Positions 1-62,585 of a stretch of 62,585 nt of DNA are shown here, one piece after another. Origin of the DNA: a virus. Taxonomy: Duplodnaviria > Caudoviricetes. Location: the IMG/VR virus record IMGVR_UViG_3300031787_000115, positions 1 through 62,585 of that record; one strand, written 5' to 3'. Both the position numbers and the translations under genes were made by a program. The notes under the pieces were generated by a model, which did not search any database, had not been told where the DNA came from, and saw only the letters and a list, made by a program, of their open reading frames with translations. Positions within the stretch are counted from its first letter, which is position 1, and each line of letters opens with the position of its first letter.

Positions 1-247
1 CGGCGCAGAGCGAAAGCCAGCAACGGCGGAGGAGTCGCATGGTGGTGTTGGTGGTGCCGGCTGATCCTAGTGGTGCTGCTTCCATTTGGAAACGCGAGCA
101 GAGTGACGGACGCTATGGCTTGGCGCGAGGGCCTGGCGCAGGGTGGCGGGGAGAGCGGCAGCCCGGGGCAACCCGGGCCTTTCCTCAGCTCAGCAGGGTG
201 GCCAGGCCGACCGCCAGCAGATGGGCGGCGAGGTTGGAGAGGCTGCG
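1..247 (+). repeat. Terminal direct repeat / circularisation overlap, copy 1
   Basis: 1-247 matches 62339-62585 except two T/C differences (116 vs 62454, 120 vs 62458). Confidence 0.97.
80..91. promoter_or_regulatory. Palindromic operator-like site TTCC-ATTT-GGAA in a leftward promoter
   Basis: Minus strand reads TTTCCA-17 nt-TAGGAT; the same palindrome family occurs at 1044, 6038, 6513, 46699, 58455. Confidence 0.55.
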
Positions 248-355
248 GCCCTGGCGGCGGGATTCCCCGCGCAGCTGGTCGTAGGTGTCGAGCGGCAGGG
301 TGATGGACAGCCGCACCGGGCGGCGGGAGCCCGGCGGCAGATCGGCGGGGGTCAT
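185..355 (-). CDS. Small ribbon-helix-helix (CopG/Arc-like) DNA-binding protein
   Basis: PVRLSITLPLDTYDQLRGESRRQGRSLSNLAAHLL is a typical RHH pattern; ATG at 355 chosen. Confidence 0.75.
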   Translation of the reverse strand: MTPADLPPGSRRPVRLSITLPLDTYDQLRGESRRQGRSLSNLAAHLLAVGLATLLS

Positions 356-487
356 GGGTTGCGGTGGTGGTGGTGCGCCGGTCTGACCGGCTGGGCTCCA
401 CTGTCGGCGCGGTGACGTCAGACCACGCAGGAGGGAAGCCCGTCCAGTCTGGCGAACTTCCCGCACGCGGGACACTCGGGCGGCGGA

Positions 488-919
488 TCAGCCCAGCATC
501 AGCAGCAGATCAGCACGGCGGGCGTCCCGCACCTTGGCCCCACGGTGCCCACGGGAGCGGGCGAGGGTGCGCAACTGGGCGACGGTCAGCCCGTCGTGGG
601 GCGGGGCGGCCACAGCGGCCGGTGGGCGGGCTGTGGCGCAGGCCATGACCACCGGCCGGGGCTCCGGCACGAAGCGGGCGGCGGGCAGGGGCGTGATCGA
701 CGCGGCGGCCAGTACCGGCGGGGCGGCGGGGGCCGGGGCAGCCAGGCCCATGAGGCGGCAGTGGAGGGCGGCCAGCTGCTGGCTGCGGTCATCGATCGCC
801 AGGCGCAGCAGGCGGCCCAGGTCGTAGGCGGTGTGACCCAGCAGCAGGGCCAGGGTGATCAGCAGTGCGACGGGGCGCACGAGGGAGCGGACGGCGCGCT
901 CGAGGCGGGTGGTTTCCAT
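488..919 (-). CDS. Hypothetical protein, N-terminal hydrophobic helix and C-terminal Rho-N/HeH-like motif
   Basis: C-terminal LTVAQLRTLARSRG..ARRADLL. Confidence 0.7.
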   Translation of the reverse strand: METTRLERAVRSLVRPVALLITLALLLGHTAYDLGRLLRLAIDDRSQQLAALHCRLMGLAAPAPAAPPVLAAASITPLPAARFVPEPRPVVMACATARPPAAVAAPPHDGLTVAQLRTLARSRGHRGAKVRDARRADLLLMLG

Positions 920-1027
920 GGTGGTGAAGGGTGGCGCTGCCGGCCGGAGCGCTCAGGCTCAACGGCGGGCGGGGAATGGGGGTACACGTTGGGGGGGGGT
1001 TTGCCCGTCCACCGCGGTGTACCTGCC

Positions 1028-1056
1028 CACTATAGGCCCGCGCTTCCAATCGGCAA
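1028..1056 (-). promoter_or_regulatory. Putative sigma70-type promoter overlapped by operator palindrome
   Basis: Minus strand TTGCCG-16 nt-TATAGT; TTCC-AATC-GGCA at 1044-1055. Confidence 0.5.
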
Positions 1057-1206
1057 GCGAATCACCCGGCGGGCCTGGTGCGCGGATGTCGGCCGATGTC
1101 TGACGTCTGTCGGACGCATCCGGTAAACTGTGGCGACTGCCGGGGTGGTTCCCGGCTGTCGCTGCTGAACGATGCCCCTTGGGGCGCAGCTCAGTGGTGG
1201 TGCGCG

Positions 1207-1237
1207 AGAGCCCCGTCAGTTCGCTGGCGGGGCTTTC
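1207..1237. terminator. Intrinsic terminator-like hairpin downstream of rusA
   Basis: AGCCCCGTCAG-TTCG-CTGGCGGGGCT followed by TTC. Confidence 0.55.
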
Positions 1238-1244
1238 GTATGCG

Positions 1245-1685
1245 CTATGGCAGGGGGATCACCGTGATCACGGCCCCGGGCGGTTCGTCGGGCAGGCAGT
1301 AGCGCTTCTGCGCCGTCAGGCTGACCACCTGGGAGTCATCGCGCAGCAGGCAGCCGCCAGCATCGGCGGAGAGGCCATCGAGGGTGCTCCGGCACAGCTT
1401 GTCGATGTCGCCGGCCCCGCGGCTGGTCAGGTGCTGGGGCGCGGACGCCTTGAGGCCACGGGCCCCGATGTGGCCGCGGGGGCGAGCGAACAGGAAGACG
1501 ATCGACACAGAAACGGCCCCCTCGATGAGGGAGCCGGCGTGGGTCTCGACGGTGGCGGTGATCACGGCCAGGCGCCAGGGCCTGACCCGCTTGGAGCTCT
1601 CCACCATCACCCCGCGACCAACGGCCCGCTTCGACCCCTGGGCGCCGGGGAGGCCGTAGACGCGCAGGGTGATGGCGTCAGGCAT
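1245..1685 (-). CDS. rusA: RusA-family Holliday junction resolvase
   Basis: PGAQGSKR N-terminus; GDIDKLCRSTLDGL..LRDDSQVV acidic motifs. Confidence 0.9.
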   Translation of the reverse strand: MPDAITLRVYGLPGAQGSKRAVGRGVMVESSKRVRPWRLAVITATVETHAGSLIEGAVSVSIVFLFARPRGHIGARGLKASAPQHLTSRGAGDIDKLCRSTLDGLSADAGGCLLRDDSQVVSLTAQKRYCLPDEPPGAVITVIPLP

Positions 1686-2119
1686 CAGAACGGAATGTCA
1701 TCGCCGTCGAAGGATTCCTGAGCTGAGGAGTTCCAGGCCTGCGCCGGCTGCCGGCCACCTCCACGAGCGGGAGCCGGCTGGCGGTCGCCACCACGGGAGG
1801 GGAGCACCTCGACCGCCGACGCCTTGATCACGTTGTCCGTGGCCTCCTCGCCGTTGCGCTTCTGGTAACGCTCGACGGCGACGCGGCCGGTGACGCGGAT
1901 CATCTGGCCTTTCTGCACGTCGGCCAGCACCATGGCGGCTTCGTCCCAGGCTTCGACTGAGAACCAGATCGACTCCTGATCCTTGCCCTGGTTGATGGCG
2001 ATGCGGTTCTTGGCCTTGGATCCGCCGTTGTCGAAGGTCTTGAGGTCGGAGTCGCGGCCGGTGCGACCGATGAAGGTGAACTGAGCCGAGCGGAAGACGT
2101 CGGCAGCGAGTTGTGACAT
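1685..2119 (-). CDS. ssb: Single-stranded DNA-binding protein
   Basis: OB-fold pattern (FIGRTGRD..WFSVEAW..KGQMIRVTGR) and acidic DDIPF tail. Confidence 0.93.
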   Translation of the reverse strand: MSQLAADVFRSAQFTFIGRTGRDSDLKTFDNGGSKAKNRIAINQGKDQESIWFSVEAWDEAAMVLADVQKGQMIRVTGRVAVERYQKRNGEEATDNVIKASAVEVLPSRGGDRQPAPARGGGRQPAQAWNSSAQESFDGDDIPF

Positions 2120-2172
2120 GGGTCCGTGATGAAGGGTTGACGTGCCGGGATGGGCTCCCGGCGGGCCATGGA

Positions 2173-2925
2173 TCAGGCGGCGCCAGCGACCGTGGGCTGC
2201 TCCCAGTGGATCGGCGGATCCTCGGGGTCAAACTCCTCACCCTGCTCCTGGTTGGCAAGCGGAGCAGCGGCAGGCATGGCGGCGCCATTCCAGCGAGCGA
2301 TCTCGGCATCGGACGCGCCCTGGTGGCCCAGGCGCTTGAGGATCGCCAGCGGCAGATCATCGAGGCGGTGGACACCGGGAGGCGCCAGCTCGGCCAGCAT
2401 CGCCTGGGCACCCTCGCGGGTCAGGCCAGCAGCAGCCAGGGCCTTGCGGGCGGTGGCGGCAGCGATGGCGCGATCGTCGCGGGGCGGGGCGCCGTTGCCG
2501 TTGCGGGCAGCGGTGCGGGTCGGGGCTGGCGCGGCGCTGTTGCCGTCGTCGTCGTCATCCGGGGCCAGACCGTAGGCGGCCAGCAGGCTGTAGCGGCGGG
2601 CGTAGGTGATCGCGCTGCCGTTCTTCTGCCAGTCGGCGGTGAACCCGATCGGCAGGGTGCTGCGGATGCTCGAGCCGGCCGCGTGGTGGATGGTGGTGAC
2701 CAGCAGGGTGGCCCCGTCGGCCGTCTGCTCAAAGGTCTGGGCGTGGCTCAGTCCGTGGGCAGTGGCCGGACGCACGGCCTCGATCACGGACGCCAGGGTG
2801 GCGTAGGTGTTCTTGAAGTGAGGGTTGCGGGCGTCCTTCGGGACACCGGCGGCCTCGCCCTGGAACGCGGCGAGGGCCTGATAGAGCGCCAGTTGTGGGT
2901 CCGGCGCCGGGGAGGCGGTAGGCAT
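2173..2925 (-). CDS. ERF-family single-strand annealing protein
   Basis: KDARNPHFKNTYATL and GSAITYARRYSL..GLAPDDDDDGN signatures. Confidence 0.92.
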   Translation of the reverse strand: MPTASPAPDPQLALYQALAAFQGEAAGVPKDARNPHFKNTYATLASVIEAVRPATAHGLSHAQTFEQTADGATLLVTTIHHAAGSSIRSTLPIGFTADWQKNGSAITYARRYSLLAAYGLAPDDDDDGNSAAPAPTRTAARNGNGAPPRDDRAIAAATARKALAAAGLTREGAQAMLAELAPPGVHRLDDLPLAILKRLGHQGASDAEIARWNGAAMPAAAPLANQEQGEEFDPEDPPIHWEQPTVAGAA

Positions 2926-3115
2926 GACGGTGGTTGATGGTGGTGCGGCGCCCCTGTCGGGTCGCTGGCCCATCCTACCGCGCCAGCTTGGCCGTTTCCA
3001 ATGAGCAGCGGCTGTGCTTCAGGTCTGCCATGCTGCCCCGGCCACCGCGTTCGGCGACCACAGACCGCCTGCCCTCGTCGGGGGGGGGGAGACTGGGGCG
3101 CTTTCTTGCTGAAAA

Positions 3116-3406
3116 ATGCCCATCACCATCACGGTTACGACAGCCACGGAAGCCGGTCAGGTCTGGAGGGCGTTACGGCAGCAGGATCAGATCCACGAGG
3201 CGGCCATCCATCTGGAGGGCGTGGGCCATGTGTGGACAGCCGTCAGGCTCGACGGCGCCCGCTGGTCAACTCGGCGTGCAATTCGGCGGGGCCGTAGCTC
3301 CCAGTCGGCAGACTCCGCAGACACTCCACCAGTGCAGCCAGGTCCGGGATCTCAGCCTCGAACTCCTCTGAGGTCCAATCCATCTGCCCCAGGCACAGCA
3401 TCGTGA
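3116..3406 (+). CDS. Possible small hypothetical protein
   Basis: ATG ORF with protein-like N-terminal half; 3' part overlaps the opposite-strand gene. Confidence 0.3.
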   Translation: MPITITVTTATEAGQVWRALRQQDQIHEAAIHLEGVGHVWTAVRLDGARWSTRRAIRRGRSSQSADSADTPPVQPGPGSQPRTPLRSNPSAPGTAS

Positions 3407-4007
3407 GCCGGGTCCTGGCCTCCGCGTCGTCGTTGGGGTAGGCCTCCAGGATCCGCGCCATGCCCTCCCCCGGCCCCCAGCCAGCCGTCTGCCAGTGCTC
3501 CAGCAGGAGGGTTGACAGGCGGCGGCTCAGGTCCGGGCCATCGAACTGCGAGAGCTTGACCGCGACGTCGGGCAAGACGAGATACCCGGCGAACAGCTCC
3601 ACGAAGTCGCCGAAGCACAAGGGGTCAACCGGGTGATCCGGGTGGGGCAACCAGACGGCATCGGTCAGCCACTCCGGCTGCACACCGTGGCTGGAGTAGG
3701 GCCCGTACTCCTCGATGCAGCGGGCTTCACCCTGGGTCTGCCAGCGCCAGATCGCGGCGTTGAGGGCTGACAGAGCCTCGAACAGCATCAGCCCCGGGCG
3801 GGTAACCTTGGCGTTCCGCAGGTGGCTGAGCTGGCTGCTGCCGAGGAACCCGGACTCGCGCAGAGCCCAGTCGGTGATGGCCGCCACCTGGTCATGTGAG
3901 AGGCCCGCGCGGCCGAGCCAGGTGTTCACCACGGCTGCCATGTGGCTCCTTCCGCGATCGTGGCGGCGACTGGGGATCTGACGATCCAGGTCGGGGGCAG
4001 GGCCCAT
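3243..4007 (-). CDS. Putative XRE-like HTH transcriptional regulator (repressor candidate)
   Basis: GLSHDQVAAIT..SSQLSHLRNAKVTRPG resembles an XRE HTH; the longer ORF-track start runs through the non-coding array; start uncertain. Confidence 0.55.
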   Translation of the reverse strand: MGPAPDLDRQIPSRRHDRGRSHMAAVVNTWLGRAGLSHDQVAAITDWALRESGFLGSSQLSHLRNAKVTRPGLMLFEALSALNAAIWRWQTQGEARCIEEYGPYSSHGVQPEWLTDAVWLPHPDHPVDPLCFGDFVELFAGYLVLPDVAVKLSQFDGPDLSRRLSTLLLEHWQTAGWGPGEGMARILEAYPNDDAEARTRLTMLCLGQMDWTSEEFEAEIPDLAALVECLRSLPTGSYGPAELHAELTSGRRRA

Positions 4008-4039
4008 GGGGCGGTGGTTGGTGGTGGTGCCCGCACGGT

Positions 4040-4729
4040 AGCCGGATGGGGCCGGAAGATCCCAGAACGGTGCGGGGTGGTGCAGAACGGTGCAGAGTGC
4101 TGCGTGGGGCGGTTCGGTTGCCAAACGAAAGCCCCGGGGGTGCCGGGTCGGTGGTGGCCGGAAGGCCCTGTGCGGTGAGTCGCGGCGGGCGGCGATGCGC
4201 AGCGGAGCATGGCTGGGGGGAGCAATGCGGAGCAAAGCGGTGCGATGCGCCGGTGGTGGGTCAACCCACCGGAGAGGAGCCCTCAGCGGTGGGGTGTGGG
4301 GCCTCGATTGAGGCCCCCCGTGGTGTGCGTTGCGTCGAGCGGCGCAGGGACGCTGGGCGCAGAGTGGCGGTGAGAAGCAAAGCGCAGCACGGCGGCGCGG
4401 AGTGGTGGGCATCAGCCCACCGTCAGACCATAGGTCGGAGGGTGGGTTGTGGGCCCCGTGAGGGGCCCCTGTGGTGTGCGTTGCGCTGCGCGGCTCAGCG
4501 AAGCGGCGCGATCGTGGCGAGGCGCGGCGTCGTGGTGAGTCACCCCACCAGGCAGCCGGTGGCTGCGGGCTGGGGTGGGCGGGCCCCCGGAGGGCCCCCC
4601 TGTGGAGTGCGTCGCAAGGCAAGGCGTCGCGCGGCGCGGTGTCGCAGGGCATTGAGACGGGGCGCGGGGCATTGAGACGGGGCGCGGGGCGCGGCGGCCT
4701 GGGGCTTACACCTGACGGATGCCCAGGCC
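4040..4729 (-). ncRNA. Array of hairpin-delimited pentamer-repeat cassettes (candidate guide RNAs, locus 1)
   Basis: Four complete ~130-150-nt units plus one partial; in-phase tracts at 4172-4251, 4327-4401, 4478-4531, 4609-4698 (plus strand GNR-NN); partly shared flanks GTGGTGTGCG and GTGGTGGG-N4-5-CCCACC; GC hairpins. Confidence 0.75.
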
Positions 4730-4730
4730 A

Positions 4731-5246
4731 TCAGCTCCCCTCCAGCTTCGGCGCCTGCTTGCCGGCACGCTTCAACAGCCGGAGCTGCTTCTGTGCGCCC
4801 TGGGCCGAGGCCGCGATGAAACTGTGAACGTTGATCCTGTTCTGGTGCTCCCGCCGGGCGGCACCGGTGAGCTTCGATTCGTCAACCGCGTTGACCAGTC
4901 GGCCAGTGGCCCGCTGGTGACGACGCAGGCCAGAGAAGGCCTGATCGTTCAGGTAGGCGCTCGCCTTGTCATCGGTCAGCACGTTGATGCAACCACCGGA
5001 GGTGTTCATCACCAGCGGCGGCAGCCCCGCTTGGTTGCGGTCGCGCTCCAGCCACTGGATCACCCGCTGCAACACAAGCGACAGGCGGGCCGCCTTCGCG
5101 GTCTCCTCGTCACCGTGCTGGGTCAGCCAGCCCTGGTAGGTCTCTTGCCGGCGGGTGATGAAGTAGGTCCACGCCTGATCGGCGGGGATGGTCTGTCCCT
5201 TGTAGAGGGACATGGCATCGATCGATGCAATCCTGGGGCTCGACAT
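4731..5246 (-). CDS. Accessory protein of Cas7-like locus 1 (unknown function)
   Basis: ATG overlaps the TGA of the upstream Cas7-like gene (TGATG); 171 aa, basic C-terminus. Confidence 0.8.
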   Translation of the reverse strand: MSSPRIASIDAMSLYKGQTIPADQAWTYFITRRQETYQGWLTQHGDEETAKAARLSLVLQRVIQWLERDRNQAGLPPLVMNTSGGCINVLTDDKASAYLNDQAFSGLRRHQRATGRLVNAVDESKLTGAARREHQNRINVHSFIAASAQGAQKQLRLLKRAGKQAPKLEGS

Positions 5247-5875
5247 CAGGCCACCTCCACTTCGTCGAGCCGGGTGACGCTGAAACGGCCATTGGCGGGC
5301 CGCCAGGTGCCGAGGCCTTCGGCAATACCGGCGCGGTCGATGATCTTCGCCAGCGTCGTGGGATCGATGATCTCGTCGTTGACGAGGAGGTTGTAGGTCG
5401 CGCTCCACTGGGGCAGCCGGAGCCTGACGGCAACGACACCACGGCCGGTGGGGGCGACGGACACGAAGCGCGGATCTTCGTACATCAGCTCCGCATCACG
5501 GGGCCCGTCGTAGATCAGCTCCGCGTCGTTCTCGACGACGATGGCCCGCTTGGTGTCTTTGCCGAGCTTCCAGGCGGTAGCGCCGTCGCGGATGCAACGC
5601 TGCAGATTGTGGGCAGGCAGAAATGGATCGGAGAAACCGCGGAACTTGGAGTCACCATCCAGGGCAGGACCGTAGACGAACTCTCCCTCGGTGCCCCAGT
5701 AGCCGGAGAACAACCACTTGAGCCGGCGGAGTGCGTGTTCGTTGCGGTTCTTCTTGAGGCTGGTGAAGTAGTCGGTAGCGGCTTTGTGGATCCCGAGGGG
5801 ATCCATCTCGCAGGGGTTGCCGAAGATCAGAGGGCGGGTGCCCTGGATCGTCAGCTCGAAACGGCGGAAGGCCAT
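5246..5875 (-). CDS. Stand-alone Cas7/RAMP-like protein (locus 1)
   Basis: N-terminal FELTIQGTRPLIF strand, central PFLPAHNLQRCIRDGA helix, C-terminal glycine loop AGIAEGLGTWRPANGRFSV; 209 aa. Confidence 0.72.
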   Translation of the reverse strand: MAFRRFELTIQGTRPLIFGNPCEMDPLGIHKAATDYFTSLKKNRNEHALRRLKWLFSGYWGTEGEFVYGPALDGDSKFRGFSDPFLPAHNLQRCIRDGATAWKLGKDTKRAIVVENDAELIYDGPRDAELMYEDPRFVSVAPTGRGVVAVRLRLPQWSATYNLLVNDEIIDPTTLAKIIDRAGIAEGLGTWRPANGRFSVTRLDEVEVA

Positions 5876-5904
5876 AGGTGTGTTCCTCGTGGGTTTGGTT
5901 GGGT

Positions 5905-6033
5905 GGGGCCGGAATCCGGCCCCCTGTGGTGTGCGGCGAGAGGCGCTGCGTCGAATGCGAGGCGACGCGAAGCAAAGCGAAGCAGTGTGGCGGGTATCAG
6001 CCCACCGGACAGCCGGAGCTGTGCGGTGGGGTG
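5905..6033 (-). ncRNA. Additional pentamer cassette in the leader of the Cas7-like gene
   Basis: Same flanks as the 4040-4729 units (CCCCTGTGGTGTGCG; GGGTATCAGCCCACC; hairpins); tract 5933-5986. Confidence 0.72.
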
Positions 6034-6059
6034 TCCCTGCCAGTTGGCAACCGAATCGC

Positions 6060-6284
6060 TCACGCCTGCCCAACCTTCAGCCGGCGGCTGCGCATGGTCA
6101 ACGCCTCCTCGACGGCTTGCAGGTTCCAGCGCAGGCGCGGTCGCACCTGGCCGATGCCGGCGTAGCGGTAATGGCGGCCGGCCGTCAGGACACCTTGTCG
6201 GCGCAAGGCCTTGAGGGTTGAGGCGCACATGCCCACGGCAGCGCACACCTCGGCCGTGGTGTAGGCGAACAGCGTCTTCGTCAC
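6060..6284 (-). CDS. Excisionase/MerR-like winged-HTH protein
   Basis: YTTAEVCAAVGMCASTLKALRRQGVLTAGRHY..LRWNLQAV; GTG start. Confidence 0.7.
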   Translation of the reverse strand: MTKTLFAYTTAEVCAAVGMCASTLKALRRQGVLTAGRHYRYAGIGQVRPRLRWNLQAVEEALTMRSRRLKVGQA

Positions 6285-6572
6285 GGCTGGCCACCGGCGG
6301 ACGCCAGGGCAGCAGCGAACAGCCGCCACCCGCAGGGGATGGTCATGGGTCGGTTGAGGTGGGGTGCGTGTCGCCGCCGATGGGCAGCAACGGGGGAAGC
6401 ATACCCCACCGCTTCCGATCCGCAACGGCAGCAGCCCCCAGACACCAGAAAGCCCCCGCGCAGCTGCAGCAGGGGCTCGGTGGGGGACTGGCCGGCATCC
6501 TACCGGCATCGGTCCCGATTGGAAGCAGCGGGTAGGATGGACGGTGCGGCCTGCTGCGGACTGCAGCGACGC

Positions 6573-6600
6573 AAAAAAAAGCCGGGGTTTCCCCCGGCTG
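6573..6600 (-). terminator. Intrinsic terminator (minus strand)
   Basis: A8 run followed by GCCGGGG-TTTC-CCCCGGC hairpin. Confidence 0.6.
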
Positions 6601-6671
6601 CCGTCCTCAAGCCCTGCAAGGCCGGGACGGCGGAATCCCTGATTCACAGACCAATCACAGGAGCACTTTAC

Positions 6672-7658
6672 ATGCCAACTGACAGCGGAGCGGCCAAGGG
6701 CGGGGATCGGTTGACCCGCCGGCCGTTCGTGATGCTCTCGCTCGACCTGGTGGAACAGTGCGCCGAACGCAAGGGCACCCTGTTTGTCTACGCCTGGCTC
6801 TGGCACTACGCCGGCCGCGATGACGCCGCCTGGCCCTCGCTCGATCGCCTGGCGCTGGAGTGCCGGATGAAGCGCGATGACGTCCGGCAGGCCCTCAAGT
6901 GGCTCACCACCGAGGGCTGGGTCACCCGCGAAGACAGGCCCGGCGCTACCTCGATCTTCCACGTCCGCACCGAGAACCCCTCCCCCAAACGGGGGACCCC
7001 TCCCCCAGATGGGGGTACCCCCAAACGGGGGACCACACCCCTCCCCCAAATGGGGGACCCCACCCCTCCCCCAAAAGGGGCTACGAACAAGAAGCCTTTA
7101 ACAAGAGGCCTTGAACAAGAAGCCTTAGACCCCCCTACCCCCCAGCCCGAACCGATCGCCACAGCGCCGGCTGCGCCGGACGAGGGGGCAGGGGCATCCA
7201 CCGGCAAGGTCAAGCTCAGCCCCGCCGACGTCCCCGCCGACCTGGCGCCCGTGGCCGAGCTGTTCTGCACCTGGTGGAACCACCACAAGGGCGGCAAGCG
7301 GACCCAGCGCGCCCTCTCCGTCCAGCTGACCGAGCTGGGCAAGATCCAGGCTGATGCCCGGGGCGGGATCGAGGCGATCCGGGCGCAGCTCCAGAAGGCC
7401 ATCACCGCCGATGAGATCGGCCGCCGCTGGGCCGGCATCACCTTCGACCGCTGGCTCGAGTACGGGCGACCCGCTGCGCTCCAGGTTGGAAATGGAAGCG
7501 GAGGCGGCTACCGTTCCACCCGGGACCGCAAGGACGCGGAGATCAACGATCTCCTCGCCTTCCTGGCCGTCGCAGACCCCGAGTTCGCGGCACCCGGCCA
7601 GGGCGCCCTCAGCACCACCACCCAACCATCCGACTGGGAGAGCCTCGCCCATGCTTGA
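6672..7658 (+). CDS. Phage replication initiator (N-terminal winged HTH, lambda O-like architecture)
   Basis: LFVYAWLWHYAG..AWPSLDRLALECRMKRDDVRQALKWL..GWV; internal iterons. Confidence 0.8.
   Translation: MPTDSGAAKGGDRLTRRPFVMLSLDLVEQCAERKGTLFVYAWLWHYAGRDDAAWPSLDRLALECRMKRDDVRQALKWLTTEGWVTREDRPGATSIFHVRTENPSPKRGTPPPDGGTPKRGTTPLPQMGDPTPPPKGATNKKPLTRGLEQEALDPPTPQPEPIATAPAAPDEGAGASTGKVKLSPADVPADLAPVAELFCTWWNHHKGGKRTQRALSVQLTELGKIQADARGGIEAIRAQLQKAITADEIGRRWAGITFDRWLEYGRPAALQVGNGSGGGYRSTRDRKDAEINDLLAFLAVADPEFAAPGQGALSTTTQPSDWESLAHA
6978..7082. repeat. Iterons / putative replication origin inside the initiator gene
   Basis: Five copies of CCCCA(A/G)A(C/T/A)GGGG, followed by an A-rich stretch at 7083-7125. 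Confidence 0.75.
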
Positions 7659-8073
7659 CCAACAGCACTTCCTCCGCACCCTGCAGGGGATTGCGGAAAC
7701 CCTCCCCTTCGCCAAGCAGCTCGGCGCCGCCGGTGCCCTGCTGGCCTGGCAGACCGTTCCAGCTCAGGCGAAGCGGGAGCTCGGTAACGCTCACTGGACC
7801 TACGCCGCTGGGCAGTACGTGCTCGACCCCGAGCGGCCCCGTGAACTGCCTGTGTTCCTGGCACTGTTGCGGTACCTGTACCGCTGCGAGAACGGCCAGC
7901 CGAACTACGCCTGGGGCCTGAAGCCGGACCTGGCGGAGCGCATGGCCCGGCCCGACGTGTTCCACCCGCAGCCAGCAGCGCCCTACCTGCGGGGCGAACC
8001 CGACCAGCCCAGCGGTGACGCCGCCGCGATCGAAGGCCTCAACCGCCTGTTCCAGCTGCCGGAGGGCGCATGA
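7651..8073 (+). CDS. Hypothetical protein (position of a helicase loader)
   Basis: Overlaps the initiator stop; coding-like composition. Confidence 0.65.
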   Translation: MLDQQHFLRTLQGIAETLPFAKQLGAAGALLAWQTVPAQAKRELGNAHWTYAAGQYVLDPERPRELPVFLALLRYLYRCENGQPNYAWGLKPDLAERMARPDVFHPQPAAPYLRGEPDQPSGDAAAIEGLNRLFQLPEGA

Positions 8074-8615
8074 CCCCCACCGAAGCGCTGGCGGGCCTGC
8101 AGCTGGCTCGGGGCGTGGTTCGGGGTCTGTGGACCCTGGAGCAGCTGGATCGCCCCTCTGAGGCCGCTGGGGGCGTGGAGAACGACCGCCTGGCATCATT
8201 CCGCCCCGACAACCGCAGGCCGCCCTGGGAGCCGCACGAACGGCCCGCCATGGCCTACCCCGGGGCCGGCACCAGCCACCCGGTCCGCAACCTGGCCCGC
8301 GAGTGGATCGCGGCCTACCCAGACCAGTGGGCCGCCCTGCAGTCCGGCGATGATCCCGACGCTGCTGGTGGTCTCGGCACCCCGGCCAGCCGCGAGAAAG
8401 CCCGGCTGATGGTTCTCGCCTTCGATCGGCTGGTGGACAGCGGCCATGACTTCAACGCTGGCCTGGAGCGCCGGCGCATCACGTGGCCGGAGGTGATCCA
8501 GGGCCCCGTCGGCTACCGGCCGCCCTGGCATCCCGCCTGGCGTGAGGCCGGCGATGGGCTCAGCCCCGTGGGCCGGGCGGAGCAGGACCAGCAGGAGGGC
8601 AGCCATGCGGCGTGA
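8070..8615 (+). CDS. Hypothetical protein
   Basis: ATGA-coupled to the previous ORF. Confidence 0.65.
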   Translation: MTPTEALAGLQLARGVVRGLWTLEQLDRPSEAAGGVENDRLASFRPDNRRPPWEPHERPAMAYPGAGTSHPVRNLAREWIAAYPDQWAALQSGDDPDAAGGLGTPASREKARLMVLAFDRLVDSGHDFNAGLERRRITWPEVIQGPVGYRPPWHPAWREAGDGLSPVGRAEQDQQEGSHAA

Positions 8616-8898
8616 TCCGCTCCGCTTGCCAACCGGCAGCAGCCTCCTGGCGGGCCCCAGGGCCTGCCTCGTCGCCTTCACCCACTGCGGTCGCGTGGTG
8701 GCCTGGTCCCGCGCCGATGGGCAGCTGGCGCACGAGTGGGCCACCGCCATGCGGCTCGCCGGCTGGCAGGTGGGCACCCTGGCCTACGCCGAGCTACTGG
8801 AGGCCAGACCCGCCTGCCAGACGTGCCGGTTTCAGCGGGCCTGCCTGGAGGCTCGGCGGTGCCAGGCCAGCGGCAACCTGGGACAGACCGCCGCCTGA
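8605..8898 (+). CDS. Hypothetical protein with Cys-rich C-terminus
   Basis: Overlapping start; CQTC motif. Confidence 0.5.
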   Translation: MRRDPLRLPTGSSLLAGPRACLVAFTHCGRVVAWSRADGQLAHEWATAMRLAGWQVGTLAYAELLEARPACQTCRFQRACLEARRCQASGNLGQTAA

Positions 8899-8899
8899 C

Positions 8900-9190
8900 A
8901 TGGCCGTACCGGAGCGCGTGAAAGCCACCATGCAGCGGCTGGGGCTGGAGGGGGTGAACAAGCCGCGGCGCACCCCCTCGCACGCCACGAAATCGCATGT
9001 GGTGATGGCCAAGGAGGGCACCTCCTACAAGCTGATCCGGTTCGGGCAGCAGGGGGTGCAGGGCGCCGGCAAGAACCCGAAGACGGCCAGCGAGAAGGCG
9101 CGGCGGGCCAGCTTCAAGGCCAGGCACGCGGCGAACATTGCGAAGGGGCGGATGAGCGCGGCTTTCTGGGCGGATCGGGCGAAGTGGTGA
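8900..9190 (+). CDS. Small basic conserved phage protein
   Basis: NKPRRTPSH..KLIRFGQQG..RRASFKARH..SAAFWA..KW; preceded by late motif GGCAACCTGG at 8872. Confidence 0.8.
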   Translation: MAVPERVKATMQRLGLEGVNKPRRTPSHATKSHVVMAKEGTSYKLIRFGQQGVQGAGKNPKTASEKARRASFKARHAANIAKGRMSAAFWADRAKW

Positions 9191-9249
9191 GCCCGCTCCC
9201 GGTTGGAATCGGAAGCGGGGCCTAGGATCCCCACGCGCCACCCGTCACC

Positions 9250-9771
9250 ATGGGCATCCTCTGCGACTTCCAGATCCGCGCCCTCTGCAGCGGCGAGAGG
9301 CCGATGCTCGCGCCGTTCGATGAGGCCCTGCTGAACCCGGCCAGCATCGACGTGCGCCTGGGCCCCCGGCTGCTGATCGAGTCGGCCACCTCGCGGGAGC
9401 TGGTGCCCTATGACCTGGCGCCCCACAGCCAGGAGGCGCCGTACTGGCTGCAGCCCTCTCAGTTCGTGCTGGGGGAGACGCTGGAGACCTTCAACGTCCC
9501 CTCAGACGTGGCGATCCAGTTCGCGCTGAAGTCCAGCCGCGCCCGCGAGGGGATAGAGCATCTGATGGCCGGGTTCGCGGATCCGGGCTTCAACGGCAGC
9601 GTCCTGACGCTGGAGCTCCACAACAGCCGCCAGCTGCACCCCGTGGCCCTGTGGCCCAGCATGAAGATCGGGCAGCTGATCTGCCACCGGATGGACGACG
9701 TGCCACTGCGGGACTACTCGCTGACTGGCAGGTACAACGGCTGCCTGACAGTGGCCGGGAGCCGGGGCTGA
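9250..9771 (+). CDS. dcd: dCTP deaminase
   Basis: LNPASIDVRLG, LKSSRAREG, AGFADPGF..LTLEL, KIGQL motifs. Confidence 0.93.
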   Translation: MGILCDFQIRALCSGERPMLAPFDEALLNPASIDVRLGPRLLIESATSRELVPYDLAPHSQEAPYWLQPSQFVLGETLETFNVPSDVAIQFALKSSRAREGIEHLMAGFADPGFNGSVLTLELHNSRQLHPVALWPSMKIGQLICHRMDDVPLRDYSLTGRYNGCLTVAGSRG

Positions 9772-10022
9772 TGATCACCGTCCCTCCCTCCCTCCTCGCC
9801 CACCCCGCCGACCTGCAGCGCCTGGCCGGGGAGCTGCTGGCCCTGCGCTTCGACCGGGCCAAGCTGACGGAAGCGCTGCTGCGGGTGCAGGAGGCTGCCT
9901 GCGAGGTGGCGGCGCCTGGACCGGGGCCGGTGCTGCCGACACCGGCTGAGCGGGCCGAGATCGAGCGGAAGCGGGCGGCAGAGCGGCTGGCGCGTGGGGA
10001 ATGGCGGGTGAGCCTGGACTGA
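9771..10022 (+). CDS. Hypothetical protein
   Basis: TGATG-coupled to dcd. Confidence 0.6.
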   Translation: MITVPPSLLAHPADLQRLAGELLALRFDRAKLTEALLRVQEAACEVAAPGPGPVLPTPAERAEIERKRAAERLARGEWRVSLD

Positions 10023-10023
10023 G

Positions 10024-10091
10024 GTTCGCCAGTTGTTACGACTTGCGAAGTGTCCGCCCTGATCCTGGCTGAGGTGTTCGCCAGTTGTTAC
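10024..10091 (+). repeat. Exact 16-bp direct repeat GTTCGCCAGTTGTTAC x2 (probable regulator site)
   Basis: 10024-10039 and 10076-10091, intergenic. Confidence 0.75.
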
Positions 10092-10195
10092 TGTGTGGTC
10101 ATGGGGCGGCACCCAAGCCGCTCACGGGGCATGCCCCCTGGCCCGCGGGAGCCTGGCAGGTAGTCGCCAATCCCGCACCCCACCGCACCACCACC

Positions 10196-10405
10196 ATGAC
10201 CGGATCCATCTACGCCGCCTACCGCGAGCTGGCCGCACACATCGACGAGTCCCGCACTGCTGCAGGTTGGGAGTTCGATCCCGACTACGGCTGGGCATCG
10301 CCCGATTGCATCACCGCTTCTGATTGGGAAGACGAGGGCTACCCCCTGCCCGAGGAACCCGGCTTCGCCGAGTTCATGGCCACCTACCAGCCGGTCAGAG
10401 CCTGA
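10196..10405 (+). CDS. Small acidic hypothetical protein
   Basis: Leader CCCACCGCACCACCACCATG shared with the next gene. Confidence 0.7.
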   Translation: MTGSIYAAYRELAAHIDESRTAAGWEFDPDYGWASPDCITASDWEDEGYPLPEEPGFAEFMATYQPVRA

Positions 10406-10455
10406 GCCCACGGCCCGCCGGGAGCCTCATCCCGGCATCCCACCGCACCACCACC

Positions 10456-10644
10456 ATGGCCCGCACCGCAACCGACGCCTACGCCGAGGCCCACGCCGAA
10501 GCGATGGCCCTGATCGAAAGCCTCCGCGACATGATCGAGGGCATGCCCGAGCCTGAAACGCCTGGCATCGACTGGACGCACGCCGGCAGCCTCAACCACG
10601 TCAACGCGCAACTGCGCGAGCTGCTGGGTTTCGTTGAGAGCTGA
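10456..10644 (+). CDS. Small hypothetical protein
   Basis: Same leader; helical protein-like sequence. Confidence 0.7.
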   Translation: MARTATDAYAEAHAEAMALIESLRDMIEGMPEPETPGIDWTHAGSLNHVNAQLRELLGFVES

Positions 10645-10645
10645 C

Positions 10646-10849
10646 GTGTCCGACCCCTCCCGCGACCGCGCGGCCCGCTTCCGTCTCAGGAAGGCGGGCC
10701 TTTTGCCTGCCCTGCCCCTCTGCCCCTCCTGCGGCCGCAAGGTCCGCTCCCTGCGCACGGCGCCCCTGTGCAGCATCTGCTGGAAGGCCAGCCCCGAGGG
10801 GCGGGAGGAGGCCAGGCGGAGGATGCAGCGGCGGCGCAAGGCCACGTGA
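10646..10849 (+). CDS. Small basic Zn-finger protein
   Basis: CPSC..CSIC, Arg-rich ends. Confidence 0.65.
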   Translation: MSDPSRDRAARFRLRKAGLLPALPLCPSCGRKVRSLRTAPLCSICWKASPEGREEARRRMQRRRKAT

Positions 10850-10851
10850 TC

Positions 10852-10878
10852 GCCCCGGTTGCCGCCGGGGCTTTCTTG
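10852..10878 (+). terminator. Intrinsic terminator
   Basis: GCCCCGG-TTGCCG-CCGGGGC followed by TTTCTT. Confidence 0.7.
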
Positions 10879-10990
10879 TGACCGACCGCCTGCCCACCGG
10901 CAGCGCCTGGCGTTTACGCCAGGCTTACGCGCCCGCCCTGGGCATCCACGAGAACCCACGGCCGGCCGGGGATTCCGGCGGCGGCGGCCC

Positions 10991-11034
10991 GCCTTACAAG
11001 CAGGATGTCGCTGGTTCGAACCCGGCATCGCGCA
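10991..11034 (+). mobile_element. attP core: 3' half of tRNA-Val(TAC)
   Basis: GC-CTTACAA-GCAGG-ATGTC-GCTGG-TTCGAAC-CCGGC-ATCG gives anticodon loop, variable region and T-arm, with no D-arm or 5' half; immediately upstream of the integrase. Confidence 0.85.
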
Positions 11035-11121
11035 TCCCTTCCACCGCAGTCCCTGAGCCAGTTCTGGCCTGGTTTCTGCCCCTCCCTCCGATGGGTGCCG
11101 ATGGGTACCGATGGGCCCCTA

Positions 11122-12342
11122 ATGGCCCAGAATCGCCCTCCGTTTACGCCCGGTTTACGCGTGCCCTCCCCGCCGTGGCTGCTCACCCTCTCGGCCGGCT
11201 TCCGTGCGCACCGTCAAGGCCGGCAGGGCTGGTTCATCCAGTTGAACCGCGATCGGCTGCGGGTCACTAGCACTGAGCTCCCGCCACGGCCGGGTGAGAC
11301 TGCCACCTCCACCCGCGCCAGGTCGCTGATCCTGAGGGCACCACCGGGGCCCGCCACCATCACGTCCGCCCTGGCGGAAGCGTGCGACGTGTTCGATCGC
11401 GTGATGGCCGGCACCTTCACCTGGCCCGGCCCCGACGACGCCCGGCCCGAGGGCACCACCGACCCAGCCAGCCCCGCCAACCTCGAGCGGCTGATCGCCG
11501 GCCTGCGCGACCAGCTGGTGGGCGAGCGCATGACCCAGGGGACGTGGGACCGCACCTGGGCCCCGTACCTGAGCGCCGTGGTGGCCACCGCGGGTGAGAC
11601 CCCGGGGGAGCCCACCCCGGCGATGCTGGCCCGTCTGCTGCGCCGCTGGCCGCCCAACTCCCGCGCCCGGCAGATGGCCCACGATCGAGCCCGCGCCCTC
11701 TGGCGTCATGCCGGCTGGCCCTGGCCGGAGGTGGTGGCCGCCATGCGGGGCAACGGCAAGGCCGCCGCGCACCCCGCTGGGGCCCGGGCCATGACCGACG
11801 CCGAGATCGCCACCCTGCGCGAGCGGATCACCGCGAGCCGTCAGCTCACCGCCAGCGACCTCCTCGCCTGGGACCTGATCGTGGTGTTCGGCCTGCGACC
11901 GGTCGAGCTACAGGGCCTGGAACTGCAGCAGCAGGACGGCACCCTCGTCGCCACCGTCACCCGCAGCAAGCGCAGCAGCAGGGGCACCTCCGGCGCCCGC
12001 ACCGTCCCCGCCGTGCCGCCTGCGGGCTGGCCTGCGGACTGCCACGGCCTGCTGGACCGCTGGCACCGCCACGGCCTGCCGCCTGGCCTGCTGCGCCACC
12101 GCTCGCCGGGGCAGTCGTTGACACAGCAGCTGGGCCGGCTGCTCATGCCCGAGGGGCTCAGCTCCTACGCCCCGCGTCATGCGTTCGCCATCCGCCTGGC
12201 AGAGATCGGTCTGAACTACCGGGAGGCTGCCGAGCTGATGGGTCACAGCCCAGCTACCCACGTGGCCACCTATGGCCGCAGGCTGGCGCTCCCAGACCTG
12301 ATGGCGAAGGCGAGCCGGCTGGCCAGGGAGCGGCAGGGGTGA
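11122..12342 (+). CDS. int: Tyrosine recombinase / integrase
   Basis: FGLRPVE (R), YAPRHAFAIR, LMGHS, HVATY (Y); start uncertain (11101/11122/11161). Confidence 0.9.
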   Translation: MAQNRPPFTPGLRVPSPPWLLTLSAGFRAHRQGRQGWFIQLNRDRLRVTSTELPPRPGETATSTRARSLILRAPPGPATITSALAEACDVFDRVMAGTFTWPGPDDARPEGTTDPASPANLERLIAGLRDQLVGERMTQGTWDRTWAPYLSAVVATAGETPGEPTPAMLARLLRRWPPNSRARQMAHDRARALWRHAGWPWPEVVAAMRGNGKAAAHPAGARAMTDAEIATLRERITASRQLTASDLLAWDLIVVFGLRPVELQGLELQQQDGTLVATVTRSKRSSRGTSGARTVPAVPPAGWPADCHGLLDRWHRHGLPPGLLRHRSPGQSLTQQLGRLLMPEGLSSYAPRHAFAIRLAEIGLNYREAAELMGHSPATHVATYGRRLALPDLMAKASRLARERQG

Positions 12343-12373
12343 CCGGCAACCTGAGTGACAGGCATGGCAGCAG

Positions 12374-12871
12374 ATGGCACGCACATACCGCAGGGACGCA
12401 CGCGGGCGGTTTGCCTCCGGTGGGGGCAGCGGCAAGGGTGGCAGCGGCAAGGCCAAGCCTGCGACTGGTAGGGCCAAGCCGAAACCCAGCGCCAAGCCTG
12501 TGCCGGCCAAGGGAAAGGCCAGCACTAAGCCGATCCCGTCGAAGGCGAAGGCCAGCAGCAAGCCGGGGCTGCCCCCGCCGATCCCCCAGAAACTGCTCAA
12601 GGCCGCCAACGCGGCACGAGCTGGCGCTGCTGCACGCCGCAAGGCATCAGAGCCCGCGAACAAGATCGTGGGATCCCCCAGGCGCCACAACGCCGCTGAG
12701 GCGGCCTACTGGCAGATCAAGACCGGCAAGGGCAGGAGCAAGTTCAACAGCGACAAGAAGGTCAGGGAGGAGATGCAGCGCCGGGGGTTCCTGAAAGGAT
12801 CCAAGGACCCGCAGGGTGACCTGATCCGGATTGCCAGCAGCGCTCGCCGGAAGAAGGGTTCTAAGAACTAA
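12374..12871 (+). CDS. Basic protein with RD-x-x-GRF N-terminal tag (paralog 1)
   Basis: MARTYRRDARGRFASGGG; Lys/Pro/Ala-rich; late motif at 12345. Confidence 0.85.
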   Translation: MARTYRRDARGRFASGGGSGKGGSGKAKPATGRAKPKPSAKPVPAKGKASTKPIPSKAKASSKPGLPPPIPQKLLKAANAARAGAAARRKASEPANKIVGSPRRHNAAEAAYWQIKTGKGRSKFNSDKKVREEMQRRGFLKGSKDPQGDLIRIASSARRKKGSKN

Positions 12872-12900
12872 CGGCAACCTGCGGCACCAGCGCCGCCGCC

Positions 12901-13110
12901 ATGACCATCACCCGGGAGATCGTCATCAGGGATGGGCAGCCCATCTGGAGGGTCTGCTCCGGCGGCGTCTGTGTCGAGTGCGCCAGCGGCACCCAGGCGG
13001 CCAGCGTGATCGATGCCTTCGAGGCCAGCCAGGGCCACGGCCTGACGCACCACCCGTCCCTCGGCAAGCCGGAGCGGGGGCCGGACATGGTGCCGGATCC
13101 GGGGGTGTGA
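12901..13110 (+). CDS. Hypothetical protein
   Basis: Preceded by late motif GGCAACCTGCG at 12873. Confidence 0.65.
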   Translation: MTITREIVIRDGQPIWRVCSGGVCVECASGTQAASVIDAFEASQGHGLTHHPSLGKPERGPDMVPDPGV

Positions 13111-13893
13111 TCAGCGGGGCGGGAAGCGGTGGACCCACATCCCGCGCTGGTTGGGATCCACCTTGCCGGCCCGGTAGATCCGCGCCGCATCGTCCCGGCT
13201 GGCCCCGGCAACGCACGCGGCGTAGATGATGGTCTCGCTGTAGAACCCGTCATAGAACCGGCTGGTGCCTGGGTAGCTCCAGGTCGGTCCGTCGAACTCC
13301 GACCAGGGATCTTTGACGTTGACGTCGTAGCGGGTGGTTGATCGCGGCACCTTCCGCAGGCCGTCTAGGCAGATCACATGCCCGCTGCGTGTGAACCAGC
13401 CGTGGGTGATCAGCAGCTCTCCGGCCTTCAGCCACTCGCGCACCTCCGCCAGGCAGGCATTGCCCTCGTACCGGTAGGGCACTCCGTAGCCCTTGATCAC
13501 CCGTCCCATCACCGCCGGGTCTCCGGCCGTGCCGATCGCGGTCAGCTTGCGCCGGATACCGGCGATGTCCCGATCCCCCGCCGCCATGCCGATGCACGCC
13601 GCCTGGCAGGTCACGGCATCAGGCTGGCTGAGGTTCAGGGCCTGCACCGCCGTCCGCCACTCCGTCACCGCAGGGGCCGGGGTCGCGGGCTTCGCCGCCG
13701 GCTTGGCCGGCTTCGGACGCATCTCCCCGGGCTCCGCCTCCCACAGCCCTCGCAGGTCGCCCCCGGGCTCGATCCGGGCCCGCAACTCCTCGGGCAGGGC
13801 TGCATCCAGCGCCTCCCAGTACGCCCGGTGGTGGGTGCTGGTGGGGATGGTGTGCTCGGCGTACTTGAACAGCTCGATCCGGCTTCTGGCCAC
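13111..13893 (-). CDS. C39-like papain-fold peptidase, putative endolysin
   Basis: QPDAVTCQAAC (Cys), SGHVICLDG (His), VKDPW (Asp); next to holin-like genes. Confidence 0.7.
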   Translation of the reverse strand: MARSRIELFKYAEHTIPTSTHHRAYWEALDAALPEELRARIEPGGDLRGLWEAEPGEMRPKPAKPAAKPATPAPAVTEWRTAVQALNLSQPDAVTCQAACIGMAAGDRDIAGIRRKLTAIGTAGDPAVMGRVIKGYGVPYRYEGNACLAEVREWLKAGELLITHGWFTRSGHVICLDGLRKVPRSTTRYDVNVKDPWSEFDGPTWSYPGTSRFYDGFYSETIIYAACVAGASRDDAARIYRAGKVDPNQRGMWVHRFPPR

Positions 13894-13952
13894 AGGTGGC
13901 GGGTCACTGGCTCACCTTTCCGCTGGCAACCTCAGGCAATCGCCCTCCGCCG

Positions 13953-14270
13953 ATGATCCCCGTTTGCTTGGCCTGGGGTCAGCCCTCGGTGTTCGCGGTG
14001 GACCAGGACACCATCTGGGGCTGCCAGTTCGAGCTGCTGCCAGGTGGGTCGATGATCAACGCCCCGTGCACCCTGCACGGCGTGATCGGCCTGCAGGCGG
14101 CACCGGATCCGGATGCTGCCGAACCCATCTACCGGACGGTTCCCGGGGCGCAGCTGGCGATCTGGGCCAGCGCCGAGACCGAGCCCGACGATCTGATGCC
14201 GCACCAGGCTGAGATCCTGCAGAGCTACCGCGAACACCTCCAGCGGCTGGGCCTGCCGACTGGGGACTGA
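13953..14270 (+). CDS. Hypothetical protein
   Basis: ATG at 13953 after late motif at 13925. Confidence 0.65.
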   Translation: MIPVCLAWGQPSVFAVDQDTIWGCQFELLPGGSMINAPCTLHGVIGLQAAPDPDAAEPIYRTVPGAQLAIWASAETEPDDLMPHQAEILQSYREHLQRLGLPTGD

Positions 14271-14390
14271 TCAGCCGAGGATCCGGTCCCACATCACCCG
14301 GGCGCCGACCACCAGCAGGGCCAGGGTGGTGATCGCCAGGGCGATACGGGTGGCGGCGATCAAGGCCGTGATCTGCTGCAGGTCGTTCAT
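14271..14390 (-). CDS. 39-aa membrane peptide (lysis accessory?)
   Basis: MNDLQQITALIAATRIALAITTLALLVVGARVMWDRILG; ATGA-coupled; not in ORF track. Confidence 0.6.
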   Translation of the reverse strand: MNDLQQITALIAATRIALAITTLALLVVGARVMWDRILG

Positions 14391-14869
14391 GCCTGCCCTC
14401 GAGGCGTGCCCAGCAGGGCGGCCACCAGCTCAGCCCGGCGCCCGTGGTGTGACAGGCCCGTGATGCCCGCCTGGCGAGCCAGGGCCCGCAGCTGGTCCAC
14501 CGTCAGCCGCGCCAGCTCGGGGCCGGTGTAGGCCGGCTCGTCCAGCGCCAGCGGTTCCGGCGGGGTGATGGTGTCAGGGTCCGGCAGGGGGTCGCCCAGG
14601 GGCTCCGGCTCAACGCCTGGCACCGTGGGCTCACCCTGCAGCAGGCGCCGATCCCGTTCGCGGAGGGCCTGGTTCGGCTGCCAGAAGCCGGCGGACCAGG
14701 CTCCGCCCATGCCGCCGATCGCCAGGGCCGTCACCCACTGGCTCTCGCACTTGCCGGCGCCGGGGCTGTAACGCTCGCAGCTCACCCCCACGTAGATCAG
14801 GCCCACCGCCACGGGCGTCAGCAGGGCCGCAAGGGTGGTGGCCTTGGCGCGCTGTTCGGTGGGGTTCAT
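14387..14869 (-). CDS. Membrane protein (two hydrophobic segments) with C-terminal Rho-N/HeH-like motif; holin-like position
   Basis: Hydrophobic N-half; LTVDQLRALARQAGI..RRAELVAAL. Confidence 0.7.
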   Translation of the reverse strand: MNPTEQRAKATTLAALLTPVAVGLIYVGVSCERYSPGAGKCESQWVTALAIGGMGGAWSAGFWQPNQALRERDRRLLQGEPTVPGVEPEPLGDPLPDPDTITPPEPLALDEPAYTGPELARLTVDQLRALARQAGITGLSHHGRRAELVAALLGTPRGQA

Positions 14870-15171
14870 TTGCCGGGCTCCATGCGGGTGAGGCGAACGT
14901 CAACACCGTCAAGCCGCTTGTCGTGCTGCTCCAGGATCGTGACCTGCCGCTCGTCGTTGCGGTCCAGTCGGTCCAGGCGCTGCTCCTGCTGCTCCTGCTG
15001 GCCGTCGATCTGGGCGAACTTGATCGGCACGGTTCGGGCCAGGTAGATCACCCCGGCGGTGATGACCGACAACAAGCCGGTGATGATGCCGCCGATCAGG
15101 CGATCCCGCGCCACCACCATCACGGGCGGCGGCGGTTCAGGGCGGCGACGATCGCGAATCACGAACGGCAT
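14866..15171 (-). CDS. Single-TM plus coiled-coil protein, putative holin/antiholin
   Basis: LIGGIITGLLSVITAGVIYL followed by a heptad-like tail. Confidence 0.65.
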   Translation of the reverse strand: MPFVIRDRRRPEPPPPVMVVARDRLIGGIITGLLSVITAGVIYLARTVPIKFAQIDGQQEQQEQRLDRLDRNDERQVTILEQHDKRLDGVDVRLTRMEPGK

Positions 15172-15237
15172 GACCTCCCCAGGCTGTGTGCGGCCATCAC
15201 AGGATCACTGTTGCCTGAGGTTTCCGCGCCGGTGGCG

Positions 15238-15945
15238 TCAGGCCACCAGCTCCCACTCCAGGCTCTCCCGTGCCGAGGTCGCTGGGTCGTCCGCCAGGAA
15301 CTGACCCTGCGGGTCGCGGGCCTGCACCACCTGCCACTGACTGCCGTTCGGTGCGGTCCAGGTCTGGCCGACCGACTGCGCGAAAGGGCGGGTCAGCTCG
15401 ATGACGAACGCCGCGGGCAGGTTGCAGCTCACCGCCAGGGCGCCGATCGTGGTGAGCAGCTCGGCGGGGATCAGGTCAGCGGCCCGCAGCGCCCGCCAGG
15501 CGGCGTGGAAGTCGCTCGGGTCACCACCGGCAGCCGCAGCGATCAGAGCCGCCGGCAGGGCCAGCACGGCGCTGGGAGCCACCGGCAGGGCCTGGGCCAG
15601 GGCCGTGTTGGCGGCGGGGTCGCCCAGCAGGGCAGCCTTGAACCGTGCCCAGTCCGGCGCCGGGGCGTTAGCGGCATCCCAGGCCGCGATCTGCTCGGGC
15701 GAGGCGGGGATTACCTGCCATCGCTGCCGGTAGGTGCCATCGGCATCGGGCTCGGGGGGCAGCTCCTCGATCTGCTCAGAGCGGGGGTTGAACGCCGGCT
15801 GATCGGACGGGTGAACGAACCGGCAGCCGAACGGCTCGATGTCCTCGTCGGTGGGATTGGCGGGGAAGGAGACGTTCAGGTTGTCGCGGCGCAACTGCCA
15901 GAGGCTGAAGGGGTATTCGCCGGTGGTCAGGTTGATCAGGTTCAT
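15238..15945 (-). CDS. Tail fibre-associated / assembly protein
   Basis: YPFSLWQLRRDNLNVSFP..QRWQV pattern; downstream of fibre genes. Confidence 0.65.
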   Translation of the reverse strand: MNLINLTTGEYPFSLWQLRRDNLNVSFPANPTDEDIEPFGCRFVHPSDQPAFNPRSEQIEELPPEPDADGTYRQRWQVIPASPEQIAAWDAANAPAPDWARFKAALLGDPAANTALAQALPVAPSAVLALPAALIAAAAGGDPSDFHAAWRALRAADLIPAELLTTIGALAVSCNLPAAFVIELTRPFAQSVGQTWTAPNGSQWQVVQARDPQGQFLADDPATSARESLEWELVA

Positions 15946-16184
15946 GGATCTTGGAGTTGGTCCGCGATCACGTCGCGGATGATGCGGGCGCGGAGTTGCT
16001 GCCGCAGCTCCTCAGCCAGGCGGATCTCCAGCTCCTCGCGGAAGGCCGCGAGATCCTGGTTATCGGGGTGCTCGGCCTGGATCTTGGCGATGGCCAGCCG
16101 GTAGTTGTCGATGTTGATCTGATAGCTCAGCAGCTCGGCGTCACGCGCCTCCAGGGCCTGGGTCAGGATGTCGGTGCGGGTCAT
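15942..16184 (-). CDS. Hypothetical coiled-coil protein
   Basis: ATGA-coupled on both sides. Confidence 0.7.
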   Translation of the reverse strand: MTRTDILTQALEARDAELLSYQINIDNYRLAIAKIQAEHPDNQDLAAFREELEIRLAEELRQQLRARIIRDVIADQLQDP

Positions 16185-17218
16185 GAACTCCACGGGTAGA
16201 CGGTGATGTATGGAGAGCCGGTGTGTGCCAGGCCCAAAGCATTGCCCGATGGGGAGAACGCAACGCCGCTGACCTCGCCGGGCGGGAGGGTGGCCGGATT
16301 GGCGTATCGGCTGCCGAAGCCGCTGCCGGACCAGGCGTAGCAGCTCAGAAACGGCGTCACCGCATGACCCACGGCAACCGATAGGCCATCAGGGGAGAAG
16401 GCGACGGAGTTGCTGTTGCCTGTGGGCAGGGTGGATGGATTGGAGAACTTCGCGCCAAAGCCAGAGCCGGACCAGGGATAGAAGCTGACGAATGGCGTCG
16501 TGGGGTGTGCGGTCGCCAGTACATCGCTTGCGGGGGAAAAGGTGATCCCGTTGACCTGGTTTGCGGGAAGTGTCGCGGGGTTGCTGAACTTGGTGCCGAA
16601 CGCCGATCCAGACCAGGGGTAGGCGGTAACAAATGACCCTGAGGAGTGACCAACTGCTATCGATGCGCCGTTCGGGGAAAATGCGACTGACCAACAGGCG
16701 TTTGCCGGCAACGTTGCTGGATTCGTGTACTTCGTTCCGAATCCAGATGATGACCACGGATAGGCCGAAACAAAGGGTGTGGTGTTGTGCGCAATCGCCA
16801 CCGCTCCACCTGATGGGGAGAAGGCGATGCCGTTGCCCCTGGTCCCTGGCAGTGTCGCTGGATCCGAATACTTTGCGCCGAATCCTGATGGCGACCACGG
16901 GTAAGCCGTGACGTATGGGCTGGTGGTATGAGCCACGGCAACAGCGTCGCCGGCAGGACTGAACGCCACACCATTCCCCAAACCGGTTGGCAGTGTTGCC
17001 GGGTTGCTGAACTTGGCACCAAAGCCTGTCGATGCGGACCAGGGGTAAGCCGTGACATAGGGCGTACCTGAGGTGCTGATTGCAACCGCATCACCAGCAG
17101 GCGAGAACGCGATCGACAGACCCGTCAGGCCTGGCAGGGTGGAGGGGTTTGAATACTTCACCCCGAAGCCAGGGGTTCCCGTGTTCGTCGCCGCAGCCAG
17201 CGCACTACGCCCCAGCAT
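16181..17218 (-). CDS. Seven-repeat beta-propeller protein, putative receptor-binding protein
   Basis: Seven ~47-aa repeats FGxKxSNPATLP..VAFSPxG..AVAH..PYVTAYPWS. Confidence 0.85.
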   Translation of the reverse strand: MLGRSALAAATNTGTPGFGVKYSNPSTLPGLTGLSIAFSPAGDAVAISTSGTPYVTAYPWSASTGFGAKFSNPATLPTGLGNGVAFSPAGDAVAVAHTTSPYVTAYPWSPSGFGAKYSDPATLPGTRGNGIAFSPSGGAVAIAHNTTPFVSAYPWSSSGFGTKYTNPATLPANACWSVAFSPNGASIAVGHSSGSFVTAYPWSGSAFGTKFSNPATLPANQVNGITFSPASDVLATAHPTTPFVSFYPWSGSGFGAKFSNPSTLPTGNSNSVAFSPDGLSVAVGHAVTPFLSCYAWSGSGFGSRYANPATLPPGEVSGVAFSPSGNALGLAHTGSPYITVYPWSS

Positions 17219-20200
17219 CACGACCTCCCCTTGAGAGGTGCAATCTCGATGGTGGTGCCGCCGCCGACCACCTCGATCACCACCCGTTCGGTGTCGCTGG
17301 CGGTGGGGGTCATGGCGCTGCCGCCGTCCCACTTGACCGTGTAACCGCTGTTGCCGGTAAACCATGAGATCGTTCCCGACGTGTAGGCGAAGGCCAGCAC
17401 GCCCCGCCACAGGTAGTCGCTGGGGATGTTGGCCAGGTTGCTGAGGTTGATCGTCGTCGCGCCGTTGATCGCAGCGCTGGTGACGAACTCGTTGCCGGCC
17501 TGCACGTCGAGCGTGTAGGTGCCGCTGCTGGCGGTGACACTCAGCCGGCGCTGGGCCAACGAGTCAGCGATCACCAGATCCCAGCCACTGACGGCAGCGG
17601 TGCCGATGCCAAGCTGATCGAAACGGACGCCGGTGCTCGGGAGTCTCGCGGCGGCCAGGGTGCCGGTGCTGATGTCGCTGGCGCTGCCGCTGGTGGCGAC
17701 TGCGGCCAAGTCGCTGATCGTGTTGGCCGTCTGCGTGCCGGTGTGGTTGGCGCGGCTGAGCAGGTGGGCGTCGGTCTGGTTCGCCGTGGCGCCGGTGGCG
17801 ATGCCGTCCAGCTTGGTTTTCGCGCTGCTGGCGGCCCACCAGGCGGCGATCGCCTGCCAGACCCGCTGCACCGTCCAGGCGCGGCGATCGGTGGCGGTGC
17901 CGGCTTCGGCGTCGGCTTGGATGACGGTGGGGGCCGACCACTCGCGGGCGTCGCTCAGGCGGGTGTCGCTGCCCTTGACCACCTGGGCGCTGCTGGCGTC
18001 GCCCGTGGCGGCCACGTCTAGGGGTGCAGCGGTGCCGAGGGTGGGCGCGGTGTAGCTGACGACGCCGGTGGTGGGGTTGTAGTCGAGCGATCCCCCGGCG
18101 CTGATCGACTGCCGGGCGCGGGCGGTCGTGAAATAGAGGTTGACGCTGCCCTCGCTGACGGCATCCGTACTGCCGGGGCTGGCGGAGATTTCGACGTAGG
18201 CCGAACCGGACCAGCGGTAGGTCTTGCCGGTGTCGAGGGCGACGTAGATTTTCCCGGTCTCGCCAGTGCCCGAAAACGCCGCGAGGTTGGCCGCCTCGAT
18301 CACGTCATCGACGTAGCTGGGCAGCAGCGTCGAGGGGATCAGGCCGCTGCCGTCCAGCCGGGCCAGACCGTTGGGGGCGTTCAGCGTCAGCTCGACATTG
18401 CGGCTGCGGGTCCAGAAGCCGGAGCCGTCCTGGGTGCTGGTGTCAGAGATGCTGATCGGCTGACTGGCGGTGACGCTCAGGCCCGCCAGGTAGCGGTTGT
18501 CGGAGTAGGTGCGGACCGCGAACTGGGTCGGGGCGGTGTCGGCGGCAGAGACGCCGGTGCTGGCCAGCAAGCTGGTGCTGTTCGAGACCTCCTGGAGCTG
18601 CACCCCCACCGTCGAGGCTCCGCCGTTGCGTGAGAACGGACCCACGGCGTTGAGCCCGCTGAGGTTGAACTGGCTGGTGTTGATCGTGACCGCGCCGGTG
18701 GTGCCATCCACCGCGAAGGCGCCGCCGGCCACCTTCACGTCACCGACATCGTTGACGATCAGGCCGAAGACCCGCCCCAGGTTGCGCTCGACCGCTTCGT
18801 TGCCGCGGATCGGCACGCCACCGTTCCAGGGGAGTGCTGAGTAGTTGGTGCCGGCGCCGACGTAGTTGGCGCTGTGGCAGCCGGCGCTGATCTGCGACCG
18901 CTGGCGGAAGTCCGCTGTAGCGCCCTGGGACACGTTGGCCGCCAGGCCGCTGCCCGAGGGGTTGAAGAACGTCACCCGGTAGCCGGCCCGTGTGGGGGCG
19001 GTGTCGGTGACGATCGTGCCGCTGGCGTCGATCGGGGTGCTCGACTGGATGACGTAGGGGTTGCCGCCGAGTAACAGGATCTGGCCCGCCGCCGGGCGGC
19101 TGCTGCTGCCCAGCCGGTTGGCACTCAGGCTCACCACATCCACCGTCAGGGCGCCGGACGAGGCCGCTACCCGCAGGGAGCCGGTGAACAGGGCCGTGGT
19201 GCTGTAGCCATCGGCCACCAGGCCGTAGATGCCGAACTCGCTGGCACCGCCGCCGCTCAGGGTCGCCTGGCCGCCGGTCTCGCACTGGACGTGCCAGGTG
19301 CCGAACAGCCCGAAGAAGCTGACCAGCTCGGCATAGCCGTCGTTCCGAACGACCGCGCCGGGGCCGCCCAGGTTCTGCTGGGTGAAGCCGTAGACCAGCA
19401 GGCTGCGGATCGGGGAATCGCTCCGGCAAGCCGCACCATCGACCAGCACGCCGCCGCCGGTGTCGCCGGTGCTGGTGCTGCCGGCCAGGCCGGCGTCATC
19501 CTCGGCGGTGATCGAGGCGCAGTCCTTGACGTAGGGGCTGGCGGTCAGGAACACGCCCGCCCCGCCGTTAGCGGCCTCGTTCAGCCGCACCGCCCAGGCC
19601 CGTGTCCCCACCGTGGAGTCCGTCGAGCTGGTGCCGGTGGCCTGATGGCCGCTGTGGGTGAAGTCCGCCACCATGCAACCGGAATCCAGCGCCCAGAAGC
19701 CGTTCAGCTCCTGACCGCTCGCGGGCTTGATGGTGGTGCCCCGCTGCAGCGCACCCTGGGCGAGGATGTTGGGCTTGAGCCGGAACGGCAGGGACGCCTC
19801 CACGAACTCGCCGGGGCCGACGAGGATCTTGGCCTTGGCGCCGGCGTTGGCCGTGACGTAGACGTTGGCGGCGGTCACCGCTGCGCCGATCGTCAGGAAC
19901 GGTTCGCCGGGGCTGGTGCCGTTGTTGGTGTTGCTGCCGCCCTTGCTGACGTAGAAGGTGGCCGCATCGCGGAAGGCATCGAGCCGGGCCTTCAGCTCAG
20001 CGAAGCGGCTGTCGTCGCCAGCGGCCACAGTGCCGGCGGTCTGGCCGACGTTGATGCCAACGGTCTTCGTGCCGGCGTCGTAGGTGATCGGCGCGGTGGC
20101 ATTGGCCACACCCGACGGCCCCTGGGGGCCCGTCGCACCCTGGGGGCCGGTGGCGCCCTGCGGACCCGTCGCACCGGTCGCGCCCTGGGGCCCCTGCGGA

Positions 20201-20685
20201 CCAGTCGCACCCTGCGGGCCAACGGGGCCGGTCAGTGAGGCCAGGCTGACGAGGTTCGTCCAGCTGGCGTCTCCGGCGTAGCGCCACTGCACGTGGGTCG
20301 CGCCGGCCTGGAGCTCCACCTCGCGGCCATTGGCGCCAGCGGCACCGGCAGGGCCATCAGCACCGGCCGCGCCAGCAGGCCCCGCCGGACCCGTTGCGCC
20401 GGTGGCACCGGCAGGACCGGCCGGGCCCTGGGGACCAGCAGCACCTGCAGGACCCGCAGGGCCAGCCAGGTCCGCCGTCGCAATCAGGTTCGTCCAGGTG
20501 GTGCCGCCGACCACCCGCCACTGCACCTGCCCGCTGCTGACCCGCAGCTCGATCGCAGGGCCAGCCGGCCCGGCAGCGCCCGCAGGCCCAGCCGCACCCG
20601 GCGCACCCGCAGGCCCAGGCGTCACCACCCGCACCGCCGCCGGTCCGCTCGGGACCGTCACCCGCACCACATCAGGGCAGCTCAT
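17218..20685 (-). CDS. Long tail fibre protein with collagen-like G-X-Y repeats
   Basis: Three GPAGPA/GPQGAT tracts, FYVSKGGSNTNNG..PFLTI beta-helix entry motif, LSRANHTGTQ fibre motif. Confidence 0.88.
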   Translation of the reverse strand: MSCPDVVRVTVPSGPAAVRVVTPGPAGAPGAAGPAGAAGPAGPAIELRVSSGQVQWRVVGGTTWTNLIATADLAGPAGPAGAAGPQGPAGPAGATGATGPAGPAGAAGADGPAGAAGANGREVELQAGATHVQWRYAGDASWTNLVSLASLTGPVGPQGATGPQGPQGATGATGPQGATGPQGATGPQGPSGVANATAPITYDAGTKTVGINVGQTAGTVAAGDDSRFAELKARLDAFRDAATFYVSKGGSNTNNGTSPGEPFLTIGAAVTAANVYVTANAGAKAKILVGPGEFVEASLPFRLKPNILAQGALQRGTTIKPASGQELNGFWALDSGCMVADFTHSGHQATGTSSTDSTVGTRAWAVRLNEAANGGAGVFLTASPYVKDCASITAEDDAGLAGSTSTGDTGGGVLVDGAACRSDSPIRSLLVYGFTQQNLGGPGAVVRNDGYAELVSFFGLFGTWHVQCETGGQATLSGGGASEFGIYGLVADGYSTTALFTGSLRVAASSGALTVDVVSLSANRLGSSSRPAAGQILLLGGNPYVIQSSTPIDASGTIVTDTAPTRAGYRVTFFNPSGSGLAANVSQGATADFRQRSQISAGCHSANYVGAGTNYSALPWNGGVPIRGNEAVERNLGRVFGLIVNDVGDVKVAGGAFAVDGTTGAVTINTSQFNLSGLNAVGPFSRNGGASTVGVQLQEVSNSTSLLASTGVSAADTAPTQFAVRTYSDNRYLAGLSVTASQPISISDTSTQDGSGFWTRSRNVELTLNAPNGLARLDGSGLIPSTLLPSYVDDVIEAANLAAFSGTGETGKIYVALDTGKTYRWSGSAYVEISASPGSTDAVSEGSVNLYFTTARARQSISAGGSLDYNPTTGVVSYTAPTLGTAAPLDVAATGDASSAQVVKGSDTRLSDAREWSAPTVIQADAEAGTATDRRAWTVQRVWQAIAAWWAASSAKTKLDGIATGATANQTDAHLLSRANHTGTQTANTISDLAAVATSGSASDISTGTLAAARLPSTGVRFDQLGIGTAAVSGWDLVIADSLAQRRLSVTASSGTYTLDVQAGNEFVTSAAINGATTINLSNLANIPSDYLWRGVLAFAYTSGTISWFTGNSGYTVKWDGGSAMTPTASDTERVVIEVVGGGTTIEIAPLKGRS

Positions 20686-21038
20686 CAGGGATCCCTCCGG
20701 CTGGAGCGCAGGGCCACCGTCACGGGCCCTGTCGCCAGGAAGTGGTCATCGGCCACCGTCGCGCCCGGCGGCACCATCAGGCAGTCGTACCGGTAGTCGC
20801 CGCCCACCTTGAGCTCATTGACCGTCGCCTCGGGCAGCACCAGCTGCACCGTTCCGCCCGAAGGGTCCGCTGTCACCGTCACCGGGTAGATCGTGCGGGC
20901 CCGCGCATCGCTGACGGTGGCGTTGACGTCCCAGCCCACGAATGTCCAGGCAGCGCCGCTGGCATCGACCAGCTCGAAGCGCTTCAGGGCGTCAATGCCC
21001 TGCTCCATCGCCCAGGTCTCGTCCTCGATCCAGGCCAC
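20685..21038 (-). CDS. Tail/fibre adaptor-like protein
   Basis: TGATG-coupled to the fibre gene; late motif at 21056-21066. Confidence 0.65.
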   Translation of the reverse strand: MAWIEDETWAMEQGIDALKRFELVDASGAAWTFVGWDVNATVSDARARTIYPVTVTADPSGGTVQLVLPEATVNELKVGGDYRYDCLMVPPGATVADDHFLATGPVTVALRSSRRDP

Positions 21039-21067
21039 GGTTCGCCCTCGCTACCGCAGGTTTCCGG

Positions 21068-21262
21068 TCAGCGGCGCCGCTTGCGGGTCGGCACCGGACA
21101 GGCGGGCTCCTCGCTGGCCGGCTCCGCCGCGATCACATGGAACACTTCCGGATCGCCGCCCGGCAGCTCCTTCAGGTCCACCACCGACACGGGCCACGGG
21201 GCCGGGGTGAGGTCATCGATCAGCACCTCAGGCGCACCGGCGCCCACCACAACGATCGGCAT
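21068..21262 (-). CDS. Small hypothetical protein downstream of capsid genes
   Basis: ORF in the late operon; start uncertain. Confidence 0.5.
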   Translation of the reverse strand: MPIVVVGAGAPEVLIDDLTPAPWPVSVVDLKELPGGDPEVFHVIAAEPASEEPACPVPTRKRRR

Positions 21263-21327
21263 GATTCTCCAGATAGTGGAAAGGGGCCCCGCAGGGCCCC
21301 AGTGTCACAGGGCTCGCCGCCCTCAGA

Positions 21328-21837
21328 TCACTCGGGCTGCAGTGTCAGCGTCAGCGTCCCGGCGGGCACCAGCACGCCGTTGCCGGCGGTGGTGACGTTG
21401 CCGGAGGCGTCGAGCACTCGGGTGCCGGCCACCGCACGCACCGCCACCGGGCGGGGGGTGTCGGTGGTGAGGCTGGCAGCGGTCTTGGCGAGCTTGTGGA
21501 TCGCGGCACCGCTCAGGGCCACCTCAGTGGTCCCGATGCCGGAGGCCTCGAGGGCCGCCACGGTCACCCAGTTGGCGCTGTTGTCGGCCGGCAGCGAACC
21601 GCCGGGGGCGACGTGGGCCACCTGCACGAGGTAGCCGCCAGCGGCATTGCTGGTCTGGCCGAACAGGATCGCCTTGTAGGTGTTCTGAGCGCTGAGGCTG
21701 GTATTGAGCAGCCGCTTGGTCCCGGTGCGGGATTCAGCGGCGCGGCCACGGGTGCCGGCCCCGACGTCACCGACCAGAACGGTCGAGGCGTCGAGGTGAT
21801 ACGCGCGGCGGGGAGAAAGGCCAGTCGCCTGTCCCAT
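21328..21837 (-). CDS. Putative capsid decoration / minor head protein
   Basis: Directly downstream of MCP with GGAGG RBS; Ala/Thr/Val-rich. Confidence 0.65.
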   Translation of the reverse strand: MGQATGLSPRRAYHLDASTVLVGDVGAGTRGRAAESRTGTKRLLNTSLSAQNTYKAILFGQTSNAAGGYLVQVAHVAPGGSLPADNSANWVTVAALEASGIGTTEVALSGAAIHKLAKTAASLTTDTPRPVAVRAVAGTRVLDASGNVTTAGNGVLVPAGTLTLTLQPE

Positions 21838-21883
21838 GGTTGTGTTCCTCCGATGGATGGATGGGTTAGGTCAGGGGTGGCGA

Positions 21884-22801
21884 TCAGGCCACGGCGGCAT
21901 CGGTGATGCCACGCAGGCGGGCAGCGGAGCGGCCGTTAAACACGGCGGCACCGACATACCACTCGATGCGGGTCCGATCCACGGGGGCGTCGGGCACTTC
22001 ACCCAGCTCGCGCACGCTGACGCCGAAGGTGCCGCGGTTGCGGCCCTGGATCATCGTGGTCAGCAGATCACCCAGCGCCACGCAGTAGATACTGGTGGTG
22101 CTGCCGCTCTCGGTGAAGGGCAGGATTTGCTGGTTCTGGGCGTTGACGTCCACCGTGATGATGGGCACGTCGCCGTACTGCTCGACCCGGCGGCCGAACT
22201 GATCCTGGCTGTAGGTGATGAAGCCGCCGACCGTGGTGGAGCGGGATGCAGCGGTGAGGTACCGGCGCATCTTCTTGTTCATCAGCAGCACCTTCTGGCC
22301 GCCCTGGGCGTCAACCTCATCGATCAGCTGATCGAGCGAGCTCAGCGACAGGGCGCCGTTCTCGTTGATGGACTGGGAGCTGTTGTCGTTGATGCGAGCC
22401 TTCAGGCCGTCGAACTGACGGGGGTTGACGGACTCGTTGCCGTTGATGAACAGATCCTCAAGGGTCATCCGCATGGAGCGGACCTTCATCCGGATCTGGT
22501 TGGCCTTAGCTTCGGGGCCGTGGAAGTCCAGCAGGGCCGTATCGACGTCCACCTCAGAGGTGAAGATCTTGAGCGCTTCGGACTGGGGGTTCATCACCCC
22601 GTAGGTGTGATCGGCCGTCTCGTTGATGCCACGGAAGCCGACAGCCGGCAGTTCGCCTTCCTGTTCGTAGAAGATGCCGGCGCCTTCCACGTCACGGAAG
22701 GGCATGATCCCCAGCAGGGGACCTTCGGAGAGTTCGGAGATAACGGCGCCGCGAGCAAGATCCTGCTCGATCTTCGACGCCTCCAGCAGAGTGAGGCCCA
22801 T
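21884..22801 (-). CDS. Major capsid protein (HK97 fold)
   Basis: MGLTLLEASK..LPAVGFRGINE..FINGN..FDGLK..RTRIEWY..SAARLRGI; follows scaffold. Confidence 0.9.
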   Translation of the reverse strand: MGLTLLEASKIEQDLARGAVISELSEGPLLGIMPFRDVEGAGIFYEQEGELPAVGFRGINETADHTYGVMNPQSEALKIFTSEVDVDTALLDFHGPEAKANQIRMKVRSMRMTLEDLFINGNESVNPRQFDGLKARINDNSSQSINENGALSLSSLDQLIDEVDAQGGQKVLLMNKKMRRYLTAASRSTTVGGFITYSQDQFGRRVEQYGDVPIITVDVNAQNQQILPFTESGSTTSIYCVALGDLLTTMIQGRNRGTFGVSVRELGEVPDAPVDRTRIEWYVGAAVFNGRSAARLRGITDAAVA

Positions 22802-22911
22802 TGTTCTCAAGGTGTTGGGTGTGCCCCCGGCCCACGTCACGCGGCGCTGGGTTGTCGGGCATCACGCCCATCACCAGGAGTTTTCCGGCCTCACTCCACC
22901 AGGCGCCGGGC

Positions 22912-23709
22912 TCAGCGCTTGCGGCCGAAGGCAGCCGCGAACTTGGCCTCAGTGCTGAGCTTGGTGGGATCCACCCCAGGGATCGCCCGGCCGTCGCGGT
23001 TGCTGCGGGAGCCGCCGCCGGAGCCGTACTGGCCCTTGAAGTGCATCCCGTGCAGCGGGTCATCCCTCAACCCGGCCAACCACTTCACCGGATCGAGCCG
23101 TTTGCCGGTCTCGCCGTCGAGCATCGGGTCGCCGTCACTGTCGGCCACGTAGAGGCCCTTGTCGTCGGCGTTGAAGCGCCCGCCGAACTGGGACCAGAAG
23201 TAGTCGAAGGCGGTCACGCCATCGGCGCTGGCATCGGTGCGGCCATCAGCGGCGAGGAACACATCCCGCGCCGCGAAGCGCACCGCCTGGCGCTGGCGCT
23301 CGGCCTTCTCGCGGTTGAGCTCCGCCGTCAGCTGCTCGACGGTGCCGGAGAACTTGCCCTCGGTCTCGCGGCGCACCTGCTCCAGCTGGGCCTGGGCCGC
23401 CTGCCGCTCACGCTCGGCCGCTTCAGCCCGGCGCTGGGCCTCCTCGAACAGCCGGGGGTCCACCTGCCCGCCGGACTGCAGCTCCTGCAGCTGGGCCGCC
23501 AGGCGCTGCCGCTCCGCTTCGGCCGCCTTGCGGTCCTGGCGCTCCTTGCGCAGGGCCTCCAGCACCCGCTCCACGTCGTTGCCGCCGCTCAGGTCGCCGG
23601 TGCTGGCGGCCGGGCTGGCGGGCGGGGTGGCCTCAGGGGTCGGGGCGCTGCCAGCCGGGATCTCTCCCGCTTCCGCCATGAGAGGGAAGCGATCGAATGA
23701 AAGTGTCAT
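22912..23709 (-). CDS. Capsid scaffolding protein
   Basis: Long coiled coil (ALRKERQDRKAAE..), GSGGGS near C-terminus, upstream of MCP; start 23709 or 23679. Confidence 0.78.
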   Translation of the reverse strand: MTLSFDRFPLMAEAGEIPAGSAPTPEATPPASPAASTGDLSGGNDVERVLEALRKERQDRKAAEAERQRLAAQLQELQSGGQVDPRLFEEAQRRAEAAERERQAAQAQLEQVRRETEGKFSGTVEQLTAELNREKAERQRQAVRFAARDVFLAADGRTDASADGVTAFDYFWSQFGGRFNADDKGLYVADSDGDPMLDGETGKRLDPVKWLAGLRDDPLHGMHFKGQYGSGGGSRSNRDGRAIPGVDPTKLSTEAKFAAAFGRKR

Positions 23710-23773
23710 GCATTAGGCGGCATCACGCCGCACCAATCACTGCGCTAGAGGTTTCCGGCCTCCGGCGCATCCC

Positions 23774-24181
23774 TCAGGCGACGATCGGATCAGGGTCCGT
23801 GCGCACATCCACCCGGATCTGATTGCGGGGCCCCACGCCCTTCGGGACGGTGATGGCGAAGGTCGCGCTGCGCGGGAACTTCCAGCAGATGCGCGCCGCC
23901 ACCTCCCGCAGCCGCGCCGCGCTGGCCCCGCTCCAGTCCACCAGGTAGACAGTCCAAATCTCAATCGCGTGCTCCTGCCGGTACTGCCGCACCGGCTCCA
24001 GCAGCGGCTCCGCCACCAGTACGCACTCAATCCCGCTCACCGTCGTTCCGGCTGCCAGCGCGCCGCCCTGGTCCCGCACGCTGATTGCCGGCGTGGTCGA
24101 GCCGTTCGACAGGGTGTAGGTGCCGAGGTAGCTGGCCAGCAGGGTCGCCAGCTGGCTGCGGACCGAGAGGATGGTGGCCAT
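23774..24181 (-). CDS. Putative tail terminator / completion protein
   Basis: 135 aa structural-type ORF; ATG 7 nt after GGCAAC motif. Confidence 0.55.
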   Translation of the reverse strand: MATILSVRSQLATLLASYLGTYTLSNGSTTPAISVRDQGGALAAGTTVSGIECVLVAEPLLEPVRQYRQEHAIEIWTVYLVDWSGASAARLREVAARICWKFPRSATFAITVPKGVGPRNQIRVDVRTDPDPIVA

Positions 24182-24184
24182 GCT

Positions 24185-24850
24185 TCAGGTTGCCGCCGCA
24201 GCGGCCTGCAGGAGGGTGCCCGCCTCGATCCAGCCGTAGCCGGGTCGCCTCGGGACCACCACGTCATAGGTGAGCAGGGGCCGATCCAGCTCACGCAAAT
24301 GCAGGGTGCCGCAGACCGCACCACGCACCAGCACCAAGCCGGCCCGCACGTTTCGGCCCTCCCACTGCGGCGCCAGCACCCACACGGCGCCATCCTCGCT
24401 GCGCAGGGCCCGCACCTTCGGCGGCTTGGCCTCTGGCTGCACCGAGGCCAGCACCTGGGGCCAGACCGCCAGCAGCAGCTCCGGCGCCCGCTGCTGATGC
24501 CGCAGCTCCAGCGCCACCGCGGCCACCTCCGGCCGGAACGGCGCCTGGGATCCGCACTCCGCCTTCTCGTCGAAGAACGTGAAGTCCTGCGCCTTGAACT
24601 CCTTCGACTTGCTGGGGTCGCGGTTGATGTTCGCGGTCAGGGCCGTCAGCTGGGCCACCGGCAGCTCAAGCAACGCCAGCCGCTGCCGCTGCAGCCGCCG
24701 CAGGCTGCGGTAGGCGTCCAGGACCGTGGTCCTCAGCTCGCCGGCGAAGGTGCCGCGTCCGAACTGACCGGGGAACGCATGGCAGAGCTCCCAGAAGACT
24801 TCCGCCCAGTTCGTCGTCGGCCGTTTCCACTGACCGCGCGCGGCTTTCCC
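24185..24850 (-). CDS. Tail assembly chaperone C-terminal extension (gpGT-like, via -1 frameshift)
   Basis: The -1 frame is open from slippery G GGA AAG (24850-24844) to the stop at 24185. Confidence 0.72.
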   Translation of the reverse strand, partial: GKAARGQWKRPTTNWAEVFWELCHAFPGQFGRGTFAGELRTTVLDAYRSLRRLQRQRLALLELPVAQLTALTANINRDPSKSKEFKAQDFTFFDEKAECGSQAPFRPEVAAVALELRHQQRAPELLLAVWPQVLASVQPEAKPPKVRALRSEDGAVWVLAPQWEGRNVRAGLVLVRGAVCGTLHLRELDRPLLTYDVVVPRRPGYGWIEAGTLLQAAAAAT

Positions 24851-25419
24851 ACCTCCTCATCCGACACCGGTTCATCGACCTGCTTCTCGGCCGCCTGCTC
24901 ATCGAGTACCAGCTGGTTCAGGCCCTGGAACAGCACGCGATCCATCCGGCGCGTGTCCTCCAGGCTCCAGGCCGGCCGATTCAGCCGCGAGCGGATCAGG
25001 GCGGTCACACCGGCTTCCATGTTGCGCTGCCCGCTGCGGGCGAACACCACCGCCACGCCCTGGATCAGCTCCGCATGGCGCAGGCGGATGGCCATTGCGG
25101 CCGGCTCCAGGTCCTCGCCGCTGATCGCCCGCTTGATGATCTCGAAGGCCTCCACGATGCTCAGCTGGCCCGCTTCGCTGCCCTCTGCGGCCTCACCCTC
25201 AGCCCGCAGCGCCGGCTGGATGCTCTCGGCGGTGGCGATGGCATCCGCAGCCTTCGCGGCCTCAACGAAAGCCGAATCCCCCTCGGCCAGCAGCTCAGCG
25301 AACGCCGCATCCTCTGCCACCGTCAACCCGCCGCGCTCCTCCACCTCGATCACGCCGCAACGGGCATTGCCGATCCGCCGCGTGCGCAGGGCCGCTGGCG
25401 GGGTGAGGAATGGGAGCAT
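24733..25419 (-). CDS. Tail assembly chaperone (gpG-like)
   Basis: Contains in-frame GTG GGA AAG (VGK) slippery site. Confidence 0.75.
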   Translation of the reverse strand: MLPFLTPPAALRTRRIGNARCGVIEVEERGGLTVAEDAAFAELLAEGDSAFVEAAKAADAIATAESIQPALRAEGEAAEGSEAGQLSIVEAFEIIKRAISGEDLEPAAMAIRLRHAELIQGVAVVFARSGQRNMEAGVTALIRSRLNRPAWSLEDTRRMDRVLFQGLNQLVLDEQAAEKQVDEPVSDEEVGKPRAVSGNGRRRTGRKSSGSSAMRSPVSSDAAPSPAS

Positions 25420-25667
25420 CAGCTGGGGGTGGGCTGGGTCAGCTTTCCGGCCCGCACCGCCTCCAGGAACCGGAACCGCGCCGCCCGCTGCTGCCGCATC
25501 GACGCCCCGGGTAGGTCGCTGACGGTCTGCCGCTGATCGCCCTGGTCGGTGGTGATCAGCAGGTCGTAGGCCAGGGGCTGGGGCCGCAACACCGCCGGCA
25601 TGGATTCACGGTAGGCGACGAACCGGGTCGCTTCTCGCAGGGCGCGGTCGGATTGGGGGAGGGTCAT
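25419..25667 (-). CDS. Hypothetical protein
   Basis: Coupled ORF in tail operon. Confidence 0.55.
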   Translation of the reverse strand: MTLPQSDRALREATRFVAYRESMPAVLRPQPLAYDLLITTDQGDQRQTVSDLPGASMRQQRAARFRFLEAVRAGKLTQPTPS

Positions 25668-26440
25668 GGCGAGGGGGTCCGGGTGTAGACCAGTCGGCCG
25701 GTCTTTACGTCGATCTCCACCAGCGTCACGAAGTCACCCTCGATGCACGCGCCCTGCTCGGTAACCACGCTGAACGAGGTGTGCTTCTCGTACTTGTCGT
25801 AGCGCTTTGTTGCGGTGGGGTTCTCCCAGGTCGTCAGGGCGCCATTGAGCACCATTTCCCCGCCGAGGTAGCCCACCACCTCGATCACCACGTTCTGGCC
25901 GCGATCGTTGAACCAGAACGCCGACAGGTCCAGTGTCGCCCGCCGGGCAGCAGGAAACGCCAGCTTGTACTGCTTGAAGTCGAACAGGAACGATTCGACG
26001 CCGGTGCCGGTGTTGTCGCCTGCCCATCTGACGATCGGCTTGGCCTGGTCAATGCCGGCGCTGATGTCGTTCGCCTTGCACCAGCCCACAGGCCCGTAGA
26101 GGGCGCCGGTGATCGGATCCACCAGCCGCGATCGGGTATCCAGGTCCAAGCCCGTGGTGAAGCCGTAGGAGATCACGAAGAAATCAGCCTTAAAGCCGAA
26201 GCGATTCGCCGCCAGCTCATCGGGCCGGTAGCCGAAGGCTGCCCCCTGCCCGAGGGCGCGGCGGGGTTCGGCGCCGGTGGGCTGGGCGGCTTGCTGCTGC
26301 TGTTCGGCGGCCTGGCGCTGGGCTGTGGTCTGCTGGTTGCGCTCCCGCTCCTCCAGCCGCCAGCGGTTGCCCTCCTGCCCCCGCTTGGCCTGGACTGGCA
26401 GCTCCCCTCCCCCAACCGTGACGTTGATCTGGGTGGCCAC
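25664..26440 (-). CDS. Putative tail protein
   Basis: ORF in tail operon; DLDTRS..WAGDNTGTGVE domain. Confidence 0.65.
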   Translation of the reverse strand: MATQINVTVGGGELPVQAKRGQEGNRWRLEERERNQQTTAQRQAAEQQQQAAQPTGAEPRRALGQGAAFGYRPDELAANRFGFKADFFVISYGFTTGLDLDTRSRLVDPITGALYGPVGWCKANDISAGIDQAKPIVRWAGDNTGTGVESFLFDFKQYKLAFPAARRATLDLSAFWFNDRGQNVVIEVVGYLGGEMVLNGALTTWENPTATKRYDKYEKHTSFSVVTEQGACIEGDFVTLVEIDVKTGRLVYTRTPSP

Positions 26441-26444
26441 GGCC

Positions 26445-26849
26445 TCAGTCGTCCGTCAGCAGGGCATAGCGATAGGTCTGGGTCTGGCCGGGGCTCAGCA
26501 CCACGTTCGGGCTTTCGGTGGTGACGCTGTGGGGGTAGGTCTCGCCGTCGATGTAGGCCACCACCCGGTCGTAGCTGTAGCCCACGCCGGAGGCAGTGAA
26601 CGCCGCATTGATGTCTGGGATCACATAGGCGCCAGCGGTGACCGAGTAGCTGCCGGTGGCCACCACCGCCGAGAACCGGGCGTAGCCGTTGCCCGACACC
26701 TCGGCGCTCTGCCAGTTCGCCACGGTGCTCTCAGGCCCGTAGCCGGTGGTACCGACGTTGCAGAGCATGACCTTGAGCGTCTCGCCCTCGTAGGCCAGGG
26801 CAGCGACCCGCTGCAGCTCCTTCTGGCTGATCGTCGTGGATTGCGCCAT
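26445..26849 (-). CDS. Tail protein
   Basis: EVSGNGYAR motif; paralogous to the adjacent gene. Confidence 0.7.
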   Translation of the reverse strand: MAQSTTISQKELQRVAALAYEGETLKVMLCNVGTTGYGPESTVANWQSAEVSGNGYARFSAVVATGSYSVTAGAYVIPDINAAFTASGVGYSYDRVVAYIDGETYPHSVTTESPNVVLSPGQTQTYRYALLTDD

Positions 26850-26852
26850 GGA

Positions 26853-27296
26853 TCAAGCCGCGTTCGTGATCCGGATGAAGCCGCCCGAGGCGTCCGGGGT
26901 GATGCGGAACTGGGTTCCGTTGACGGCGGTCACCGTGCCGTCGAAGTCGATCCGGGCCACCGGTGGGTCGTTGGTTTTGGTGTCGTCGTAGATCAGGGCA
27001 TGGCTGGCGGCGATGCTGCCTCCGCTGGCGTCCCACGTCACTGGGTCAAAGGTAAAGGTCGAGTCGTTGGTGGTGATGGTGGCGATCGAGACGTTCGTCA
27101 GGGCCTTCGTGTTCTGCGTGTAGCCGTTGGCCGTGCTGAGCTGGGTCGCGCCGCTCTCGGCTGCCGTTTTGGTCGTGGCCGTGGCGTTCGCCGGCAGGGC
27201 CGTGTAGAGGTTGATGATGTAGCTGTCGCTGGCCACGAAGTCGCCGGCCTGGATCCGCCGGGGCGTGTCGTTGTAGAGCGTGACGGTGACAGGCAC
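26853..27296 (-). CDS. Tail protein
   Basis: QLSTANGYTQ..VTWDASGGSI..IDFDG motifs; late motif upstream. Confidence 0.72.
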   Translation of the reverse strand: MPVTVTLYNDTPRRIQAGDFVASDSYIINLYTALPANATATTKTAAESGATQLSTANGYTQNTKALTNVSIATITTNDSTFTFDPVTWDASGGSIAASHALIYDDTKTNDPPVARIDFDGTVTAVNGTQFRITPDASGGFIRITNAA

Positions 27297-27335
27297 GGCA
27301 GCGGGTGGGGCTTTCCCCTAGGTTTCCGCTGCCCC

Positions 27336-30300
27336 TCAGCCCGCCGGGAATTGGGCTGTCGGGATCGTGATGGTCCGGGCCACGCTGGAGGTGACCCGGA
27401 AGTCGTCCATGTAGCCGTTGAACCCGTACAGGTTGTTCCAGTCCATGCCGATCCGCCAGGCCGCGCGGGTCTGGTTGACGGCGTTGGTGTAGGTGCTGCC
27501 GACCTGGGTCTGGCCCTGCCACAGCTTCCAGGCGCCGGCCTCGCAGGTCAGCGCCACATGAGTCCAGGTGTCCACGACGATCGTGCCGGATTGGATCCGG
27601 AAGCCGTTGAGGTAGAGAAACAGCTGATTGGTGTTGCGGATGCCCCAGACAAAGCCCGCGGTGTCGTTGTCGGATGTCCGCGAATCGAAGATCGCATGGA
27701 AGTCCTTGACGGAAGCGATGCGGACCCAGCACTGCAGCGTGAACGTCGTACCCAGGGCCACCCCCGTCACGCTCAGTCGGTCGCCGTTGCCATCGAACAG
27801 AGCCGAAGCCCCGCCCCACTGGCTCTGGGCCGTACTGATCTGGGCGTTGCCCACGGCTGTCACGGTTCGGGCGCTGGTGCTCGAATCGGTGAAGGTCGTG
27901 CTGCCGTTGGTGCCGTTCATCGACAGCAGCAGGGGCACATTCGCCCAGCTGGGGTCGCCGCCGATCTGGGCCACCACCGGAGCCACGCCGCTCAGCTCCA
28001 GGCTGGCCGTGGGCAGGATCACCGAGCCGGGGCTGTCGATCACTGGGGCCACGCCGCTCAGCTCCAGCTCCGCAACCGGCAGCGGCACGTTGACGCCGGC
28101 CTGCTCAACCACCGGCGCCAGGGTGGACATCTCCAGGGTGGTGACCGGCAGCGGCATGTTGACGCTCACCGCCGGGGCAGTGGCGGCCAGGTCGAGGCTG
28201 GTGGTCGGCAGGGCGACAGTCACCACCGCCCGCACCGTGGCCCGGACCCGCACCTTCGGGCTCAGGGTGATCGTGGGCAGCGACAGGGCATAGGCCAGGC
28301 TCGTCACGGTGGCGCCTAGGCGGATCTTGGCGGAGAGCTCCAGCGTCTCGTTCCAGACCGGCACCACCGCCGGGGCGGCCATCGTCGGGCCGGGGTTGGG
28401 GCCGACGTTGACCCAGGTGCCGCTGGCGTCGAGCGAGTAGACGTTGCCGGTGGCCTGATCCAGGGCGCCCTGCCCGGTGGTGGCCGAGGGGAACGCCGCC
28501 GACAGCGTGGCCTGGGCCGTGCTGCCCACGGTGGCGACACTGCCGATCATCGCCGTGGGGGTAGTGTCCACCACCGTCGGGGCCGTGGGCAGGGTGGTGA
28601 TGCCGGGCGCGACGGGGAACCAGAAGGTGCCGGTGCCGCCGATCGCTCCCCAGAACAGGGCATCCGTGCTGTGGATGATGCCGTTGGCGTCGAACGTCCA
28701 GCCGCTGCCGTTGCAGCGGTAAAGGGCGCTCAGGCCGTTGGCCTGGACGATGAACGGGCCGAATGGCTGGTTCGGGAGGGTGCCGGCCGCACACTGCAGG
28801 CTGACGCCGGATCGGTTTCCCATCAGCAGCTTGTTCTGAACACGGCCGAACTGGCGCGCCTTTTCGGCCGCATCGCTCTTGATCGTGCGGAAGGTGGACC
28901 CAGCGCCAGGGACACCCGAGGGGGCGTTCTTGACGAACACATCATCCGGGGCGTAGGGCAGGGAGAGCTCAATCCGCCGCTGCGCAGAAGCGCTCCCGAC
29001 CGCCAGCTCGAGACCCGCCTTCACTTCGGTGCGGTAGCCGTTGTTGGGGTCGCCGCTGCCGTCTGACGGGTCAGAGCGTGAGGGGTTGTACGCTCCGAAC
29101 TCGATCGGCGCCTCACCCACCGGCGCGGCTGACAGCAGGGACAGCGTCGGGCCCCTTTGCCCTTGGAAGTTGCTGTCAGTGCAGTCAACGGTCACATTCA
29201 GCAGGCACTCACCCCTGATGGCCCGATTGATGAAGGCCTGAACCTGGGCCGGGGTTGTGAAGCTGTCGCGGGATTCAGCGATCGATTGCTGGCCGCTGAT
29301 GCTCTTGATCCAGGGTCCATAGGACTTGGTCACCGTCTGCACGGTGTTGCGGAGCCGACTGGTCTCGATCACCTGCTTATCCAGCAGGTAGTTGCCGCTG
29401 TAGGAGACGCTGACGACACCGCTCTCGAAGGCCATCGGCAGCCCCACCTGTCCGATGGCATGGGCCATTGACCCACGCCGCTCCACTGTTCGGACGGTCT
29501 CGTTGCCGTAGGCGTCGTAGTCGAAGGTCTCGAGCGTGCGCGCCTGGACGTTGTTGTTGGCGAACCCGATCCCTTCGGAGAGGTAGGACGAGACCAGGCC
29601 GCCCAGGACCGCTGCGGCTGACGTGGTTTCGACTGTGATGCGACTGTCAACGACGCGCACCTCGTCGTCGTTTGGGGTCTTGATCTTCCGGTACCGGGTC
29701 ACGGTCTCCGATGCCTGCAGGATCGGATAGGTGGCGGTCGCCTGGCCACCGCTGCTCAATCCGTAGGCAATCACGATTTCGGAGACGCTGCTCGTGACCG
29801 ACCGCTCGAAGGGCGATTCACCGGCGGTCGTTTGCAGATCAGTGCCATCGCCGAACTTGGACCGCAGCGTGCTGTAGCTGACGGTCACCGCTTCGCCAGG
29901 GAGTTGGCCGGCGCCGATGCTGCCCAGGTCGATGATCTTGCCCTGGCTCACCACCGGGCCCGTGCCACCGTCCTCATCCAGCGGCAGGATCTGCAGCACC
30001 TCCTGGCGGTTGAGGTAGCCGACGTAGCTCTCGCTGACCAGTAGATCGGAGAGCACCTGCACGTAGCCGGCCCCGTAGTCGAACTCCGCAATGCTGAACT
30101 TGTTTGTCAGCGGGTTGCTGCTGGCGGTGATGCCGAGCTTGGAGAGGCACAGGGCCATGGCAGATGAGGCCCGGATCGGAACGGTAATGATCTCGGTGTC
30201 GGCTTCGGTGACGCCGCTGTTCTCAGGATCGTCGAGGGCCTTCCAGTTGATCTGCTCCCGCAGGTCCGCCAGGTAGGTGAGCTTGCACCCCAGCTCCACC

Positions 30301-30551
30301 CGCGTCGTGCGCCGGTAGGGATCGGCGAAGGACGACAGCACCCGCAACTTGCGGGGCAGGTAGGTGGTGATGCCGTTCCGCGAGTAGCTGAACTCAACAG
30401 CGGTGCCGATCGCGGGCGTCACCAGGCCGCTTAGCTCCACCGAGCCCCGGGTCTTCACCAGGCCGGAGCCCTGCAGGTAGTCGTCGTTGATGCTGCCGCT
30501 GATCAGGGTGCCCAGCGAACAGCTGACGGTGGCGCGGATGTCGATCGCCAT
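27336..30551 (-). CDS. Large tail tip/hub protein with C-terminal LamG/ConA-like lectin domain
   Basis: 1071 aa; C-terminal LLLSMNGTNGSTTFTD..FTLQCWVR..WTHVAL..GYMDDFRVT. Confidence 0.8.
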   Translation of the reverse strand: MAIDIRATVSCSLGTLISGSINDDYLQGSGLVKTRGSVELSGLVTPAIGTAVEFSYSRNGITTYLPRKLRVLSSFADPYRRTTRVELGCKLTYLADLREQINWKALDDPENSGVTEADTEIITVPIRASSAMALCLSKLGITASSNPLTNKFSIAEFDYGAGYVQVLSDLLVSESYVGYLNRQEVLQILPLDEDGGTGPVVSQGKIIDLGSIGAGQLPGEAVTVSYSTLRSKFGDGTDLQTTAGESPFERSVTSSVSEIVIAYGLSSGGQATATYPILQASETVTRYRKIKTPNDDEVRVVDSRITVETTSAAAVLGGLVSSYLSEGIGFANNNVQARTLETFDYDAYGNETVRTVERRGSMAHAIGQVGLPMAFESGVVSVSYSGNYLLDKQVIETSRLRNTVQTVTKSYGPWIKSISGQQSIAESRDSFTTPAQVQAFINRAIRGECLLNVTVDCTDSNFQGQRGPTLSLLSAAPVGEAPIEFGAYNPSRSDPSDGSGDPNNGYRTEVKAGLELAVGSASAQRRIELSLPYAPDDVFVKNAPSGVPGAGSTFRTIKSDAAEKARQFGRVQNKLLMGNRSGVSLQCAAGTLPNQPFGPFIVQANGLSALYRCNGSGWTFDANGIIHSTDALFWGAIGGTGTFWFPVAPGITTLPTAPTVVDTTPTAMIGSVATVGSTAQATLSAAFPSATTGQGALDQATGNVYSLDASGTWVNVGPNPGPTMAAPAVVPVWNETLELSAKIRLGATVTSLAYALSLPTITLSPKVRVRATVRAVVTVALPTTSLDLAATAPAVSVNMPLPVTTLEMSTLAPVVEQAGVNVPLPVAELELSGVAPVIDSPGSVILPTASLELSGVAPVVAQIGGDPSWANVPLLLSMNGTNGSTTFTDSSTSARTVTAVGNAQISTAQSQWGGASALFDGNGDRLSVTGVALGTTFTLQCWVRIASVKDFHAIFDSRTSDNDTAGFVWGIRNTNQLFLYLNGFRIQSGTIVVDTWTHVALTCEAGAWKLWQGQTQVGSTYTNAVNQTRAAWRIGMDWNNLYGFNGYMDDFRVTSSVARTITIPTAQFPAG

Positions 30552-31300
30552 CAGAGGATCTGCAGGGCCGTGAGGCTCACCGAATAGCGGGTGGACTTGG
30601 CGCCGCCGCTGATGATCACCTCAGCCGTGGCGGTCGGGGCGGTGATCGGGAACCAGCTGGACGCCGCCGGCACCGCGGCGATGGTGGTGTCGTACCAGCT
30701 CAGGAGATCGGCGTAGGTGCCGCTGCTGATGTAGCCCTCGATCTGGCGGACCTTGTGGGCCACCAGCGGCCCGGTGAGGTAGCTGGTACCGGTGGCGGTC
30801 ATGGCCACCGTGGGGCCGTCCTGGCGCGTCTCCATCGGCCGGGTCAGGGTCACCACGGCGCTGCCGAGGGCGACGGTGCCCAGGTTGGGGGTGGTGGCCT
30901 CGGTGTTCTGGCGCTGGCGCTCCTGCCCCCGCAGCAGCACCGCCAGGGCCTGGGCCGCATCGACCAGCACCGCCGTCGCGCTGATGTAGGCGCCGGTCTG
31001 CTCCCCCGCTGGGGGCTCCGCAAACCAGCACGCCAGGCCCGTCACGCTCAGGCCGTTGGCGGAAGCAATCGAGAGGCTGACAGTGGTGCCGACCGCGCCC
31101 GAAAGCAGGGTGTCAGCGTCAGTGATGCGGGTGTCGCGCCAGGTGTCGTAGGTGCCGACCAGCGTCTGCCACTGGGTCGGAGTCAGCAGGCCCGACAGCC
31201 GGAACGTCCGGGCGGTCAGGCCGGTGCGGGCCTCGCCCTCGTAGCCGTAGGGCTGAGCCGTCAGGGCGCTGCAGGTGAAGGATCCGATCGTGATCGTCAT
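30551..31300 (-). CDS. Distal tail-like protein
   Basis: Directly downstream of the tape measure gene. Confidence 0.65.
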   Translation of the reverse strand: MTITIGSFTCSALTAQPYGYEGEARTGLTARTFRLSGLLTPTQWQTLVGTYDTWRDTRITDADTLLSGAVGTTVSLSIASANGLSVTGLACWFAEPPAGEQTGAYISATAVLVDAAQALAVLLRGQERQRQNTEATTPNLGTVALGSAVVTLTRPMETRQDGPTVAMTATGTSYLTGPLVAHKVRQIEGYISSGTYADLLSWYDTTIAAVPAASSWFPITAPTATAEVIISGGAKSTRYSVSLTALQIL

Positions 31301-31303
31301 GGC

Positions 31304-33994
31304 TCAGACTCCCGGCAGGGCCGCCGTGGGCGGCTGCACGTTGACGTTGACCAGCCACTCTTTGGTGGCCAGGGCGTCGAGGGAGTTGGCCAGCAGGCCC
31401 ATCTTCGTGCTGTTCTCCACTAGCGCCCCGGCATTGCGCACCGCCGCATCGGCGGCCTCCTTCTGGGCCCGGGCCAGCGCCAGCTGATTCTCCGCCTGCT
31501 GGAACTGCCGGGCGATGGCTGCCAGGCCAAACACCTGATCAGGGGTCTGGACCGGGGTTCCCTGCCGAATCAAGCCGCGATCAATCAGCGGTTGAATCTC
31601 AGCCCGCGCCAGTCGCAGCTGTTCGTTGACCAGTGCTGGGCTGAACACGTCCGCATTGCTGCGCACCACGTCGTTGAAGCTCCCCTGCGCATCGCGCAGC
31701 TGCTTCGCGGCATCAGTGGCGCCGTCCCGCAGGGCTCGGCCCACGTCCAGGCCGGCAACGGTCAGCTTCGCGGCGGCGGTCTCCGCATCGGTTCGGAACT
31801 TCGCCAGCTGATCGAGCGGGATTAGCTCCCCGCCGGCGCGACGATCCAGGGCATCCCGCAGGGCCCGGGCGGCACGCTCCGCATCTCGGGCGGCATCGCT
31901 GATGCCGGTGCCCAGGTCCCGCGTTTGTGCTGCCACGCGCCGCTGTGCCTCGCGCACCGCATCCGATGGCCGCAGCACGTCGATGGGGCTGCGGGCTCCG
32001 GTGATGGCATCGCTGCCCTGGCGGGCCAGGGATCGCAGGGTGTCGCCACGGGCGCGGAAGGTGTCGAGCACCTGGCGGGTGGTGGCGGCGGCTTCGCGGG
32101 TGGCCTTCTTCAGGTCCTCGCCCGCCTGCACGTACGCCAGCTCAACCTCACGGGCCGCCCTGGTCAGATTGCCTTCCAGCTGTGCAACGCGCGTGGCGCT
32201 CCGGCTACCCTCCAGGTTCGTGATGCCATTGCCCACGGGCTTGGCCATCTCGCGGTCCAGGTCCGCCTGGATCACCTTGACGGCACGGATCTTCTCCTCA
32301 ACGGCCAGCTTGTTCTCCAACTTCTGCCGCTCGACACCCTGCAGGGTGGCCAAGGTCTTGCTGGCCTCAATCCGCGAGCGGATGCCCTCTAGATCCAGGG
32401 CGTTCTTGGTGCGGATCTCTTGCAGGTCCGCAGCCTGCTTGGCAGCGTCCACTACTGGGTCCTCCTCCTGCTGCGGCGGCTTCGGTTTGACGGTCAGGCG
32501 GGGAGGCACAGGCGGGCCCTGCTGCGGCTGTGGCTTGCTGCCCCGGTCACGGATCTTTCCACCGATCACAAAGTCATAAGCAAGGCCCAGAGGGCCAAGG
32601 ATCTGCCTCAGGACCTGGTCCGATGCCAGGGGCGCCACCTTGCCGCCAAAGTCACCGATCTGCTTCAGGGGCAACAGTCCGATCAGCGTAGTGAGCCGGC
32701 TGATCACACCATCGATGTCTTCAATAAACGACTTAAAGTATGGCGAAACCACGCTCTCCAGTGTTGCTGCGAGGTTTGAAAAGCCGTTGCCGATCCGCTT
32801 CAACCCGCCTGCGATTGTACCGCTGTTGATGTCCATGGCCTTTGCTGCAGTACCTCCGGCTGTCGCCTGGTTTTCAAGGAACTGGTTTGTTTTCTTGAGC
32901 CCGTCGTTAATCGCTGGCTGCACAACTGCCTGGGCCTCTACCGACCCCAGCAACTGAAAGAGCCTGTCTGGCGTACCGCCGCCCTTCTGGCGAATCTCGT
33001 CCAGTAGCGCAACAAATCCCTTCGATCTGACAGCCGAAGCGCTGAAGTCAATTCCAAGTGATCGGGCTAGCCGGGATGCGTCGGCGGTTGGCTTGAGAAC
33101 ACTGGCGATAGCCTGTCGCAGGCCGGTAAATGTCTGCTGGACGGGAACGCTGTTATTCGTCGCATTGGCAATTAGAGCGTTCAGCTCCTCAATCGGGATT
33201 CCCGCGCCTGCTGCGACAGCGGCGATGTTACCGATCTCATTGACGTACTCCCGGACGGTGATCGTGCCGTCGTTTTGCGTCTGCACAAACTGGTCAACAA
33301 TCTTCCCGACGTCCTTGGTCGTCCTTCCATAGGCGTTCAGAACACCAGCTGCACCACGCGATACATCTTCAATGGTCGCGAATCCACCGACAGCACCGCG
33401 CACTGATGCGCGCAGGATTTCCACCTGCTCGGATGGCTTGGAGAATCCAGAGCTGGCAACATCATAAGCGGCTTTCAGGAGTTCAACCTGGCTGACGTTG
33501 TTGTTCAGCTCAACTGATAGGTTGCGGAGCCTGGACTTCAGGTCATCACTATCAACCCCCAGCGTGCGGACGGCCGCCGCCGCTTGATCGAGCTCTTTGA
33601 TCTGGGTGCCAACGTAGCTCGCAACTCCCAGGGTGGATGTCGCAACCCCGAGAGCACCTAACGCACTGGTCAGGGCCCCGTAGCCGGCCGCGAGCTGAAG
33701 CGCGGAAGATCCCGCGACGCTCAGCGCTTGGCCCTGTGCCGCCGTGGCGGCCGTGCTCGCTACCGTGGCAGCCCGGTAGGACTCAACGCCTCGTAGCAGT
33801 TCTGGCGGGATCGGCGGTGGCAGGGGAGGGCGAGCCGCCGACGGCTGCCGCTGCGCCTGGCTCGCCTGCTCGAACGCCTGCCGCACGATCGCCGCTGTGC
33901 GTTGCGCTTCCGTCTGCACCGCCAGCAGGCCCGCACGCAGCTGGGTGTCATCCACCGACACCGTCAACACCGCTGCGCCGAGCGCTTCCGCCAC
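31304..33994 (-). CDS. Tape measure protein
   Basis: LGAAVLTVSVDDTQLRAGL N-terminus; TP901-like core (AAYDVASSG..VLNAYG..LRQAIASVLKP); 896 aa Ala-rich. Confidence 0.9.
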   Translation of the reverse strand: MAEALGAAVLTVSVDDTQLRAGLLAVQTEAQRTAAIVRQAFEQASQAQRQPSAARPPLPPPIPPELLRGVESYRAATVASTAATAAQGQALSVAGSSALQLAAGYGALTSALGALGVATSTLGVASYVGTQIKELDQAAAAVRTLGVDSDDLKSRLRNLSVELNNNVSQVELLKAAYDVASSGFSKPSEQVEILRASVRGAVGGFATIEDVSRGAAGVLNAYGRTTKDVGKIVDQFVQTQNDGTITVREYVNEIGNIAAVAAGAGIPIEELNALIANATNNSVPVQQTFTGLRQAIASVLKPTADASRLARSLGIDFSASAVRSKGFVALLDEIRQKGGGTPDRLFQLLGSVEAQAVVQPAINDGLKKTNQFLENQATAGGTAAKAMDINSGTIAGGLKRIGNGFSNLAATLESVVSPYFKSFIEDIDGVISRLTTLIGLLPLKQIGDFGGKVAPLASDQVLRQILGPLGLAYDFVIGGKIRDRGSKPQPQQGPPVPPRLTVKPKPPQQEEDPVVDAAKQAADLQEIRTKNALDLEGIRSRIEASKTLATLQGVERQKLENKLAVEEKIRAVKVIQADLDREMAKPVGNGITNLEGSRSATRVAQLEGNLTRAAREVELAYVQAGEDLKKATREAAATTRQVLDTFRARGDTLRSLARQGSDAITGARSPIDVLRPSDAVREAQRRVAAQTRDLGTGISDAARDAERAARALRDALDRRAGGELIPLDQLAKFRTDAETAAAKLTVAGLDVGRALRDGATDAAKQLRDAQGSFNDVVRSNADVFSPALVNEQLRLARAEIQPLIDRGLIRQGTPVQTPDQVFGLAAIARQFQQAENQLALARAQKEAADAAVRNAGALVENSTKMGLLANSLDALATKEWLVNVNVQPPTAALPGV

Positions 33995-34042
33995 CGTGCC
34001 TCTGCCTGTGTCTCAGCTTGCCGTCAGGCGGCAACCTCAGGC

Positions 34043-34441
34043 ATGGCTTCCGCTCTCGCCCCCTTCGCCAACGCCTCCGCCGTGTTCACGGTGGCGACCA
34101 CTGGCACCACCACCGACGCCAGGACCGGCAACGTGGTGCCCAACACTGCCACGCTGACGGTCAGCCTCTACCTGCGGCAGGGCGCCACCGATCCGACCAG
34201 CGACTTCCCCGGGGTGGACACCGACGTTGAGCAGTTCGAGGGGTACGCGGTGAGCCCCCAGGCCCTCGATGCGCGCATCATCCCCGGCACCACCGGAACG
34301 CTCACCTTCGCCGGCCAGGCCCCGGCCCGCTGCGAGGTGGTAAACGCTCGCTATCCCTTCGGCGCCACCGGCTTCATTGGTGCCACCGTTCAGGGCGTAC
34401 TGGGTGACAAGATCCGCCTGCAGCGGTTCGTCAACGGCTGA
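34043..34441 (+). CDS. Putative head-closure / head-tail joining protein (inverted relative to neighbours)
   Basis: TDARTGNVVP beta-rich ORF; ATG 7 nt after GGCAAC. Confidence 0.6.
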   Translation: MASALAPFANASAVFTVATTGTTTDARTGNVVPNTATLTVSLYLRQGATDPTSDFPGVDTDVEQFEGYAVSPQALDARIIPGTTGTLTFAGQAPARCEVVNARYPFGATGFIGATVQGVLGDKIRLQRFVNG

Positions 34442-34875
34442 TGATCCGCCTGACGGCCACCGTGCGTATCACCGGCTGGCGGGGCCGCCAGTTGGAGCAG
34501 CGCATCCCGCGCATCCTCACGGCCTACGGACAGACACTCGGCACCCAGCTGCGGGAGGAGATCAACACCGCGCAGTTCAGCTGGCCGCGAGCCACCAGGC
34601 GCAGCAGGGGTCAGACCGTCACCAGTCCACGCGACATCGTGGACACCGGTGAGTTTCTGCGCAGCCAGACCCTGACCACCGCCGGTATCAACCGGCTGGC
34701 CTTCACGTGGAATCCGGTCAGCCCCGGCGGCTTCCCCTACGCCAGGCCGATCTTCACCGGCTACACCACCAACCGCGGCACCGTGGTCCCAGGCCGGGAT
34801 TGGATGACACCAGCGCTGCAGCACCAGCCGATGGCGCGGTTCTTTGCGGAGCAGTGGGCAGCACTGGGGCGTTGA
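34441..34875 (+). CDS. HK97 gp10-like tail completion / neck protein
   Basis: RDIVDTGEFLRS..YA..GRDWMTPAL motifs. Confidence 0.7.
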   Translation: MIRLTATVRITGWRGRQLEQRIPRILTAYGQTLGTQLREEINTAQFSWPRATRRSRGQTVTSPRDIVDTGEFLRSQTLTTAGINRLAFTWNPVSPGGFPYARPIFTGYTTNRGTVVPGRDWMTPALQHQPMARFFAEQWAALGR

Positions 34876-34879
34876 CAGC

Positions 34880-34908
34880 AGAAAGGGCGGACCGAAGCCC
34901 GCCCCTTC
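34880..34908. terminator. Hairpin between convergent genes (bidirectional terminator candidate)
   Basis: GAAAGGGCGG-ACCGAAGC-CCGCCCCTTC. Confidence 0.55.
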
Positions 34909-34924
34909 ACGATCCCGGCAGGGA

Positions 34925-35401
34925 TCAGTCGGTTTCAGCGGTCCAGGTGTAGGCGCCGTAGCCGCTGAGGGTGAAGGTCACCTTGCTGACATCACCGGCC
35001 TGGATCTGTTCGCTGAAGTCGGTGACGAATGCCACTCCGGCATGGATCTCCGGGTTGCCGCTGGGATCCATCTCGGGGCTTTCGCGATACCACTGCACCG
35101 TCACGCCGGTAGCGGCATCCTTGGCGGCGGCCTTGAGGATCTTGTAGCCGGCATCCCGCAGGTCCAGGTTCATCTCCATCGGGATGGAGTAGCTCTGACC
35201 GGTCACCAGCGATGCGCTGAAGCCCTGGGGGGAGCCGTAGTCGCGAACTTCGGTGGTCTGGGACTGGGACTGGATGCCGGCATTCGTCAGGCTCAGCACC
35301 TCGGTCATGGTGCTGGAGCCGCTGGGTGCGGTCGAGGAGGTCGTCCCGGCCTTCACCCAGAATCGGTAGTTGAGTGCGTTGAAGAATGCGCCGGTAGCCA
35401 T
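34925..35401 (-). CDS. Major tail tube protein
   Basis: 158 aa; AFVTDFSEQIQAGDVSKVTFTLSGYG C-terminal strands typical of siphovirus tubes. Confidence 0.82.
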   Translation of the reverse strand: MATGAFFNALNYRFWVKAGTTSSTAPSGSSTMTEVLSLTNAGIQSQSQTTEVRDYGSPQGFSASLVTGQSYSIPMEMNLDLRDAGYKILKAAAKDAATGVTVQWYRESPEMDPSGNPEIHAGVAFVTDFSEQIQAGDVSKVTFTLSGYGAYTWTAETD

Positions 35402-35438
35402 GGGTCCCGAGGGGGTTTGCCCTCAGGTTTCCGGCCGA

Positions 35439-35930
35439 TCAAGAGCGGATGATCCGCGCGCCGCTGTGGCCCCCATCGAAGCCGACGGCGGTGAGCACCT
35501 GCCCCTTGAGCTCATTGACGCGAGCGGCCAGCACGGCGCCCTCAGTGGCGGCACCACCAGCGCCGGAGCGGTAGCGCACGCGCAGCAGGTTGGTGTCCCA
35601 CTCCACCACGTCGGCCCGCTTGAGCTGCTGGTCACGGGTGGGGGTGGTGCCAGGGACCGGGCCCTCGTACTCCTCGGCGTTCCCCAGGTGCGCGGTGCCG
35701 CTGGCCACCTTGTCGGCCCAGATGCTTTCCAGGTCCTCGATCTCGTCAATCCAGCGCTTGACCTTGGCGACAGCGGCAGGTGACGCCTCGGCCATGAGGT
35801 TCATGGCGACCGTCAGCCGGTGCAGGTTCACCTCCGTGGCCGGAGCGTCCGCATAGGAGCGGATGGCATCCCGGTCATCGATCGGTGTGGTCCGCCAGAG
35901 GGCGTTGAGCGTGGGGAGGGGCAGCGCCAT
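35439..35930 (-). CDS. Putative head-tail adaptor
   Basis: LKRADVVEW motif; late motif upstream. Confidence 0.55.
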   Translation of the reverse strand: MALPLPTLNALWRTTPIDDRDAIRSYADAPATEVNLHRLTVAMNLMAEASPAAVAKVKRWIDEIEDLESIWADKVASGTAHLGNAEEYEGPVPGTTPTRDQQLKRADVVEWDTNLLRVRYRSGAGGAATEGAVLAARVNELKGQVLTAVGFDGGHSGARIIRS

Positions 35931-35961
35931 GGCGTGGGGGGTCGTGCCTCAGGTTGCCGCG

Positions 35962-36030
35962 TCAGCCCTTCCCCTTGCCGCCCTTCCCCTTGCCCTTCGG
36001 CTTGGGCTTGCTGTGGTTGCCGCCGTTCAT
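35962..36030 (-). CDS. 22-aa Lys/Gly peptide MNGGNHSKPKPKGKGKGGKGKG
   Basis: Has its own late motif GGCAACCTCAC at 36061-36051; not in ORF track. Confidence 0.55.
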   Translation of the reverse strand: MNGGNHSKPKPKGKGKGGKGKG

Positions 36031-36063
36031 CGCAGGGGTGCAGGGGTTGAGTGAGGTTGCCGC

Positions 36064-36255
36064 TCAAACCCCGCTCAGCCAGTGCTTGGCCCTCGGCGGG
36101 ATCGTCCCCGCCAGCGTCCGGGCCACATGCTCGGCCTCCCTGGCCTCGAGCGTGGTCGCCGCATGGCGCAGGGCCTGGCGGGTCGCTTCGGGGTCGCGCT
36201 GATCGACGGTCACCTGCAGCAACAGGAAGGCGTGCAGGTCAGGGGGCAGGGGCAT
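36064..36255 (-). CDS. Hypothetical protein
   Basis: ATG 3 nt after the MuF stop. Confidence 0.6.
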   Translation of the reverse strand: MPLPPDLHAFLLLQVTVDQRDPEATRQALRHAATTLEAREAEHVARTLAGTIPPRAKHWLSGV

Positions 36256-36258
36256 GGA

Positions 36259-37428
36259 TCAGGTGCTGGGTTGCTGCCGGTTGGCATTGCGAGCGGCTTG
36301 GCGCACGGCGGTGGTCAGATCAACGCCACCAGGGCCGTCGAGGGTGACCACCGGCTGCGCCGTCCGTGTCGTGCCAGGGGTGCGCCAGCGCTCATTCGCG
36401 GTGGGTGTCGCTGCAGCCCGCAGCAGCTCCGGCCGCACCTCGGTGGTGCTGCGGCCCCGGCTGGCGGCGTACTCGCGCCAGACGCGGGTCTGGGACTGGC
36501 GCCAGAAGGTGCCGTTGAGGGCGCGTTCGCGGGCGTCCGCGTCGGGGTTCTCCACGTCATCGGTGGCCAGCGGTTGCAACTGGCACCGGCAACGACGGTG
36601 CGCCGGCAGGCTCACCTGGTCGAGCCGGTAGATCCGTCCATGCCTGGCGACACAGTAGGCACAGGTCCGCTCGTCGCGGGTGGCGATCCAGCGGGCGTAC
36701 TGGTAGCCAGCGGCCCGGGCCAGGGTCTGCGTCGCCTGCTGCGCAGCTTGCTGCAGGTTGGTGCGGAGGTTGACGATCACCCGCTGCACCACCCCGGTCT
36801 GTGGCCGGCGGGCTTGGGGGCTGCGCCGGGCTCCAGCAGCAGGACGGCCACCAGCCCCCGGCCGTGGGGCCTGCGGAGCTGTGATGCCCACCAGCGCCCG
36901 CCGGGCCTCCTGCTCGAGCCGTCGGGTGCCCCAGCCCTGGGCAGCGGCATTGCTGGCCAGCACCACCAGCTGATCGCGGAAGGTCACGGCCTCTGATCGC
37001 ATCGCCACCACCGCAGCAGCCAGCAGGGCGCCGACGATCACCGGATCAGGCCCGGCGAACGGTGGCGGTGGTGTGGCGGGATCCTCGGCCCGTTGCTGCT
37101 GCTCAGCCGCCTTGGCCCCGGCGGTGATCGCCGCCTCCAGGTGCCGCCGGTAGCTGGTCTCCCAGGCCTGCAGCTCCCCATCGGTCAGGAACCGCTGGGC
37201 GGCGCGGATCACCTCCTGGTACCGGGCGGTCAGCTCAGCAGGGCTGACGCTGCTGGGGGCAGCCGCAGCCTCCTGGTAGCGCACGAACGCCCGGCGCAGC
37301 TGGTCCAGGACAGCGACGAGGGCGAGCCGGAGGGTGGTGTTCGCCTCCTTCTCGGCGCGGTCCTCGATCGCGGCCAGGGCATCGGCCGAATCCTCCGCCA
37401 GCTCCAGGGCCAGGGCGCCATCGGCCAC
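36259..37428 (-). CDS. MuF / SPP1 gp7-like minor head protein
   Basis: RWIATRDERTCAYC..HGRIY..PAHRRCRC. Confidence 0.87.
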   Translation of the reverse strand: MADGALALELAEDSADALAAIEDRAEKEANTTLRLALVAVLDQLRRAFVRYQEAAAAPSSVSPAELTARYQEVIRAAQRFLTDGELQAWETSYRRHLEAAITAGAKAAEQQQRAEDPATPPPPFAGPDPVIVGALLAAAVVAMRSEAVTFRDQLVVLASNAAAQGWGTRRLEQEARRALVGITAPQAPRPGAGGRPAAGARRSPQARRPQTGVVQRVIVNLRTNLQQAAQQATQTLARAAGYQYARWIATRDERTCAYCVARHGRIYRLDQVSLPAHRRCRCQLQPLATDDVENPDADARERALNGTFWRQSQTRVWREYAASRGRSTTEVRPELLRAAATPTANERWRTPGTTRTAQPVVTLDGPGGVDLTTAVRQAARNANRQQPST

Positions 37429-37431
37429 GGA

Positions 37432-37731
37432 TCAACCCTCGTCCGTGTCGTCATCCACGGCGTAGGACACAGCCAGCGGGCCATCCCCGCTCAGCAGCTC
37501 CCCGTCGATCTCCTCGCCCTCGTCCAGCTCGTCATCGGAGACGTCGAAGGCCGTCGAGGTCAGCACATGGGCGGCGGTGTGCAGGGCGCCGATCAGGCCG
37601 ATCAGCGGCAGGTCCGCGTTCTCGGCGCACAGGTCGAGGATCGCCTGCTGGAAGTCCAGCAGATCACCCTGGGAGCAGACGGCATCGTCCTCCTCGCCGT
37701 ACTCCTCCAGCAGTTCGGTCGGATCAGCCAT
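37432..37731 (-). CDS. Small highly acidic protein
   Basis: Very Asp/Glu-rich with no Lys or Arg. Confidence 0.7.
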   Translation of the reverse strand: MADPTELLEEYGEEDDAVCSQGDLLDFQQAILDLCAENADLPLIGLIGALHTAAHVLTSTAFDVSDDELDEGEEIDGELLSGDGPLAVSYAVDDDTDEG

Positions 37732-37891
37732 CGGTGCGCTCCGCAGGGGTGAGGGTGCGGTCGATCACGGTGCGGAAGGTGCCATCAGGCCGGCGAGCGA
37801 TCACCCGCTGAACGCGGGGCTCACCGGCCTGGGGCTGGAGCAGGCGACCGACGGCGGTCACCGCCTGCCGGTAGGTGGGTGTGTTGGTCAT
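37724..37891 (-). CDS. 55-aa hypothetical protein MTNTPTYRQAVTAVGRLL..
   Basis: Preceded by motif GGAAAGCTGG; overlaps the next start; not in ORF track. Confidence 0.6.
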   Translation of the reverse strand: MTNTPTYRQAVTAVGRLLQPQAGEPRVQRVIARRPDGTFRTVIDRTLTPAERTDG

Positions 37892-37929
37892 GGGGTGCTG
37901 TGGTGCGCCCCAGCTTTCCGCCCTGGGGC

Positions 37930-38478
37930 TCAGCGACCCCGGCGGCGCTCCATCGCAGCCTTACTGCGGCGTGCGCCGGCGGCACTGCGGTTCTCCTCTG
38001 CAGTGCGGAAGGCACCCGATCGACGGCTGCGGCCGCTCAGCTCCTTGTAACGGGCCTTCGCCGGGTTGGCCGGTGCCTTGTCGGTGCGGGCCGGCTTGTT
38101 GCCCTTCTGGGCGGCGCGGCTAGTGGCGGCCTGGGACTTCTTGATCGCTCCGCTGGTGGCCGAGCGCTGAGCCGTGGTCATGCGACCACCCCGGCCCACG
38201 GTATTGGCGCGGGCGGGTCCGCTGATGCTGCCAGCGGCCCGCAGCCCTCCAGCTCGCTGCTGCGCGCCCTTCCCGCCAGTGAAACCCTTGGCCTTGACGC
38301 GACCACCCAGGCCGGTCGTGCCGGCGGCCTTCAGCTGAGCGGCGCGCGCGGTGTTGGCGGCACGGGTGCTGGCTGCCTTGCCGCCGCCGGACTTCCCTCC
38401 ACTGGATCGGCCGCCGCCGCCTCCACCACCACCGGATGAGAATCTGCCGCGGGAGTCGCGGGCGTACCGCCGTGCCAT
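37930..38478 (-). CDS. Basic protein with RD-x-x-GRF tag (paralog 2)
   Basis: MARRYARDSRGRFSSGGG; Arg/Gly/Ala-rich. Confidence 0.85.
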   Translation of the reverse strand: MARRYARDSRGRFSSGGGGGGGGRSSGGKSGGGKAASTRAANTARAAQLKAAGTTGLGGRVKAKGFTGGKGAQQRAGGLRAAGSISGPARANTVGRGGRMTTAQRSATSGAIKKSQAATSRAAQKGNKPARTDKAPANPAKARYKELSGRSRRSGAFRTAEENRSAAGARRSKAAMERRRGR

Positions 38479-38513
38479 GAGTCAGACCTGATGCCGTTAG
38501 GCCAGGTTTCCGC

Positions 38514-39644
38514 TCAGCGCTTGCGCCGCTTGCCAGGCCCCAGCCGTGGCTTGCTGCTGGCCAGCCTCGGGCGGCTGCCGCTGCCCTGCAGGGTGCCAGC
38601 CGGCCCGTCCCGGGTGATCGCGGCGATGTCGCGCAGGCGGCGGGCATCAGCCTGGGCCAGGGACCGCAGGCCCTCGCGCAGGGCCGTGGACACCTTGCCG
38701 GAGCGTGCGCCGGACTGCCCACCCGGGGGCGGCGGCAGGGTCTTGGCTCGCGAGGCGGTGGGGCTGGGGATCTTGATGCCGAAGTCCCGCTCGAGCTCGC
38801 GGTAGAAGCGGGCATCCGACTGGGCCAGGGCGCGGAGGTTGCCCCGCAGCACCTCGCTGATCTTCGGCGGGCGGGCACCTTCACCCGGGCGGCCCATCAC
38901 GGTGGTGGGTGACACCTCCGGCCCAGCCTTGCGGCCCTTGCCCCGCACCAACCTCCCCGCCGGGCTCTGCCCCAGCCGCTGACGGTTGGCCCGCTGTGCC
39001 CCGGCGGCATCGCGGTTGGCGCGGGTCAGTCCCCGGGCGGCGCTGGGGTTGAGGCCAGCGGCAGCAGCGCCACGGGCATCGCGCAGGCGACCCCGGGCCG
39101 CGAGTGTCCCGCGCTCGGGACGGGTCGGCCGTGCCGCGGCGGGAGTGGCGGCCGTGCGCCCCTTGCCCCGCTGGAAGCGACCCTGCACGCTCTGCCCCAG
39201 GCTCACCCGCTCGCGCTTGATCGCCATGCCGGTGTAGCGGCTCGCCCGGGTCACCGCACCCCGCTGTGACGGCGTGTCGTTCTCGCGGAGCTTGGCGCGG
39301 GATCGCCGCAGGCTGGAGCGGGCGGCCAGGGTGCCACCGCCGGTGGTGAGGGGTTCGCTGCGGGGCTTGCGGGCCTGCTCGCGGACCTTCACGGGATCAG
39401 GCCTCTGAGACGTGCGCCCCAGGTAGTTTTTGCGGCGTGCAGCAGCAGCAGCGCGGCCACCGGATGGGGTCTTGGGCACCACGCCAGGCAGCCGGCCGCC
39501 GGTGGGTGCCGCCTTGATCGTGGCCCCGCCACCGGCGCGGGATCGGCCGCCGGACATCAGCCGGGCGCCACGGCCACCGGTCTGGCCACTGAAGCCACCG
39601 GACGCGAACCGTCCGCGTGCGTCGCGGGTGTAGCGCCTTGCCAT
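38514..39644 (-). CDS. Basic protein with RD-x-x-GRF tag (paralog 3), internal repeats
   Basis: MARRYTRDARGRFASGG; repeated GTLAAR..LR and LRxLAQxDAR segments. Confidence 0.85.
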   Translation of the reverse strand: MARRYTRDARGRFASGGFSGQTGGRGARLMSGGRSRAGGGATIKAAPTGGRLPGVVPKTPSGGRAAAAARRKNYLGRTSQRPDPVKVREQARKPRSEPLTTGGGTLAARSSLRRSRAKLRENDTPSQRGAVTRASRYTGMAIKRERVSLGQSVQGRFQRGKGRTAATPAAARPTRPERGTLAARGRLRDARGAAAAGLNPSAARGLTRANRDAAGAQRANRQRLGQSPAGRLVRGKGRKAGPEVSPTTVMGRPGEGARPPKISEVLRGNLRALAQSDARFYRELERDFGIKIPSPTASRAKTLPPPPGGQSGARSGKVSTALREGLRSLAQADARRLRDIAAITRDGPAGTLQGSGSRPRLASSKPRLGPGKRRKR

Positions 39645-39709
39645 TGCCTGTGCCGTGCCTGTGCCTCAGGTTTCCGGCGGCAACCTGTCGCAACCCTCGC
39701 GCTCCTGCG

Positions 39710-39799
39710 ATGTCCTGCCGTCAATGCGAGCGCTGCGGCGCACGGTGGATCAACGGCCTGCACTACTGGGCCACCGGATGGAGCAGGTTTCGCCGTTGA
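39710..39799 (+). pseudogene. Truncated copy of the 41911-42171 gene
   Basis: MSCRQCERCGARWINGLHYWATG then diverges; upstream motif also duplicated. Confidence 0.75.
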
Positions 39800-39860
39800 C
39801 GGTGGCCTCGACGAGTTCGGTCTGCCGCTTGGGTGCGACGACGAAGGGGAGGTTTGGCAC
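39750..39860 (-). pseudogene. Short ORF remnant MPNLPFVVAPKRQTELVEATVNGETCSI
   Basis: Own late motif at 39891-39881; collides with the truncated + strand copy. Confidence 0.45.
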
Positions 39861-39908
39861 GGGGCCGGTGGTGGGGGTGGTCTAGGTTTCCGGCTGGGGG
39901 GGGGTGGG

Positions 39909-40631
39909 TTAGCGGCGGCGGCGAGGTTTGCGAGAGCCAACCTTTTCAGCAATACTTGCTTGCTTGCGAGCCACAGAAGTTAAATTGTAAGTGACGGTTT
40001 TTCTTGCATTATCGATTGAAACCCTGACGCCTTGCAGCTTGCCATAGCCAACGCCGGTCACCTTTTCAATCCGATCTCTAACTTTGTTGGCAGTGGCGAA
40101 CGGAAGCGGCTTTCCGGCCACCTTGGCAATGTAGCCTCCTAGTGTTTTTGCCTCAGTAGCCTCAACTTCTTTCTTTGAAAACTTGGATCGAAACACCGAT
40201 GCCGTGTTTCGTATGTCACTACCCCTAGCTTCATTGGCTTGAACCACTTGATCATTTGACAGCCATCTTTTCTTTCCCTTGGGCCCCATGTTTTGAGGCT
40301 GCAAACTTGCTCGCCCACCTTTAGCGGCCACCGCCTTCGCCCTCGCCCCACCCTTCACCTTCCCACCCTTCCCGACGGTCCCAGCGATTCGCCCCTTGAG
40401 CCGATCGAGCTGGGTGGCGCGTTGATTTCCTGCAGCAGTCTTCAGGCGGCCACCGCGAGCCGTGGCACCGCTGCCGCCCTGGCCGGTGATCTTGCCGGAG
40501 TTGTCGCGGGTGAGCCGATTGGTGCCGCGCTGCACACGCTTGGTGGCTGGCCTGCCGCCACGGCCGCCGCTGGAGCCACCACCACCACCAGAGAAGCGTC
40601 CGCGTGCATCGCGCTTGTAGGTCCGTGCCAT
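39909..40631 (-). CDS. Basic protein with RD-x-x-GRF tag (paralog 4), AT-richer C-terminal half
   Basis: MARTYKRDARGRFSGGG; second degenerate tag RLTRDNSGKI. Confidence 0.85.
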   Translation of the reverse strand: MARTYKRDARGRFSGGGGGSSGGRGGRPATKRVQRGTNRLTRDNSGKITGQGGSGATARGGRLKTAAGNQRATQLDRLKGRIAGTVGKGGKVKGGARAKAVAAKGGRASLQPQNMGPKGKKRWLSNDQVVQANEARGSDIRNTASVFRSKFSKKEVEATEAKTLGGYIAKVAGKPLPFATANKVRDRIEKVTGVGYGKLQGVRVSIDNARKTVTYNLTSVARKQASIAEKVGSRKPRRRR

Positions 40632-40664
40632 GGGTCAGCCTGTGCCGTCAGCTCAGGATTCCGT

Positions 40665-41000
40665 TCAGCCGCTTTTCTGCCGTGTCCTGGCGCTGCGCCG
40701 TCGCTTGCCGGCTGACGCCACCGGCCGGACGGCGCCGTCTGAACCGCGGCGCAGCTTGGCCGGAGCCAACGGGCCGCCCGGCAGCCGGCGGGGTCGATCG
40801 CGCAGGATCCAGGGCCCCACCCCACCGATCTCCTCCTTGCCCTTGGGGGCATCGCGGTTGGCCATCCGACTGGCCTTGCGCTTGGCGATCGCGCCCTGGG
40901 GCGCCACGGTGCGGGCCAGGGCAGTCCTCATGGTGCGAGGTGCAGCGCTGACACCACCCGCGAACCGCCCGCTGGCATCTCGCCGGTAGGTCCGTGACAT
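40665..41000 (-). CDS. Basic protein with RD-x-x-GRF tag (paralog 5)
   Basis: MSRTYRRDASGRFAGG; ATG at 41000 after motif at 41031-41021. Confidence 0.8.
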   Translation of the reverse strand: MSRTYRRDASGRFAGGVSAAPRTMRTALARTVAPQGAIAKRKASRMANRDAPKGKEEIGGVGPWILRDRPRRLPGGPLAPAKLRRGSDGAVRPVASAGKRRRSARTRQKSG

Positions 41001-41110
41001 GGGAAAGCCTGTGCCGTCAACCCAGGTTTCCGCCGGCAGACAGCACGTTGCAGAGCTGAAGGACTGGATCATCAGGCAGGAAACCTGAGGCAAAGCTCAG
41101 ACGCACTCAG

Positions 41111-41797
41111 ATGGCCCGCAAGTACCGCCGTGACGCTCGCGGTCGTTTCGCTAGTGGGGGATACTCCGGCCAGACGGGCGGCAGGGGTGCGCGGCTGAAG
41201 GGCGGTGGCACCACCAGGGCAGGTGGTGGGGCGAAGATGACAGCGGCCAGGGTTGGCGGGACATTGAAGGGTCGAAAGTCTCTAGAGCCAACCAAAGAGC
41301 TTGCCCGTATGTCTCGGCAGGTTAAAAAGCTCAAGGGAATGGAGTTTGAACCTCCAAGTTCTAAGAATAACTTTTTGTCTAGAGGTGGCGCCGCGACAAA
41401 AGCACTAGCAAACATAGAGCCTGGCTTCAGGAGGCTTAGAAGCCAAGCGAGAGACAACAGCTTCAGGCAGCGGATGGCCATTTCAGAAGCAAATAAGGCT
41501 TTTGAGACTCAAAGGGCTGTTAGCACTGGGGAGCTGTCTGGTCAGAAAGTGAAGTTCAGGTCTACCGCTGCAGCTCGCGCTAGATACACGGGCCAAGTGC
41601 GCGATGTTTTATCAAGCAAGAAAACCTATGGCCAGAACAAGAGGAGCAGTGGAATCAGCAGGTCTGTTGTTGGCCAGCAATTCAATCTTTTAGGTCGATC
41701 AACACCTATCAAGTCAAGCCGCAGGACCGCCAGCAATTTCAACGCCAACACTTACAAGGTGCGCGGCGGAGGACGTAGCCGGCTGGCAAACCGTTAA
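41111..41797 (+). CDS. Basic protein with RD-x-x-GRF tag (paralog 6), AT-richer C-terminal part
   Basis: MARKYRRDARGRFASGGYSGQTGGRGARL; shares ~40 N-terminal residues with paralog 3. Confidence 0.85.
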   Translation: MARKYRRDARGRFASGGYSGQTGGRGARLKGGGTTRAGGGAKMTAARVGGTLKGRKSLEPTKELARMSRQVKKLKGMEFEPPSSKNNFLSRGGAATKALANIEPGFRRLRSQARDNSFRQRMAISEANKAFETQRAVSTGELSGQKVKFRSTAAARARYTGQVRDVLSSKKTYGQNKRSSGISRSVVGQQFNLLGRSTPIKSSRRTASNFNANTYKVRGGGRSRLANR

Positions 41798-41910
41798 CAC
41801 TGCATCCTTTCCGTGGCCACCGACTTCTACGACTACGCCAACCTCCGCCTGCTGATCCCCCAGCCGGCAGCGATCCCCGGCAACCTGTCGCAACCTCTGC
41901 GCTCGCCCCC

Positions 41911-42171
41911 ATGAGCTGCCGGCAATGCGAGCGCTGCGGCGCCCGATGGTTGAACGGGCTCCACTACTGGGCCACCGGCAAGCCGGGATCAGACCTCGAT
42001 CTCGCGGGCCTGGTCTGCAACGTCGTGAAGGATCCCCGCCGCCAGAACCCACTCCGGGGCATGGAGGGGGGCGACGCCTGGGAGAAGCGGCGGGCCTTCA
42101 TCGACGGGGCCACCGACAGCATCCAGCGCTGCAGCAACCTCCCCGGGGCCGATCAGTCGTCCGCCAGCTGA
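41911..42171 (+). CDS. Small Cys-containing hypothetical protein
   Basis: CERC..HYWATG..DLAGLVCN; late motif at 41879. Confidence 0.72.
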   Translation: MSCRQCERCGARWLNGLHYWATGKPGSDLDLAGLVCNVVKDPRRQNPLRGMEGGDAWEKRRAFIDGATDSIQRCSNLPGADQSSAS

Positions 42172-43673
42172 GCGGTCACCTGATCGCTGCCGGGTAGGTC
42201 GATGTCCTCCTCGGCCAGGTCTTCACCGCCCGGCACCGGCGGGGCCTGCTCCTCCGTGTCCTGCTGCAGCTGCCGGGACTCCTCGGCCAGCCGCTCCAGC
42301 TCCTCCTCCGCGCTGCTGACGGTGGTGAGCCGGCCACCCTTGATCAGCTCCTCGACGAAGCTGCGCCGGCTGATCTGCGTGTTGGCATCCATGGCCGCGA
42401 GCTGAGCCACGTCAGCGGCCTCCAGCGGCCGGTCGTAGATGGTGGGGCTCATCACGATGCCGGCGCCCTCCTCCAGTCGATCGCCGGTGAACAGAGCCCA
42501 GATCGCCATGGCCCGTTGCATGGCGCTGTTCTTCTGCCGCGCCAGGTTGGCGATGCTGGCCTGGGCCTGCGTCGCCTCCAGCCCCGCCTGCGTAGCCGTC
42601 TTGGCGCTGCTGCCCTGCAGGAAGCTGATCGTCGCCTGACGCATGGCCTCTTCCAGCTCGGTGATCTGCGTCCGCTGTTCCGCCAGGCTTGAGGCTGACG
42701 GCTCCTCGAAGCGGAACGTTCCACCGGGCGGCAGGTCCACGACGGTGTTCGGCCCCAGCACCAGCGGCTTGGCGCGGCTGCCGGGGGCGTCGGGGGCTAC
42801 GCCGGTGCGGACGGGAACCGGCATGGCGCACTTGTGAGTCTTCTCCGCCAGGTCGCTGCGCTTCTGCAGGTGCTCGATCGACATCAGCGCCAGCTGCCGC
42901 AGGGGCAGGTGCCCCTTGCCGAAGCCCACCATCTCGGCCGAGTACCAGATCAGCGGCGGGAACGGCAGGGGGTTGCGGGCGGCATCGAGGTAGGTGCCCT
43001 GCTCCAGCTCCCGGACCACAGCCTCGCCGTTGCTGGCCCGGTCGATCGTCACCAGCCGCCAGACCCCGGGGCCGTGGATGCGGTAGCGGGCCTGGGTCTT
43101 GACCCCGTAGGCCTCGTCATCCACCTCGGCCAGCTCCAGGACCGTGGCCTGCTGCGGCACCTCCACACCGTTGACGGTGGCCAGGCGCCAGTTCAGGACG
43201 TGGGAGCGCTGATGCAGCGTCAGGTAGGGGCGGCGGCCCTGGGCCAGCTCCTCGGCCCGAGTGGCGGCCTCTCCCGGCGGCATCTCGACGGTGATCAGGC
43301 AGCCCCCATCCCGCAGGGCCAGGGCATCGGCAGCAGCCCAGAACGCGCGGTGATCGTTGCCCTCCAGGTCGATGTCGTCGGCGAACTGCTCCCACGTCTC
43401 CGGTGGGTCGGCCAGCTGATAGCGGGTCAGGACGCCCGTGAATCCCTCGATCGCCTGGCGGTAGACGGGTCGATAGACGGCCCGGCCGGTCCTGGCCTTG
43501 TAGGCGTCGTCAGGTTCGCCGGGCTCCTTCGGCAGGTAGGAGGCGATCGCGCCCCGCAGGGCATCCCAGCAGTCGCCCGCAACCTTCAGATCCGCGTCGA
43601 TCTCGCGCAGCACCGGATGCCGATAGCTGGGGAGCTTCGGGTCATCCGTTGGGTCGTCAATGCGGACCGCCAC
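42153..43673 (-). CDS. Portal protein (DUF4055-like)
   Basis: YLPKEPGEPDDAYKAR, DIDLEGND, KTATQA motifs; in the terminase-head operon. Confidence 0.88.
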   Translation of the reverse strand: MAVRIDDPTDDPKLPSYRHPVLREIDADLKVAGDCWDALRGAIASYLPKEPGEPDDAYKARTGRAVYRPVYRQAIEGFTGVLTRYQLADPPETWEQFADDIDLEGNDHRAFWAAADALALRDGGCLITVEMPPGEAATRAEELAQGRRPYLTLHQRSHVLNWRLATVNGVEVPQQATVLELAEVDDEAYGVKTQARYRIHGPGVWRLVTIDRASNGEAVVRELEQGTYLDAARNPLPFPPLIWYSAEMVGFGKGHLPLRQLALMSIEHLQKRSDLAEKTHKCAMPVPVRTGVAPDAPGSRAKPLVLGPNTVVDLPPGGTFRFEEPSASSLAEQRTQITELEEAMRQATISFLQGSSAKTATQAGLEATQAQASIANLARQKNSAMQRAMAIWALFTGDRLEEGAGIVMSPTIYDRPLEAADVAQLAAMDANTQISRRSFVEELIKGGRLTTVSSAEEELERLAEESRQLQQDTEEQAPPVPGGEDLAEEDIDLPGSDQVTAQLADD

Positions 43674-43711
43674 CTAGCTCTCGCGCTGCCTGCTGATTGA
43701 GGTTTCCGGCC

Positions 43712-44599
43712 TCAGGCCAGCAGATCCGCAAACCCCATCTGTTCAGCCGCTGCAGTCAGTTGCGCCAGGCTGCGGCCGCGGGGGCGGCGCGGGGCCTTGG
43801 CGGTCTCGCTGGCCTGCACCTCGGCGGCCTTCGCCACCAGCAGCGGCAGGGAGCGCTGCCGGTACTCCGCCAGCGGCACCCCGTCCAGCAGGCGCCGGAC
43901 ACGGCCCAGCAGCTGCCGCATCGCCAGGGTGGGAAACGGCTTGCGGCGCGGGGCCTCCCACCAGGCAGCGATCAGGCCGGCATCGCAGGGGCGGAGGTTG
44001 TCCCAAGCGCGCTCCACCAGGGGCAGGACAGCGCCGATCAGGTCGATCTCCTGCTCGGCATCCACGTGCCGGCCCTGGGTCTCGTCGTTCAGCTCACTGG
44101 TGCCGGTCATCGCGGCCAGCATCTCGGCCAGTTCATCGGGCCCGCTCAGCCCGCAGGCTTCCGCCACCGCTTCCGGGGTCATGTCCGGGTCGGCCAGCAG
44201 CGCCCGGGCCCGCCCCCATATCTCGCGCCAGCGCATCGGGAAGCGGATGGTGTAGGCGCTGTCGCGGAAGAAGTGCAGGATCTCGCCGTGAATGAACGGG
44301 TAGGCGATCGTTGAGAGCTTGCAGCCGCGGGCGGGATCGAAGCGCCGGCAGCCCTTGATCAGCCCCACGAAGGCCAGCGCTTCGAGGTCGTCGTAGGCCA
44401 CGGCCCCGCCCGTTTTCCTGAAGTAGCCCCAGGCCACCTTGCGCGCCAGCTTCAGGTTCGCGGTGACGAGGGCCTCCGACTCGGCGGTGGGCGGGTAGCG
44501 CTTGAGCTCCTCGCTGCTCAGCCCTCCGGAACCAGGATCATCCCGCCGACCAGCAGCGTTCCGCCGGGTCCGCGCTCGGCGCCCCGCAGTGGATGCCAC
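43712..44599 (-). CDS. Phage-encoded sigma70-family (SigF/SigB-like) sigma factor with degenerate region 4
   Basis: LVTANLKLARKVA..YDDLEALAFVGLIKGCRRFDPARGCKLSTIAYPFIHGEILHFFRD (region 2); start uncertain. Confidence 0.88.
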   Translation of the reverse strand: MASTAGRRARTRRNAAGRRDDPGSGGLSSEELKRYPPTAESEALVTANLKLARKVAWGYFRKTGGAVAYDDLEALAFVGLIKGCRRFDPARGCKLSTIAYPFIHGEILHFFRDSAYTIRFPMRWREIWGRARALLADPDMTPEAVAEACGLSGPDELAEMLAAMTGTSELNDETQGRHVDAEQEIDLIGAVLPLVERAWDNLRPCDAGLIAAWWEAPRRKPFPTLAMRQLLGRVRRLLDGVPLAEYRQRSLPLLVAKAAEVQASETAKAPRRPRGRSLAQLTAAAEQMGFADLLA

Positions 44600-44733
44600 G
44601 CCCCGCCGTACCGGCACCCCTCCAGCATCCCGCTCCGCTCCCGCCAGTGCCCCGCGATCGGGCGGCCCTTCAGCTCCTCCTGGCTCACCTCCGCCAGCCT
44701 CAGGTAGCACTCGGACAGGGGCTGCTGGTTCAT
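44518..44733 (-). CDS. Small hypothetical protein
   Basis: MNQQPLSECYLRL..; motif GGAAACATGG upstream. Confidence 0.55.
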   Translation of the reverse strand: MNQQPLSECYLRLAEVSQEELKGRPIAGHWRERSGMLEGCRYGGAWHPLRGAERGPGGTLLVGGMILVPEG

Positions 44734-44795
44734 CGCCGGTGGTCGCACACGGCGCCATGTTTCCGGGCTCAGCGGTGGTGGTGGTGGGCATGGGA

Positions 44796-46199
44796 TCAGG
44801 AGAGGCGGCGGTTGCGGGCCGCCGTGGCGGCGGTGCTCAGGCGCTGCTGCTGGTCAGCGAAGCGCTCGAAGGGGTCAGCCGGCGCAGCCTCCAGACCCCG
44901 GCCGTAGTGGACCGTCGAGACGCGCATAGGGCCGGTGCCGGCGACGTAGTTGACGGCCTGGGTCACGGAATCAGCCAGGTCGTCGTGCCCGTCATCCCGC
45001 ACGCCGAGCGACAGCAGCTGCTCCTCCACGGCCCGCAACCAGGGCGCGGCCTGCGGATGCCAGATCAGGCCCTGCTCATAGCTGGGGGCAGCGGCGTTGC
45101 CCCGGGCCGCCTTCCCGCCGAGGGGGTTGACCTGCACGATCTGGTAGCCGGCGGCTTCGCGCTTGAGCTGGTCAATGATCGCGCTGCCGTTGGCCTTGTC
45201 CTCGATCAGGAGCTCACGGAACTGCCAGCGGTCCCAAAGCGTGCGGATCAGGGCCAGGGTGTCCACATAGCCGATCTTCTGGTTCGCGGCCGACAGCAGG
45301 TGCATCCGGCTGCTGCTGCAGCCCCAGACGGTGATGCCCACATAGTCGTTGCTCTTGCCCTCCTTAAAGTTGGCGTCAACGCTGCACAGGACCCGCTGGG
45401 AGGCCAGCGGCGGCAGCTCAGCCGGGTCGTAGTAGCTGAACCACTCGCGGCGGAAGATGGCGGCACCGCGCAGGTCCACCACCTCGGCCAGGTACTCCTG
45501 CGCGAACAGGTCTGGCCCCAGGGTTCGGCGGGCGGCCTCGATTTCAGCTTGCGCAACCCGGCCGCCGTCGGCGGTGGTGAAGCGGAAGCCGCTGCCCTCT
45601 GGGTCCTCCCCGGTCTCGGCAGCCCGCAGGGCATCAGTAAACCAGTTCTCACCGGCGGGGGTTGTGATAAACCAGGCCGGGCCCTGCTGATCGCTCAGGG
45701 CCGGCCGCAGGACCATCGTCCACGCGTCCTGCCGCACGTAGGCGGCCTCATCGACCACGCAGCCGGAGAGGCTCACGCCGCGCAACCGGTCGGGATCCTC
45801 GGCGCCCTTAAGGTAGATCCTGGCGCCGTTGATCAGCTCGATCGACAGCTCCCCCTCGTTCTTGCTGGCCAGGGCCGCCGGAGGCACGGTGCGCTTAAGG
45901 TCCACCCAGGCGATCTGCTTCGCCATGCGATAGGTGGCGGTCACGTAGTAGAACAACCCACCGGGGGTGGCCAGGGCCCAGGTCAGCAGGCGGGTGATCG
46001 ACAAAAAGGTCTTCCCGAACCGCCTGCCGGCCATCAGGTACTTGAACCGGGCGGGGTTGTCGTAGACGCTGCGCTGCGGGTCGCTGAGGGTGGCACTGAG
46101 GCTGCTGATGTAGTGGCTGATGTCCACCAGCTCCGGCTGCGCCCCGAGCTGCAGCAGATCCAGGGCGGCGAGCCTGGCACCGGGATCAGCTACCCGCAT
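44796..46199 (-). CDS. terL: Terminase large subunit
   Basis: Walker A AGRRFGKT, Walker B VVDEAA, ITTP, nuclease HDDLAD. Confidence 0.95.
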   Translation of the reverse strand: MRVADPGARLAALDLLQLGAQPELVDISHYISSLSATLSDPQRSVYDNPARFKYLMAGRRFGKTFLSITRLLTWALATPGGLFYYVTATYRMAKQIAWVDLKRTVPPAALASKNEGELSIELINGARIYLKGAEDPDRLRGVSLSGCVVDEAAYVRQDAWTMVLRPALSDQQGPAWFITTPAGENWFTDALRAAETGEDPEGSGFRFTTADGGRVAQAEIEAARRTLGPDLFAQEYLAEVVDLRGAAIFRREWFSYYDPAELPPLASQRVLCSVDANFKEGKSNDYVGITVWGCSSSRMHLLSAANQKIGYVDTLALIRTLWDRWQFRELLIEDKANGSAIIDQLKREAAGYQIVQVNPLGGKAARGNAAAPSYEQGLIWHPQAAPWLRAVEEQLLSLGVRDDGHDDLADSVTQAVNYVAGTGPMRVSTVHYGRGLEAAPADPFERFADQQQRLSTAATAARNRRLS

Positions 46200-46656
46200 C
46201 AGTGGGCTCCTGCGGCTCAACACCGAGACCGCGAGCCCTGAGGTTCAGCTGCAGGATGCGCTCCTGCTCCGGGGGGAGACCCGCAGCGATGATCGCGTCC
46301 ATCACGGCGGTCATGGTGCGTTTCTCAGCTCGGCGATCAGCGGCGGCGTCGGACCACTCCTCACGGAAGAAGGGGCTATGTGTCAGCAGCCAGGCCGCAT
46401 CCTTGGCCTCACCGGCTGCGATCTTGCGGGTAAGGGCGACTTCCGATCGCAGGATGGCCTCATGAATGGCCGTTGAAAATTGCTGCTGCAGCGGGTCTGC
46501 ATCAGGTGATCGACCATCACGCATCCATCGGCGGATGGTTTGCTCTGTGACCCCAACAGCGCGACCGATGGCCACGTAACTGGGGCAGTGTTCGGCTACC
46601 TCAACCGCAGCAGCGATGAGGTCAGGAGTGAGGGTGCTGGGTCTGCCGGCAGGCAC
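46186..46656 (-). CDS. terS: Terminase small subunit
   Basis: GRPSTLT..HTH (AIGRAVGVTEQTIRRW)..AAWLL; directly upstream of terL. Confidence 0.8.
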   Translation of the reverse strand: MPAGRPSTLTPDLIAAAVEVAEHCPSYVAIGRAVGVTEQTIRRWMRDGRSPDADPLQQQFSTAIHEAILRSEVALTRKIAAGEAKDAAWLLTHSPFFREEWSDAAADRRAEKRTMTAVMDAIIAAGLPPEQERILQLNLRARGLGVEPQEPTDAGS

Positions 46657-46685
46657 GTCACGCGCACGGCTGGACGCGGGGGAGT

Positions 46686-47075
46686 CTAATCCCCTTGCTG
46701 CCGATTGGCAACCGAAGCAGCGGCGGCCTGCTCCAGCAGCCAGGTGCCGAAGCCGACGTGTGTGAAGACAGCGTGGGTGCCCGGCGGGGTGGGATAGGAC
46801 TGCGCCCACCACTCGCGGAAGCGGGCCTCGATGGCGGCGGGGGTTGGGGTGCTCATGGCTGAGGTTTCCGGTTGATGGCTGCCGATGGCCTCCAGCCAGT
46901 CGGCGGTGTCGCTGTGGCCGTGGCGCTGGCGGAGCAGGGCGGCCAGTTCGTGGGCGACGGCGGTGGACAGCAGCAGGCAGTCCTCACAGGCACGAGTGCA
47001 GGGGTTGAGGTCGGTGTTGGCGGCGCAGAGGGCCAGGGCCAGGCGGATGCGTTGCTGGGTGGTTTGCTCGGTCAT
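46686..47075 (-). CDS. Hypothetical protein, probable internal restart at ATG 46856
   Basis: Late motif GGAAAC lies 7 nt before internal MSTPTP. Confidence 0.6.
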   Translation of the reverse strand: MTEQTTQQRIRLALALCAANTDLNPCTRACEDCLLLSTAVAHELAALLRQRHGHSDTADWLEAIGSHQPETSAMSTPTPAAIEARFREWWAQSYPTPPGTHAVFTHVGFGTWLLEQAAAASVANRQQGD

Positions 47076-47875
47076 GTCATGCAATAGCCAGACTCACAAC
47101 CGTCCTGCTCGTCGATCCATTCGGGAGACAGACCCAGCTGGTTGGGGATTGCTTGGTTGATCGGCAGGCCCTTGCGAGCGCCAACGCCGCTGATGAACAC
47201 AGAATCGCGGCCCAGCTCCTGTCGCTTGCGGTTCAGATGCTGCTCCAGCAGGGTGACCGCCAGGAACAGATCAGGGCGCTCCTGGCGCATGGCCACCCAC
47301 TGATCGGTCGTCTTGTACGGGCAGAACCAGCAGCTACTCTTGGGCGGCTGGGGTAGGCCAGCGGCAGCAACGATGCGCAGGCATTCGCTGCGGTCAACGC
47401 CCAGCTCAATCAGCGGATAGGCGCTGACGTAGCCGTCACTTTCGCGACTTGGCGTGGCCCGATGCGGCTCGTCGGTGCTGATGCCCTTCCCCAGCGTGCA
47501 GCCGGGGGCGTTGCGCTTGATCCAACGGGCGATCGGCTTGATCTTGAACTCAGTGGTGCAGTTCCGCCGACCAGGCGCACCGTTGCTCATCCGCACCGGG
47601 ATGTTGATGGCCCGGACGGGACGCTGCAGATCCTCAGACAGATCAACTGGCGTGCCATCGCGGCGACAGCGCTGAACGTCAACCCACTCAATCCCGCTTG
47701 CGGCGGCATAAGGCTTAAGCACTTCGGCCACATAGCGCAATGTGCGCGGGTCTTCAGCCTTATCGCCGACGTTGGCAAAGATGAACGTGCGGTAAGGGAT
47801 GCGGCCTTGTGCGGCCAGCACCAGAGCGGCTGTGGATTGAACGCCGCCGCCGCAGCTAAAGATGCACTTGCTCAT
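47072..47875 (-). CDS. PAPS-reductase-like (PP-loop) protein
   Basis: FSCGGGVQSTA PP-loop, CTTEFKIKPI, YPLIE, PKSSCWFCPY, CESGYC. Confidence 0.85.
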   Translation of the reverse strand: MSKCIFSCGGGVQSTAALVLAAQGRIPYRTFIFANVGDKAEDPRTLRYVAEVLKPYAAASGIEWVDVQRCRRDGTPVDLSEDLQRPVRAINIPVRMSNGAPGRRNCTTEFKIKPIARWIKRNAPGCTLGKGISTDEPHRATPSRESDGYVSAYPLIELGVDRSECLRIVAAAGLPQPPKSSCWFCPYKTTDQWVAMRQERPDLFLAVTLLEQHLNRKRQELGRDSVFISGVGARKGLPINQAIPNQLGLSPEWIDEQDGCESGYCMT

Positions 47876-48048
47876 GCCACCCTCCCCCACTGCCCCTTCG
47901 CCTGCCGGCCAGCGAGTACGTGCTGCGCCCAGCGATCGGCGCGGGCCAGCAGCCAGCGGGTGAGGCGGATGGCGACGGGTTTGACCAGTCCCTCCATCAG
48001 GCACAGGGCGGCGAAGGCATCGAGGGCGACGTGGAGATCAGAGGGCAT
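47872..48048 (-). CDS. Small hypothetical protein MPSDLHVALDAFAALC..
   Basis: Coupled at both ends; not in ORF track. Confidence 0.55.
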   Translation of the reverse strand: MPSDLHVALDAFAALCLMEGLVKPVAIRLTRWLLARADRWAQHVLAGRQAKGQWGRVA

Positions 48049-48440
48049 CACTCCACCTCCCCCTCTGACGATTTGGATGACCGGGCAGTTGCTTCACCAA
48101 ACATTTCACGAATCATTGTCGTGTAGGGCCGGATCTCCCTTGGTGTTGTGCCTTGGCACCTGAGAGCACATAAAACAACTTTGGCTGGCTCCTCCTGTAC
48201 GCCAATGATGGCGGCCAGCATTTTCTTGGCCTTGAAGCCAGCGCCGTACTCAAGCAATCTCAGCTCGCATCCGTGAATAATTCTTCCGTCTGTCAGTTCG
48301 TGCTGCTTGCCATCAAAGAAGGCGACACACGTAAATGGTGTATCGAATGTGCTCATGATGTAAGGCTTGCCAAGGTTCTTGGGCAGCTTGCTCTCAAAGT
48401 CCTGCCTGAGGCGGTTTCTGTCGCTGGTAATTAGCCTCAC
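48048..48440 (-). CDS. Hypothetical protein, lower GC
   Basis: Coupled ORF. Confidence 0.6.
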   Translation of the reverse strand: MRLITSDRNRLRQDFESKLPKNLGKPYIMSTFDTPFTCVAFFDGKQHELTDGRIIHGCELRLLEYGAGFKAKKMLAAIIGVQEEPAKVVLCALRCQGTTPREIRPYTTMIREMFGEATARSSKSSEGEVE

Positions 48441-48889
48441 GATTCCACCTCCCCGGCGGGCAGGGTGCCAGTAGTGACGAGCCGCAGGAAAGCCTGTTGC
48501 TGGGCGGCCCTGGCAGCGTCTCGGACAGCGGTCCCGGCAGCGTCCCAGACAGCGGTCCTGGCAGCGGTCAGCTCTTCGTTCGACGCCTCACCATTTGCGT
48601 GCCTCGTCGCTACCTCCAGCGCAGCGATGCTGCGCGAGTCGGTCATCAGGTGCTGGACTTGACGGTCACACCAGACGGCGTAGAGACGCCATTCGCGGGC
48701 GTAGCGCGGCTCTGCTCGACAGCACCACAAAGCGTCACCGAGGCCAACGGCCTCGACAATCTGCGCATAGCTGATGGGTTCATCGTCCGGGACGACCTTG
48801 CCGGCGGCGGCCAGTGCTCGGGCTTTGCCTTCGTCGCAGGGATTAGCGGCCCAGATTCTGTTGAGCGTGGTGGTCAGGGGGTAGGTCAT
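48437..48889 (-). CDS. Conserved phage hypothetical protein
   Basis: GLGDALWC..WRLYAVWC.RQVQHLMTD.RS pattern. Confidence 0.75.
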   Translation of the reverse strand: MTYPLTTTLNRIWAANPCDEGKARALAAAGKVVPDDEPISYAQIVEAVGLGDALWCCRAEPRYAREWRLYAVWCDRQVQHLMTDSRSIAALEVATRHANGEASNEELTAARTAVWDAAGTAVRDAARAAQQQAFLRLVTTGTLPAGEVES

Positions 48890-49056
48890 GCCGCCACCTC
48901 CCGCCGGCAGCGGCGGTGCCTGGCGGTGAACTCGTCTGACAGACCCACCAGCTCGGTCACAGGCATGGGCAGCATCACCCAGTGCTCATCGCCGCAGCAG
49001 AGGCAGCGGAGGCGCGGGGGCTGCTGGGCGTAGTCGAGGATGCAGTGGTCAGGCAT
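48886..49056 (-). CDS. Small Cys/His protein
   Basis: CLCC..HRRC. Confidence 0.6.
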   Translation of the reverse strand: MPDHCILDYAQQPPRLRCLCCGDEHWVMLPMPVTELVGLSDEFTARHRRCRREVAA

Positions 49057-49384
49057 TAGCGATCTCCAGCCCGCCCATGGCTTCACTGATGGCGCTGTAC
49101 TCCTCCGGGGTCAGGCGGCCCGCAGACAAGGCGGCACCAATGACAGCCAGGGCTCGCTGTTGCGGCGTGGGCGCGGGACGGCGGGCGGCGCGGAGCACCT
49201 CGGCGCCGCCAACGATTGCCGTCCATGCGTAGCACGCCTCCAGCTCCGCATCGGCCCCGGCGGCATAGGCCAGGCGGGCGACGTGACCAGCGATGTCGCC
49301 AGGCCGGCGCATGGGGAAAAGCCGGATGGCTTCCGCCAGCCATTCCCCGAACTGCTCGGGTGTGGGTTGCATGGGGTGGTTCAC
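49049..49384 (-). CDS. Hypothetical protein
   Basis: YAAGADAELEAC motif; coupled. Confidence 0.6.
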   Translation of the reverse strand: MNHPMQPTPEQFGEWLAEAIRLFPMRRPGDIAGHVARLAYAAGADAELEACYAWTAIVGGAEVLRAARRPAPTPQQRALAVIGAALSAGRLTPEEYSAISEAMGGLEIANA

Positions 49385-49584
49385 GGTGCCTCCGGCAGGG
49401 GTGGATGGTCGGGCAGGGGCTGCCACCAGGCGGGGAACATGACGTGCTCCTCTCGATTCACCCATGCGGCCGGGAAAAGATCAAAGGCGCGGGGCTCCCA
49501 TCGCACGATCTCGATTGCGTCGTAGTCGCTGGCCAGGATCTCGGTCCCGTCCGTGGGTGCGGTGTCGATCGGTTGCCAGGTCAT
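49381..49584 (-). CDS. DUF551-like small phage protein
   Basis: MTWQPIDTAPTDGTEIL..WWQPLP. Confidence 0.75.
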   Translation of the reverse strand: MTWQPIDTAPTDGTEILASDYDAIEIVRWEPRAFDLFPAAWVNREEHVMFPAWWQPLPDHPPLPEAP

Positions 49585-49790
49585 CGGCCCCACCAGCAGC
49601 GGCCCCAGGCGTTGTTCTCGGTGTCGGAGTTGACCCACTTGACGCGACCGATGCGCCCGGAGTCCTCACGGGCCGAGAACACGGGCCAGTGCGGGGCATG
49701 GGCTGGGTGCCACATGAACAGGACACGGGCGATCCTGTTGTTGAGCCTGTAGAGCATTGATCCTCCTTGGGGTTTGATTCTGTAGCTCAT
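49581..49790 (-). CDS. Hypothetical protein
   Basis: Coupled ORF. Confidence 0.5.
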   Translation of the reverse strand: MSYRIKPQGGSMLYRLNNRIARVLFMWHPAHAPHWPVFSAREDSGRIGRVKWVNSDTENNAWGRCWWGR

Positions 49791-50026
49791 GGATCCACCT
49801 TCCGCCAGTCGCCATAGGCCCCGACCGGGCTGGCGGTCTCATGGGGCTCCGACCACTCGGGGCGGTTGTTGTTGCGGGTGCTGCTGGCCCAGACCGCGAT
49901 CTGCTCGCCGTGCCACAGCAGGGTGCGGCGGTACTCGACCCAGGGGCCACGGGGGAACTGCTGGCGCATGGTGATGGTGTCGCCAGGGCGGAGGCGCATG
50001 GTGTTGATGCGTTCGATGTCAGCCAT
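49787..50026 (-). CDS. Hypothetical protein
   Basis: Coupled ORF. Confidence 0.55.
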   Translation of the reverse strand: MADIERINTMRLRPGDTITMRQQFPRGPWVEYRRTLLWHGEQIAVWASSTRNNNRPEWSEPHETASPVGAYGDWRKVDP

Positions 50027-50267
50027 GGTCGCCCCCCGGTCCCTTGCGCAGCTCTTTGCAGATGGCATTCCGGCGAATGTTTGGTCTTTGAATCAGATCC
50101 TTGTAGGCGGCAATAACAGAAGCGGCTAAAAGTCGATCTTTCATGGAAAAGTGAGTAATTTCATGGTCGTATCGAAGGCAGTGTTCCACGTCGTCAAGGC
50201 GACTGCATGGAACGGGCCAGCACATGCCGTCGAAGTTGCGAAAGGGCGCTGGTGTGGCCTCAGTCAT
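50019..50267 (-). CDS. Hypothetical protein
   Basis: Coupled ORF, lower GC. Confidence 0.55.
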   Translation of the reverse strand: MTEATPAPFRNFDGMCWPVPCSRLDDVEHCLRYDHEITHFSMKDRLLAASVIAAYKDLIQRPNIRRNAICKELRKGPGGDHG

Positions 50268-50515
50268 TCGCCCCGCTCCGCACGGTCGGCCTCTGCGGTG
50301 AGCAGGGCGCGGAGGTGTTGGCGTTCTCGCCAACGGTGCAGCTGTGGATCGTGCATTTGGTGAACGACGCCTTTCTCGTCCGGCACAAGCCAGTCCCGCA
50401 CGGCGCGGATCTCGGCGGCGGTGGCGTGACGGATCGATGCCAAACGGGCGCCTTCAGAGTTGTATCGCGCTTGCGTCATCACCTGCCACAACGGCGGGCG
50501 GTTGGGGGTGGTCAT
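50264..50515 (-). CDS. Hypothetical protein
   Basis: GGAGG RBS; RPPLWQVM..AAEIRAVRDWLVP. Confidence 0.7.
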   Translation of the reverse strand: MTTPNRPPLWQVMTQARYNSEGARLASIRHATAAEIRAVRDWLVPDEKGVVHQMHDPQLHRWRERQHLRALLTAEADRAERGE

Positions 50516-50597
50516 GGCTGGGGCTCCTCCCAGGGCAGTGGTGGATGATCGGGCAGCGGTTGCCAGCTATGTGGATAGAAATAGCGGAAGTCCGTGC

Positions 50598-50972
50598 TCA
50601 TCGCCCCACCCCCAGCCCACGGGCTTCAGCTTCGCTCAGCTCCCGGATGCCATCCACCCGGGCCATGGCGTAGCGGCTGGCGGCGATGTCGATGGCGTCC
50701 CGCAGGCTGGCGGCGCGGATGGTGCAGCGGATGGGGCGGCCAGCGGTGAGCGGCACCTCCAGGGCCCAGAGGCTGCCGAGGGAGCGGAACTGGGGGCCGA
50801 GGACCGGGGCGTCCTTGCGGGGGCGTTGTCGCTCCTCGGCGATGTTGGGATTGAGATCGGAGATTGGCATGGTGGTGGTGGGTGGGGTGAGCAGAAAGGC
50901 GCCGGTGCCGGCGGTGGGGTGGCAGGGGTCGGGCAGGGGTGGCGGGTACCAGGTGCCGGTGGTGGTGCTCAT
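50598..50972 (-). CDS. Hypothetical protein (start 50972 or 50870)
   Basis: ORF with N-terminal MTase-like leader segment. Confidence 0.55.
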   Translation of the reverse strand: MSTTTGTWYPPPLPDPCHPTAGTGAFLLTPPTTTMPISDLNPNIAEERQRPRKDAPVLGPQFRSLGSLWALEVPLTAGRPIRCTIRAASLRDAIDIAASRYAMARVDGIRELSEAEARGLGVGR

Positions 50973-51490
50973 GCCGCCACATCTCGGTTCACTGGCTCCA
51001 CCCACGGCAGGCCGATTAACTCGAACAGTTGCCGCTCTGTGGTGGTGGGAACGACTCGGCCAGCGAAGTCGCGCAGCAGGCCTCCTTCAGAGCGATAGCC
51101 AGCGCGCACCCATGCGCGGGCCAGTACCTGATGGCTCCAGGCGGCGGAGCCAGTGCGGATCGCCAGCTGGAGGCCGAATCCGCGAGGATCTGGCATGAAC
51201 AGGTCCACTTTCATCCCGCTGGGATGCAATCGCTGCGTGTAGCGGCAGGGAAGCTCGCCCCTGATTTTTTCCCACTGCTCCACTACCAGGGCGACGCCGG
51301 AGCGGAATAGAGGTGACGCATCGTAGTTCGCCGGGAGGCAAACAATTTCAATATCTCCGATGGTAGGCCGCTGGCGACGAATGCTGCCGGCAATTTCGAT
51401 CTGCTCGCAATGCGGTCCCAATTCAGCCACGATGCCGCTGGCGATATTTAGAGCCTGGGCCAGGGGGCGGCGGGTGTTGGTGGTGCTCAT
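50969..51490 (-). CDS. Minimal DNA polymerase X-family nucleotidyltransferase
   Basis: IAGSIRRQRPTIGDIEIV, KVDLF, RTGSAAW, TERQLFELIGLPWVEPVNR; 173 aa. Confidence 0.85.
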   Translation of the reverse strand: MSTTNTRRPLAQALNIASGIVAELGPHCEQIEIAGSIRRQRPTIGDIEIVCLPANYDASPLFRSGVALVVEQWEKIRGELPCRYTQRLHPSGMKVDLFMPDPRGFGLQLAIRTGSAAWSHQVLARAWVRAGYRSEGGLLRDFAGRVVPTTTERQLFELIGLPWVEPVNRDVAA

Positions 51491-52653
51491 GCCGCCACCC
51501 CCTGCCGGCTGGCCTTGACGGGAGCGGGGTCAGCCTCGCGCACCTGAATCGGCATCACCAGGTAGGTCATGGTGTCGATGCCATCCACGGGCACCAGCAC
51601 TGCCGGGGTGGTGGGGCTGTTGGCCTGGAGGGCGACGCGATCGGTGGCCATGGCCTTCAGGCCATCGAGGAGGTAGCGGACATTGAAGGCGATCGCCAGA
51701 TCGGCCCCGGTGATGTCAGCGGCCAGGGTTTCGGAACCCGAGCCGACGTCCTGGGCATCAGCGCGCAGGGTGCAGAGGCCAGCGGCGGCATCAGCGGCGA
51801 GCTTGATGACGTTGCTGTGCTGATCGGCCAGGACCGCCACACGATCGAGCGCAGCAGTGAAGGCCCGGCGGTCCACCTCGACCCGGATGTCGAAGCTGGG
51901 GGGCAGCAGCTGGCGGTAGTTGGGGTAGGTGCCGTCGAGCGTGCGGGTGATCAGGGTGTGGTCGCCGGTGCGGACCACCAGCTGACCAGCGGCGGCGGTG
52001 AGCTGGAGGGGGCCAGCGGCAGGAGCCAGCAGACGCTCCAGCTCCCGCAGCGAGCGGGCGGGGACGGTGGCCGCGAACGGTTCAGCGGCGGCATCATCCA
52101 TGCCATCGGTGACAGCGAGGATCGCCAGGCGGTGGCCATCGGTGGCGGCGCATTCCATCCCCAGGGGCCCGACCTGCAGGTGCGCACCGGTCAGCAGTTG
52201 CTTGGACTCATCGGTGGCGGCAGCGCCAAGGGTGGCGCGCAGGCTGCGGGCCAGGGCATCGGCGCTGATCTCCAGCGGTGTGCCGGTGACGGTAGGCAGG
52301 TCGGGGTAGTCGGCGGCGGGCATACCCCGGACGGTGTAGGTGCCGCTGTTGCTGGAGAGCTCCGCCTGATCGCCGTCGAGCTGTTGCACGCCGATGGGTG
52401 AATCAGCAGGCAGACGGCCCACGATGTCGGAGAGGAGGCGAGCGGGGAGGGTGATGGCGCCGGGGGTGAGGACGGCGGCGGGGATGGTGGTGGTGATGCC
52501 GAGGGACAAGTCGTAACCGGTGAGGGTCAGACCGTCGTCAGAGGCGGAAAGGAGGACGTTCGCCAGGACCGGGTGCGAAGGGCGGGAGGCGATGGCGCGG
52601 GAGACCAGCTGCAGGGCGGTGGTCAGCTGAGCCTGGGAGGTGGTGAAGTGCAT
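51487..52653 (-). CDS. dnaN: DNA polymerase III beta sliding clamp (cyanobacterial type)
   Basis: ALQLVSRAIASRPSHPVLANVLL, AATDGHRLA, GTYPNYRQL, IAFNVRYLLDGLKA, YLVMPIQ. Confidence 0.95.
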   Translation of the reverse strand: MHFTTSQAQLTTALQLVSRAIASRPSHPVLANVLLSASDDGLTLTGYDLSLGITTTIPAAVLTPGAITLPARLLSDIVGRLPADSPIGVQQLDGDQAELSSNSGTYTVRGMPAADYPDLPTVTGTPLEISADALARSLRATLGAAATDESKQLLTGAHLQVGPLGMECAATDGHRLAILAVTDGMDDAAAEPFAATVPARSLRELERLLAPAAGPLQLTAAAGQLVVRTGDHTLITRTLDGTYPNYRQLLPPSFDIRVEVDRRAFTAALDRVAVLADQHSNVIKLAADAAAGLCTLRADAQDVGSGSETLAADITGADLAIAFNVRYLLDGLKAMATDRVALQANSPTTPAVLVPVDGIDTMTYLVMPIQVREADPAPVKASRQGVAA

Positions 52654-52749
52654 GGAGGAGGCTGCCGCCGGTGCCGGCGGAGGGGTGGTAGGTGGTGGGG
52701 AGGAGCTGATCGATCAGGGCGGTGGGCGGATACCAGGTGCCGGCGGTGT

Positions 52750-52965
52750 TCATTGGCTGTCTCGGCGTTCAGCCAGCGCGCTGAGCACTTGACCTGCGGG
52801 CACGCTCAGCACTCGTTCGCGGTAGTTGAAGCGGTGCGCTTCAGGCGGCGGCGGAGCCGATGGCAGCCAGTCGGCCTGCACATCGGACCACTGCCGCCAG
52901 CAACCGGCCACGTAAGCCCACCGGTGCGGGCCGAGGGTGGCGTGGTCGAGGTGGGAGCCGGTCAT
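52750..52965 (-). CDS. Hypothetical protein
   Basis: Coupled ORF. Confidence 0.5.
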   Translation of the reverse strand: MTGSHLDHATLGPHRWAYVAGCWRQWSDVQADWLPSAPPPPEAHRFNYRERVLSVPAGQVLSALAERRDSQ

Positions 52966-53942
52966 GCCACCGACTCCGCAAGGTGTTCGGCCAGGTCGAA
53001 CAGCTCGACCTGGTCCGGCTCGCGTGTGTCTTCCACGGCGATCGCCATGTTCCGCACGGCCTGGTTGAAGTAGCTCTCCTTCAGCTCGATGCCGATGCCA
53101 CGGCGACCGAGGGACACAGCTCCGTAGACCTCGCTGCCTACACCCATGAAGGGGGTCAGGACGGTCTCGCCGGGGTTGGAGCGCAGGCAGATGGCCCGGT
53201 CGATCACGTCCAGTTGCAGGGGGTGGACGTGCTTCTCGTCATCAGGGTCCTTGCTGTCGCGGAACGGCAGCACCCGGCCCATGCTGATGTCGTCCCAGAT
53301 CGAGGAGGCGTAGCGGCGCCAGATCCAGTGGCTGTAGCGGTTCTCCGTCTGCTTTCCCTTCCAGCCCCTGTAGCGCAGCAGCTCCTGAGGGATCGGGCAC
53401 TCGCCGGCGTAGTGGTCGAGGCCCGTGGGATTGGCGATCGGGATGGGGTTGGTGCCGCTGCGGCGGAAGATCAGCAGATAATCAGCGGAGGCAACGCCAG
53501 CGAAGGCGGCATCGTCAACGATGGTCTTGTGGGCCAGGTTCTTGACCATCGTCCGGTTGCGAACCCACAGGGGCTCCTTCCAGATCGTGTGTCGGGCGAC
53601 GTAGTGCCAGCCGTGGGCCTCGTGCAGGGCAATAATCTTGCCGGGCAGGTCCATGAGGGAGTCCTGGCCGCTGTTACCCGATGGGATGTCTGTGCAGTGA
53701 ACAGCCGTCAGGCGACCCGGAAGGGTCAGGCGGTGCAGCTCTTTGACCACGTAGCCGTAGTGGCTCATGAACTGGTCGTAGTCGCTGCAGTTGCTGATGT
53801 CGCGCTCGTTGGAGCTGTAGACATACAGCCCAGCGAAGGGTGGGCTGTAGATGGAGAAGTGGACAGACTCACCTGGGAGTCCGCGCATCACCTCGATGCA
53901 GTCGCCGTTGTAGATGGCGTAACGGTCCGTGATGACATCCAT
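52962..53942 (-). CDS. DNA methyltransferase (N4-C/N6-A, beta class)
   Basis: YNGDC, SIYSPPF, HVHPLQLDVI, VLTPFMGVGSE, GIELKESYF. Confidence 0.9.
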   Translation of the reverse strand: MDVITDRYAIYNGDCIEVMRGLPGESVHFSIYSPPFAGLYVYSSNERDISNCSDYDQFMSHYGYVVKELHRLTLPGRLTAVHCTDIPSGNSGQDSLMDLPGKIIALHEAHGWHYVARHTIWKEPLWVRNRTMVKNLAHKTIVDDAAFAGVASADYLLIFRRSGTNPIPIANPTGLDHYAGECPIPQELLRYRGWKGKQTENRYSHWIWRRYASSIWDDISMGRVLPFRDSKDPDDEKHVHPLQLDVIDRAICLRSNPGETVLTPFMGVGSEVYGAVSLGRRGIGIELKESYFNQAVRNMAIAVEDTREPDQVELFDLAEHLAESVA

Positions 53943-55303
53943 GATGGGAGCTTGATGGGGGTGTTGGGATAGGCGGTGCGCTGGATTTCCAGCGAGTGGT
54001 TCATCTCGGTGACGAGGCTGGAGAACATGCGCTCGGCTTGCTGCCGCTTGCGGTGCAGGTTCTCCATGATTCGGCGTTCACCTTCGGTGAGCACGATGTC
54101 AACGGTGACCGGCCGCTTCTGGCCGAACCGCCAGCAGCGCCGAACCGACTGGTAATACTGCTCGAAGCTGTGAGACGGGAAGTAGGTGATGTGGTTGCAG
54201 TGCTGGAAGTTCAGCCCCCAGGCCCCGATCTTGGGTTTGGTGATCAGAACGCGGGCGCGACCTTCGGCGAAGTCGATCAACCGCCGCTCCTTCACCTCGT
54301 CACGATCCGACCCGGACACCTGAATGGCGCCGGGGATCAACTGCTCCAGCAGATCACCCTCCTCGTTGAGGTGGCACCAGACCAGGGCAGGCTCTCCTGT
54401 GCTGGCCACCATGGCGGCGGCCTGTTCGCAGCGCTCGCGGACGGTGCGCTTCTTCTCGGCCCGCTGTTCCCGCAGGTCTGTGGCCGGAAGCGCAAACAGC
54501 ATCCCCTCGGGCACTGTCTCGGTGGCAATCAGGTGGTCCACCTCCCGCAGGGGTGGCAGGGAGAAGCGGCCGTCATGGAAGCCCAGATCAGAGGGCTTGC
54601 GGCAGGCTCGGGCCCAGCTGGTGACCCATCGCCAGAACGGGGTCTCTGCGTGCCCCTTGAACCGCCATTTCGGAGCCTCTCCGTACATGCGCCGGCTGGT
54701 GAGGTTGTTCTGGTCGTTCTTGAAGAACCGGGCCATCATGTCCATGTGGCCCATGTAGCCCAGGGCTTCGGAGCTGGTGCCGAGTTCGATGAAGTCGTTT
54801 GGGGCGGCGGTAGCGGTGGCCAGGAGGCGATAGGGCACCTTCCGCATGAACCCGGTTATCTCATTGCGGCGGGCCCCGTCGAAGCTCTTGAGGATGCTGG
54901 ACTCGTCGCACACCACTCCAGCGAAGTCGGCCGGGTTGAAGTGCTCCAACCGCTCGTAGTTGGTGATCACGATCCGACCTGGGACGCTGCCGTCGCTGCT
55001 GCGGTGGCATTCGATCCCGAACTTCTCACCCTCGCGGATGGTCTGCGGCCCCACAGCGAGAGGCGTCAGGATCAGGACCGGGCGATCGGTGTAGCGGGCC
55101 ACGTTCTCAGCCCAGGTGAGCTGCATGGCGGTCTTGCCCAGGCCGCAGTCCGCGAAGATCGCGGCGCGACCCTTGCGGACAGCCCAGTCCACAAGAGAGC
55201 GCTGGAAGTCGAACAGAGCATCCGGCATCCAGACCGGCTCGAAGCCATGGGCGGCGCCCGTGTGGATCTTCTGCTCCAGGAAGTCGCGGTAGGCGGTGCT
55301 CAC
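53888..55303 (-). CDS. SF2 (SNF2-like) helicase
   Basis: FADCGLGKT, VCDESS, TATAAPN, YYQSVRRCWRFGQ. Confidence 0.9.
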   Translation of the reverse strand: MSTAYRDFLEQKIHTGAAHGFEPVWMPDALFDFQRSLVDWAVRKGRAAIFADCGLGKTAMQLTWAENVARYTDRPVLILTPLAVGPQTIREGEKFGIECHRSSDGSVPGRIVITNYERLEHFNPADFAGVVCDESSILKSFDGARRNEITGFMRKVPYRLLATATAAPNDFIELGTSSEALGYMGHMDMMARFFKNDQNNLTSRRMYGEAPKWRFKGHAETPFWRWVTSWARACRKPSDLGFHDGRFSLPPLREVDHLIATETVPEGMLFALPATDLREQRAEKKRTVRERCEQAAAMVASTGEPALVWCHLNEEGDLLEQLIPGAIQVSGSDRDEVKERRLIDFAEGRARVLITKPKIGAWGLNFQHCNHITYFPSHSFEQYYQSVRRCWRFGQKRPVTVDIVLTEGERRIMENLHRKRQQAERMFSSLVTEMNHSLEIQRTAYPNTPIKLPSWMSSRTVTPSTTATASR

Positions 55304-55530
55304 GCCGACACCTCCCCCACCGGCTGCAGCTGCTCCAGCCAAGCGGTGAAGCGTTCCTGATGCTGCTGGTAGGTCACCAGCGAGAACACCCGATCACTGA
55401 CCGCGATCCCGTGCGCGGCGTCATAGGCGGCCCACTGACGTGAGAGCCACGCGATGTAGTCGCCGCCGGTGCCGGAGCGGCGCCAGACCGCCAGGCGACG
55501 CACGCTGTGGGCTTGTAGGTGGTTGCTCAT
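55300..55530 (-). CDS. Hypothetical protein
   Basis: Coupled ORF. Confidence 0.6.
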   Translation of the reverse strand: MSNHLQAHSVRRLAVWRRSGTGGDYIAWLSRQWAAYDAAHGIAVSDRVFSLVTYQQHQERFTAWLEQLQPVGEVSA

Positions 55531-55763
55531 CGCGCGCTCCGGCAGGCGGCCCAGTCGGTGGGGCCGCAGTGGCGCACGACGTCGGCGATCACCGGCCGCA
55601 GCAGGATCAGGGCGAAGACGAGGGCGAAACCCAGCCCGATCCGGCGCAGGGGCCAGTCGAGGAGGTAAGTGCCGACCTGCTGGGCCAGCGTTTGGCGCTG
55701 GTGGCAGGGGCGAGGCGGAGGGGGGCGGCGCATGGTGGTGCTTGCGGTTGGAAAGGCGATCAC
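55527..55763 (-). CDS. Small membrane protein
   Basis: IGLGFALVFALILL hydrophobic segment. Confidence 0.55.
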   Translation of the reverse strand: MIAFPTASTTMRRPPPPRPCHQRQTLAQQVGTYLLDWPLRRIGLGFALVFALILLRPVIADVVRHCGPTDWAACRSAR

Positions 55764-55987
55764 GCCAGGTGAGCGAAGTCGCTGGGGGTGTCACCCATCA
55801 GCTCGTCGATCCGGACGAGGTAGCCGAAGTAGCGGCGGCGAGCATCGGCGGCCTGCTGCCTCAGCGTCTGGGCCTGCTGCTCGGCCTCAGCGGCGCGGGC
55901 TTCCAGCTCGGCGGCCTGGGCCCCGGCGTAATGGGCGTGGACCCGCAGATCAGCGACGCGGGGGTGACAGGAAACGATCTCGTTCAT
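55760..55987 (-). CDS. Hypothetical coiled-coil protein
   Basis: Coupled ORF. Confidence 0.65.
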   Translation of the reverse strand: MNEIVSCHPRVADLRVHAHYAGAQAAELEARAAEAEQQAQTLRQQAADARRRYFGYLVRIDELMGDTPSDFAHLA

Positions 55988-56238
55988 GAGGCGAGGACGG
56001 TGAGGCAGGCGGTGGAGGGGTCGGGGCAGACGGCGGCGTCAACCGTCGGCATCTGCGCCGGGGGGTTGATGCTGAGGATGTAGCCCTGGGCCAGCAGGGT
56101 CTCAATCCGCATCAGCAGATCGGCCATCTGGTGCTGGCCGAAGGATTCCATTGAGACCAGCTGCTGCCGGCGGCCGGGGCCGGAGCGGGACTGGGGCTCA
56201 CTGACGCGGAGGCTGTATCGGTCGCGGGGGAGGGTCAT
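55984..56238 (-). CDS. Hypothetical protein
   Basis: Coupled ORF. Confidence 0.6.
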   Translation of the reverse strand: MTLPRDRYSLRVSEPQSRSGPGRRQQLVSMESFGQHQMADLLMRIETLLAQGYILSINPPAQMPTVDAAVCPDPSTACLTVLAS

Positions 56239-56468
56239 GCCAGGGGATCGTCAAAGGGGTCAGGGGTGCACATGGGGCGCTTGGATCGGTAGTCGCCGCA
56301 CCAGTCGGATTCGGTGACGCGGGGCCAGCAGGCCTGGGGGTGTTGCCCACGGACGGGCAGGCCGAAGGACTCGGCTGTGGCGCTGGGGGCATGGCGGCGG
56401 CACTCGATCAGGCCGTCAGAGCTCACCCGGCCATAGGTGCAGGTGGCGCAGGTCACGGCGCAGGTCAC
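56235..56468 (-). CDS. Small Cys-rich phage protein
   Basis: CATC..CRRHAP..WPRV...DWCG. Confidence 0.75.
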   Translation of the reverse strand: MTCAVTCATCTYGRVSSDGLIECRRHAPSATAESFGLPVRGQHPQACWPRVTESDWCGDYRSKRPMCTPDPFDDPLA

Positions 56469-56710
56469 CGGACCCCCTTAGGCAGCACCAGGAAGCTGGT
56501 GAAGCCCACCTGCCGGACGTCTGCCAGGCCCAGCCGATCGAGGCGGCCCAGGCGGGCGGTCGCCAGCAGCTGGGAGCAGCCCCACAAGCTGGCGAGGGTG
56601 GCCACGCTCACCGGTTCAGTGAGCGGGAGTGAGCGGCGGAGCTGCACAAGTCGATCGAGGTCGGCGGCTGGGGGATCGCGGAGAAGCGATCGGTCGAGGG
56701 TGTCGGGCAT
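56465..56710 (-). CDS. Small winged-HTH-like protein
   Basis: VSVATLASLWGCSQ..RLGRLDRLGL. Confidence 0.55.
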   Translation of the reverse strand: MPDTLDRSLLRDPPAADLDRLVQLRRSLPLTEPVSVATLASLWGCSQLLATARLGRLDRLGLADVRQVGFTSFLVLPKGVR

Positions 56711-56834
56711 GGCTGGCTGAGGGTGTGGTGGTGGGCCAGGCGCTGGCGGAGCAGGGCGGCGGTGCCGACCAGTCCGGAGTTGAGGCCGAGCATCACCAGC
56801 CCGGCGGTGGTGAAGATGGCGGCGAGGGCTCCGG

Positions 56835-57041
56835 TCATGACTCGATGGGGGTGAGACCCGCGGCGCGGGCGATGCACGCCTCCAGCTCGACCAGCTGCTG
56901 GTGCAGCTGCATGGCGGCGCTGGGGGTGATCTCCTCCTCGAGGGCGATCGCGTTCTCGGCCATGGCCTGAGCTGTGGTGATCGCGGAGGAAAGCTGGTCG
57001 CCCAGCAGGAGGGCGACCGGTTCGTTGAGGTAGGGAGCCAT
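56835..57041 (-). CDS. Hypothetical protein
   Basis: TGATG-coupled. Confidence 0.6.
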   Translation of the reverse strand: MAPYLNEPVALLLGDQLSSAITTAQAMAENAIALEEEITPSAAMQLHQQLVELEACIARAAGLTPIES

Positions 57042-57379
57042 CAGAAGGGGCAGTCAGAAACGTCACCGAGCTCAGCCACCTCGGAGGGGCGGCTGGAATC
57101 GCCGGGCAGGTAGCGGGCGGTCTCGGGGGCACCGGCAGCGCCCCGGCTGGTGGCGGCCAACGAGTTGGCGGCGGCGGCGGCCAACGAGTTGCTGGCGGCC
57201 TCCAGCTCGGCCAGCAGATGCTCCAGCTGGGCCAGCAGGGCGTCCACCTGCTTCACATTGGCCAGCAGATGATCCAGCCGGGTCAGGCGGGCGTCCACCT
57301 GCTCGGAGGCCATCGGCTGGGCGCCGGGGTAGACGGCGGGGCCGGTGGTGGTGACAGGGGCGAGGGGGGTGGCGGCCAT
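57041..57379 (-). CDS. Hypothetical coiled-coil protein
   Basis: Heptad-like repeats, CPF terminus. Confidence 0.6.
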   Translation of the reverse strand: MAATPLAPVTTTGPAVYPGAQPMASEQVDARLTRLDHLLANVKQVDALLAQLEHLLAELEAASNSLAAAAANSLAATSRGAAGAPETARYLPGDSSRPSEVAELGDVSDCPF

Positions 57380-57427
57380 GGCTGTTGTGGTGGTGGCGGT
57401 TCAGGTTGGAAAGCGGAGTGGCCCGGC

Positions 57428-57754
57428 TCAGCGGCCGGGGCCGTGGGCGGCCCAGAGCTGGGCCATGTCGCGGCGGTACTCGGCCTCCTCGCGATCGGCG
57501 GCCTCCTCGTCGAAGGGCTCGCTGATCGTGATGACGAACGGCGCTCCGTCGGCGATGAACAGGGCGCCCATCTGCAGGACGTCGCTGTCGTCGGCGCAGT
57601 CTTCAAACGCCTCGGAGGCGAACTGAAAGCGCGACTGCAGCTCGTCCTCCACCGCCTCGCCCGTCTCAATGACGGCGCAGAGGTGGTGATCGAGGAGGTC
57701 GTCGAGGTCGGTGATGGCCTCGACGGCGAGGGCGGGAGCGGTGAGGGTGGCCAT
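57428..57754 (-). CDS. Acidic hypothetical protein
   Basis: First gene after the TATAGT promoter at ~57800. Confidence 0.65.
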   Translation of the reverse strand: MATLTAPALAVEAITDLDDLLDHHLCAVIETGEAVEDELQSRFQFASEAFEDCADDSDVLQMGALFIADGAPFVITISEPFDEEAADREEAEYRRDMAQLWAAHGPGR

Positions 57755-57852
57755 GGTTCGTGGCGGGTGGTGGTGCGCGGGGGGTTGCCCCATGACCGAA
57801 CTATAGCCGCTTCCAATGCCAATGGCGATCGCTTTACGAAAGTTCGCGGCAA

Positions 57853-58425
57853 TCAGCGGATCGACCAGGACCGGCCCGTCACCAGCTCCGCCCCCGGCAC
57901 GGCCTGCCCAGCCTTGAGGGCGGCCTTCAGCGCGGTCTTGTCCGGCGCGTAGGTCCGCCGCTCGCGGAGGAACTCCGGCGGCAGCTCGGCATCCGGGTCG
58001 ATCGCCACACTCTCGGTGCGGCGGCTGGTGAGCTCATGCGCCGGCAGGCTCCAGCGGGTGGCGTCGGGATCGATGCCGGCCAGGGCGGCCAGCAACCGCT
58101 CCTGCAGGGCGTCAGCCCGGCGGGCGTCCACGTCGGCCAGGTCGCGCAGGCGGTCGCTCTCGGCCCGTCGGTAGGCGGCCTGAGCCCGCAGCTGGGCGAT
58201 CACCCAGCAGTAGGCGTCAGCCTTGCGCTGCAGGGCCTCGCGATTGCCGGCCTCGCTCAGCAGCAGGGCCTCGAGGGCGCCAGCGGTGTCGGTGTTGAGG
58301 TCACCATCCTCGGTGTGCAGGCCTTCGGCCAGTTCACTGATCTGCCGCTGCAGGGCCATGGCCTCACCGGCCAGGGCGAACAGGGAGGGCGCCGGGGCCT
58401 CGACGGGAAGGGGGGTGGTGGTCAT
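57853..58425 (-). CDS. Siphovirus Gp157-like protein
   Basis: KADAYCWVI..AESDRL..LPPEFL..PDKTALKAALKAGQAVPGAEL. Confidence 0.85.
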   Translation of the reverse strand: MTTTPLPVEAPAPSLFALAGEAMALQRQISELAEGLHTEDGDLNTDTAGALEALLLSEAGNREALQRKADAYCWVIAQLRAQAAYRRAESDRLRDLADVDARRADALQERLLAALAGIDPDATRWSLPAHELTSRRTESVAIDPDAELPPEFLRERRTYAPDKTALKAALKAGQAVPGAELVTGRSWSIR

Positions 58426-58453
58426 GGGTCTGCGGTGGTGGGATGCGCTCCGG

Positions 58454-58481
58454 TTGCCAACTGGAAGCGCCTATGTACGAT
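58454..58481 (+). promoter_or_regulatory. Putative promoter of Cas7-like locus 2, with operator palindrome
   Basis: TTGCCA-16 nt-TACGAT; TGCC-AACT-GGAA at 58455-58466. Confidence 0.55.
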
Positions 58482-58544
58482 AGCGGCGCCATCGGGCCCG
58501 GCTCGATGGACTTGGCACGGCTCCTGACCCACGAACCACCATGA

Positions 58545-59192
58545 ATGGCCACCACCACCGCGAAGAAGACCGCCGCCACTGAAGAGATCGTCGTCATCCA
58601 GGCGCCGGACTTCCGCCTGCTTGAGCTGGAGATCGAGGGCACCAGCCCCCTTGTCATCAACCGCTTCAGCGCCAAGGCGATCGAGATGATGCGGGCGACC
58701 CAGGAAGCCGGCAGCACCGCCAAGAGCAAGAAGGCCCGGGAGCCGAAGGACTTTGATGCCCTGTTTGAGAACGCCAAGCACGTCAGCGAGGACGGCTGGG
58801 AGGGCATCCATGCCGCCGCGTTTCGCAACGGGGCGATCAGCGCCTGCCGGGCCTGCGGCTTCAAGATGACCCACGCGAAGCTGGCGTTCAGCGTTCACGC
58901 CGACGGTTACGACAGGGTGGACGGTGCCCCGCTGGTGCGACTGACCCACGGGACCGCGGAGCAGTACGTAGCCCCCACCAGGAACGCGACCGGCGTTGTA
59001 GACCTGCGCTGCCGCCCCATGTATCGCCGCTGGGGCGCCAATCTGCGCATCAAGTACGACGCGGGGATGTTGACGGCGGCCGACGTGACCAATCTGATCG
59101 TCAGGGTCGGTCTTCAGGTCGGCATCGGTGAAGGTCGGCCCGACTCAAAAGCCAGCGCGGGCCTAGGTTTTGGGCTCTTTTCCGTCATTTGA
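58545..59192 (+). CDS. Stand-alone Cas7/RAMP-like protein (locus 2)
   Basis: LELEIEGTSPLVINRF strand, GIHAAAFRNGAISA helix, DLRCRPMY..W, glycine loop VGLQVGIGEGRP..GLGFGLF. Confidence 0.75.
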   Translation: MATTTAKKTAATEEIVVIQAPDFRLLELEIEGTSPLVINRFSAKAIEMMRATQEAGSTAKSKKAREPKDFDALFENAKHVSEDGWEGIHAAAFRNGAISACRACGFKMTHAKLAFSVHADGYDRVDGAPLVRLTHGTAEQYVAPTRNATGVVDLRCRPMYRRWGANLRIKYDAGMLTAADVTNLIVRVGLQVGIGEGRPDSKASAGLGFGLFSVI

Positions 59193-59219
59193 TCAGCGGT
59201 TCCCCTACCACTGATCCCC

Positions 59220-61047
59220 AGGGCGCCGCTGACCCCGGCGCCCTTTTCGCAGGCAAGGCAACGAATTGACGGCTCGGTAGGCGGGGCAACGCCGGCGAGG
59301 CTTGATAGGCGCGCCGATGCTGCGCTGCCCATGGCAGGAGTCGCAAGGCCTGCCCTGGATCGGAAACGCAAGCCTGGGAGCGGCTGGCATGGAGTGGATC
59401 GACAGCACAGCGCGGGGACAGGCCGGCCAGGCAATGCGCCGCCCGGTAGGTGGGGCGTGGTCGGCATGGCGGGCTAGGCGTCGTCGGGCTCGTCACGGCA
59501 TCGATCGGCTGGCATGGTGTGGCGCGCTCAGTAGCGATGGGATGGGCACGGCCGACATGGCCTCGATGGCTCGGAACCCGTGGCGCTGGTGGGCGCGGCC
59601 GGCATGGCGTGGCGACGGATCGAGCGCTGAGGCACTGCGGGCCAGGACTGGCATGGTTGGCATGGAATCGCTGGCTCCGCAAGGTGAGGCTAGGTGCCGA
59701 AAGGCGCCGAACCGCTGGCGTGGTCACACCAGGGAGGCAGGGCGATGCACGGCCGGCAACGCGACGCGTGGCATGGCACTTCAGGGCCGGCAAGGCGAGG
59801 GATCCGAGGCTTGCCTGGGCCTGGGTCGGCACGGCCGGCAGGGCGACGCGAGTGGTGGGCTGGGGGGCCTGGCACCGGATGGCACGGGACGGCAGGAGAG
59901 ACCTGGCACGACCCCGCACGACGGGGCCCGGTGCGGGTTGGCGCGGGACGGCAGGCACGGCGTGATGCGGATTCTCAGAGCAGGGGACGGCGGGGCCTGG
60001 CCGGCGCGAAATGGACGGCGCGGCCCGGGACCATTGGCTCGAGGCGGCAGGGCTGGCGCGGCACGTCTAGGTAGGCGTCGGCGGGCACGGCGGGCACGGC
60101 GTGTCATGGGTCGGTTCTCCCTGGCGTGGCCGGCATGGGTGGCAGGGCGCCGCTTGGCACGGCCTGGGCTGGCCGGCAGGGCAGCGCGCCGCTTGGCGGG
60201 GCACGATCCGGCTGGCAGCGCAGCGTGTGGCATGGCTCCACTTGTTTGGGCCAGGCCGGCATCGCAGCGCCTGGCATGGCTCCGCTCATGGCGGCCCGGC
60301 TGGCAGCGCTCGGTAGGCAAGGCGTGGACGGGATCGGGTTGGCAGGCCTGGCGAGGACTATCACGGTCCGCAAAGGCAAGACGAGGCAGGGCAGGCATGG
60401 ATGGGCCCGATGCGGATGCGATTGGCTGCGCAGGCATGGCAAGGCTTCCCCTGGGCTGGCGCGGTTCGACGCGGCTGGCAAGGCGAGGCAAGCCCAGCAG
60501 GGTGAGGGATGGCACGGCGTGACCACGGGCACGACCACGGCACGGCTGGTCAGGCCTGGCCAGAACGGATTGATGCGGAGAGGCAGGCATGGCAAGGGAG
60601 GCCCGCCGGGGACCAGCTCGACCGGACGCGGCAGGCTTGGCACGGCATGGCTAGGTGCAGCAGCGAGCGGCCGGCTCGCCGAGGTATGGCCCCGACTGGC
60701 GCCGCTGGGACCGCAGGCATGGTCTGGGTCGGAGCGCGCGGAGCGCATGGCTGGCACGGCGCACCCCCGCATGACAGGGCTAGGTCGGTCGGCCTGGCTG
60801 GCACGGCAGCGAAGACGCGGCGCGGGTTGGAGGGGCAGGCACGGATGGGCGTGGACCCCGTGATGGGGCACGGCTGGCATGGAGCGCCCAGGTCTGGGAT
60901 GGAGCGGCAGGTAAGGCGTGGCGAGACCCGGTGCGGCATGGCTGGCGTGGCCTGCCAGCGACTGACGAGGAGACGACCGGTGCGGCCGGCAAGGCGCGTC
61001 CGTTGCCGCTTTGAACCGCAAGCGGCATCCTGACCCTGGCAGGGTCA
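59220..61047 (+). ncRNA. ~1.75-kb GGC-NN pentamer array (candidate guide RNA array, locus 2)
   Basis: 5-nt periodic GGCNN-like units punctuated every ~35-55 nt by a 4-nt (G/C)GC(A/T/C) unit; hairpins at 59220-59244, 61004-61027, 61031-61047; six-frame ORFs are low-complexity. Confidence 0.8.
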
Positions 61048-61068
61048 CCATCACCCACCCTGATTCCC

Positions 61069-61626
61069 ATGCAGAACGAGTACGTCTACAGCGACCCGAC
61101 CGCCGAAGCGCAGTACGGGGTTAATGCCCAGACCGCCGGTGAGGAGCTGGCTCGCATCAAGGCCCAGCACCGCATCCTCGGGCCGGCCACCGTCGTCGAG
61201 GAATCCCGCCCCGAGGAAGCCCCGCTTCACCCGGTGTTCGAGTGGCGCGATCCGGTGGCGGCTGAGCAATGGCGCGAGCACCAGGCCAGCCAACTGATCC
61301 GGCGGGTGCGGGTGGTGCCGATGGAGGCGATGGAGCCCGAACTGCCCCGGGCGCCGCGGGTGCAGATGCCGGCGCCGGAGCCGCTGGAGCTGACTGAGCA
61401 CGATCCGCTGGTGTGGGAACTGGATCAGGCCGTCGCCGCGTTGCAGAAGGCGAAGGACCAGGTGTCAGCCCTGAAGGAGAAAGCCGCCCGCCGCTTCGAT
61501 CGGCGCCGGCAGATCCAGGCGGGTGTGGCCCTGTCGGACCTGGAGCAGGCCGATGATCTGCTGGAGGATGCCCGCGAAACCCTGACCGCCAGCCGCAAGA
61601 CTGCGAACTGGGCCGAGGCGGTCTGA
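61069..61626 (+). CDS. Accessory protein of Cas7-like locus 2 (conserved phage hypothetical)
   Basis: AQTAGEELARI..PATVVEESRPEEAPLHPVFEWRDPVAAEQWREHQASQLI. Confidence 0.8.
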   Translation: MQNEYVYSDPTAEAQYGVNAQTAGEELARIKAQHRILGPATVVEESRPEEAPLHPVFEWRDPVAAEQWREHQASQLIRRVRVVPMEAMEPELPRAPRVQMPAPEPLELTEHDPLVWELDQAVAALQKAKDQVSALKEKAARRFDRRRQIQAGVALSDLEQADDLLEDARETLTASRKTANWAEAV

Positions 61627-61642
61627 GGCCAGGCAAGCAGAC

Positions 61643-61670
61643 GAAAGCCCCGGTGATGAGCCGGGGCTTT
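61643..61670. terminator. Bidirectional terminator between convergent genes
   Basis: AAAGCCCCGG-TGATGAG-CCGGGGCTTT. Confidence 0.75.
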
Positions 61671-61677
61671 GCTGTGG

Positions 61678-61941
61678 TCAGTGGGGCAGCTTGTCGGCCA
61701 TCGCCTGCAGCTGCTGGAGGGTGGCCAGGATGTCGAGGCATATCTGGCGATCGGCTGCGGGGATGTCGCGGACGTGGCCCAGCATCCGCATCTCCAGCAC
61801 AACCTCACAGGAGGAGTCCCGCAGGGCCTCCCGGATGTTGTGCGCGACGTCGGCCATGGACAGATGGCCGCAGAACGGATCGAACGGGTAGGGCTCGGGC
61901 AGCGCAAGGGTGCCGGCAGCGCCGGAGGGGGTGACGGTCAT
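61678..61941 (-). CDS. Hypothetical protein
   Basis: Protein-like ORF ending at the terminator. Confidence 0.6.
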   Translation of the reverse strand: MTVTPSGAAGTLALPEPYPFDPFCGHLSMADVAHNIREALRDSSCEVVLEMRMLGHVRDIPAADRQICLDILATLQQLQAMADKLPH

Positions 61942-62165
61942 GGTGATTCCTGGTCTGTATGTGATCGGCATCGCTACCGACGGGCCCACCATAAGCATGC
62001 GAGGTTGCCGCTGGTCAACCCCCACACAAGGCGAAGGGCCACCCGAGGGCAGCCCTTCGGCCCTACTGGGCCTCCGATACGGTTTCAGAGCGCGCACACA
62101 GAACCACGCTCACCGCGTCCATCCTTGCGGGTAGGACCGACCCGGCACAGGCAGGCTACCTGGCC

Positions 62166-62378
62166 TCAGTGCAGCAGACCCCGGCGATGCAGCTCCTCGC
62201 GGTAGGCCTCGTCGTGGCCGGCCTGGTAGATGCGCTGCAGGTGGTCGCGGTCCAGGAGGGCCAGGCGGAGCTGCTGGCGGCGCAGGCGGCTGTCGATGTG
62301 CCCACTCACATCCCAGGCGGTGCGGCCGGCATCGAGGGCGGCGCAGAGCGAAAGCCAGCAACGGCGGAGGAGTCGCAT
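62166..62378 (-). CDS. Hypothetical protein
   Basis: First gene after the TAGGAT promoter in the terminal overlap. Confidence 0.6.
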   Translation of the reverse strand: MRLLRRCWLSLCAALDAGRTAWDVSGHIDSRLRRQQLRLALLDRDHLQRIYQAGHDEAYREELHRRGLLH

Positions 62379-62585
62379 GGTGGTGTTGGTGGTGCCGGCT
62401 GATCCTAGTGGTGCTGCTTCCATTTGGAAACGCGAGCAGAGTGACGGACGCTACGGCCTGGCGCGAGGGCCTGGCGCAGGGTGGCGGGGAGAGCGGCAGC
62501 CCGGGGCAACCCGGGCCTTTCCTCAGCTCAGCAGGGTGGCCAGGCCGACCGCCAGCAGATGGGCGGCGAGGTTGGAGAGGCTGCG
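62339..62585 (+). repeat. Terminal direct repeat / circularisation overlap, copy 2
   Basis: Matches 1-247 with 2 mismatches. Confidence 0.97.

What the first reader, a model, noticed from the sequence alone, without database searches (positions are those of the whole stretch)
4172..61000. Two divergent systems in one phage use different constant triplets and array architectures
SEEN: on the coding strand locus 2 reads GGC-NN as one continuous punctuated array with fairly degenerate triplets. Locus 1 reads YGC/CNC-NN (e.g. cgc, tgc, ctc) in separate hairpin-capped cassettes. The two RAMP-like proteins share only motif-level similarity and the accessory proteins look unrelated. INFERENCE: two orthogonal subtypes whose proteins recognise different handles, so a YGC-NN variant may be a new subtype. 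The alternative is that locus 1 RNAs are made from the plus strand as GCG-NN.
Basis: partly seen in the sequence, partly recalled or inferred. Interest (0 to 1): 0.8.

Follow-up and report, generated by a model that had tools for sequence, protein, structure and literature searches.

The report
Two VIPR guide-RNA systems, one phage
This phage carries two copies of the recently described VIPR RNA-guided silencing system, one with the usual GGC-NN guide repeats and one with an unusual CGC/TGC-NN repeat, so it is a new example of a known kind of system and not a new kind.

Summary
Locus 2 (58545-61626, + strand) is a RAMP gene, a 1.9-kb GGC-N(1-2) array and an accessory gene. Locus 1 (4133-6040, - strand) is a second, distant RAMP gene, an unrelated accessory gene and five hairpin-capped cassettes of 12-18 pentamers.

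Both are VIPR systems (Vipr protein, vap gene, vrRNA pentamer arrays), described in four 2026 bioRxiv preprints. Locus 2's continuous, punctuated array fits the published "staggered" architecture: 64 of 79 phase changes are a 1-nt shortening.

The strand question for locus 1 is largely settled. In 21 inter-array elements from the window and relatives, helices hold 25 G·U against 1 A·C on the coding strand. One relative has a strong coding-strand promoter in front of the array. So the triplet reads Y-G-C (72 window units: CGC 41, TGC 12, CTC 7, none starting with G).

The two residues that read the first G in the solved SUSP1 Vipr (H17, D177) are G19 and T190 in the locus-1 protein. The G2 contacts and R179 are kept.

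Non-GGY repeats and multiple types are already in print, so this is a new member of a known kind. Orthogonality remains an untested inference. No targets or RNA data were found.

The parts
58451..58461 (.). Operator/promoter-like motif CGGTTGCCAAC in the divergent region upstream of vipr2. Related copies lie at 6043-6053 (upstream of cassette E) and 4115-4125.
Evidence: exact copies at 58451 (+) and 6043 (-), a 1-mismatch copy at 4115 (+). The pattern as a whole is not enriched (35 matches against 24 +/- 5 in shuffles).
58545..59192 (+). vipr2: 215-aa Vipr (RAMP) protein of locus 2, G-loop GIGEGRP
   Evidence: phrog_4652 E 5.5e-15. hhalign against the locus-1/SUSP1-like alignment gives 99.8%. 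AF2 pLDDT 88.9, and the top Foldseek PDB hits are Csm3/Cmr4/type VII Cas7. 4269 homologues at E<=1e-3. Alone against PDB 36pp it reaches only E 0.12.
59222..61042 (+). Locus-2 vrRNA array: about 1.8 kb of GGC-NN pentamers with frequent 4-nt (GGC-N) units and degenerate units (staggered architecture)
   Evidence: The ORFs that overlap it (for example 59302-60522, 406 aa) translate to G/R/A/W-rich low-complexity strings. No Rfam family and no tRNA were found.
61069..61626 (+). vap2: 185-aa accessory protein (phrog_15946, HP.FEW.D motif)
   Evidence: phrog_15946 E 5.4e-16. Homologous to Cy-LDV1 g33 (E 2e-26) and Quico gp58 (E 1e-12), each next to a Vipr gene. A homologue lies downstream of vipr in 70 of 80 locus-2-type loci.
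5990..6040 (-). 5' structured module (CCCACC - small hairpin - GGTGGG - loop - CCCGCC) ahead of cassette E
   Evidence: Read. It is the same module as the 3' half of the inter-array elements aligned.
5905..5989 (-). Cassette E: vrRNA array (about 12 units YGC-NN, with one 4-nt unit) plus the GC-rich tail hairpin, in the leader of vipr1
5246..5875 (-). vipr1: 209-aa Vipr (RAMP) protein of locus 1, G-loop GLGTWRP
   Evidence: phrog_4652 E 2.3e-24. PDB 36pp 'SUSP1 Vipr protein' E 1.9e-10. AF2 pLDDT 94.8, and the top Foldseek PDB hits are Cmr4/Csm3/Cas7.
4731..5246 (-). vap1-position accessory gene: 171 aa, its start overlaps the vipr1 stop (ATGA). No family assigned.
   Evidence: No similarity to wV8 gp095 (E 30) or to vap2 (E 1.0). 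A homologue is present in 35 of 37 locus-1-type loci.
4696..4729 (-). Conserved leader hairpin (CCTGGG..CCCCAGG) directly after the accessory gene's stop codon, ahead of the first downstream array
   Evidence: Seen in the window, L008, L013, L109 and L110. L109 and L110 have TCTAGG..CCTAGA, which keeps the pairing.
4595..4708 (-). Cassette D: 18 units, including an in-phase 20-nt tandem duplication
   Evidence: (TRF 4643-4690, period 20)
4524..4622 (-). Inter-array element D/C (tail hairpin HP1, CCCACC/GGTGGG helix enclosing HP2, then the GGTGGG/CYYACC hairpin)
   Evidence: Row 1 of alignment A2
4465..4535 (-). Cassette C: 4 + 7 units separated by one 4-nt unit
4396..4494 (-). Inter-array element C/B
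   Evidence: Row 2 of A2
4315..4405 (-). Cassette B: 16 units in one phase
4245..4343 (-). Inter-array element B/A
   Evidence: Row 3 of A2
4165..4253 (-). Cassette A: 16 units in one phase
4133..4147 (-). Terminator-like hairpin plus GCTTTCGTTT after the last cassette, on the minus strand
   Evidence: 3 such sites in the region against 1.2 +/- 1.2 in shuffles, so weak on its own

Best explanation
The window is a complete phage record of about 62 kb that carries two VIPR (Viral Interference Programmable Repeat) systems of different types.

HOW A VIPR SYSTEM WORKS (from the preprints, for the SUSP1 system). Vipr protomers polymerise on a vrRNA, one protomer per pentamer. They sequester the constant triplet and present the two variable bases. 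These bases pair with double-stranded DNA while skipping every third target base, and this silences transcription of competing mobile elements.

LOCUS 2 (58545-61626, + strand) is vipr2, a 1.8-kb GGC-NN array of the published 'staggered' kind, and vap2.

LOCUS 1 (4133-6040, - strand) is one leader cassette, then vipr1 and an unrelated accessory gene, then four cassettes and a terminator-like hairpin. Each cassette holds 12-18 pentamers followed by a structured tail. The locus-1 vrRNAs are made from the coding (minus) strand, and their constant triplet is Y-G-C. The second and third positions of the canonical GGY are kept, and the first G is replaced by C or U.

INFERRED, NOT SHOWN. The change of handle goes with replacement of the two residues that hydrogen-bond G1 in SUSP1 Vipr (H17 becomes G19, D177 becomes T190). 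Each protein would then load mainly its own RNAs, giving the phage two separate guide pools.
For: MEMBERSHIP. A profile of both proteins hits PDB 36pp 'SUSP1 Vipr protein' at E 1.6e-18, and vipr1 alone at E 1.9e-10. Both hit phrog_4652. hhalign between the two clades gives 99.8%. The AF2 models (pLDDT 94.8 and 88.9) have Csm3/Cmr4/Cas7 as best PDB folds. The preprints define VIPR as Vipr + vap + GGY/NN pentamer vrRNAs in long intergenic flanks.

NAMED RELATIVES ALSO CARRY ARRAYS. Cy-LDV1, Quico, ODay and Trine read GGC. MakoManhole reads GGC/GGT. wV8, a SUSP1-like phage, reads GGT.

PERIODICITY. z = 18 for locus 2 and z = 7 for locus 1 against dinucleotide shuffles.

STAGGERED ARCHITECTURE. 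64 of 79 phase changes are -1. 4-nt spacings make up 9.0% of GGC spacings in 81 locus-2-type sequences, against 0.6% of YGC spacings in 38 locus-1-type sequences. The Fig. S18 legend describes vrRNAs that overlap by 1 nt.

STRAND OF LOCUS 1. On 21 inter-array elements, 16 helix pairs are 96.7% paired, against 85.5 +/- 1.1 in shuffles and at most 54.3% when partners are slid. Nine pairs have compensatory changes. Non-Watson-Crick cells are 25 G·U against 1 A·C, so the mirrored strand would pair only 89.5%. The GGTGGG/CYYACC hairpin has 116 Watson-Crick and 16 G·U cells and nothing else in 22 units. RNAalifold on the opposite strand recovers only the GC hairpin. L109 has TTGACA-17-GATAGT with TG (10 of 12) on the coding strand immediately upstream of the array. 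The window has a minus-strand terminator-like site after cassette A.

HANDLE. Window census of 72 units: position 3 is C in 72, position 1 is C or T in 69 and G in 0, position 2 is G in 56. In the clade logo (window + 37 loci, 1009 GC-anchored units) position 1 is C 0.74, T 0.12, A 0.10, G 0.03, and positions 4 and 5 carry 0.02 and 0.04 bits. In the locus-2 clade (3072 units) position 1 is G 0.87.

RESIDUES (alignment A4). H17/D177/W178/R138/R179 of wV8 gp096 share the SUSP1 numbering, checked by eye from the translation. They correspond to G19/T190/W191/R151/R192 in vipr1 and to N/E/G/R/R in vipr2. The roles of these residues come from 10.64898/2026.04.26.720927 (section read). All seven GG-reading systems examined have D or E at position 177. 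63 of 71 locus-1-clade cluster representatives have T there.
Against: No RNA evidence: no RNA run holding this sequence was listed.

No target was found for locus-1 guides under the published 1-nt-skip rule, so guide function of the YGC arrays is not demonstrated.

The residue argument rests on a homologue only 28% identical. It is not a universal code: vipr2 and Cy-LDV1 lack H17 and W178 yet read GGC.

The link between T at position 177 and loss of G1 rests on one clade, so on one evolutionary event.

The promoter and terminator scans are weak statistically: 3 sites found against 1.8 and 1.2 expected.

Sequences in the structure test are related and some are near-duplicates, so cell counts overstate the number of independent events.

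vipr2 alone scores only E 0.12 against the solved Vipr.
Confidence: 0.8

Rival explanations
1. Locus-1 RNAs are transcribed from the plus strand, antisense to vipr1, and read GCG/GAG/GCA-NN, with the GGTGGG..CCCACC hairpin as a 3' tail.
For: The plus strand of the cassettes is G-rich like canonical vrRNAs (GC skew +0.157 over 4001-6000). On that strand a hairpin also follows each array. A copy of the operator-like motif at 4115 (+) lies upstream of cassette A in plus orientation.
Against: 25 G·U against 1 A·C in conserved helices, and 16 G·U against 0 A·C in the GGTGGG hairpin, would all become A·C mismatches on the plus strand. RNAalifold does not recover the helices on that strand. All named relatives examined have arrays on the coding strand. 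L109 has a strong coding-strand promoter-like site before the array. GCR keeps only one of the three canonical handle features, while YGC keeps two.
Confidence: 0.08
2. The two systems are not orthogonal. Either Vipr protein loads both RNA sets, and the handle difference is neutral drift tolerated by a permissive position-1 pocket.
For: G2 and Y3 are shared by both handles, and the residues that contact them in SUSP1 (R138, R179) are kept in both proteins. Position 1 in locus 1 is not strict: A 0.10 and T 0.12. Locus-2 arrays are themselves degenerate. The third preprint shows foreign vrRNAs can redirect a phage's Vipr (abstract seen).
Against: G is specifically depleted at position 1 in locus-1 arrays (0 of 72 units in the window, 3% in the clade), although the genome is about 69% G+C. 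Drift would not produce that. The proteins are 25% identical with different G-loops (GLGTWRP against GIGEGRP). The tails and architectures differ. The two modules occur independently in relatives.
Confidence: 0.25
3. The periodic regions are not guide RNAs. They would be protein-coding low-complexity genes or DNA-level repeats such as iterons or binding sites.
For: Long ORFs can be drawn over locus 2 (406, 316, 269 and 257 aa). In Gordonia phage Trine the deposited annotation runs a CDS over the equivalent array.
Against: A 5-nt period with 4-nt slips cannot keep a reading frame. ORFs occur on both strands and in several frames, as expected at 69% G+C. Positions 4 and 5 carry about zero information while the triplet is fixed. 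Homologous arrays in SUSP1 are sequenced small RNAs that co-purify with Vipr (10.64898/2026.04.26.720920, Results read).
Confidence: 0.02

Closest known systems
VIPR type II (Escherichia phage SUSP1 / P. fulva prophage): Vipr + vap1 + hairpin/pseudoknot-tailed vrRNAs (bioRxiv 10.64898/2026.04.26.720920 and 10.64898/2026.04.26.720927; PDB 36pp)
   Same: Locus 1 has the same layout: one vrRNA upstream, a two-gene operon, and an array of separately tailed vrRNAs of 12-18 pentamers downstream, all on the coding strand. Its protein is the closer of the two to the solved Vipr (E 1.9e-10) and keeps R138, W178 and R179.
   Different: The handle is YGC, not GGY. H17 and D177 are replaced by G and T. 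The accessory protein shows no similarity to wV8 gp095, the vap1-position gene (E 30). The tail is a GC hairpin plus a CCCACC/GGTGGG module, and adjacent vrRNAs abut without recognisable own promoters. I could not see which of the seven types the authors would assign, because figures and supplements are not held.
[quoted passage not shown]
   Same: Locus 2 is a continuous GGY/NN tract in which successive registers are offset by 1 nt: 64 of 79 phase changes are -1. It has no hairpin tails. The same holds in Quico, Cy-LDV1, ODay and 80 IMG/VR relatives.
   Different: Size. The vipr-vap gap is 1876 nt here, against a median of 456 and a maximum of 1073 in 70 relatives. The array is also strongly degenerate, with many units lacking GGC. 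Where individual vrRNAs begin and end cannot be told from sequence.
VIPR arrays with non-canonical repeat units (bioRxiv 10.64898/2026.10.21.760802: 21 clusters, for example GAC, CAC, WGT, TGH; and 'NNNGG, YNNNG, NNNNG' in the discovery preprint)
   Same: Locus 1 is a Vipr-associated pentamer array whose triplet departs from GGY at one position. YGC fits the YNNNG notation and resembles WGT/TGH in having lost G1.
   Different: CGC, YGC and TGC are not named in the main text of that preprint (0 occurrences). They may be in its Fig. S10, which I cannot see. Position 1 here is not free: it is pyrimidine-biased and G-depleted.
Class 1 CRISPR backbone RAMPs (Cas7 family: Csm3, Cmr4, Csf2, type VII Cas7)
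   Same: Same fold (best PDB matches) and the same principle: a RAMP filament on a guide RNA, with a thumb that flips bases at a fixed period.
   Different: Period 5 with three bases sequestered, against period 6 with one base flipped. There are no CRISPR repeat-spacer array and no other cas genes. The system is phage-encoded and has a two-gene locus.

Membership tests
VIPR system | Vipr protein: minimal RAMP (RRM core, glycine-rich loop, thumb) homologous to the described Vipr family | tested here: met
   Both proteins hit phrog_4652. The joint profile hits PDB 36pp at E 1.6e-18, and vipr1 alone at E 1.9e-10. vipr2 alone reaches only E 0.12, but hhalign to the vipr1/SUSP1-like alignment gives 99.8%. 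AF2 models match Cas7-family RAMPs best. G-loops G.G..RP are present.
VIPR system | Tandem pentamer vrRNA region (at least 4 units: constant triplet + hypervariable NN) in the intergenic flank of vipr | tested here: met
   Positions 4 and 5 carry 0.00-0.16 bits in both clades.
VIPR system | Constant triplet is GGY | tested here: met
   This row is for locus 2. In the locus-2 clade, GC-anchored units have G at position 1 in 87% of cases, and in 78% in the window.
VIPR system | Constant triplet is GGY (locus 1) | tested here: not met
   0 of 72 window units start with G, and the consensus is YGC. This fits the 'related consensus'/YNNNG class that the authors include in VIPR, so it does not exclude membership.
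VIPR system | Adjacent vap accessory gene forming a minimal two-gene locus | tested here: met
   Locus 1: ATGA-overlapping 171-aa gene, with a homologue in 35 of 37 relatives. Locus 2: 185-aa gene after the array, with a homologue in 70 of 80 relatives. Which vap number (1-6) applies could not be determined.
VIPR system | vrRNAs are expressed as small RNAs and bind Vipr | not testable with these tools
   No RNA run was listed. Strand was inferred from G·U asymmetry only.
VIPR system | NN positions match natural DNA targets under the 1-nt-skip rule | tested here: inconclusive
   In 685 kb of held sequence the best matches equal those of shuffled guides. Two exact 9-unit scans of IMG/VR gave 2 hits each, whose other 6 units matched at chance: 2/12 and 5/12 bases, then 3/12 and 3/12. 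No mismatch-tolerant search of a large database was possible.
VIPR type II (SUSP1-like) | G1-reading residues H17 and D177 | tested here: not met
   vipr1 has G19 and T190. vipr2 has N and E.
CRISPR-Cas (class 1) | Array of 24-48-nt direct repeats with spacers, plus further cas genes | tested here: not met
   TRF lists no such array in the window. Rfam finds no CRISPR direct-repeat family. The neighbours are Gam-like and excisionase-like phage genes. No dedicated CRISPR finder was run.

The most novel reading that the evidence does not exclude
Position 1 of the VIPR handle would be a tunable specificity determinant set mainly by the two residues equivalent to SUSP1 H17 and D177. The locus-1 clade (G/S/A19 + T190) would have evolved a pyrimidine-preferring, G-excluding pocket, which makes its guide pool orthogonal to the co-resident GGC system. 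One phage could then run two non-interfering silencing programmes and resist hijacking by foreign GGY vrRNAs. A hint comes from three cluster representatives (P0159, P0161, P0163) that are 96% identical to the T190 protein encoded in L109. P0163 differs from it at 9 of 209 residues, and two of these are exactly those positions (S19N and T190D). That is what a recent switch back to a G1 handle would look like.
Probability: 0.3. Interest if true: 0.55.

Novelty: new member of a known kind. Interest (0 to 1): 0.35.

Why it matters
VIPR is a newly described RNA-guided DNA-silencing system, reported only in 2026 preprints and proposed there as an ancestor of CRISPR RAMPs. This window adds a complete phage of about 62 kb that carries two types side by side. 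Two 62-kb relatives share the arrangement.

It also gives a sequence-level rationale for a non-GGY handle: loss of both G1-contact residues while the G2 contacts and R179 are kept. If the handles are orthogonal, such pairs would be natural parts for multiplexed, non-cross-talking programmable repression. They would also show how phages escape the vrRNA hijacking described for satellites.

For annotation, 1-2 kb of 'gene-free' or falsely ORF-filled sequence in many high-G+C phages can now be labelled. Examples are Trine gp40 and the 406-aa ORF here.

Tried and rejected
RNA EVIDENCE. The look-up of sequencing runs with window:1-10000, kind rna: no RNA holder was listed.

KNOWN RNA FAMILIES. Rfam at gathering level over the whole window gave 0 matches. 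At E<=10 over 3900-6400 it gave only three chance-level hits outside the cassettes. I had considered a hammerhead or other ribozyme in the inter-array module, since ribozyme-interspersed arrays are published. There is no support for it. ARAGORN found no tRNA in the window.

GLOBAL FOURIER POWER at period 5 in 300-nt windows did not single out the loci clearly, because phase slips break coherence. I replaced it with distance histograms.

ANCHOR MOTIF. A fixed tail-motif regex failed to find cassettes in most relatives. I replaced it with a periodicity caller.

TARGETS. Guides A, B and D were scanned with skip 0-3 against the window plus 127 loci. The best scores equalled those of order-shuffled guides, apart from the self-match at skip 3. 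Two IMG/VR pattern scans gave chance hits only. Cassettes C and E and all of locus 2 were not searched in IMG/VR.

D190 NATURAL VARIANTS.

PROMOTER MOTIF. I first read TTGCCAAC as a -35 or sigma-54-like element. It occurs in both orientations and is not enriched. This is left open.

HOST. The assembly is the phage record only. Source names of Vipr2 homologues mention Cyanobacteriota and Burkholderiaceae MAGs. No host was assigned.

ROWS LEFT OUT. Of 29 inter-array units found, 22 were unique. 21 of these went into the fold tests. L009_1658 was left out because it lacks the first hairpin. L103-L106 were left out of the logos as duplicates of L020, L018, L022 and L016. Some remaining loci are the same contig held in two collections (L116 and L013 both lie in a 51,327-nt contig) and were not removed.

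SUPPLEMENTS AND FIGURES of all four preprints were not visible. The type assignment (Figs 5A, S16, S17, data S4), the staggered-array figure (S18) and the list of non-canonical triplets (Fig. S10 of the fourth preprint) may already cover what is described here.

Full report
WHAT IS THERE. The window is a complete virus record of 62,585 bases with about 69% G+C. Short repeats near its two ends match each other (117-177 and 62455-62515).

Locus 2 lies on the + strand. A 215-aa gene (58545-59192) is followed by 1876 nt without a credible gene, and then by a 185-aa gene (61069-61626). In 59220-61000 there are 181 GGC against 53 GCC. GGC-GGC distances are almost only 4 or 5 and their sums. Pairs at distance 4 or 5 number 87, against 15.8 +/- 3.9 in 500 dinucleotide-preserving shuffles.

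Locus 1 lies on the - strand. A 209-aa gene (5246-5875) overlaps by ATGA a 171-aa gene (4731-5246). One cassette lies in the leader (5905-5989) and four lie downstream (4165-4708). Each holds 12-18 pentamers between hairpins. GC-GC pairs at distance 5 number 35, against 12.8 +/- 3.1 in shuffles.

WHAT IT IS. Both proteins hit phrog_4652, a family of unknown function, and no Pfam family. A profile of both, with relatives, hits one solved structure, PDB 36pp 'SUSP1 Vipr protein', at E 1.6e-18. The locus-1 protein alone reaches E 1.9e-10 and the locus-2 protein alone only E 0.12.

That name led to four 2026 bioRxiv preprints.
- 10.64898/2026.04.26.720920 is the discovery paper. I read the Results and two Methods sections.
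- 10.64898/2026.04.26.720927 reports cryo-EM structures. I read two Results sections.
- 10.64898/2026.10.15.759431 covers competition with satellites. I saw the abstract and outline only.
- 10.64898/2026.10.21.760802 is a language-model survey. I read passages.

They define VIPR as a phage-borne minimal RAMP (Vipr), an accessory gene (vap) and vrRNAs of 9-16 pentamers, GGY + NN, with a structured 3' tail. Vipr protomers sequester each GGY. The NN bases pair with DNA while skipping every third target base, and the outcome is transcriptional silencing of competing phages and satellites. Seven types are described, with staggered, ribozyme-interspersed and single-vrRNA architectures, and with alternative repeats 'NNNGG, YNNNG and NNNNG'.

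The two window proteins are homologous along their length: hhalign gives 99.8% and E 1.2e-28 over 185 columns. BLASTP sees only 31% over 58 residues. AlphaFold2 models (pLDDT 94.8 and 88.9) have Csm3, Cmr4 and type VII Cas7 as best PDB folds. The family is very large: 5515 clusters at 50% identity reach E<=1e-3 with the joint profile.

Named relatives carry arrays on the coding strand next to the gene. Cyanophage Cy-LDV1, Mycobacterium phage Quico and Gordonia phages ODay and Trine read GGC. MakoManhole reads GGC/GGT. E. coli phage wV8, which is SUSP1-like, reads GGT.

LOCUS 2 ARCHITECTURE. The 183 GGC in 59200-61060 fall into 80 runs of constant phase, none longer than 10 units. 64 of the 79 phase changes are -1, that is a 4-nt unit GGC-N followed by GGC. 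This fits what the legend of Fig. S18 of the discovery preprint calls staggered arrays, where neighbouring vrRNAs overlap by 1 nt. I could not see the figure.

The feature belongs to the clade. 4-nt spacings are 9.0% of GGC spacings in the window plus 80 IMG/VR relatives, against 0.6% of YGC spacings in the locus-1 clade. The window's array is unusually long: the vipr-vap gap is 1876 nt, against a median of 456 and a maximum of 1073 in the 70 of 80 relatives where the vap homologue was found. The other ten contigs end within 650 nt.

STRAND AND HANDLE OF LOCUS 1. GC is its own complement, so periodicity cannot tell the strand. I collected 18 IMG/VR and 19 metagenome relatives, 73-85% identical in protein. 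I aligned the elements between successive arrays.

In the coding orientation the order is:
- the end of one array;
- a GC-rich hairpin;
- a CCCACC/GGTGGG helix that encloses a small hairpin;
- a GGTGGG-loop-CYYACC hairpin;
- the next array.

On 21 of the 22 unique units, RNAalifold finds 16 pairs, nine of them with compensatory changes. 96.7% of cells are paired, against 85.5 +/- 1.1 in shuffles and at most 54.3% with slid partners. Among the cells that are not Watson-Crick, 25 are G·U and 1 is A·C. The same helices on the other strand would therefore pair 89.5%. In the third hairpin all 16 departures in 22 units are C-to-T changes that keep G·U. On the opposite strand RNAalifold recovers only the GC hairpin.

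A lower-G+C relative (L109) has TTGACA-17-GATAGT with an upstream TG on the coding strand directly before its array. The window has a minus-strand hairpin plus GCTTTCGTTT after the last cassette. Taken together, the RNAs are most likely made from the coding strand.

Read that way, the 72 in-phase units of the window are CGC 41, TGC 12, CTC 7, CCC 5, CAC 4 and AGC 3. In 1009 GC-anchored units of the clade, position 1 is C 0.74, T 0.12, A 0.10 and G 0.03, and positions 4 and 5 are uninformative. In the locus-2 clade position 1 is G 0.87. The handle is thus Y-G-C. It keeps G2 and Y3 of the canonical triplet and replaces G1 with a pyrimidine. This fits the published YNNNG class with an added bias.

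WHY THE HANDLE MAY DIFFER (inference). In SUSP1 Vipr, G1 is hydrogen-bonded by H17 and D177. G2 is held by R138 and W178. Y3 sits in a pocket that includes R179, and D177A and R138A abolish silencing. wV8 gp096 has the same numbering, which I checked by eye on the translation. In alignment A4:

| SUSP1/wV8 residue | Role in SUSP1 | vipr1 | vipr2 |
|---|---|---|---|
| H17 | reads G1 | G19 | N |
| D177 | reads G1 | T190 | E |
| R138 | holds G2 | R151 | R |
| W178 | holds G2 | W191 | G |
| R179 | Y3 pocket | R192 | R |

- Both G1 contacts are lost in vipr1, while the G2 contacts and R179 are kept.
- Of 71 cluster representatives of the locus-1 clade, 63 have T at position 190. The commonest pairs at positions 19/190 are S/T (44) and G/T (16).
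- All seven GG-reading systems examined have D or E at position 177.
- vipr2 and Cy-LDV1 lack H17 and W178 and still read GGC, so this is not a universal code.
- The T190 link to YGC rests on a single clade.

A suggestive detail concerns P0163. It differs from the L109 protein at 9 of 209 positions, and two of them are S19N and T190D. I could not reach the DNA next to these variants.

DISTRIBUTION. Two complete relatives of about 62 kb carry both systems: G009 (L008 and L027) and G010 (L014 and L025). Of five phage records with the locus-1 type, two hold a Vipr2 homologue. Of five with the locus-2 type, none holds Vipr1. The modules therefore move independently. The discovery preprint counts 667 systems in 664 loci, so double loci exist but are rare there. 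Its main text has no passage on co-occurrence or orthogonality (0 occurrences of the terms searched).

The accessory proteins are unrelated to each other. The locus-1 one shows no similarity to wV8 gp095. The locus-2 one is the phrog_15946 family also found beside Vipr in Cy-LDV1, Quico and ODay.

WHAT IS NOT SHOWN. Four things remain open: expression, processing, binding specificity and targets. No RNA run was listed. Searches with the 1-nt-skip rule found nothing above shuffled guides.

VERDICT. The systems are members of an already described kind, and non-GGY handles are already in print. What is added is a dual-type phage, a quantified YGC handle with G exclusion, a residue-level rationale, and an unusually long staggered array.

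Noticed in passing
L003 (Gordonia phage Trine) 4575-4860; L107 (Gordonia phage MakoManhole) 1645-1695 and 2980-3145: In these two phages the GGC-NN vrRNAs are separated by copies of a tRNA-like element with a canonical T-arm (GGTTCGACTCC). ARAGORN calls one copy in Trine a tRNA with an undetermined anticodon (4783-4851). This suggests processing by RNase P or RNase Z. The word tRNA does not occur in the main text of the discovery preprint, so this array architecture may be undescribed.
   Followed up: partly
L003 4585-4880 (Trine gene 40): The deposited CDS of Trine gp40 starts inside the vrRNA region. Its first ~100 residues are G/R/A-rich translation of the array and tRNA-like elements, and the real accessory protein probably starts at MSTIEGIEQ. 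The same risk applies to the 406-aa ORF at 59302-60522 of the window.
   Followed up: partly
P0159, P0161, P0163 against L109 792-1418: These cluster representatives are 96% identical to a T190 protein. They carry N19 and D190, the two positions equivalent to the G1 contacts of SUSP1 Vipr. Their neighbouring arrays could not be fetched.
   Followed up: partly
window 4115-4125, 6043-6053, 58451-58461 (also 46704, 8623, 2251 with one mismatch): A CGGTTGCCAAC-like motif sits next to both VIPR loci in either orientation. If so, both systems are under the same repressor.
   Followed up: partly
window 4643-4690: An exact 20-nt tandem duplication (four pentamers) lies inside cassette D and keeps the phase (TRF). 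It shows one way arrays can grow or change.
   Followed up: no
window 4696-4729; L008 4300-4335; L013 4133-4168; L109 1933-1966: A conserved hairpin with a conserved 17-nt loop sits immediately after the locus-1 accessory gene's stop codon, ahead of the first downstream array. The stem covaries between high- and low-G+C relatives. It may be a processing or nucleation site.
   Followed up: no
window 117-177 and 62455-62515: The same short repeats occur near both ends of the record. This fits a terminal repeat or a circularly permuted assembly. Across that junction the two VIPR loci lie only a few kb apart.
   Followed up: no
window 20117-20635, inside the 1155-aa ORF 17218-20685 (-): Period 9/18/27 repeats are typical of collagen-like Gly-X-Y tracts, presumably in a tail fibre.
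   Followed up: no
window 6976-7126, inside ORF 6339-7658 (+): Tandem 20-25-nt repeats encode proline-rich PPPKGG-like units, followed by three 14-nt repeats. Function unknown.
   Followed up: no

What the first reader, a model, noticed from the sequence alone, without database searches (positions are those of the whole stretch)
58545..61626. Candidate RNA-guided system, locus 2: lone Cas7/RAMP-like gene + 1.75-kb GGC-NN pentamer array + accessory gene
SEEN: 59249-61000 has no credible gene. It parses into 5-nt units with a semi-constant GGC-like triplet and two free bases, e.g. cgca|ggcat|ggcaa|ggctt|cccct|gggct|ggcgc|ggttc|gacgc|ggct|ggcaa. A 4-nt unit (GGCA/GGCT/GGCC/CGCA) resets the phase roughly every 7-10 pentamers, giving about 40 different segments by eye. 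The array is bracketed by hairpins, sits between two co-oriented genes, follows a promoter at 58454 and precedes a terminator at 61643. KNOWN: an N-terminal strand like IEGTSPL plus a C-terminal glycine loop (VGIGEGRP..GFGLF) is the RAMP/Cas7 signature, and Cas7 filaments bind RNA with fixed periodicity. There are no cas1/cas2/cas3 genes or classical CRISPR repeats in the genome. INFERENCE: each subunit binds one pentamer, the triplet is the handle and the NN bases spell a gapped target. From memory this matches the recently reported phage VIPR systems (GGY/NN RNAs); I cannot verify that here.
Basis: partly seen in the sequence, partly recalled or inferred. Interest (0 to 1): 0.95.

Follow-up and report, generated by a model that had tools for sequence, protein, structure and literature searches.

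The report
Phage VIPR locus, giant guide array
A phage genome carries a VIPR system, the recently described CRISPR-like weapon of phages: a small RNA-binding protein, a 1.8-kb run of five-letter GGC-plus-two units that should encode its guide RNAs, and a helper gene; it is a large new example of a known kind.

Summary
Window 59251-60998 is a strand-specific tract of 5-nt GGY-NN units: lag-5 autocorrelation is 0.435 against about 0.22-0.28 at neighbouring lags. The phase is reset almost always by a 4-nt unit.

In 53 related loci with enough sequence, the same order holds: vipr, then a GGY-NN array, then a homologue of the downstream gene. The phase-minus-one grammar is also shared (616 of 680 phase steps).

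This matches the VIPR systems published as preprints in 2026, specifically their "staggered arrays with 1-nt overlapping vrRNAs".

Three things are particular here:
- The array is the longest of the 54 loci compared (1879-nt spacer, about 65 segments).
- It conforms less well to GGY than most relatives (0.53 against a median of 0.71) and has variable junction letters.
- The same 62.6-kb temperate phage carries a second, SUSP1-like VIPR locus at about 4050-5875.

No natural target was found above chance.

The parts
58454..58481 (+). sigma-70-like promoter candidate upstream of vipr (TTGCCA, 16 nt, TACGAT)
   Evidence: 1 site found, against 0.1 expected in shuffles. This is a consensus match only; function is not shown.
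58545..59192 (+). vipr: 215-aa minimal RAMP (RRM core, beta-hairpin thumb at about 138-160, glycine-rich loop 189-210)
59220..59249 (+). 9-bp GC hairpin followed by UUUUC, between vipr and the array (terminator-like or a processing/attenuation element)
   Evidence: -26.5 kcal/mol, z -4.35, 0 of 200 shuffles fold as well. Its role is inferred.
59251..60998 (+). staggered vrRNA array: about 65 in-phase runs of GGY-NN pentamers (289 units) joined by 4-nt units
   Evidence: No Rfam family. No Pfam hit for the ORFs crossing it. No nucleotide homology to the arrays of relatives, although both flanking genes have it.
61069..61626 (+). vap-like accessory gene, 185 aa: conserved N-terminal helical domain (motif PLHPxFEWxD), a linker, and a C-terminal helical hairpin
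   Evidence: phrog_15946, E 5.4e-16. 166 homologues. Found downstream of vipr in 58 of 75 loci. AF2 pLDDT 84.4. No informative fold match. Function unknown.
61637..61675 (+). strong hairpin after the accessory gene, the likely end of the unit
   Evidence: -25 kcal/mol, z -3.52. Not called as a terminator by the consensus scan.

Best explanation
This is a VIPR (Viral Interference Programmable Repeat) system of the staggered-array kind, carried by a temperate siphovirus-like phage whose relatives occur in Synechococcaceae-type metagenome bins.

Proposed mechanism, by homology with the SUSP1 system:
1. The + strand of 59251-60998 is transcribed and cut, or used, as many short vrRNAs.
2. Vipr protomers polymerise on each vrRNA, one per pentamer. 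They bury the GGY triplet and present the NN bases.
3. The filament binds double-stranded DNA whose sequence reads NN-x-NN-x (one skipped base per two read) and silences transcription. The target is most likely a competing phage, prophage or satellite.
4. The downstream gene is the accessory (vap) partner.

What is shown here: the repeat grammar, the RAMP fold, the homology to a solved Vipr, and the conserved three-part locus. What is inferred: transcription, processing at the 4-nt junctions, the skip rule and the targets.
For: Protein.
- AF2 model with pLDDT 94.2.
- The 30 Foldseek rows printed are type III Csm/Cmr or type VII effector entries, E down to 3e-5 (43 matches at E <= 0.001).
- A profile of 91 family members hits exactly one PDB sequence at E <= 10, 'SUSP1 Vipr protein' 36pp_D, at E 2.2e-6.
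- In that alignment three GGY-contacting residues of SUSP1 have counterparts: R138 with R157, D177 with E196, R179 with R198.

RNA part.
- Period-5 GGY-NN tract, strand specific and far above shuffles.

Conservation of the locus.
- 58 of 68 IMG/VR loci have a period-5 tract by the vipr homologue.
- 58 of 75 loci have the accessory homologue downstream.
- In the 53 other loci with a spacer of at least 150 nt, 616 of 680 phase steps are minus one, against 58 of 62 here.
- Clean relatives show units of 39-65 nt ending YGC-A-GGC.
- The array sequence itself is not conserved (2 weak blastn hits), while vipr aligns in 63 loci and vap in 15. That is expected of guide arrays.

Context.
- Terminase, portal, tape measure, tail fibre and integrase are present.
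- The record is a virus record with CheckV completeness 100 and no Cas1 or Cas2.

Literature.
- The definition of VIPR, the YNNGG caller with at least 4 units, the seven types, and staggered arrays with 1-nt overlap.
- The structural basis of one protomer per repeat.
Against:
- No natural target above chance. Local searches of 641 kb equal the shuffled controls. Two exact scans of IMG/VR gave 0 hits. One guide gave an 18-of-20 match in 6 of 301 genomes, at about the number expected by chance. Another gave 0 of 301 while its control gave 2.
- Only 154 of 289 in-phase units are exact GGY. That is 0.53, against a median of 0.71 in relatives. Many segments have only 1-3 units, too short to guide on their own.
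- The residue that stacks on G2 in SUSP1 (W178) is an invariant glycine in this clade.
- There is no conserved 3' tail of the kind type II vrRNAs have.
- A terminator-like hairpin lies between vipr and the array.
- According to the text I read, the staggered architecture was not among those confirmed by sRNA-seq.
Confidence: 0.87

Rival explanations
1. The locus is a VIPR system, but much of this particular 1.8-kb array is not a set of working guides. It would be a partly decayed pile of old units, or a decoy/sponge RNA that soaks up Vipr proteins (its own or a competitor's). Only a minority of well-formed segments would guide.
For: GGY conformity is 0.53, against a median of 0.71 in 53 relatives, and the median segment is 4 units. 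32 of 66 segments have 1-3 units. Junction letters vary (T16, C16, A11, G5), whereas 242 of 282 junctions across all the loci (3 of them the window's own) are A. No target was found. Decoy use of vrRNAs by satellites is reported (abstract of 10.64898/2026.10.15.759431).
Against: The closest relatives (82-84% Vipr identity) also have long arrays of short segments, with conformity 0.54-0.71, so the style is inherited and maintained. The minus-one phase grammar is kept in 58 of 62 steps, which random decay by indels would erode. [quoted passage not shown]
Confidence: 0.1
2. The tract acts as DNA and not as RNA: for example G-rich repeats serving as protein-binding iterons, a recombination or packaging signal, or G-quadruplex-forming DNA.
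For: The + strand is 44% G (768 of 1752). There is no transcript evidence.
Against: The tract always lies beside a RAMP-fold RNA-binding protein homologous to a protein solved in complex with just such an RNA. A fixed triplet with two free bases is the vrRNA grammar. In Mycobacterium phage Quico the array lies upstream of vipr rather than downstream, yet on the same strand.
Confidence: 0.02
3. The tract is protein coding (ORFs of up to 406 aa cross it).
For: ORFs 59302-60522 (+, 406 aa) and 60104-61054 (-, 316 aa) are open.
Against: Periodicity is 5, not 3. 0 of 5 ORFs hit Pfam. At about 70-73% G+C, long chance ORFs are expected (composition; the expectation is my inference). The tract has no conserved sequence in relatives whose flanking genes are conserved.
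Confidence: 0.01

Closest known systems
VIPR systems with staggered vrRNA arrays (bioRxiv 10.64898/2026.04.26.720920, fig. S18 legend)
   Same: A minimal RAMP gene plus an accessory gene. GGY-NN pentamers. Successive vrRNA registers offset so that one nucleotide is shared, which appears here as a 4-nt unit or minus-one phase step (58 of 62 steps). No conserved tail and no ribozymes. Viral genome.
   Different: I could read only the legend, not the figure or the tables. I therefore cannot say which of the seven types this clade is, or whether it is among the 667 systems listed. This array is the longest of the 54 loci I compared (1879-nt spacer; the next is 1075). It is less regular, and its junction letter is not fixed.
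SUSP1 / Pseudomonas fulva type II VIPR (characterised experimentally; PDB 36pp)
   Same: Homologous Vipr (profile E 2.2e-6). The G-loop motif G-x-G-[DE]-x-R-P and the thumb arginine are kept. GGY-NN units. An accessory gene. Phage-borne.
   Different: Type II vrRNAs are about 100 nt, with 9-16 repeats and an invariant 3' tail with a pseudoknot, and SUSP1 has four of them. Here there is no tail, and there are dozens of segments of 1-11 units. SUSP1 W178 is a glycine here. The accessory protein shows no detectable relation to anything solved.
Class 1 CRISPR backbone subunits (Cas7 family: Csm3, Cmr4, type VII Cas7)
   Different: No Cas7 profile of NCBIfam or Pfam matches. There is no cas1 or cas2 and no repeat-spacer array. 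The period is 5 nt with 2 read bases, not 6 nt with 5 read bases. The preprint places Vipr outside all CRISPR RAMPs.

Membership tests
VIPR | Glycine-rich loop | tested here: met
   In residues 189-210, G189, G197, R198 and G210 are invariant. G193, G206 and G208 are kept in at least 90% of 91 sequences. The stretch is a loop in the model.
VIPR | Thumb domain carrying the arginine that contacts G2 | tested here: inconclusive
   A beta-hairpin at 138-146/152-160 is present in the model. R157 aligns with SUSP1 R138 and is kept in at least 90% of the family. I did not superpose the model on a Vipr structure; the Foldseek copy of the PDB ends 2026-04-08 and returned none.
VIPR | Sequence homology to an experimentally characterised Vipr | tested here: met
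   A profile of 91 sequences hits only 36pp_D, 'SUSP1 Vipr protein', at E 2.2e-6. The single sequence gives E 0.12.
VIPR | GGY-reading residues of SUSP1 (R138, D177, W178, R179) | tested here: inconclusive
   Three of four have counterparts (R157, E196, R198). W178 aligns with the invariant G197. The arrays of this clade are nevertheless GGC-rich.
VIPR | Adjacent tandem YNNGG (= GGYNN) repeats, at least 4 units | tested here: met
   289 in-phase units, of which 154 are exact GGY. Runs reach 11 units. Spacing-5 count is 74, against 10.8 in shuffles.
VIPR | Minimal locus: vipr plus an accessory gene, with no other cas genes and no CRISPR array | tested here: met
   The two genes flank the array. 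Cas1 and Cas2 profiles give 0 matches in the record, with positive controls ringing. TRF finds no repeat-spacer array in the locus. I did not scan for cas3.
VIPR | Viral or proviral context | tested here: met
   Terminase, portal, tape measure, tail fibre and integrase are present. The record is classed as a virus record, completeness 100.
VIPR | vrRNAs are expressed and bound by Vipr | not testable with these tools
VIPR | Targets follow the 1-nt skip rule (NN-x) | tested here: inconclusive
   The skip-1 rule is no better than skips 0, 2 or 3 or shuffled guides in 641 kb. Exact IMG/VR scans gave 0 hits. Host-family genomes gave chance-level hits.
VIPR, staggered-array architecture | Successive vrRNAs overlap by 1 nt, the end of one marking the start of the next | tested here: met
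   58 of 62 phase steps are minus one here, and 616 of 680 in 53 relatives. The 5th letter of the terminal unit is G in 273 of 282 guides. Where the RNA is actually processed is not known.
VIPR type II (SUSP1-like) architecture | Invariant 3' tail after each repeat tract | tested here: not met
   There is no repeated non-pentamer element in the array. TRF finds only short local repeats, and the HMM leaves only 29-nt and 12-nt background stretches inside the array. So this locus is not type II-like. The other VIPR locus of this phage does have such tails.
CRISPR-Cas | Adaptation genes cas1/cas2 and a repeat-spacer array | tested here: not met

The most novel reading that the evidence does not exclude
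In this subclade the frequent 4-nt units may not be vrRNA boundaries. They could be in-guide punctuation, with the array used as long, multi-register RNAs on which Vipr filaments continue across GGY-N units. That would give a mixed 5/4-nt code, with a correspondingly irregular gapped target, or many very short cooperative guides. It would be a variant of the published fixed NN-x rule. It would also explain why segments of only 1-3 units are kept with the phase grammar intact, why the junction letter is free here, and why fixed-rule target searches find nothing.
Probability: 0.1. Interest if true: 0.7.

Novelty: new member of a known kind. Interest (0 to 1): 0.42.

Why it matters
VIPR is a months-old discovery, and only its type II has been dissected. 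According to the text I could read, the staggered architecture seen here was described but was not among those confirmed by small-RNA sequencing. How such arrays are transcribed and cut, and what length of guide works, is therefore open.

This locus and its relatives give that question material:
- A family of at least 2282 clusters at 50% identity.
- A clear phase-minus-one grammar shared by 54 loci.
- An extreme case with about 65 segments.
- Homologues with the same arrays in cultured phages: Cyanophage Cy-LDV1, and 27 Mycobacterium and 5 Gordonia phage records, all annotated 'hypothetical protein'. These would be tractable in Mycobacterium smegmatis.

One phage carrying two VIPR systems with different repeat grammars (GGC-NN without tails; NGC-NN with tails) is also a natural test of whether Vipr proteins discriminate between their own and foreign vrRNAs.

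Tried and rejected
Protein coding. Rejected: no lag-3 signal and no Pfam hit for 5 ORFs.

Known RNA family or hammerhead-interspersed array. No Rfam match at E <= 1 in 57500-62585.

Targets.
- 18 window guides of at least 7 units were searched against the window plus 70 loci (641 kb). Best matches equal those of shuffled guides, and no skip rule stands out.
- 215 unique guides from all loci: matches at 0.9 or better number 2, 5, 3 and 2 for skips 0-3, against 1 for shuffles. There is one perfect 14-of-14 match, where about 1 is expected by my estimate.
- With the junction unit added the signal falls to 1, against 0.
- Exact IMG/VR scans of an 11-unit and a 9-unit guide gave 0 and 0 hits.
- In 301 genomes of the family of a Synechococcaceae bin, a 10-unit guide with up to 2 mismatches hit one site in 6 genomes, with 0 hits for the control. 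The site is in frame in a ribosome-recycling-factor-like gene. About 2 chance hits are expected by my estimate, and both mismatches fall on glycine codons kept in all six matched genes, so I treat this as chance.
- A 12-unit guide with up to 3 mismatches gave 0 of 301, while its control gave 2.

NN versus GGY substitution rates among five close arrays. NN is only modestly higher (for example 0.27 against 0.19) and equal in the closest pairs. The MAFFT alignment of such repeats is unreliable, so I leave this out as evidence.

Papers.
- 10.64898/2026.04.26.720920: outline and abstract, all of Results, Methods sections 18 and 20, and passages including the legends of figs S17-S22.
- 10.64898/2026.04.26.720927: outline and abstract, sections 5 and 6.
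- 10.64898/2026.10.15.759431: outline and abstract, plus passages.
- 10.64898/2026.10.21.760802: passages only.
- I saw no figures and no supplementary tables. Those tables (the lists of the 667 systems, their types and vap classes) could show that this clade is already typed.
Full report
WHAT IS THERE

The window is a whole virus record of 62,585 bases, completeness 100 by the collection's estimate. It carries a terminase, portal, tape measure, tail fibre, integrase, helicase and a replication initiator, so it is a temperate siphovirus-like phage.

At 58545-59192 lies a 215-codon gene. It is followed by 1879 nt without a credible gene, and then by a 185-codon gene at 61069-61626 on the same strand.

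THE OBSERVATION

The intergenic tract has a strong 5-nt period.
- Identity at lag 5 is 0.435, against 0.22-0.28 at lags 1-3 and 6-8.
- Secondary peaks at 9/10, 14/15 and 19/20 show that the phase slips by one.
- Lag 3 is flat, whereas both flanking genes peak at lag 3.
- It is the only long tract of this kind in the window.
- GGY triplets follow each other at 5 nt 74 times and at 4 nt 48 times. Shuffles give 10.8 and 10.8 on average, and at most 19 and 18. The opposite strand gives 4 and 4.

A phase HMM splits 59251-60998 into 66 in-phase runs holding 289 pentamers. Of these, 154 are exact GGY, and the two free positions use all 16 dinucleotides. Of 62 adjacent phase changes, 58 are minus one.

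The promoter-like site at 58454 is found. The hairpins after vipr and after the second gene are real (z -4.35 and -3.5). The hairpin at the 3' end of the array is not significant.

THE PROTEIN

No Pfam or NCBIfam model matches. A PHROG of unknown function does (phrog_4652, E 5.5e-15).

The family is very large:
- 4269 proteins at E <= 0.001 among 4630 candidates in the 90%-clustered collection.
- 2282 clusters at 50% identity.

I aligned the window protein with 90 of the 150 listed representatives, choosing those close to full length. The results were:
- The profile hits one PDB sequence only, the SUSP1 Vipr protein (36pp_D), at E 2.2e-6. The single sequence already picks it as its sole hit, at E 0.12.
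- The AlphaFold model is confident (pLDDT 94.2, pTM 0.86).
- Foldseek puts type III Csm/Cmr (Csm3-type chains) and type VII effector entries on top, at E 3e-5.

The glycine-rich loop (189-210) holds the invariant residues of the family. In the alignment to SUSP1 Vipr, the residues that the structural preprint names as reading the GGY triplet map as follows: R138 to R157, D177 to E196, R179 to R198, and W178 to an invariant glycine.

THE LOCUS IN RELATIVES

- Of 68 IMG/VR loci encoding a relative, 58 have a period-5 tract next to the gene. Seven of the other ten are cut by the contig end within 230 nt of the gene, and two have the second gene directly after vipr.
- Over 75 loci (68 viral, 4 from genome bins, 2 cultured phages, and the window), 58 have a homologue of the downstream gene after vipr. 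The median spacer is 471 nt. The window's 1879 nt is the longest, and the next is 1075.
- In the 53 other loci with a spacer of at least 150 nt, 616 of 680 phase steps are minus one.
- Clean arrays, such as L058, resolve into 14 units of 39-65 nt. Each is a run of GGC-NN that ends in YGC, then A, then the next GGC.
- Across all the loci together (283 guides parsed, 282 scored, 3 of them the window's own) the junction letter is A in 242 of 282. In the window it is T16, C16, A11, G5.
- The array sequence has no nucleotide homology to any relative's array (two weak hits). The vipr gene aligns in 63 loci and the second gene in 15.

The same protein and the same kind of array occur in cultured phages:
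- Cyanophage Cy-LDV1 has vipr, a 224-nt array and the second gene in that order.
- Mycobacterium phage Quico has the array upstream of vipr.
- The nearest genome-bin hit is a Synechococcaceae MAG, at 82% identity.

COMPARISON WITH WHAT IS KNOWN

Three preprints of 2026 describe VIPR systems. According to the parts I read:
- A system consists of a minimal RAMP (Vipr), an accessory gene (vap) and vrRNAs made of GGY/NN repeats.
- Most systems lie in viruses and proviruses.
- DNA is recognised through the NN bases, with one target base skipped per repeat.
- There are seven types.
- Besides type II arrays with tails, there are 'staggered arrays with overlapping vrRNAs', whose legend says that vrRNAs derive from positions overlapping by 1 nt.
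- One protomer binds one repeat.
- A fourth preprint finds 99 period-5 clusters of VIPR-like arrays.

Every defining feature that I could test is met: RAMP fold, G-loop, homology to a solved Vipr, GGYNN repeats of at least 4 units, a minimal locus without cas1 or cas2, and viral context. The minus-one phase step is just what a 1-nt overlap of two GGYNN registers gives. I therefore file the locus as a member of VIPR of the staggered kind. It is not type II, because it has no tails.

I could not see the figures or tables. The type number, and whether this clade is already listed, remain open.

MECHANISM, AND HOW FAR IT IS SHOWN

Shown here: the grammar, the fold, the homology and the conserved architecture.

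Inferred from SUSP1: transcription of the + strand, one Vipr per pentamer, NN-x pairing to double-stranded DNA, silencing of rival mobile elements, and a helper role for the second gene.

Points against a simple reading:
- Only 53% of units are exact GGY, against a median of 71% in relatives.
- Half of the segments have 1-3 units.
- A terminator-like hairpin separates vipr from the array.
- The W that stacks on G2 in SUSP1 is absent.
- I found no target above chance.

The closest relatives share the long, short-segment style, so it is inherited and not an accident of this genome.

THE ACCESSORY PROTEIN

The second gene has 166 homologues and a PHROG of unknown function. The model has a conserved N-terminal helical domain, a disordered linker and a long C-terminal helical hairpin (pLDDT 84.4). 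Fold searches were uninformative and the Atlas gives viral hypothetical clusters. Its role is unknown. I cannot assign it to one of vap1-6.

VERDICT

The system is already known, so this is a new and extreme member, not a new kind. Its main value is as material for the untested staggered architecture. The two-system phage is also a natural test of cross-talk between VIPR systems.

Noticed in passing
window 4050-5875: A second VIPR locus lies in the same phage. A 209-aa ORF at 5246-5875 (-) hits the SUSP1 Vipr protein directly at E 1.9e-10, with a G-loop GLGTWRP, and is only weakly similar to the locus-2 Vipr (E 2e-4). At about 4150-4650 there are period-5 tracts of NGC-NN units read on the + strand, separated by three copies of a conserved element spaced 151 and 131 nt apart that contains hairpin-forming stretches. 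This looks like tailed, type II-like vrRNAs with a YNNNG-type repeat. The strand and boundaries were judged by eye only.
   Followed up: partly
window 62065-62160: A noncoding stretch of about 95 nt is conserved at 76-85% identity in 8 related loci, where it lies several kb upstream of vipr instead of downstream. It has no Rfam match. It could be an attachment site or a small RNA.
   Followed up: no
window 60344-60397 against L076-L081: The 10-unit guide read by the NN-x rule matches 18 of 20 positions in a ribosome-recycling-factor-like gene (motif LGLTPNNDG) in 6 of 301 genomes of a Synechococcaceae-bin family. The match is in frame, with the skipped base on codon position 3, and the control gave 0 hits. 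By my estimate about 2 such hits are expected by chance, and both mismatches fall on conserved glycine codons, so this is a lead only.
   Followed up: partly
L069 (Cyanophage Cy-LDV1, 3977-5409) and L070 (Mycobacterium phage Quico, 2600-4058): Cultured phages carry the same vipr, staggered GGC-NN arrays and the accessory gene, all annotated 'hypothetical protein'. In total 33 phage records match: 27 Mycobacterium, 5 Gordonia and 1 cyanophage. In Quico the array is upstream of vipr, close to the repressor/Cro/antirepressor module.
   Followed up: partly
window 59220-59249: A terminator-like hairpin (9 GC-rich pairs followed by UUUUC) lies between the vipr stop codon and the first pentamers. The array may therefore be expressed by read-through or from its own start site.
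   Followed up: no
L010 about 3006 (inside its accessory gene), guide from L042 1457-1495: This is the only perfect NN-x match (14 of 14) among 215 guides searched against 641 kb. It falls in the accessory gene of another phage's VIPR locus. It drops to 15 of 16 when the junction unit is added. About one such hit is expected by chance.
   Followed up: partly
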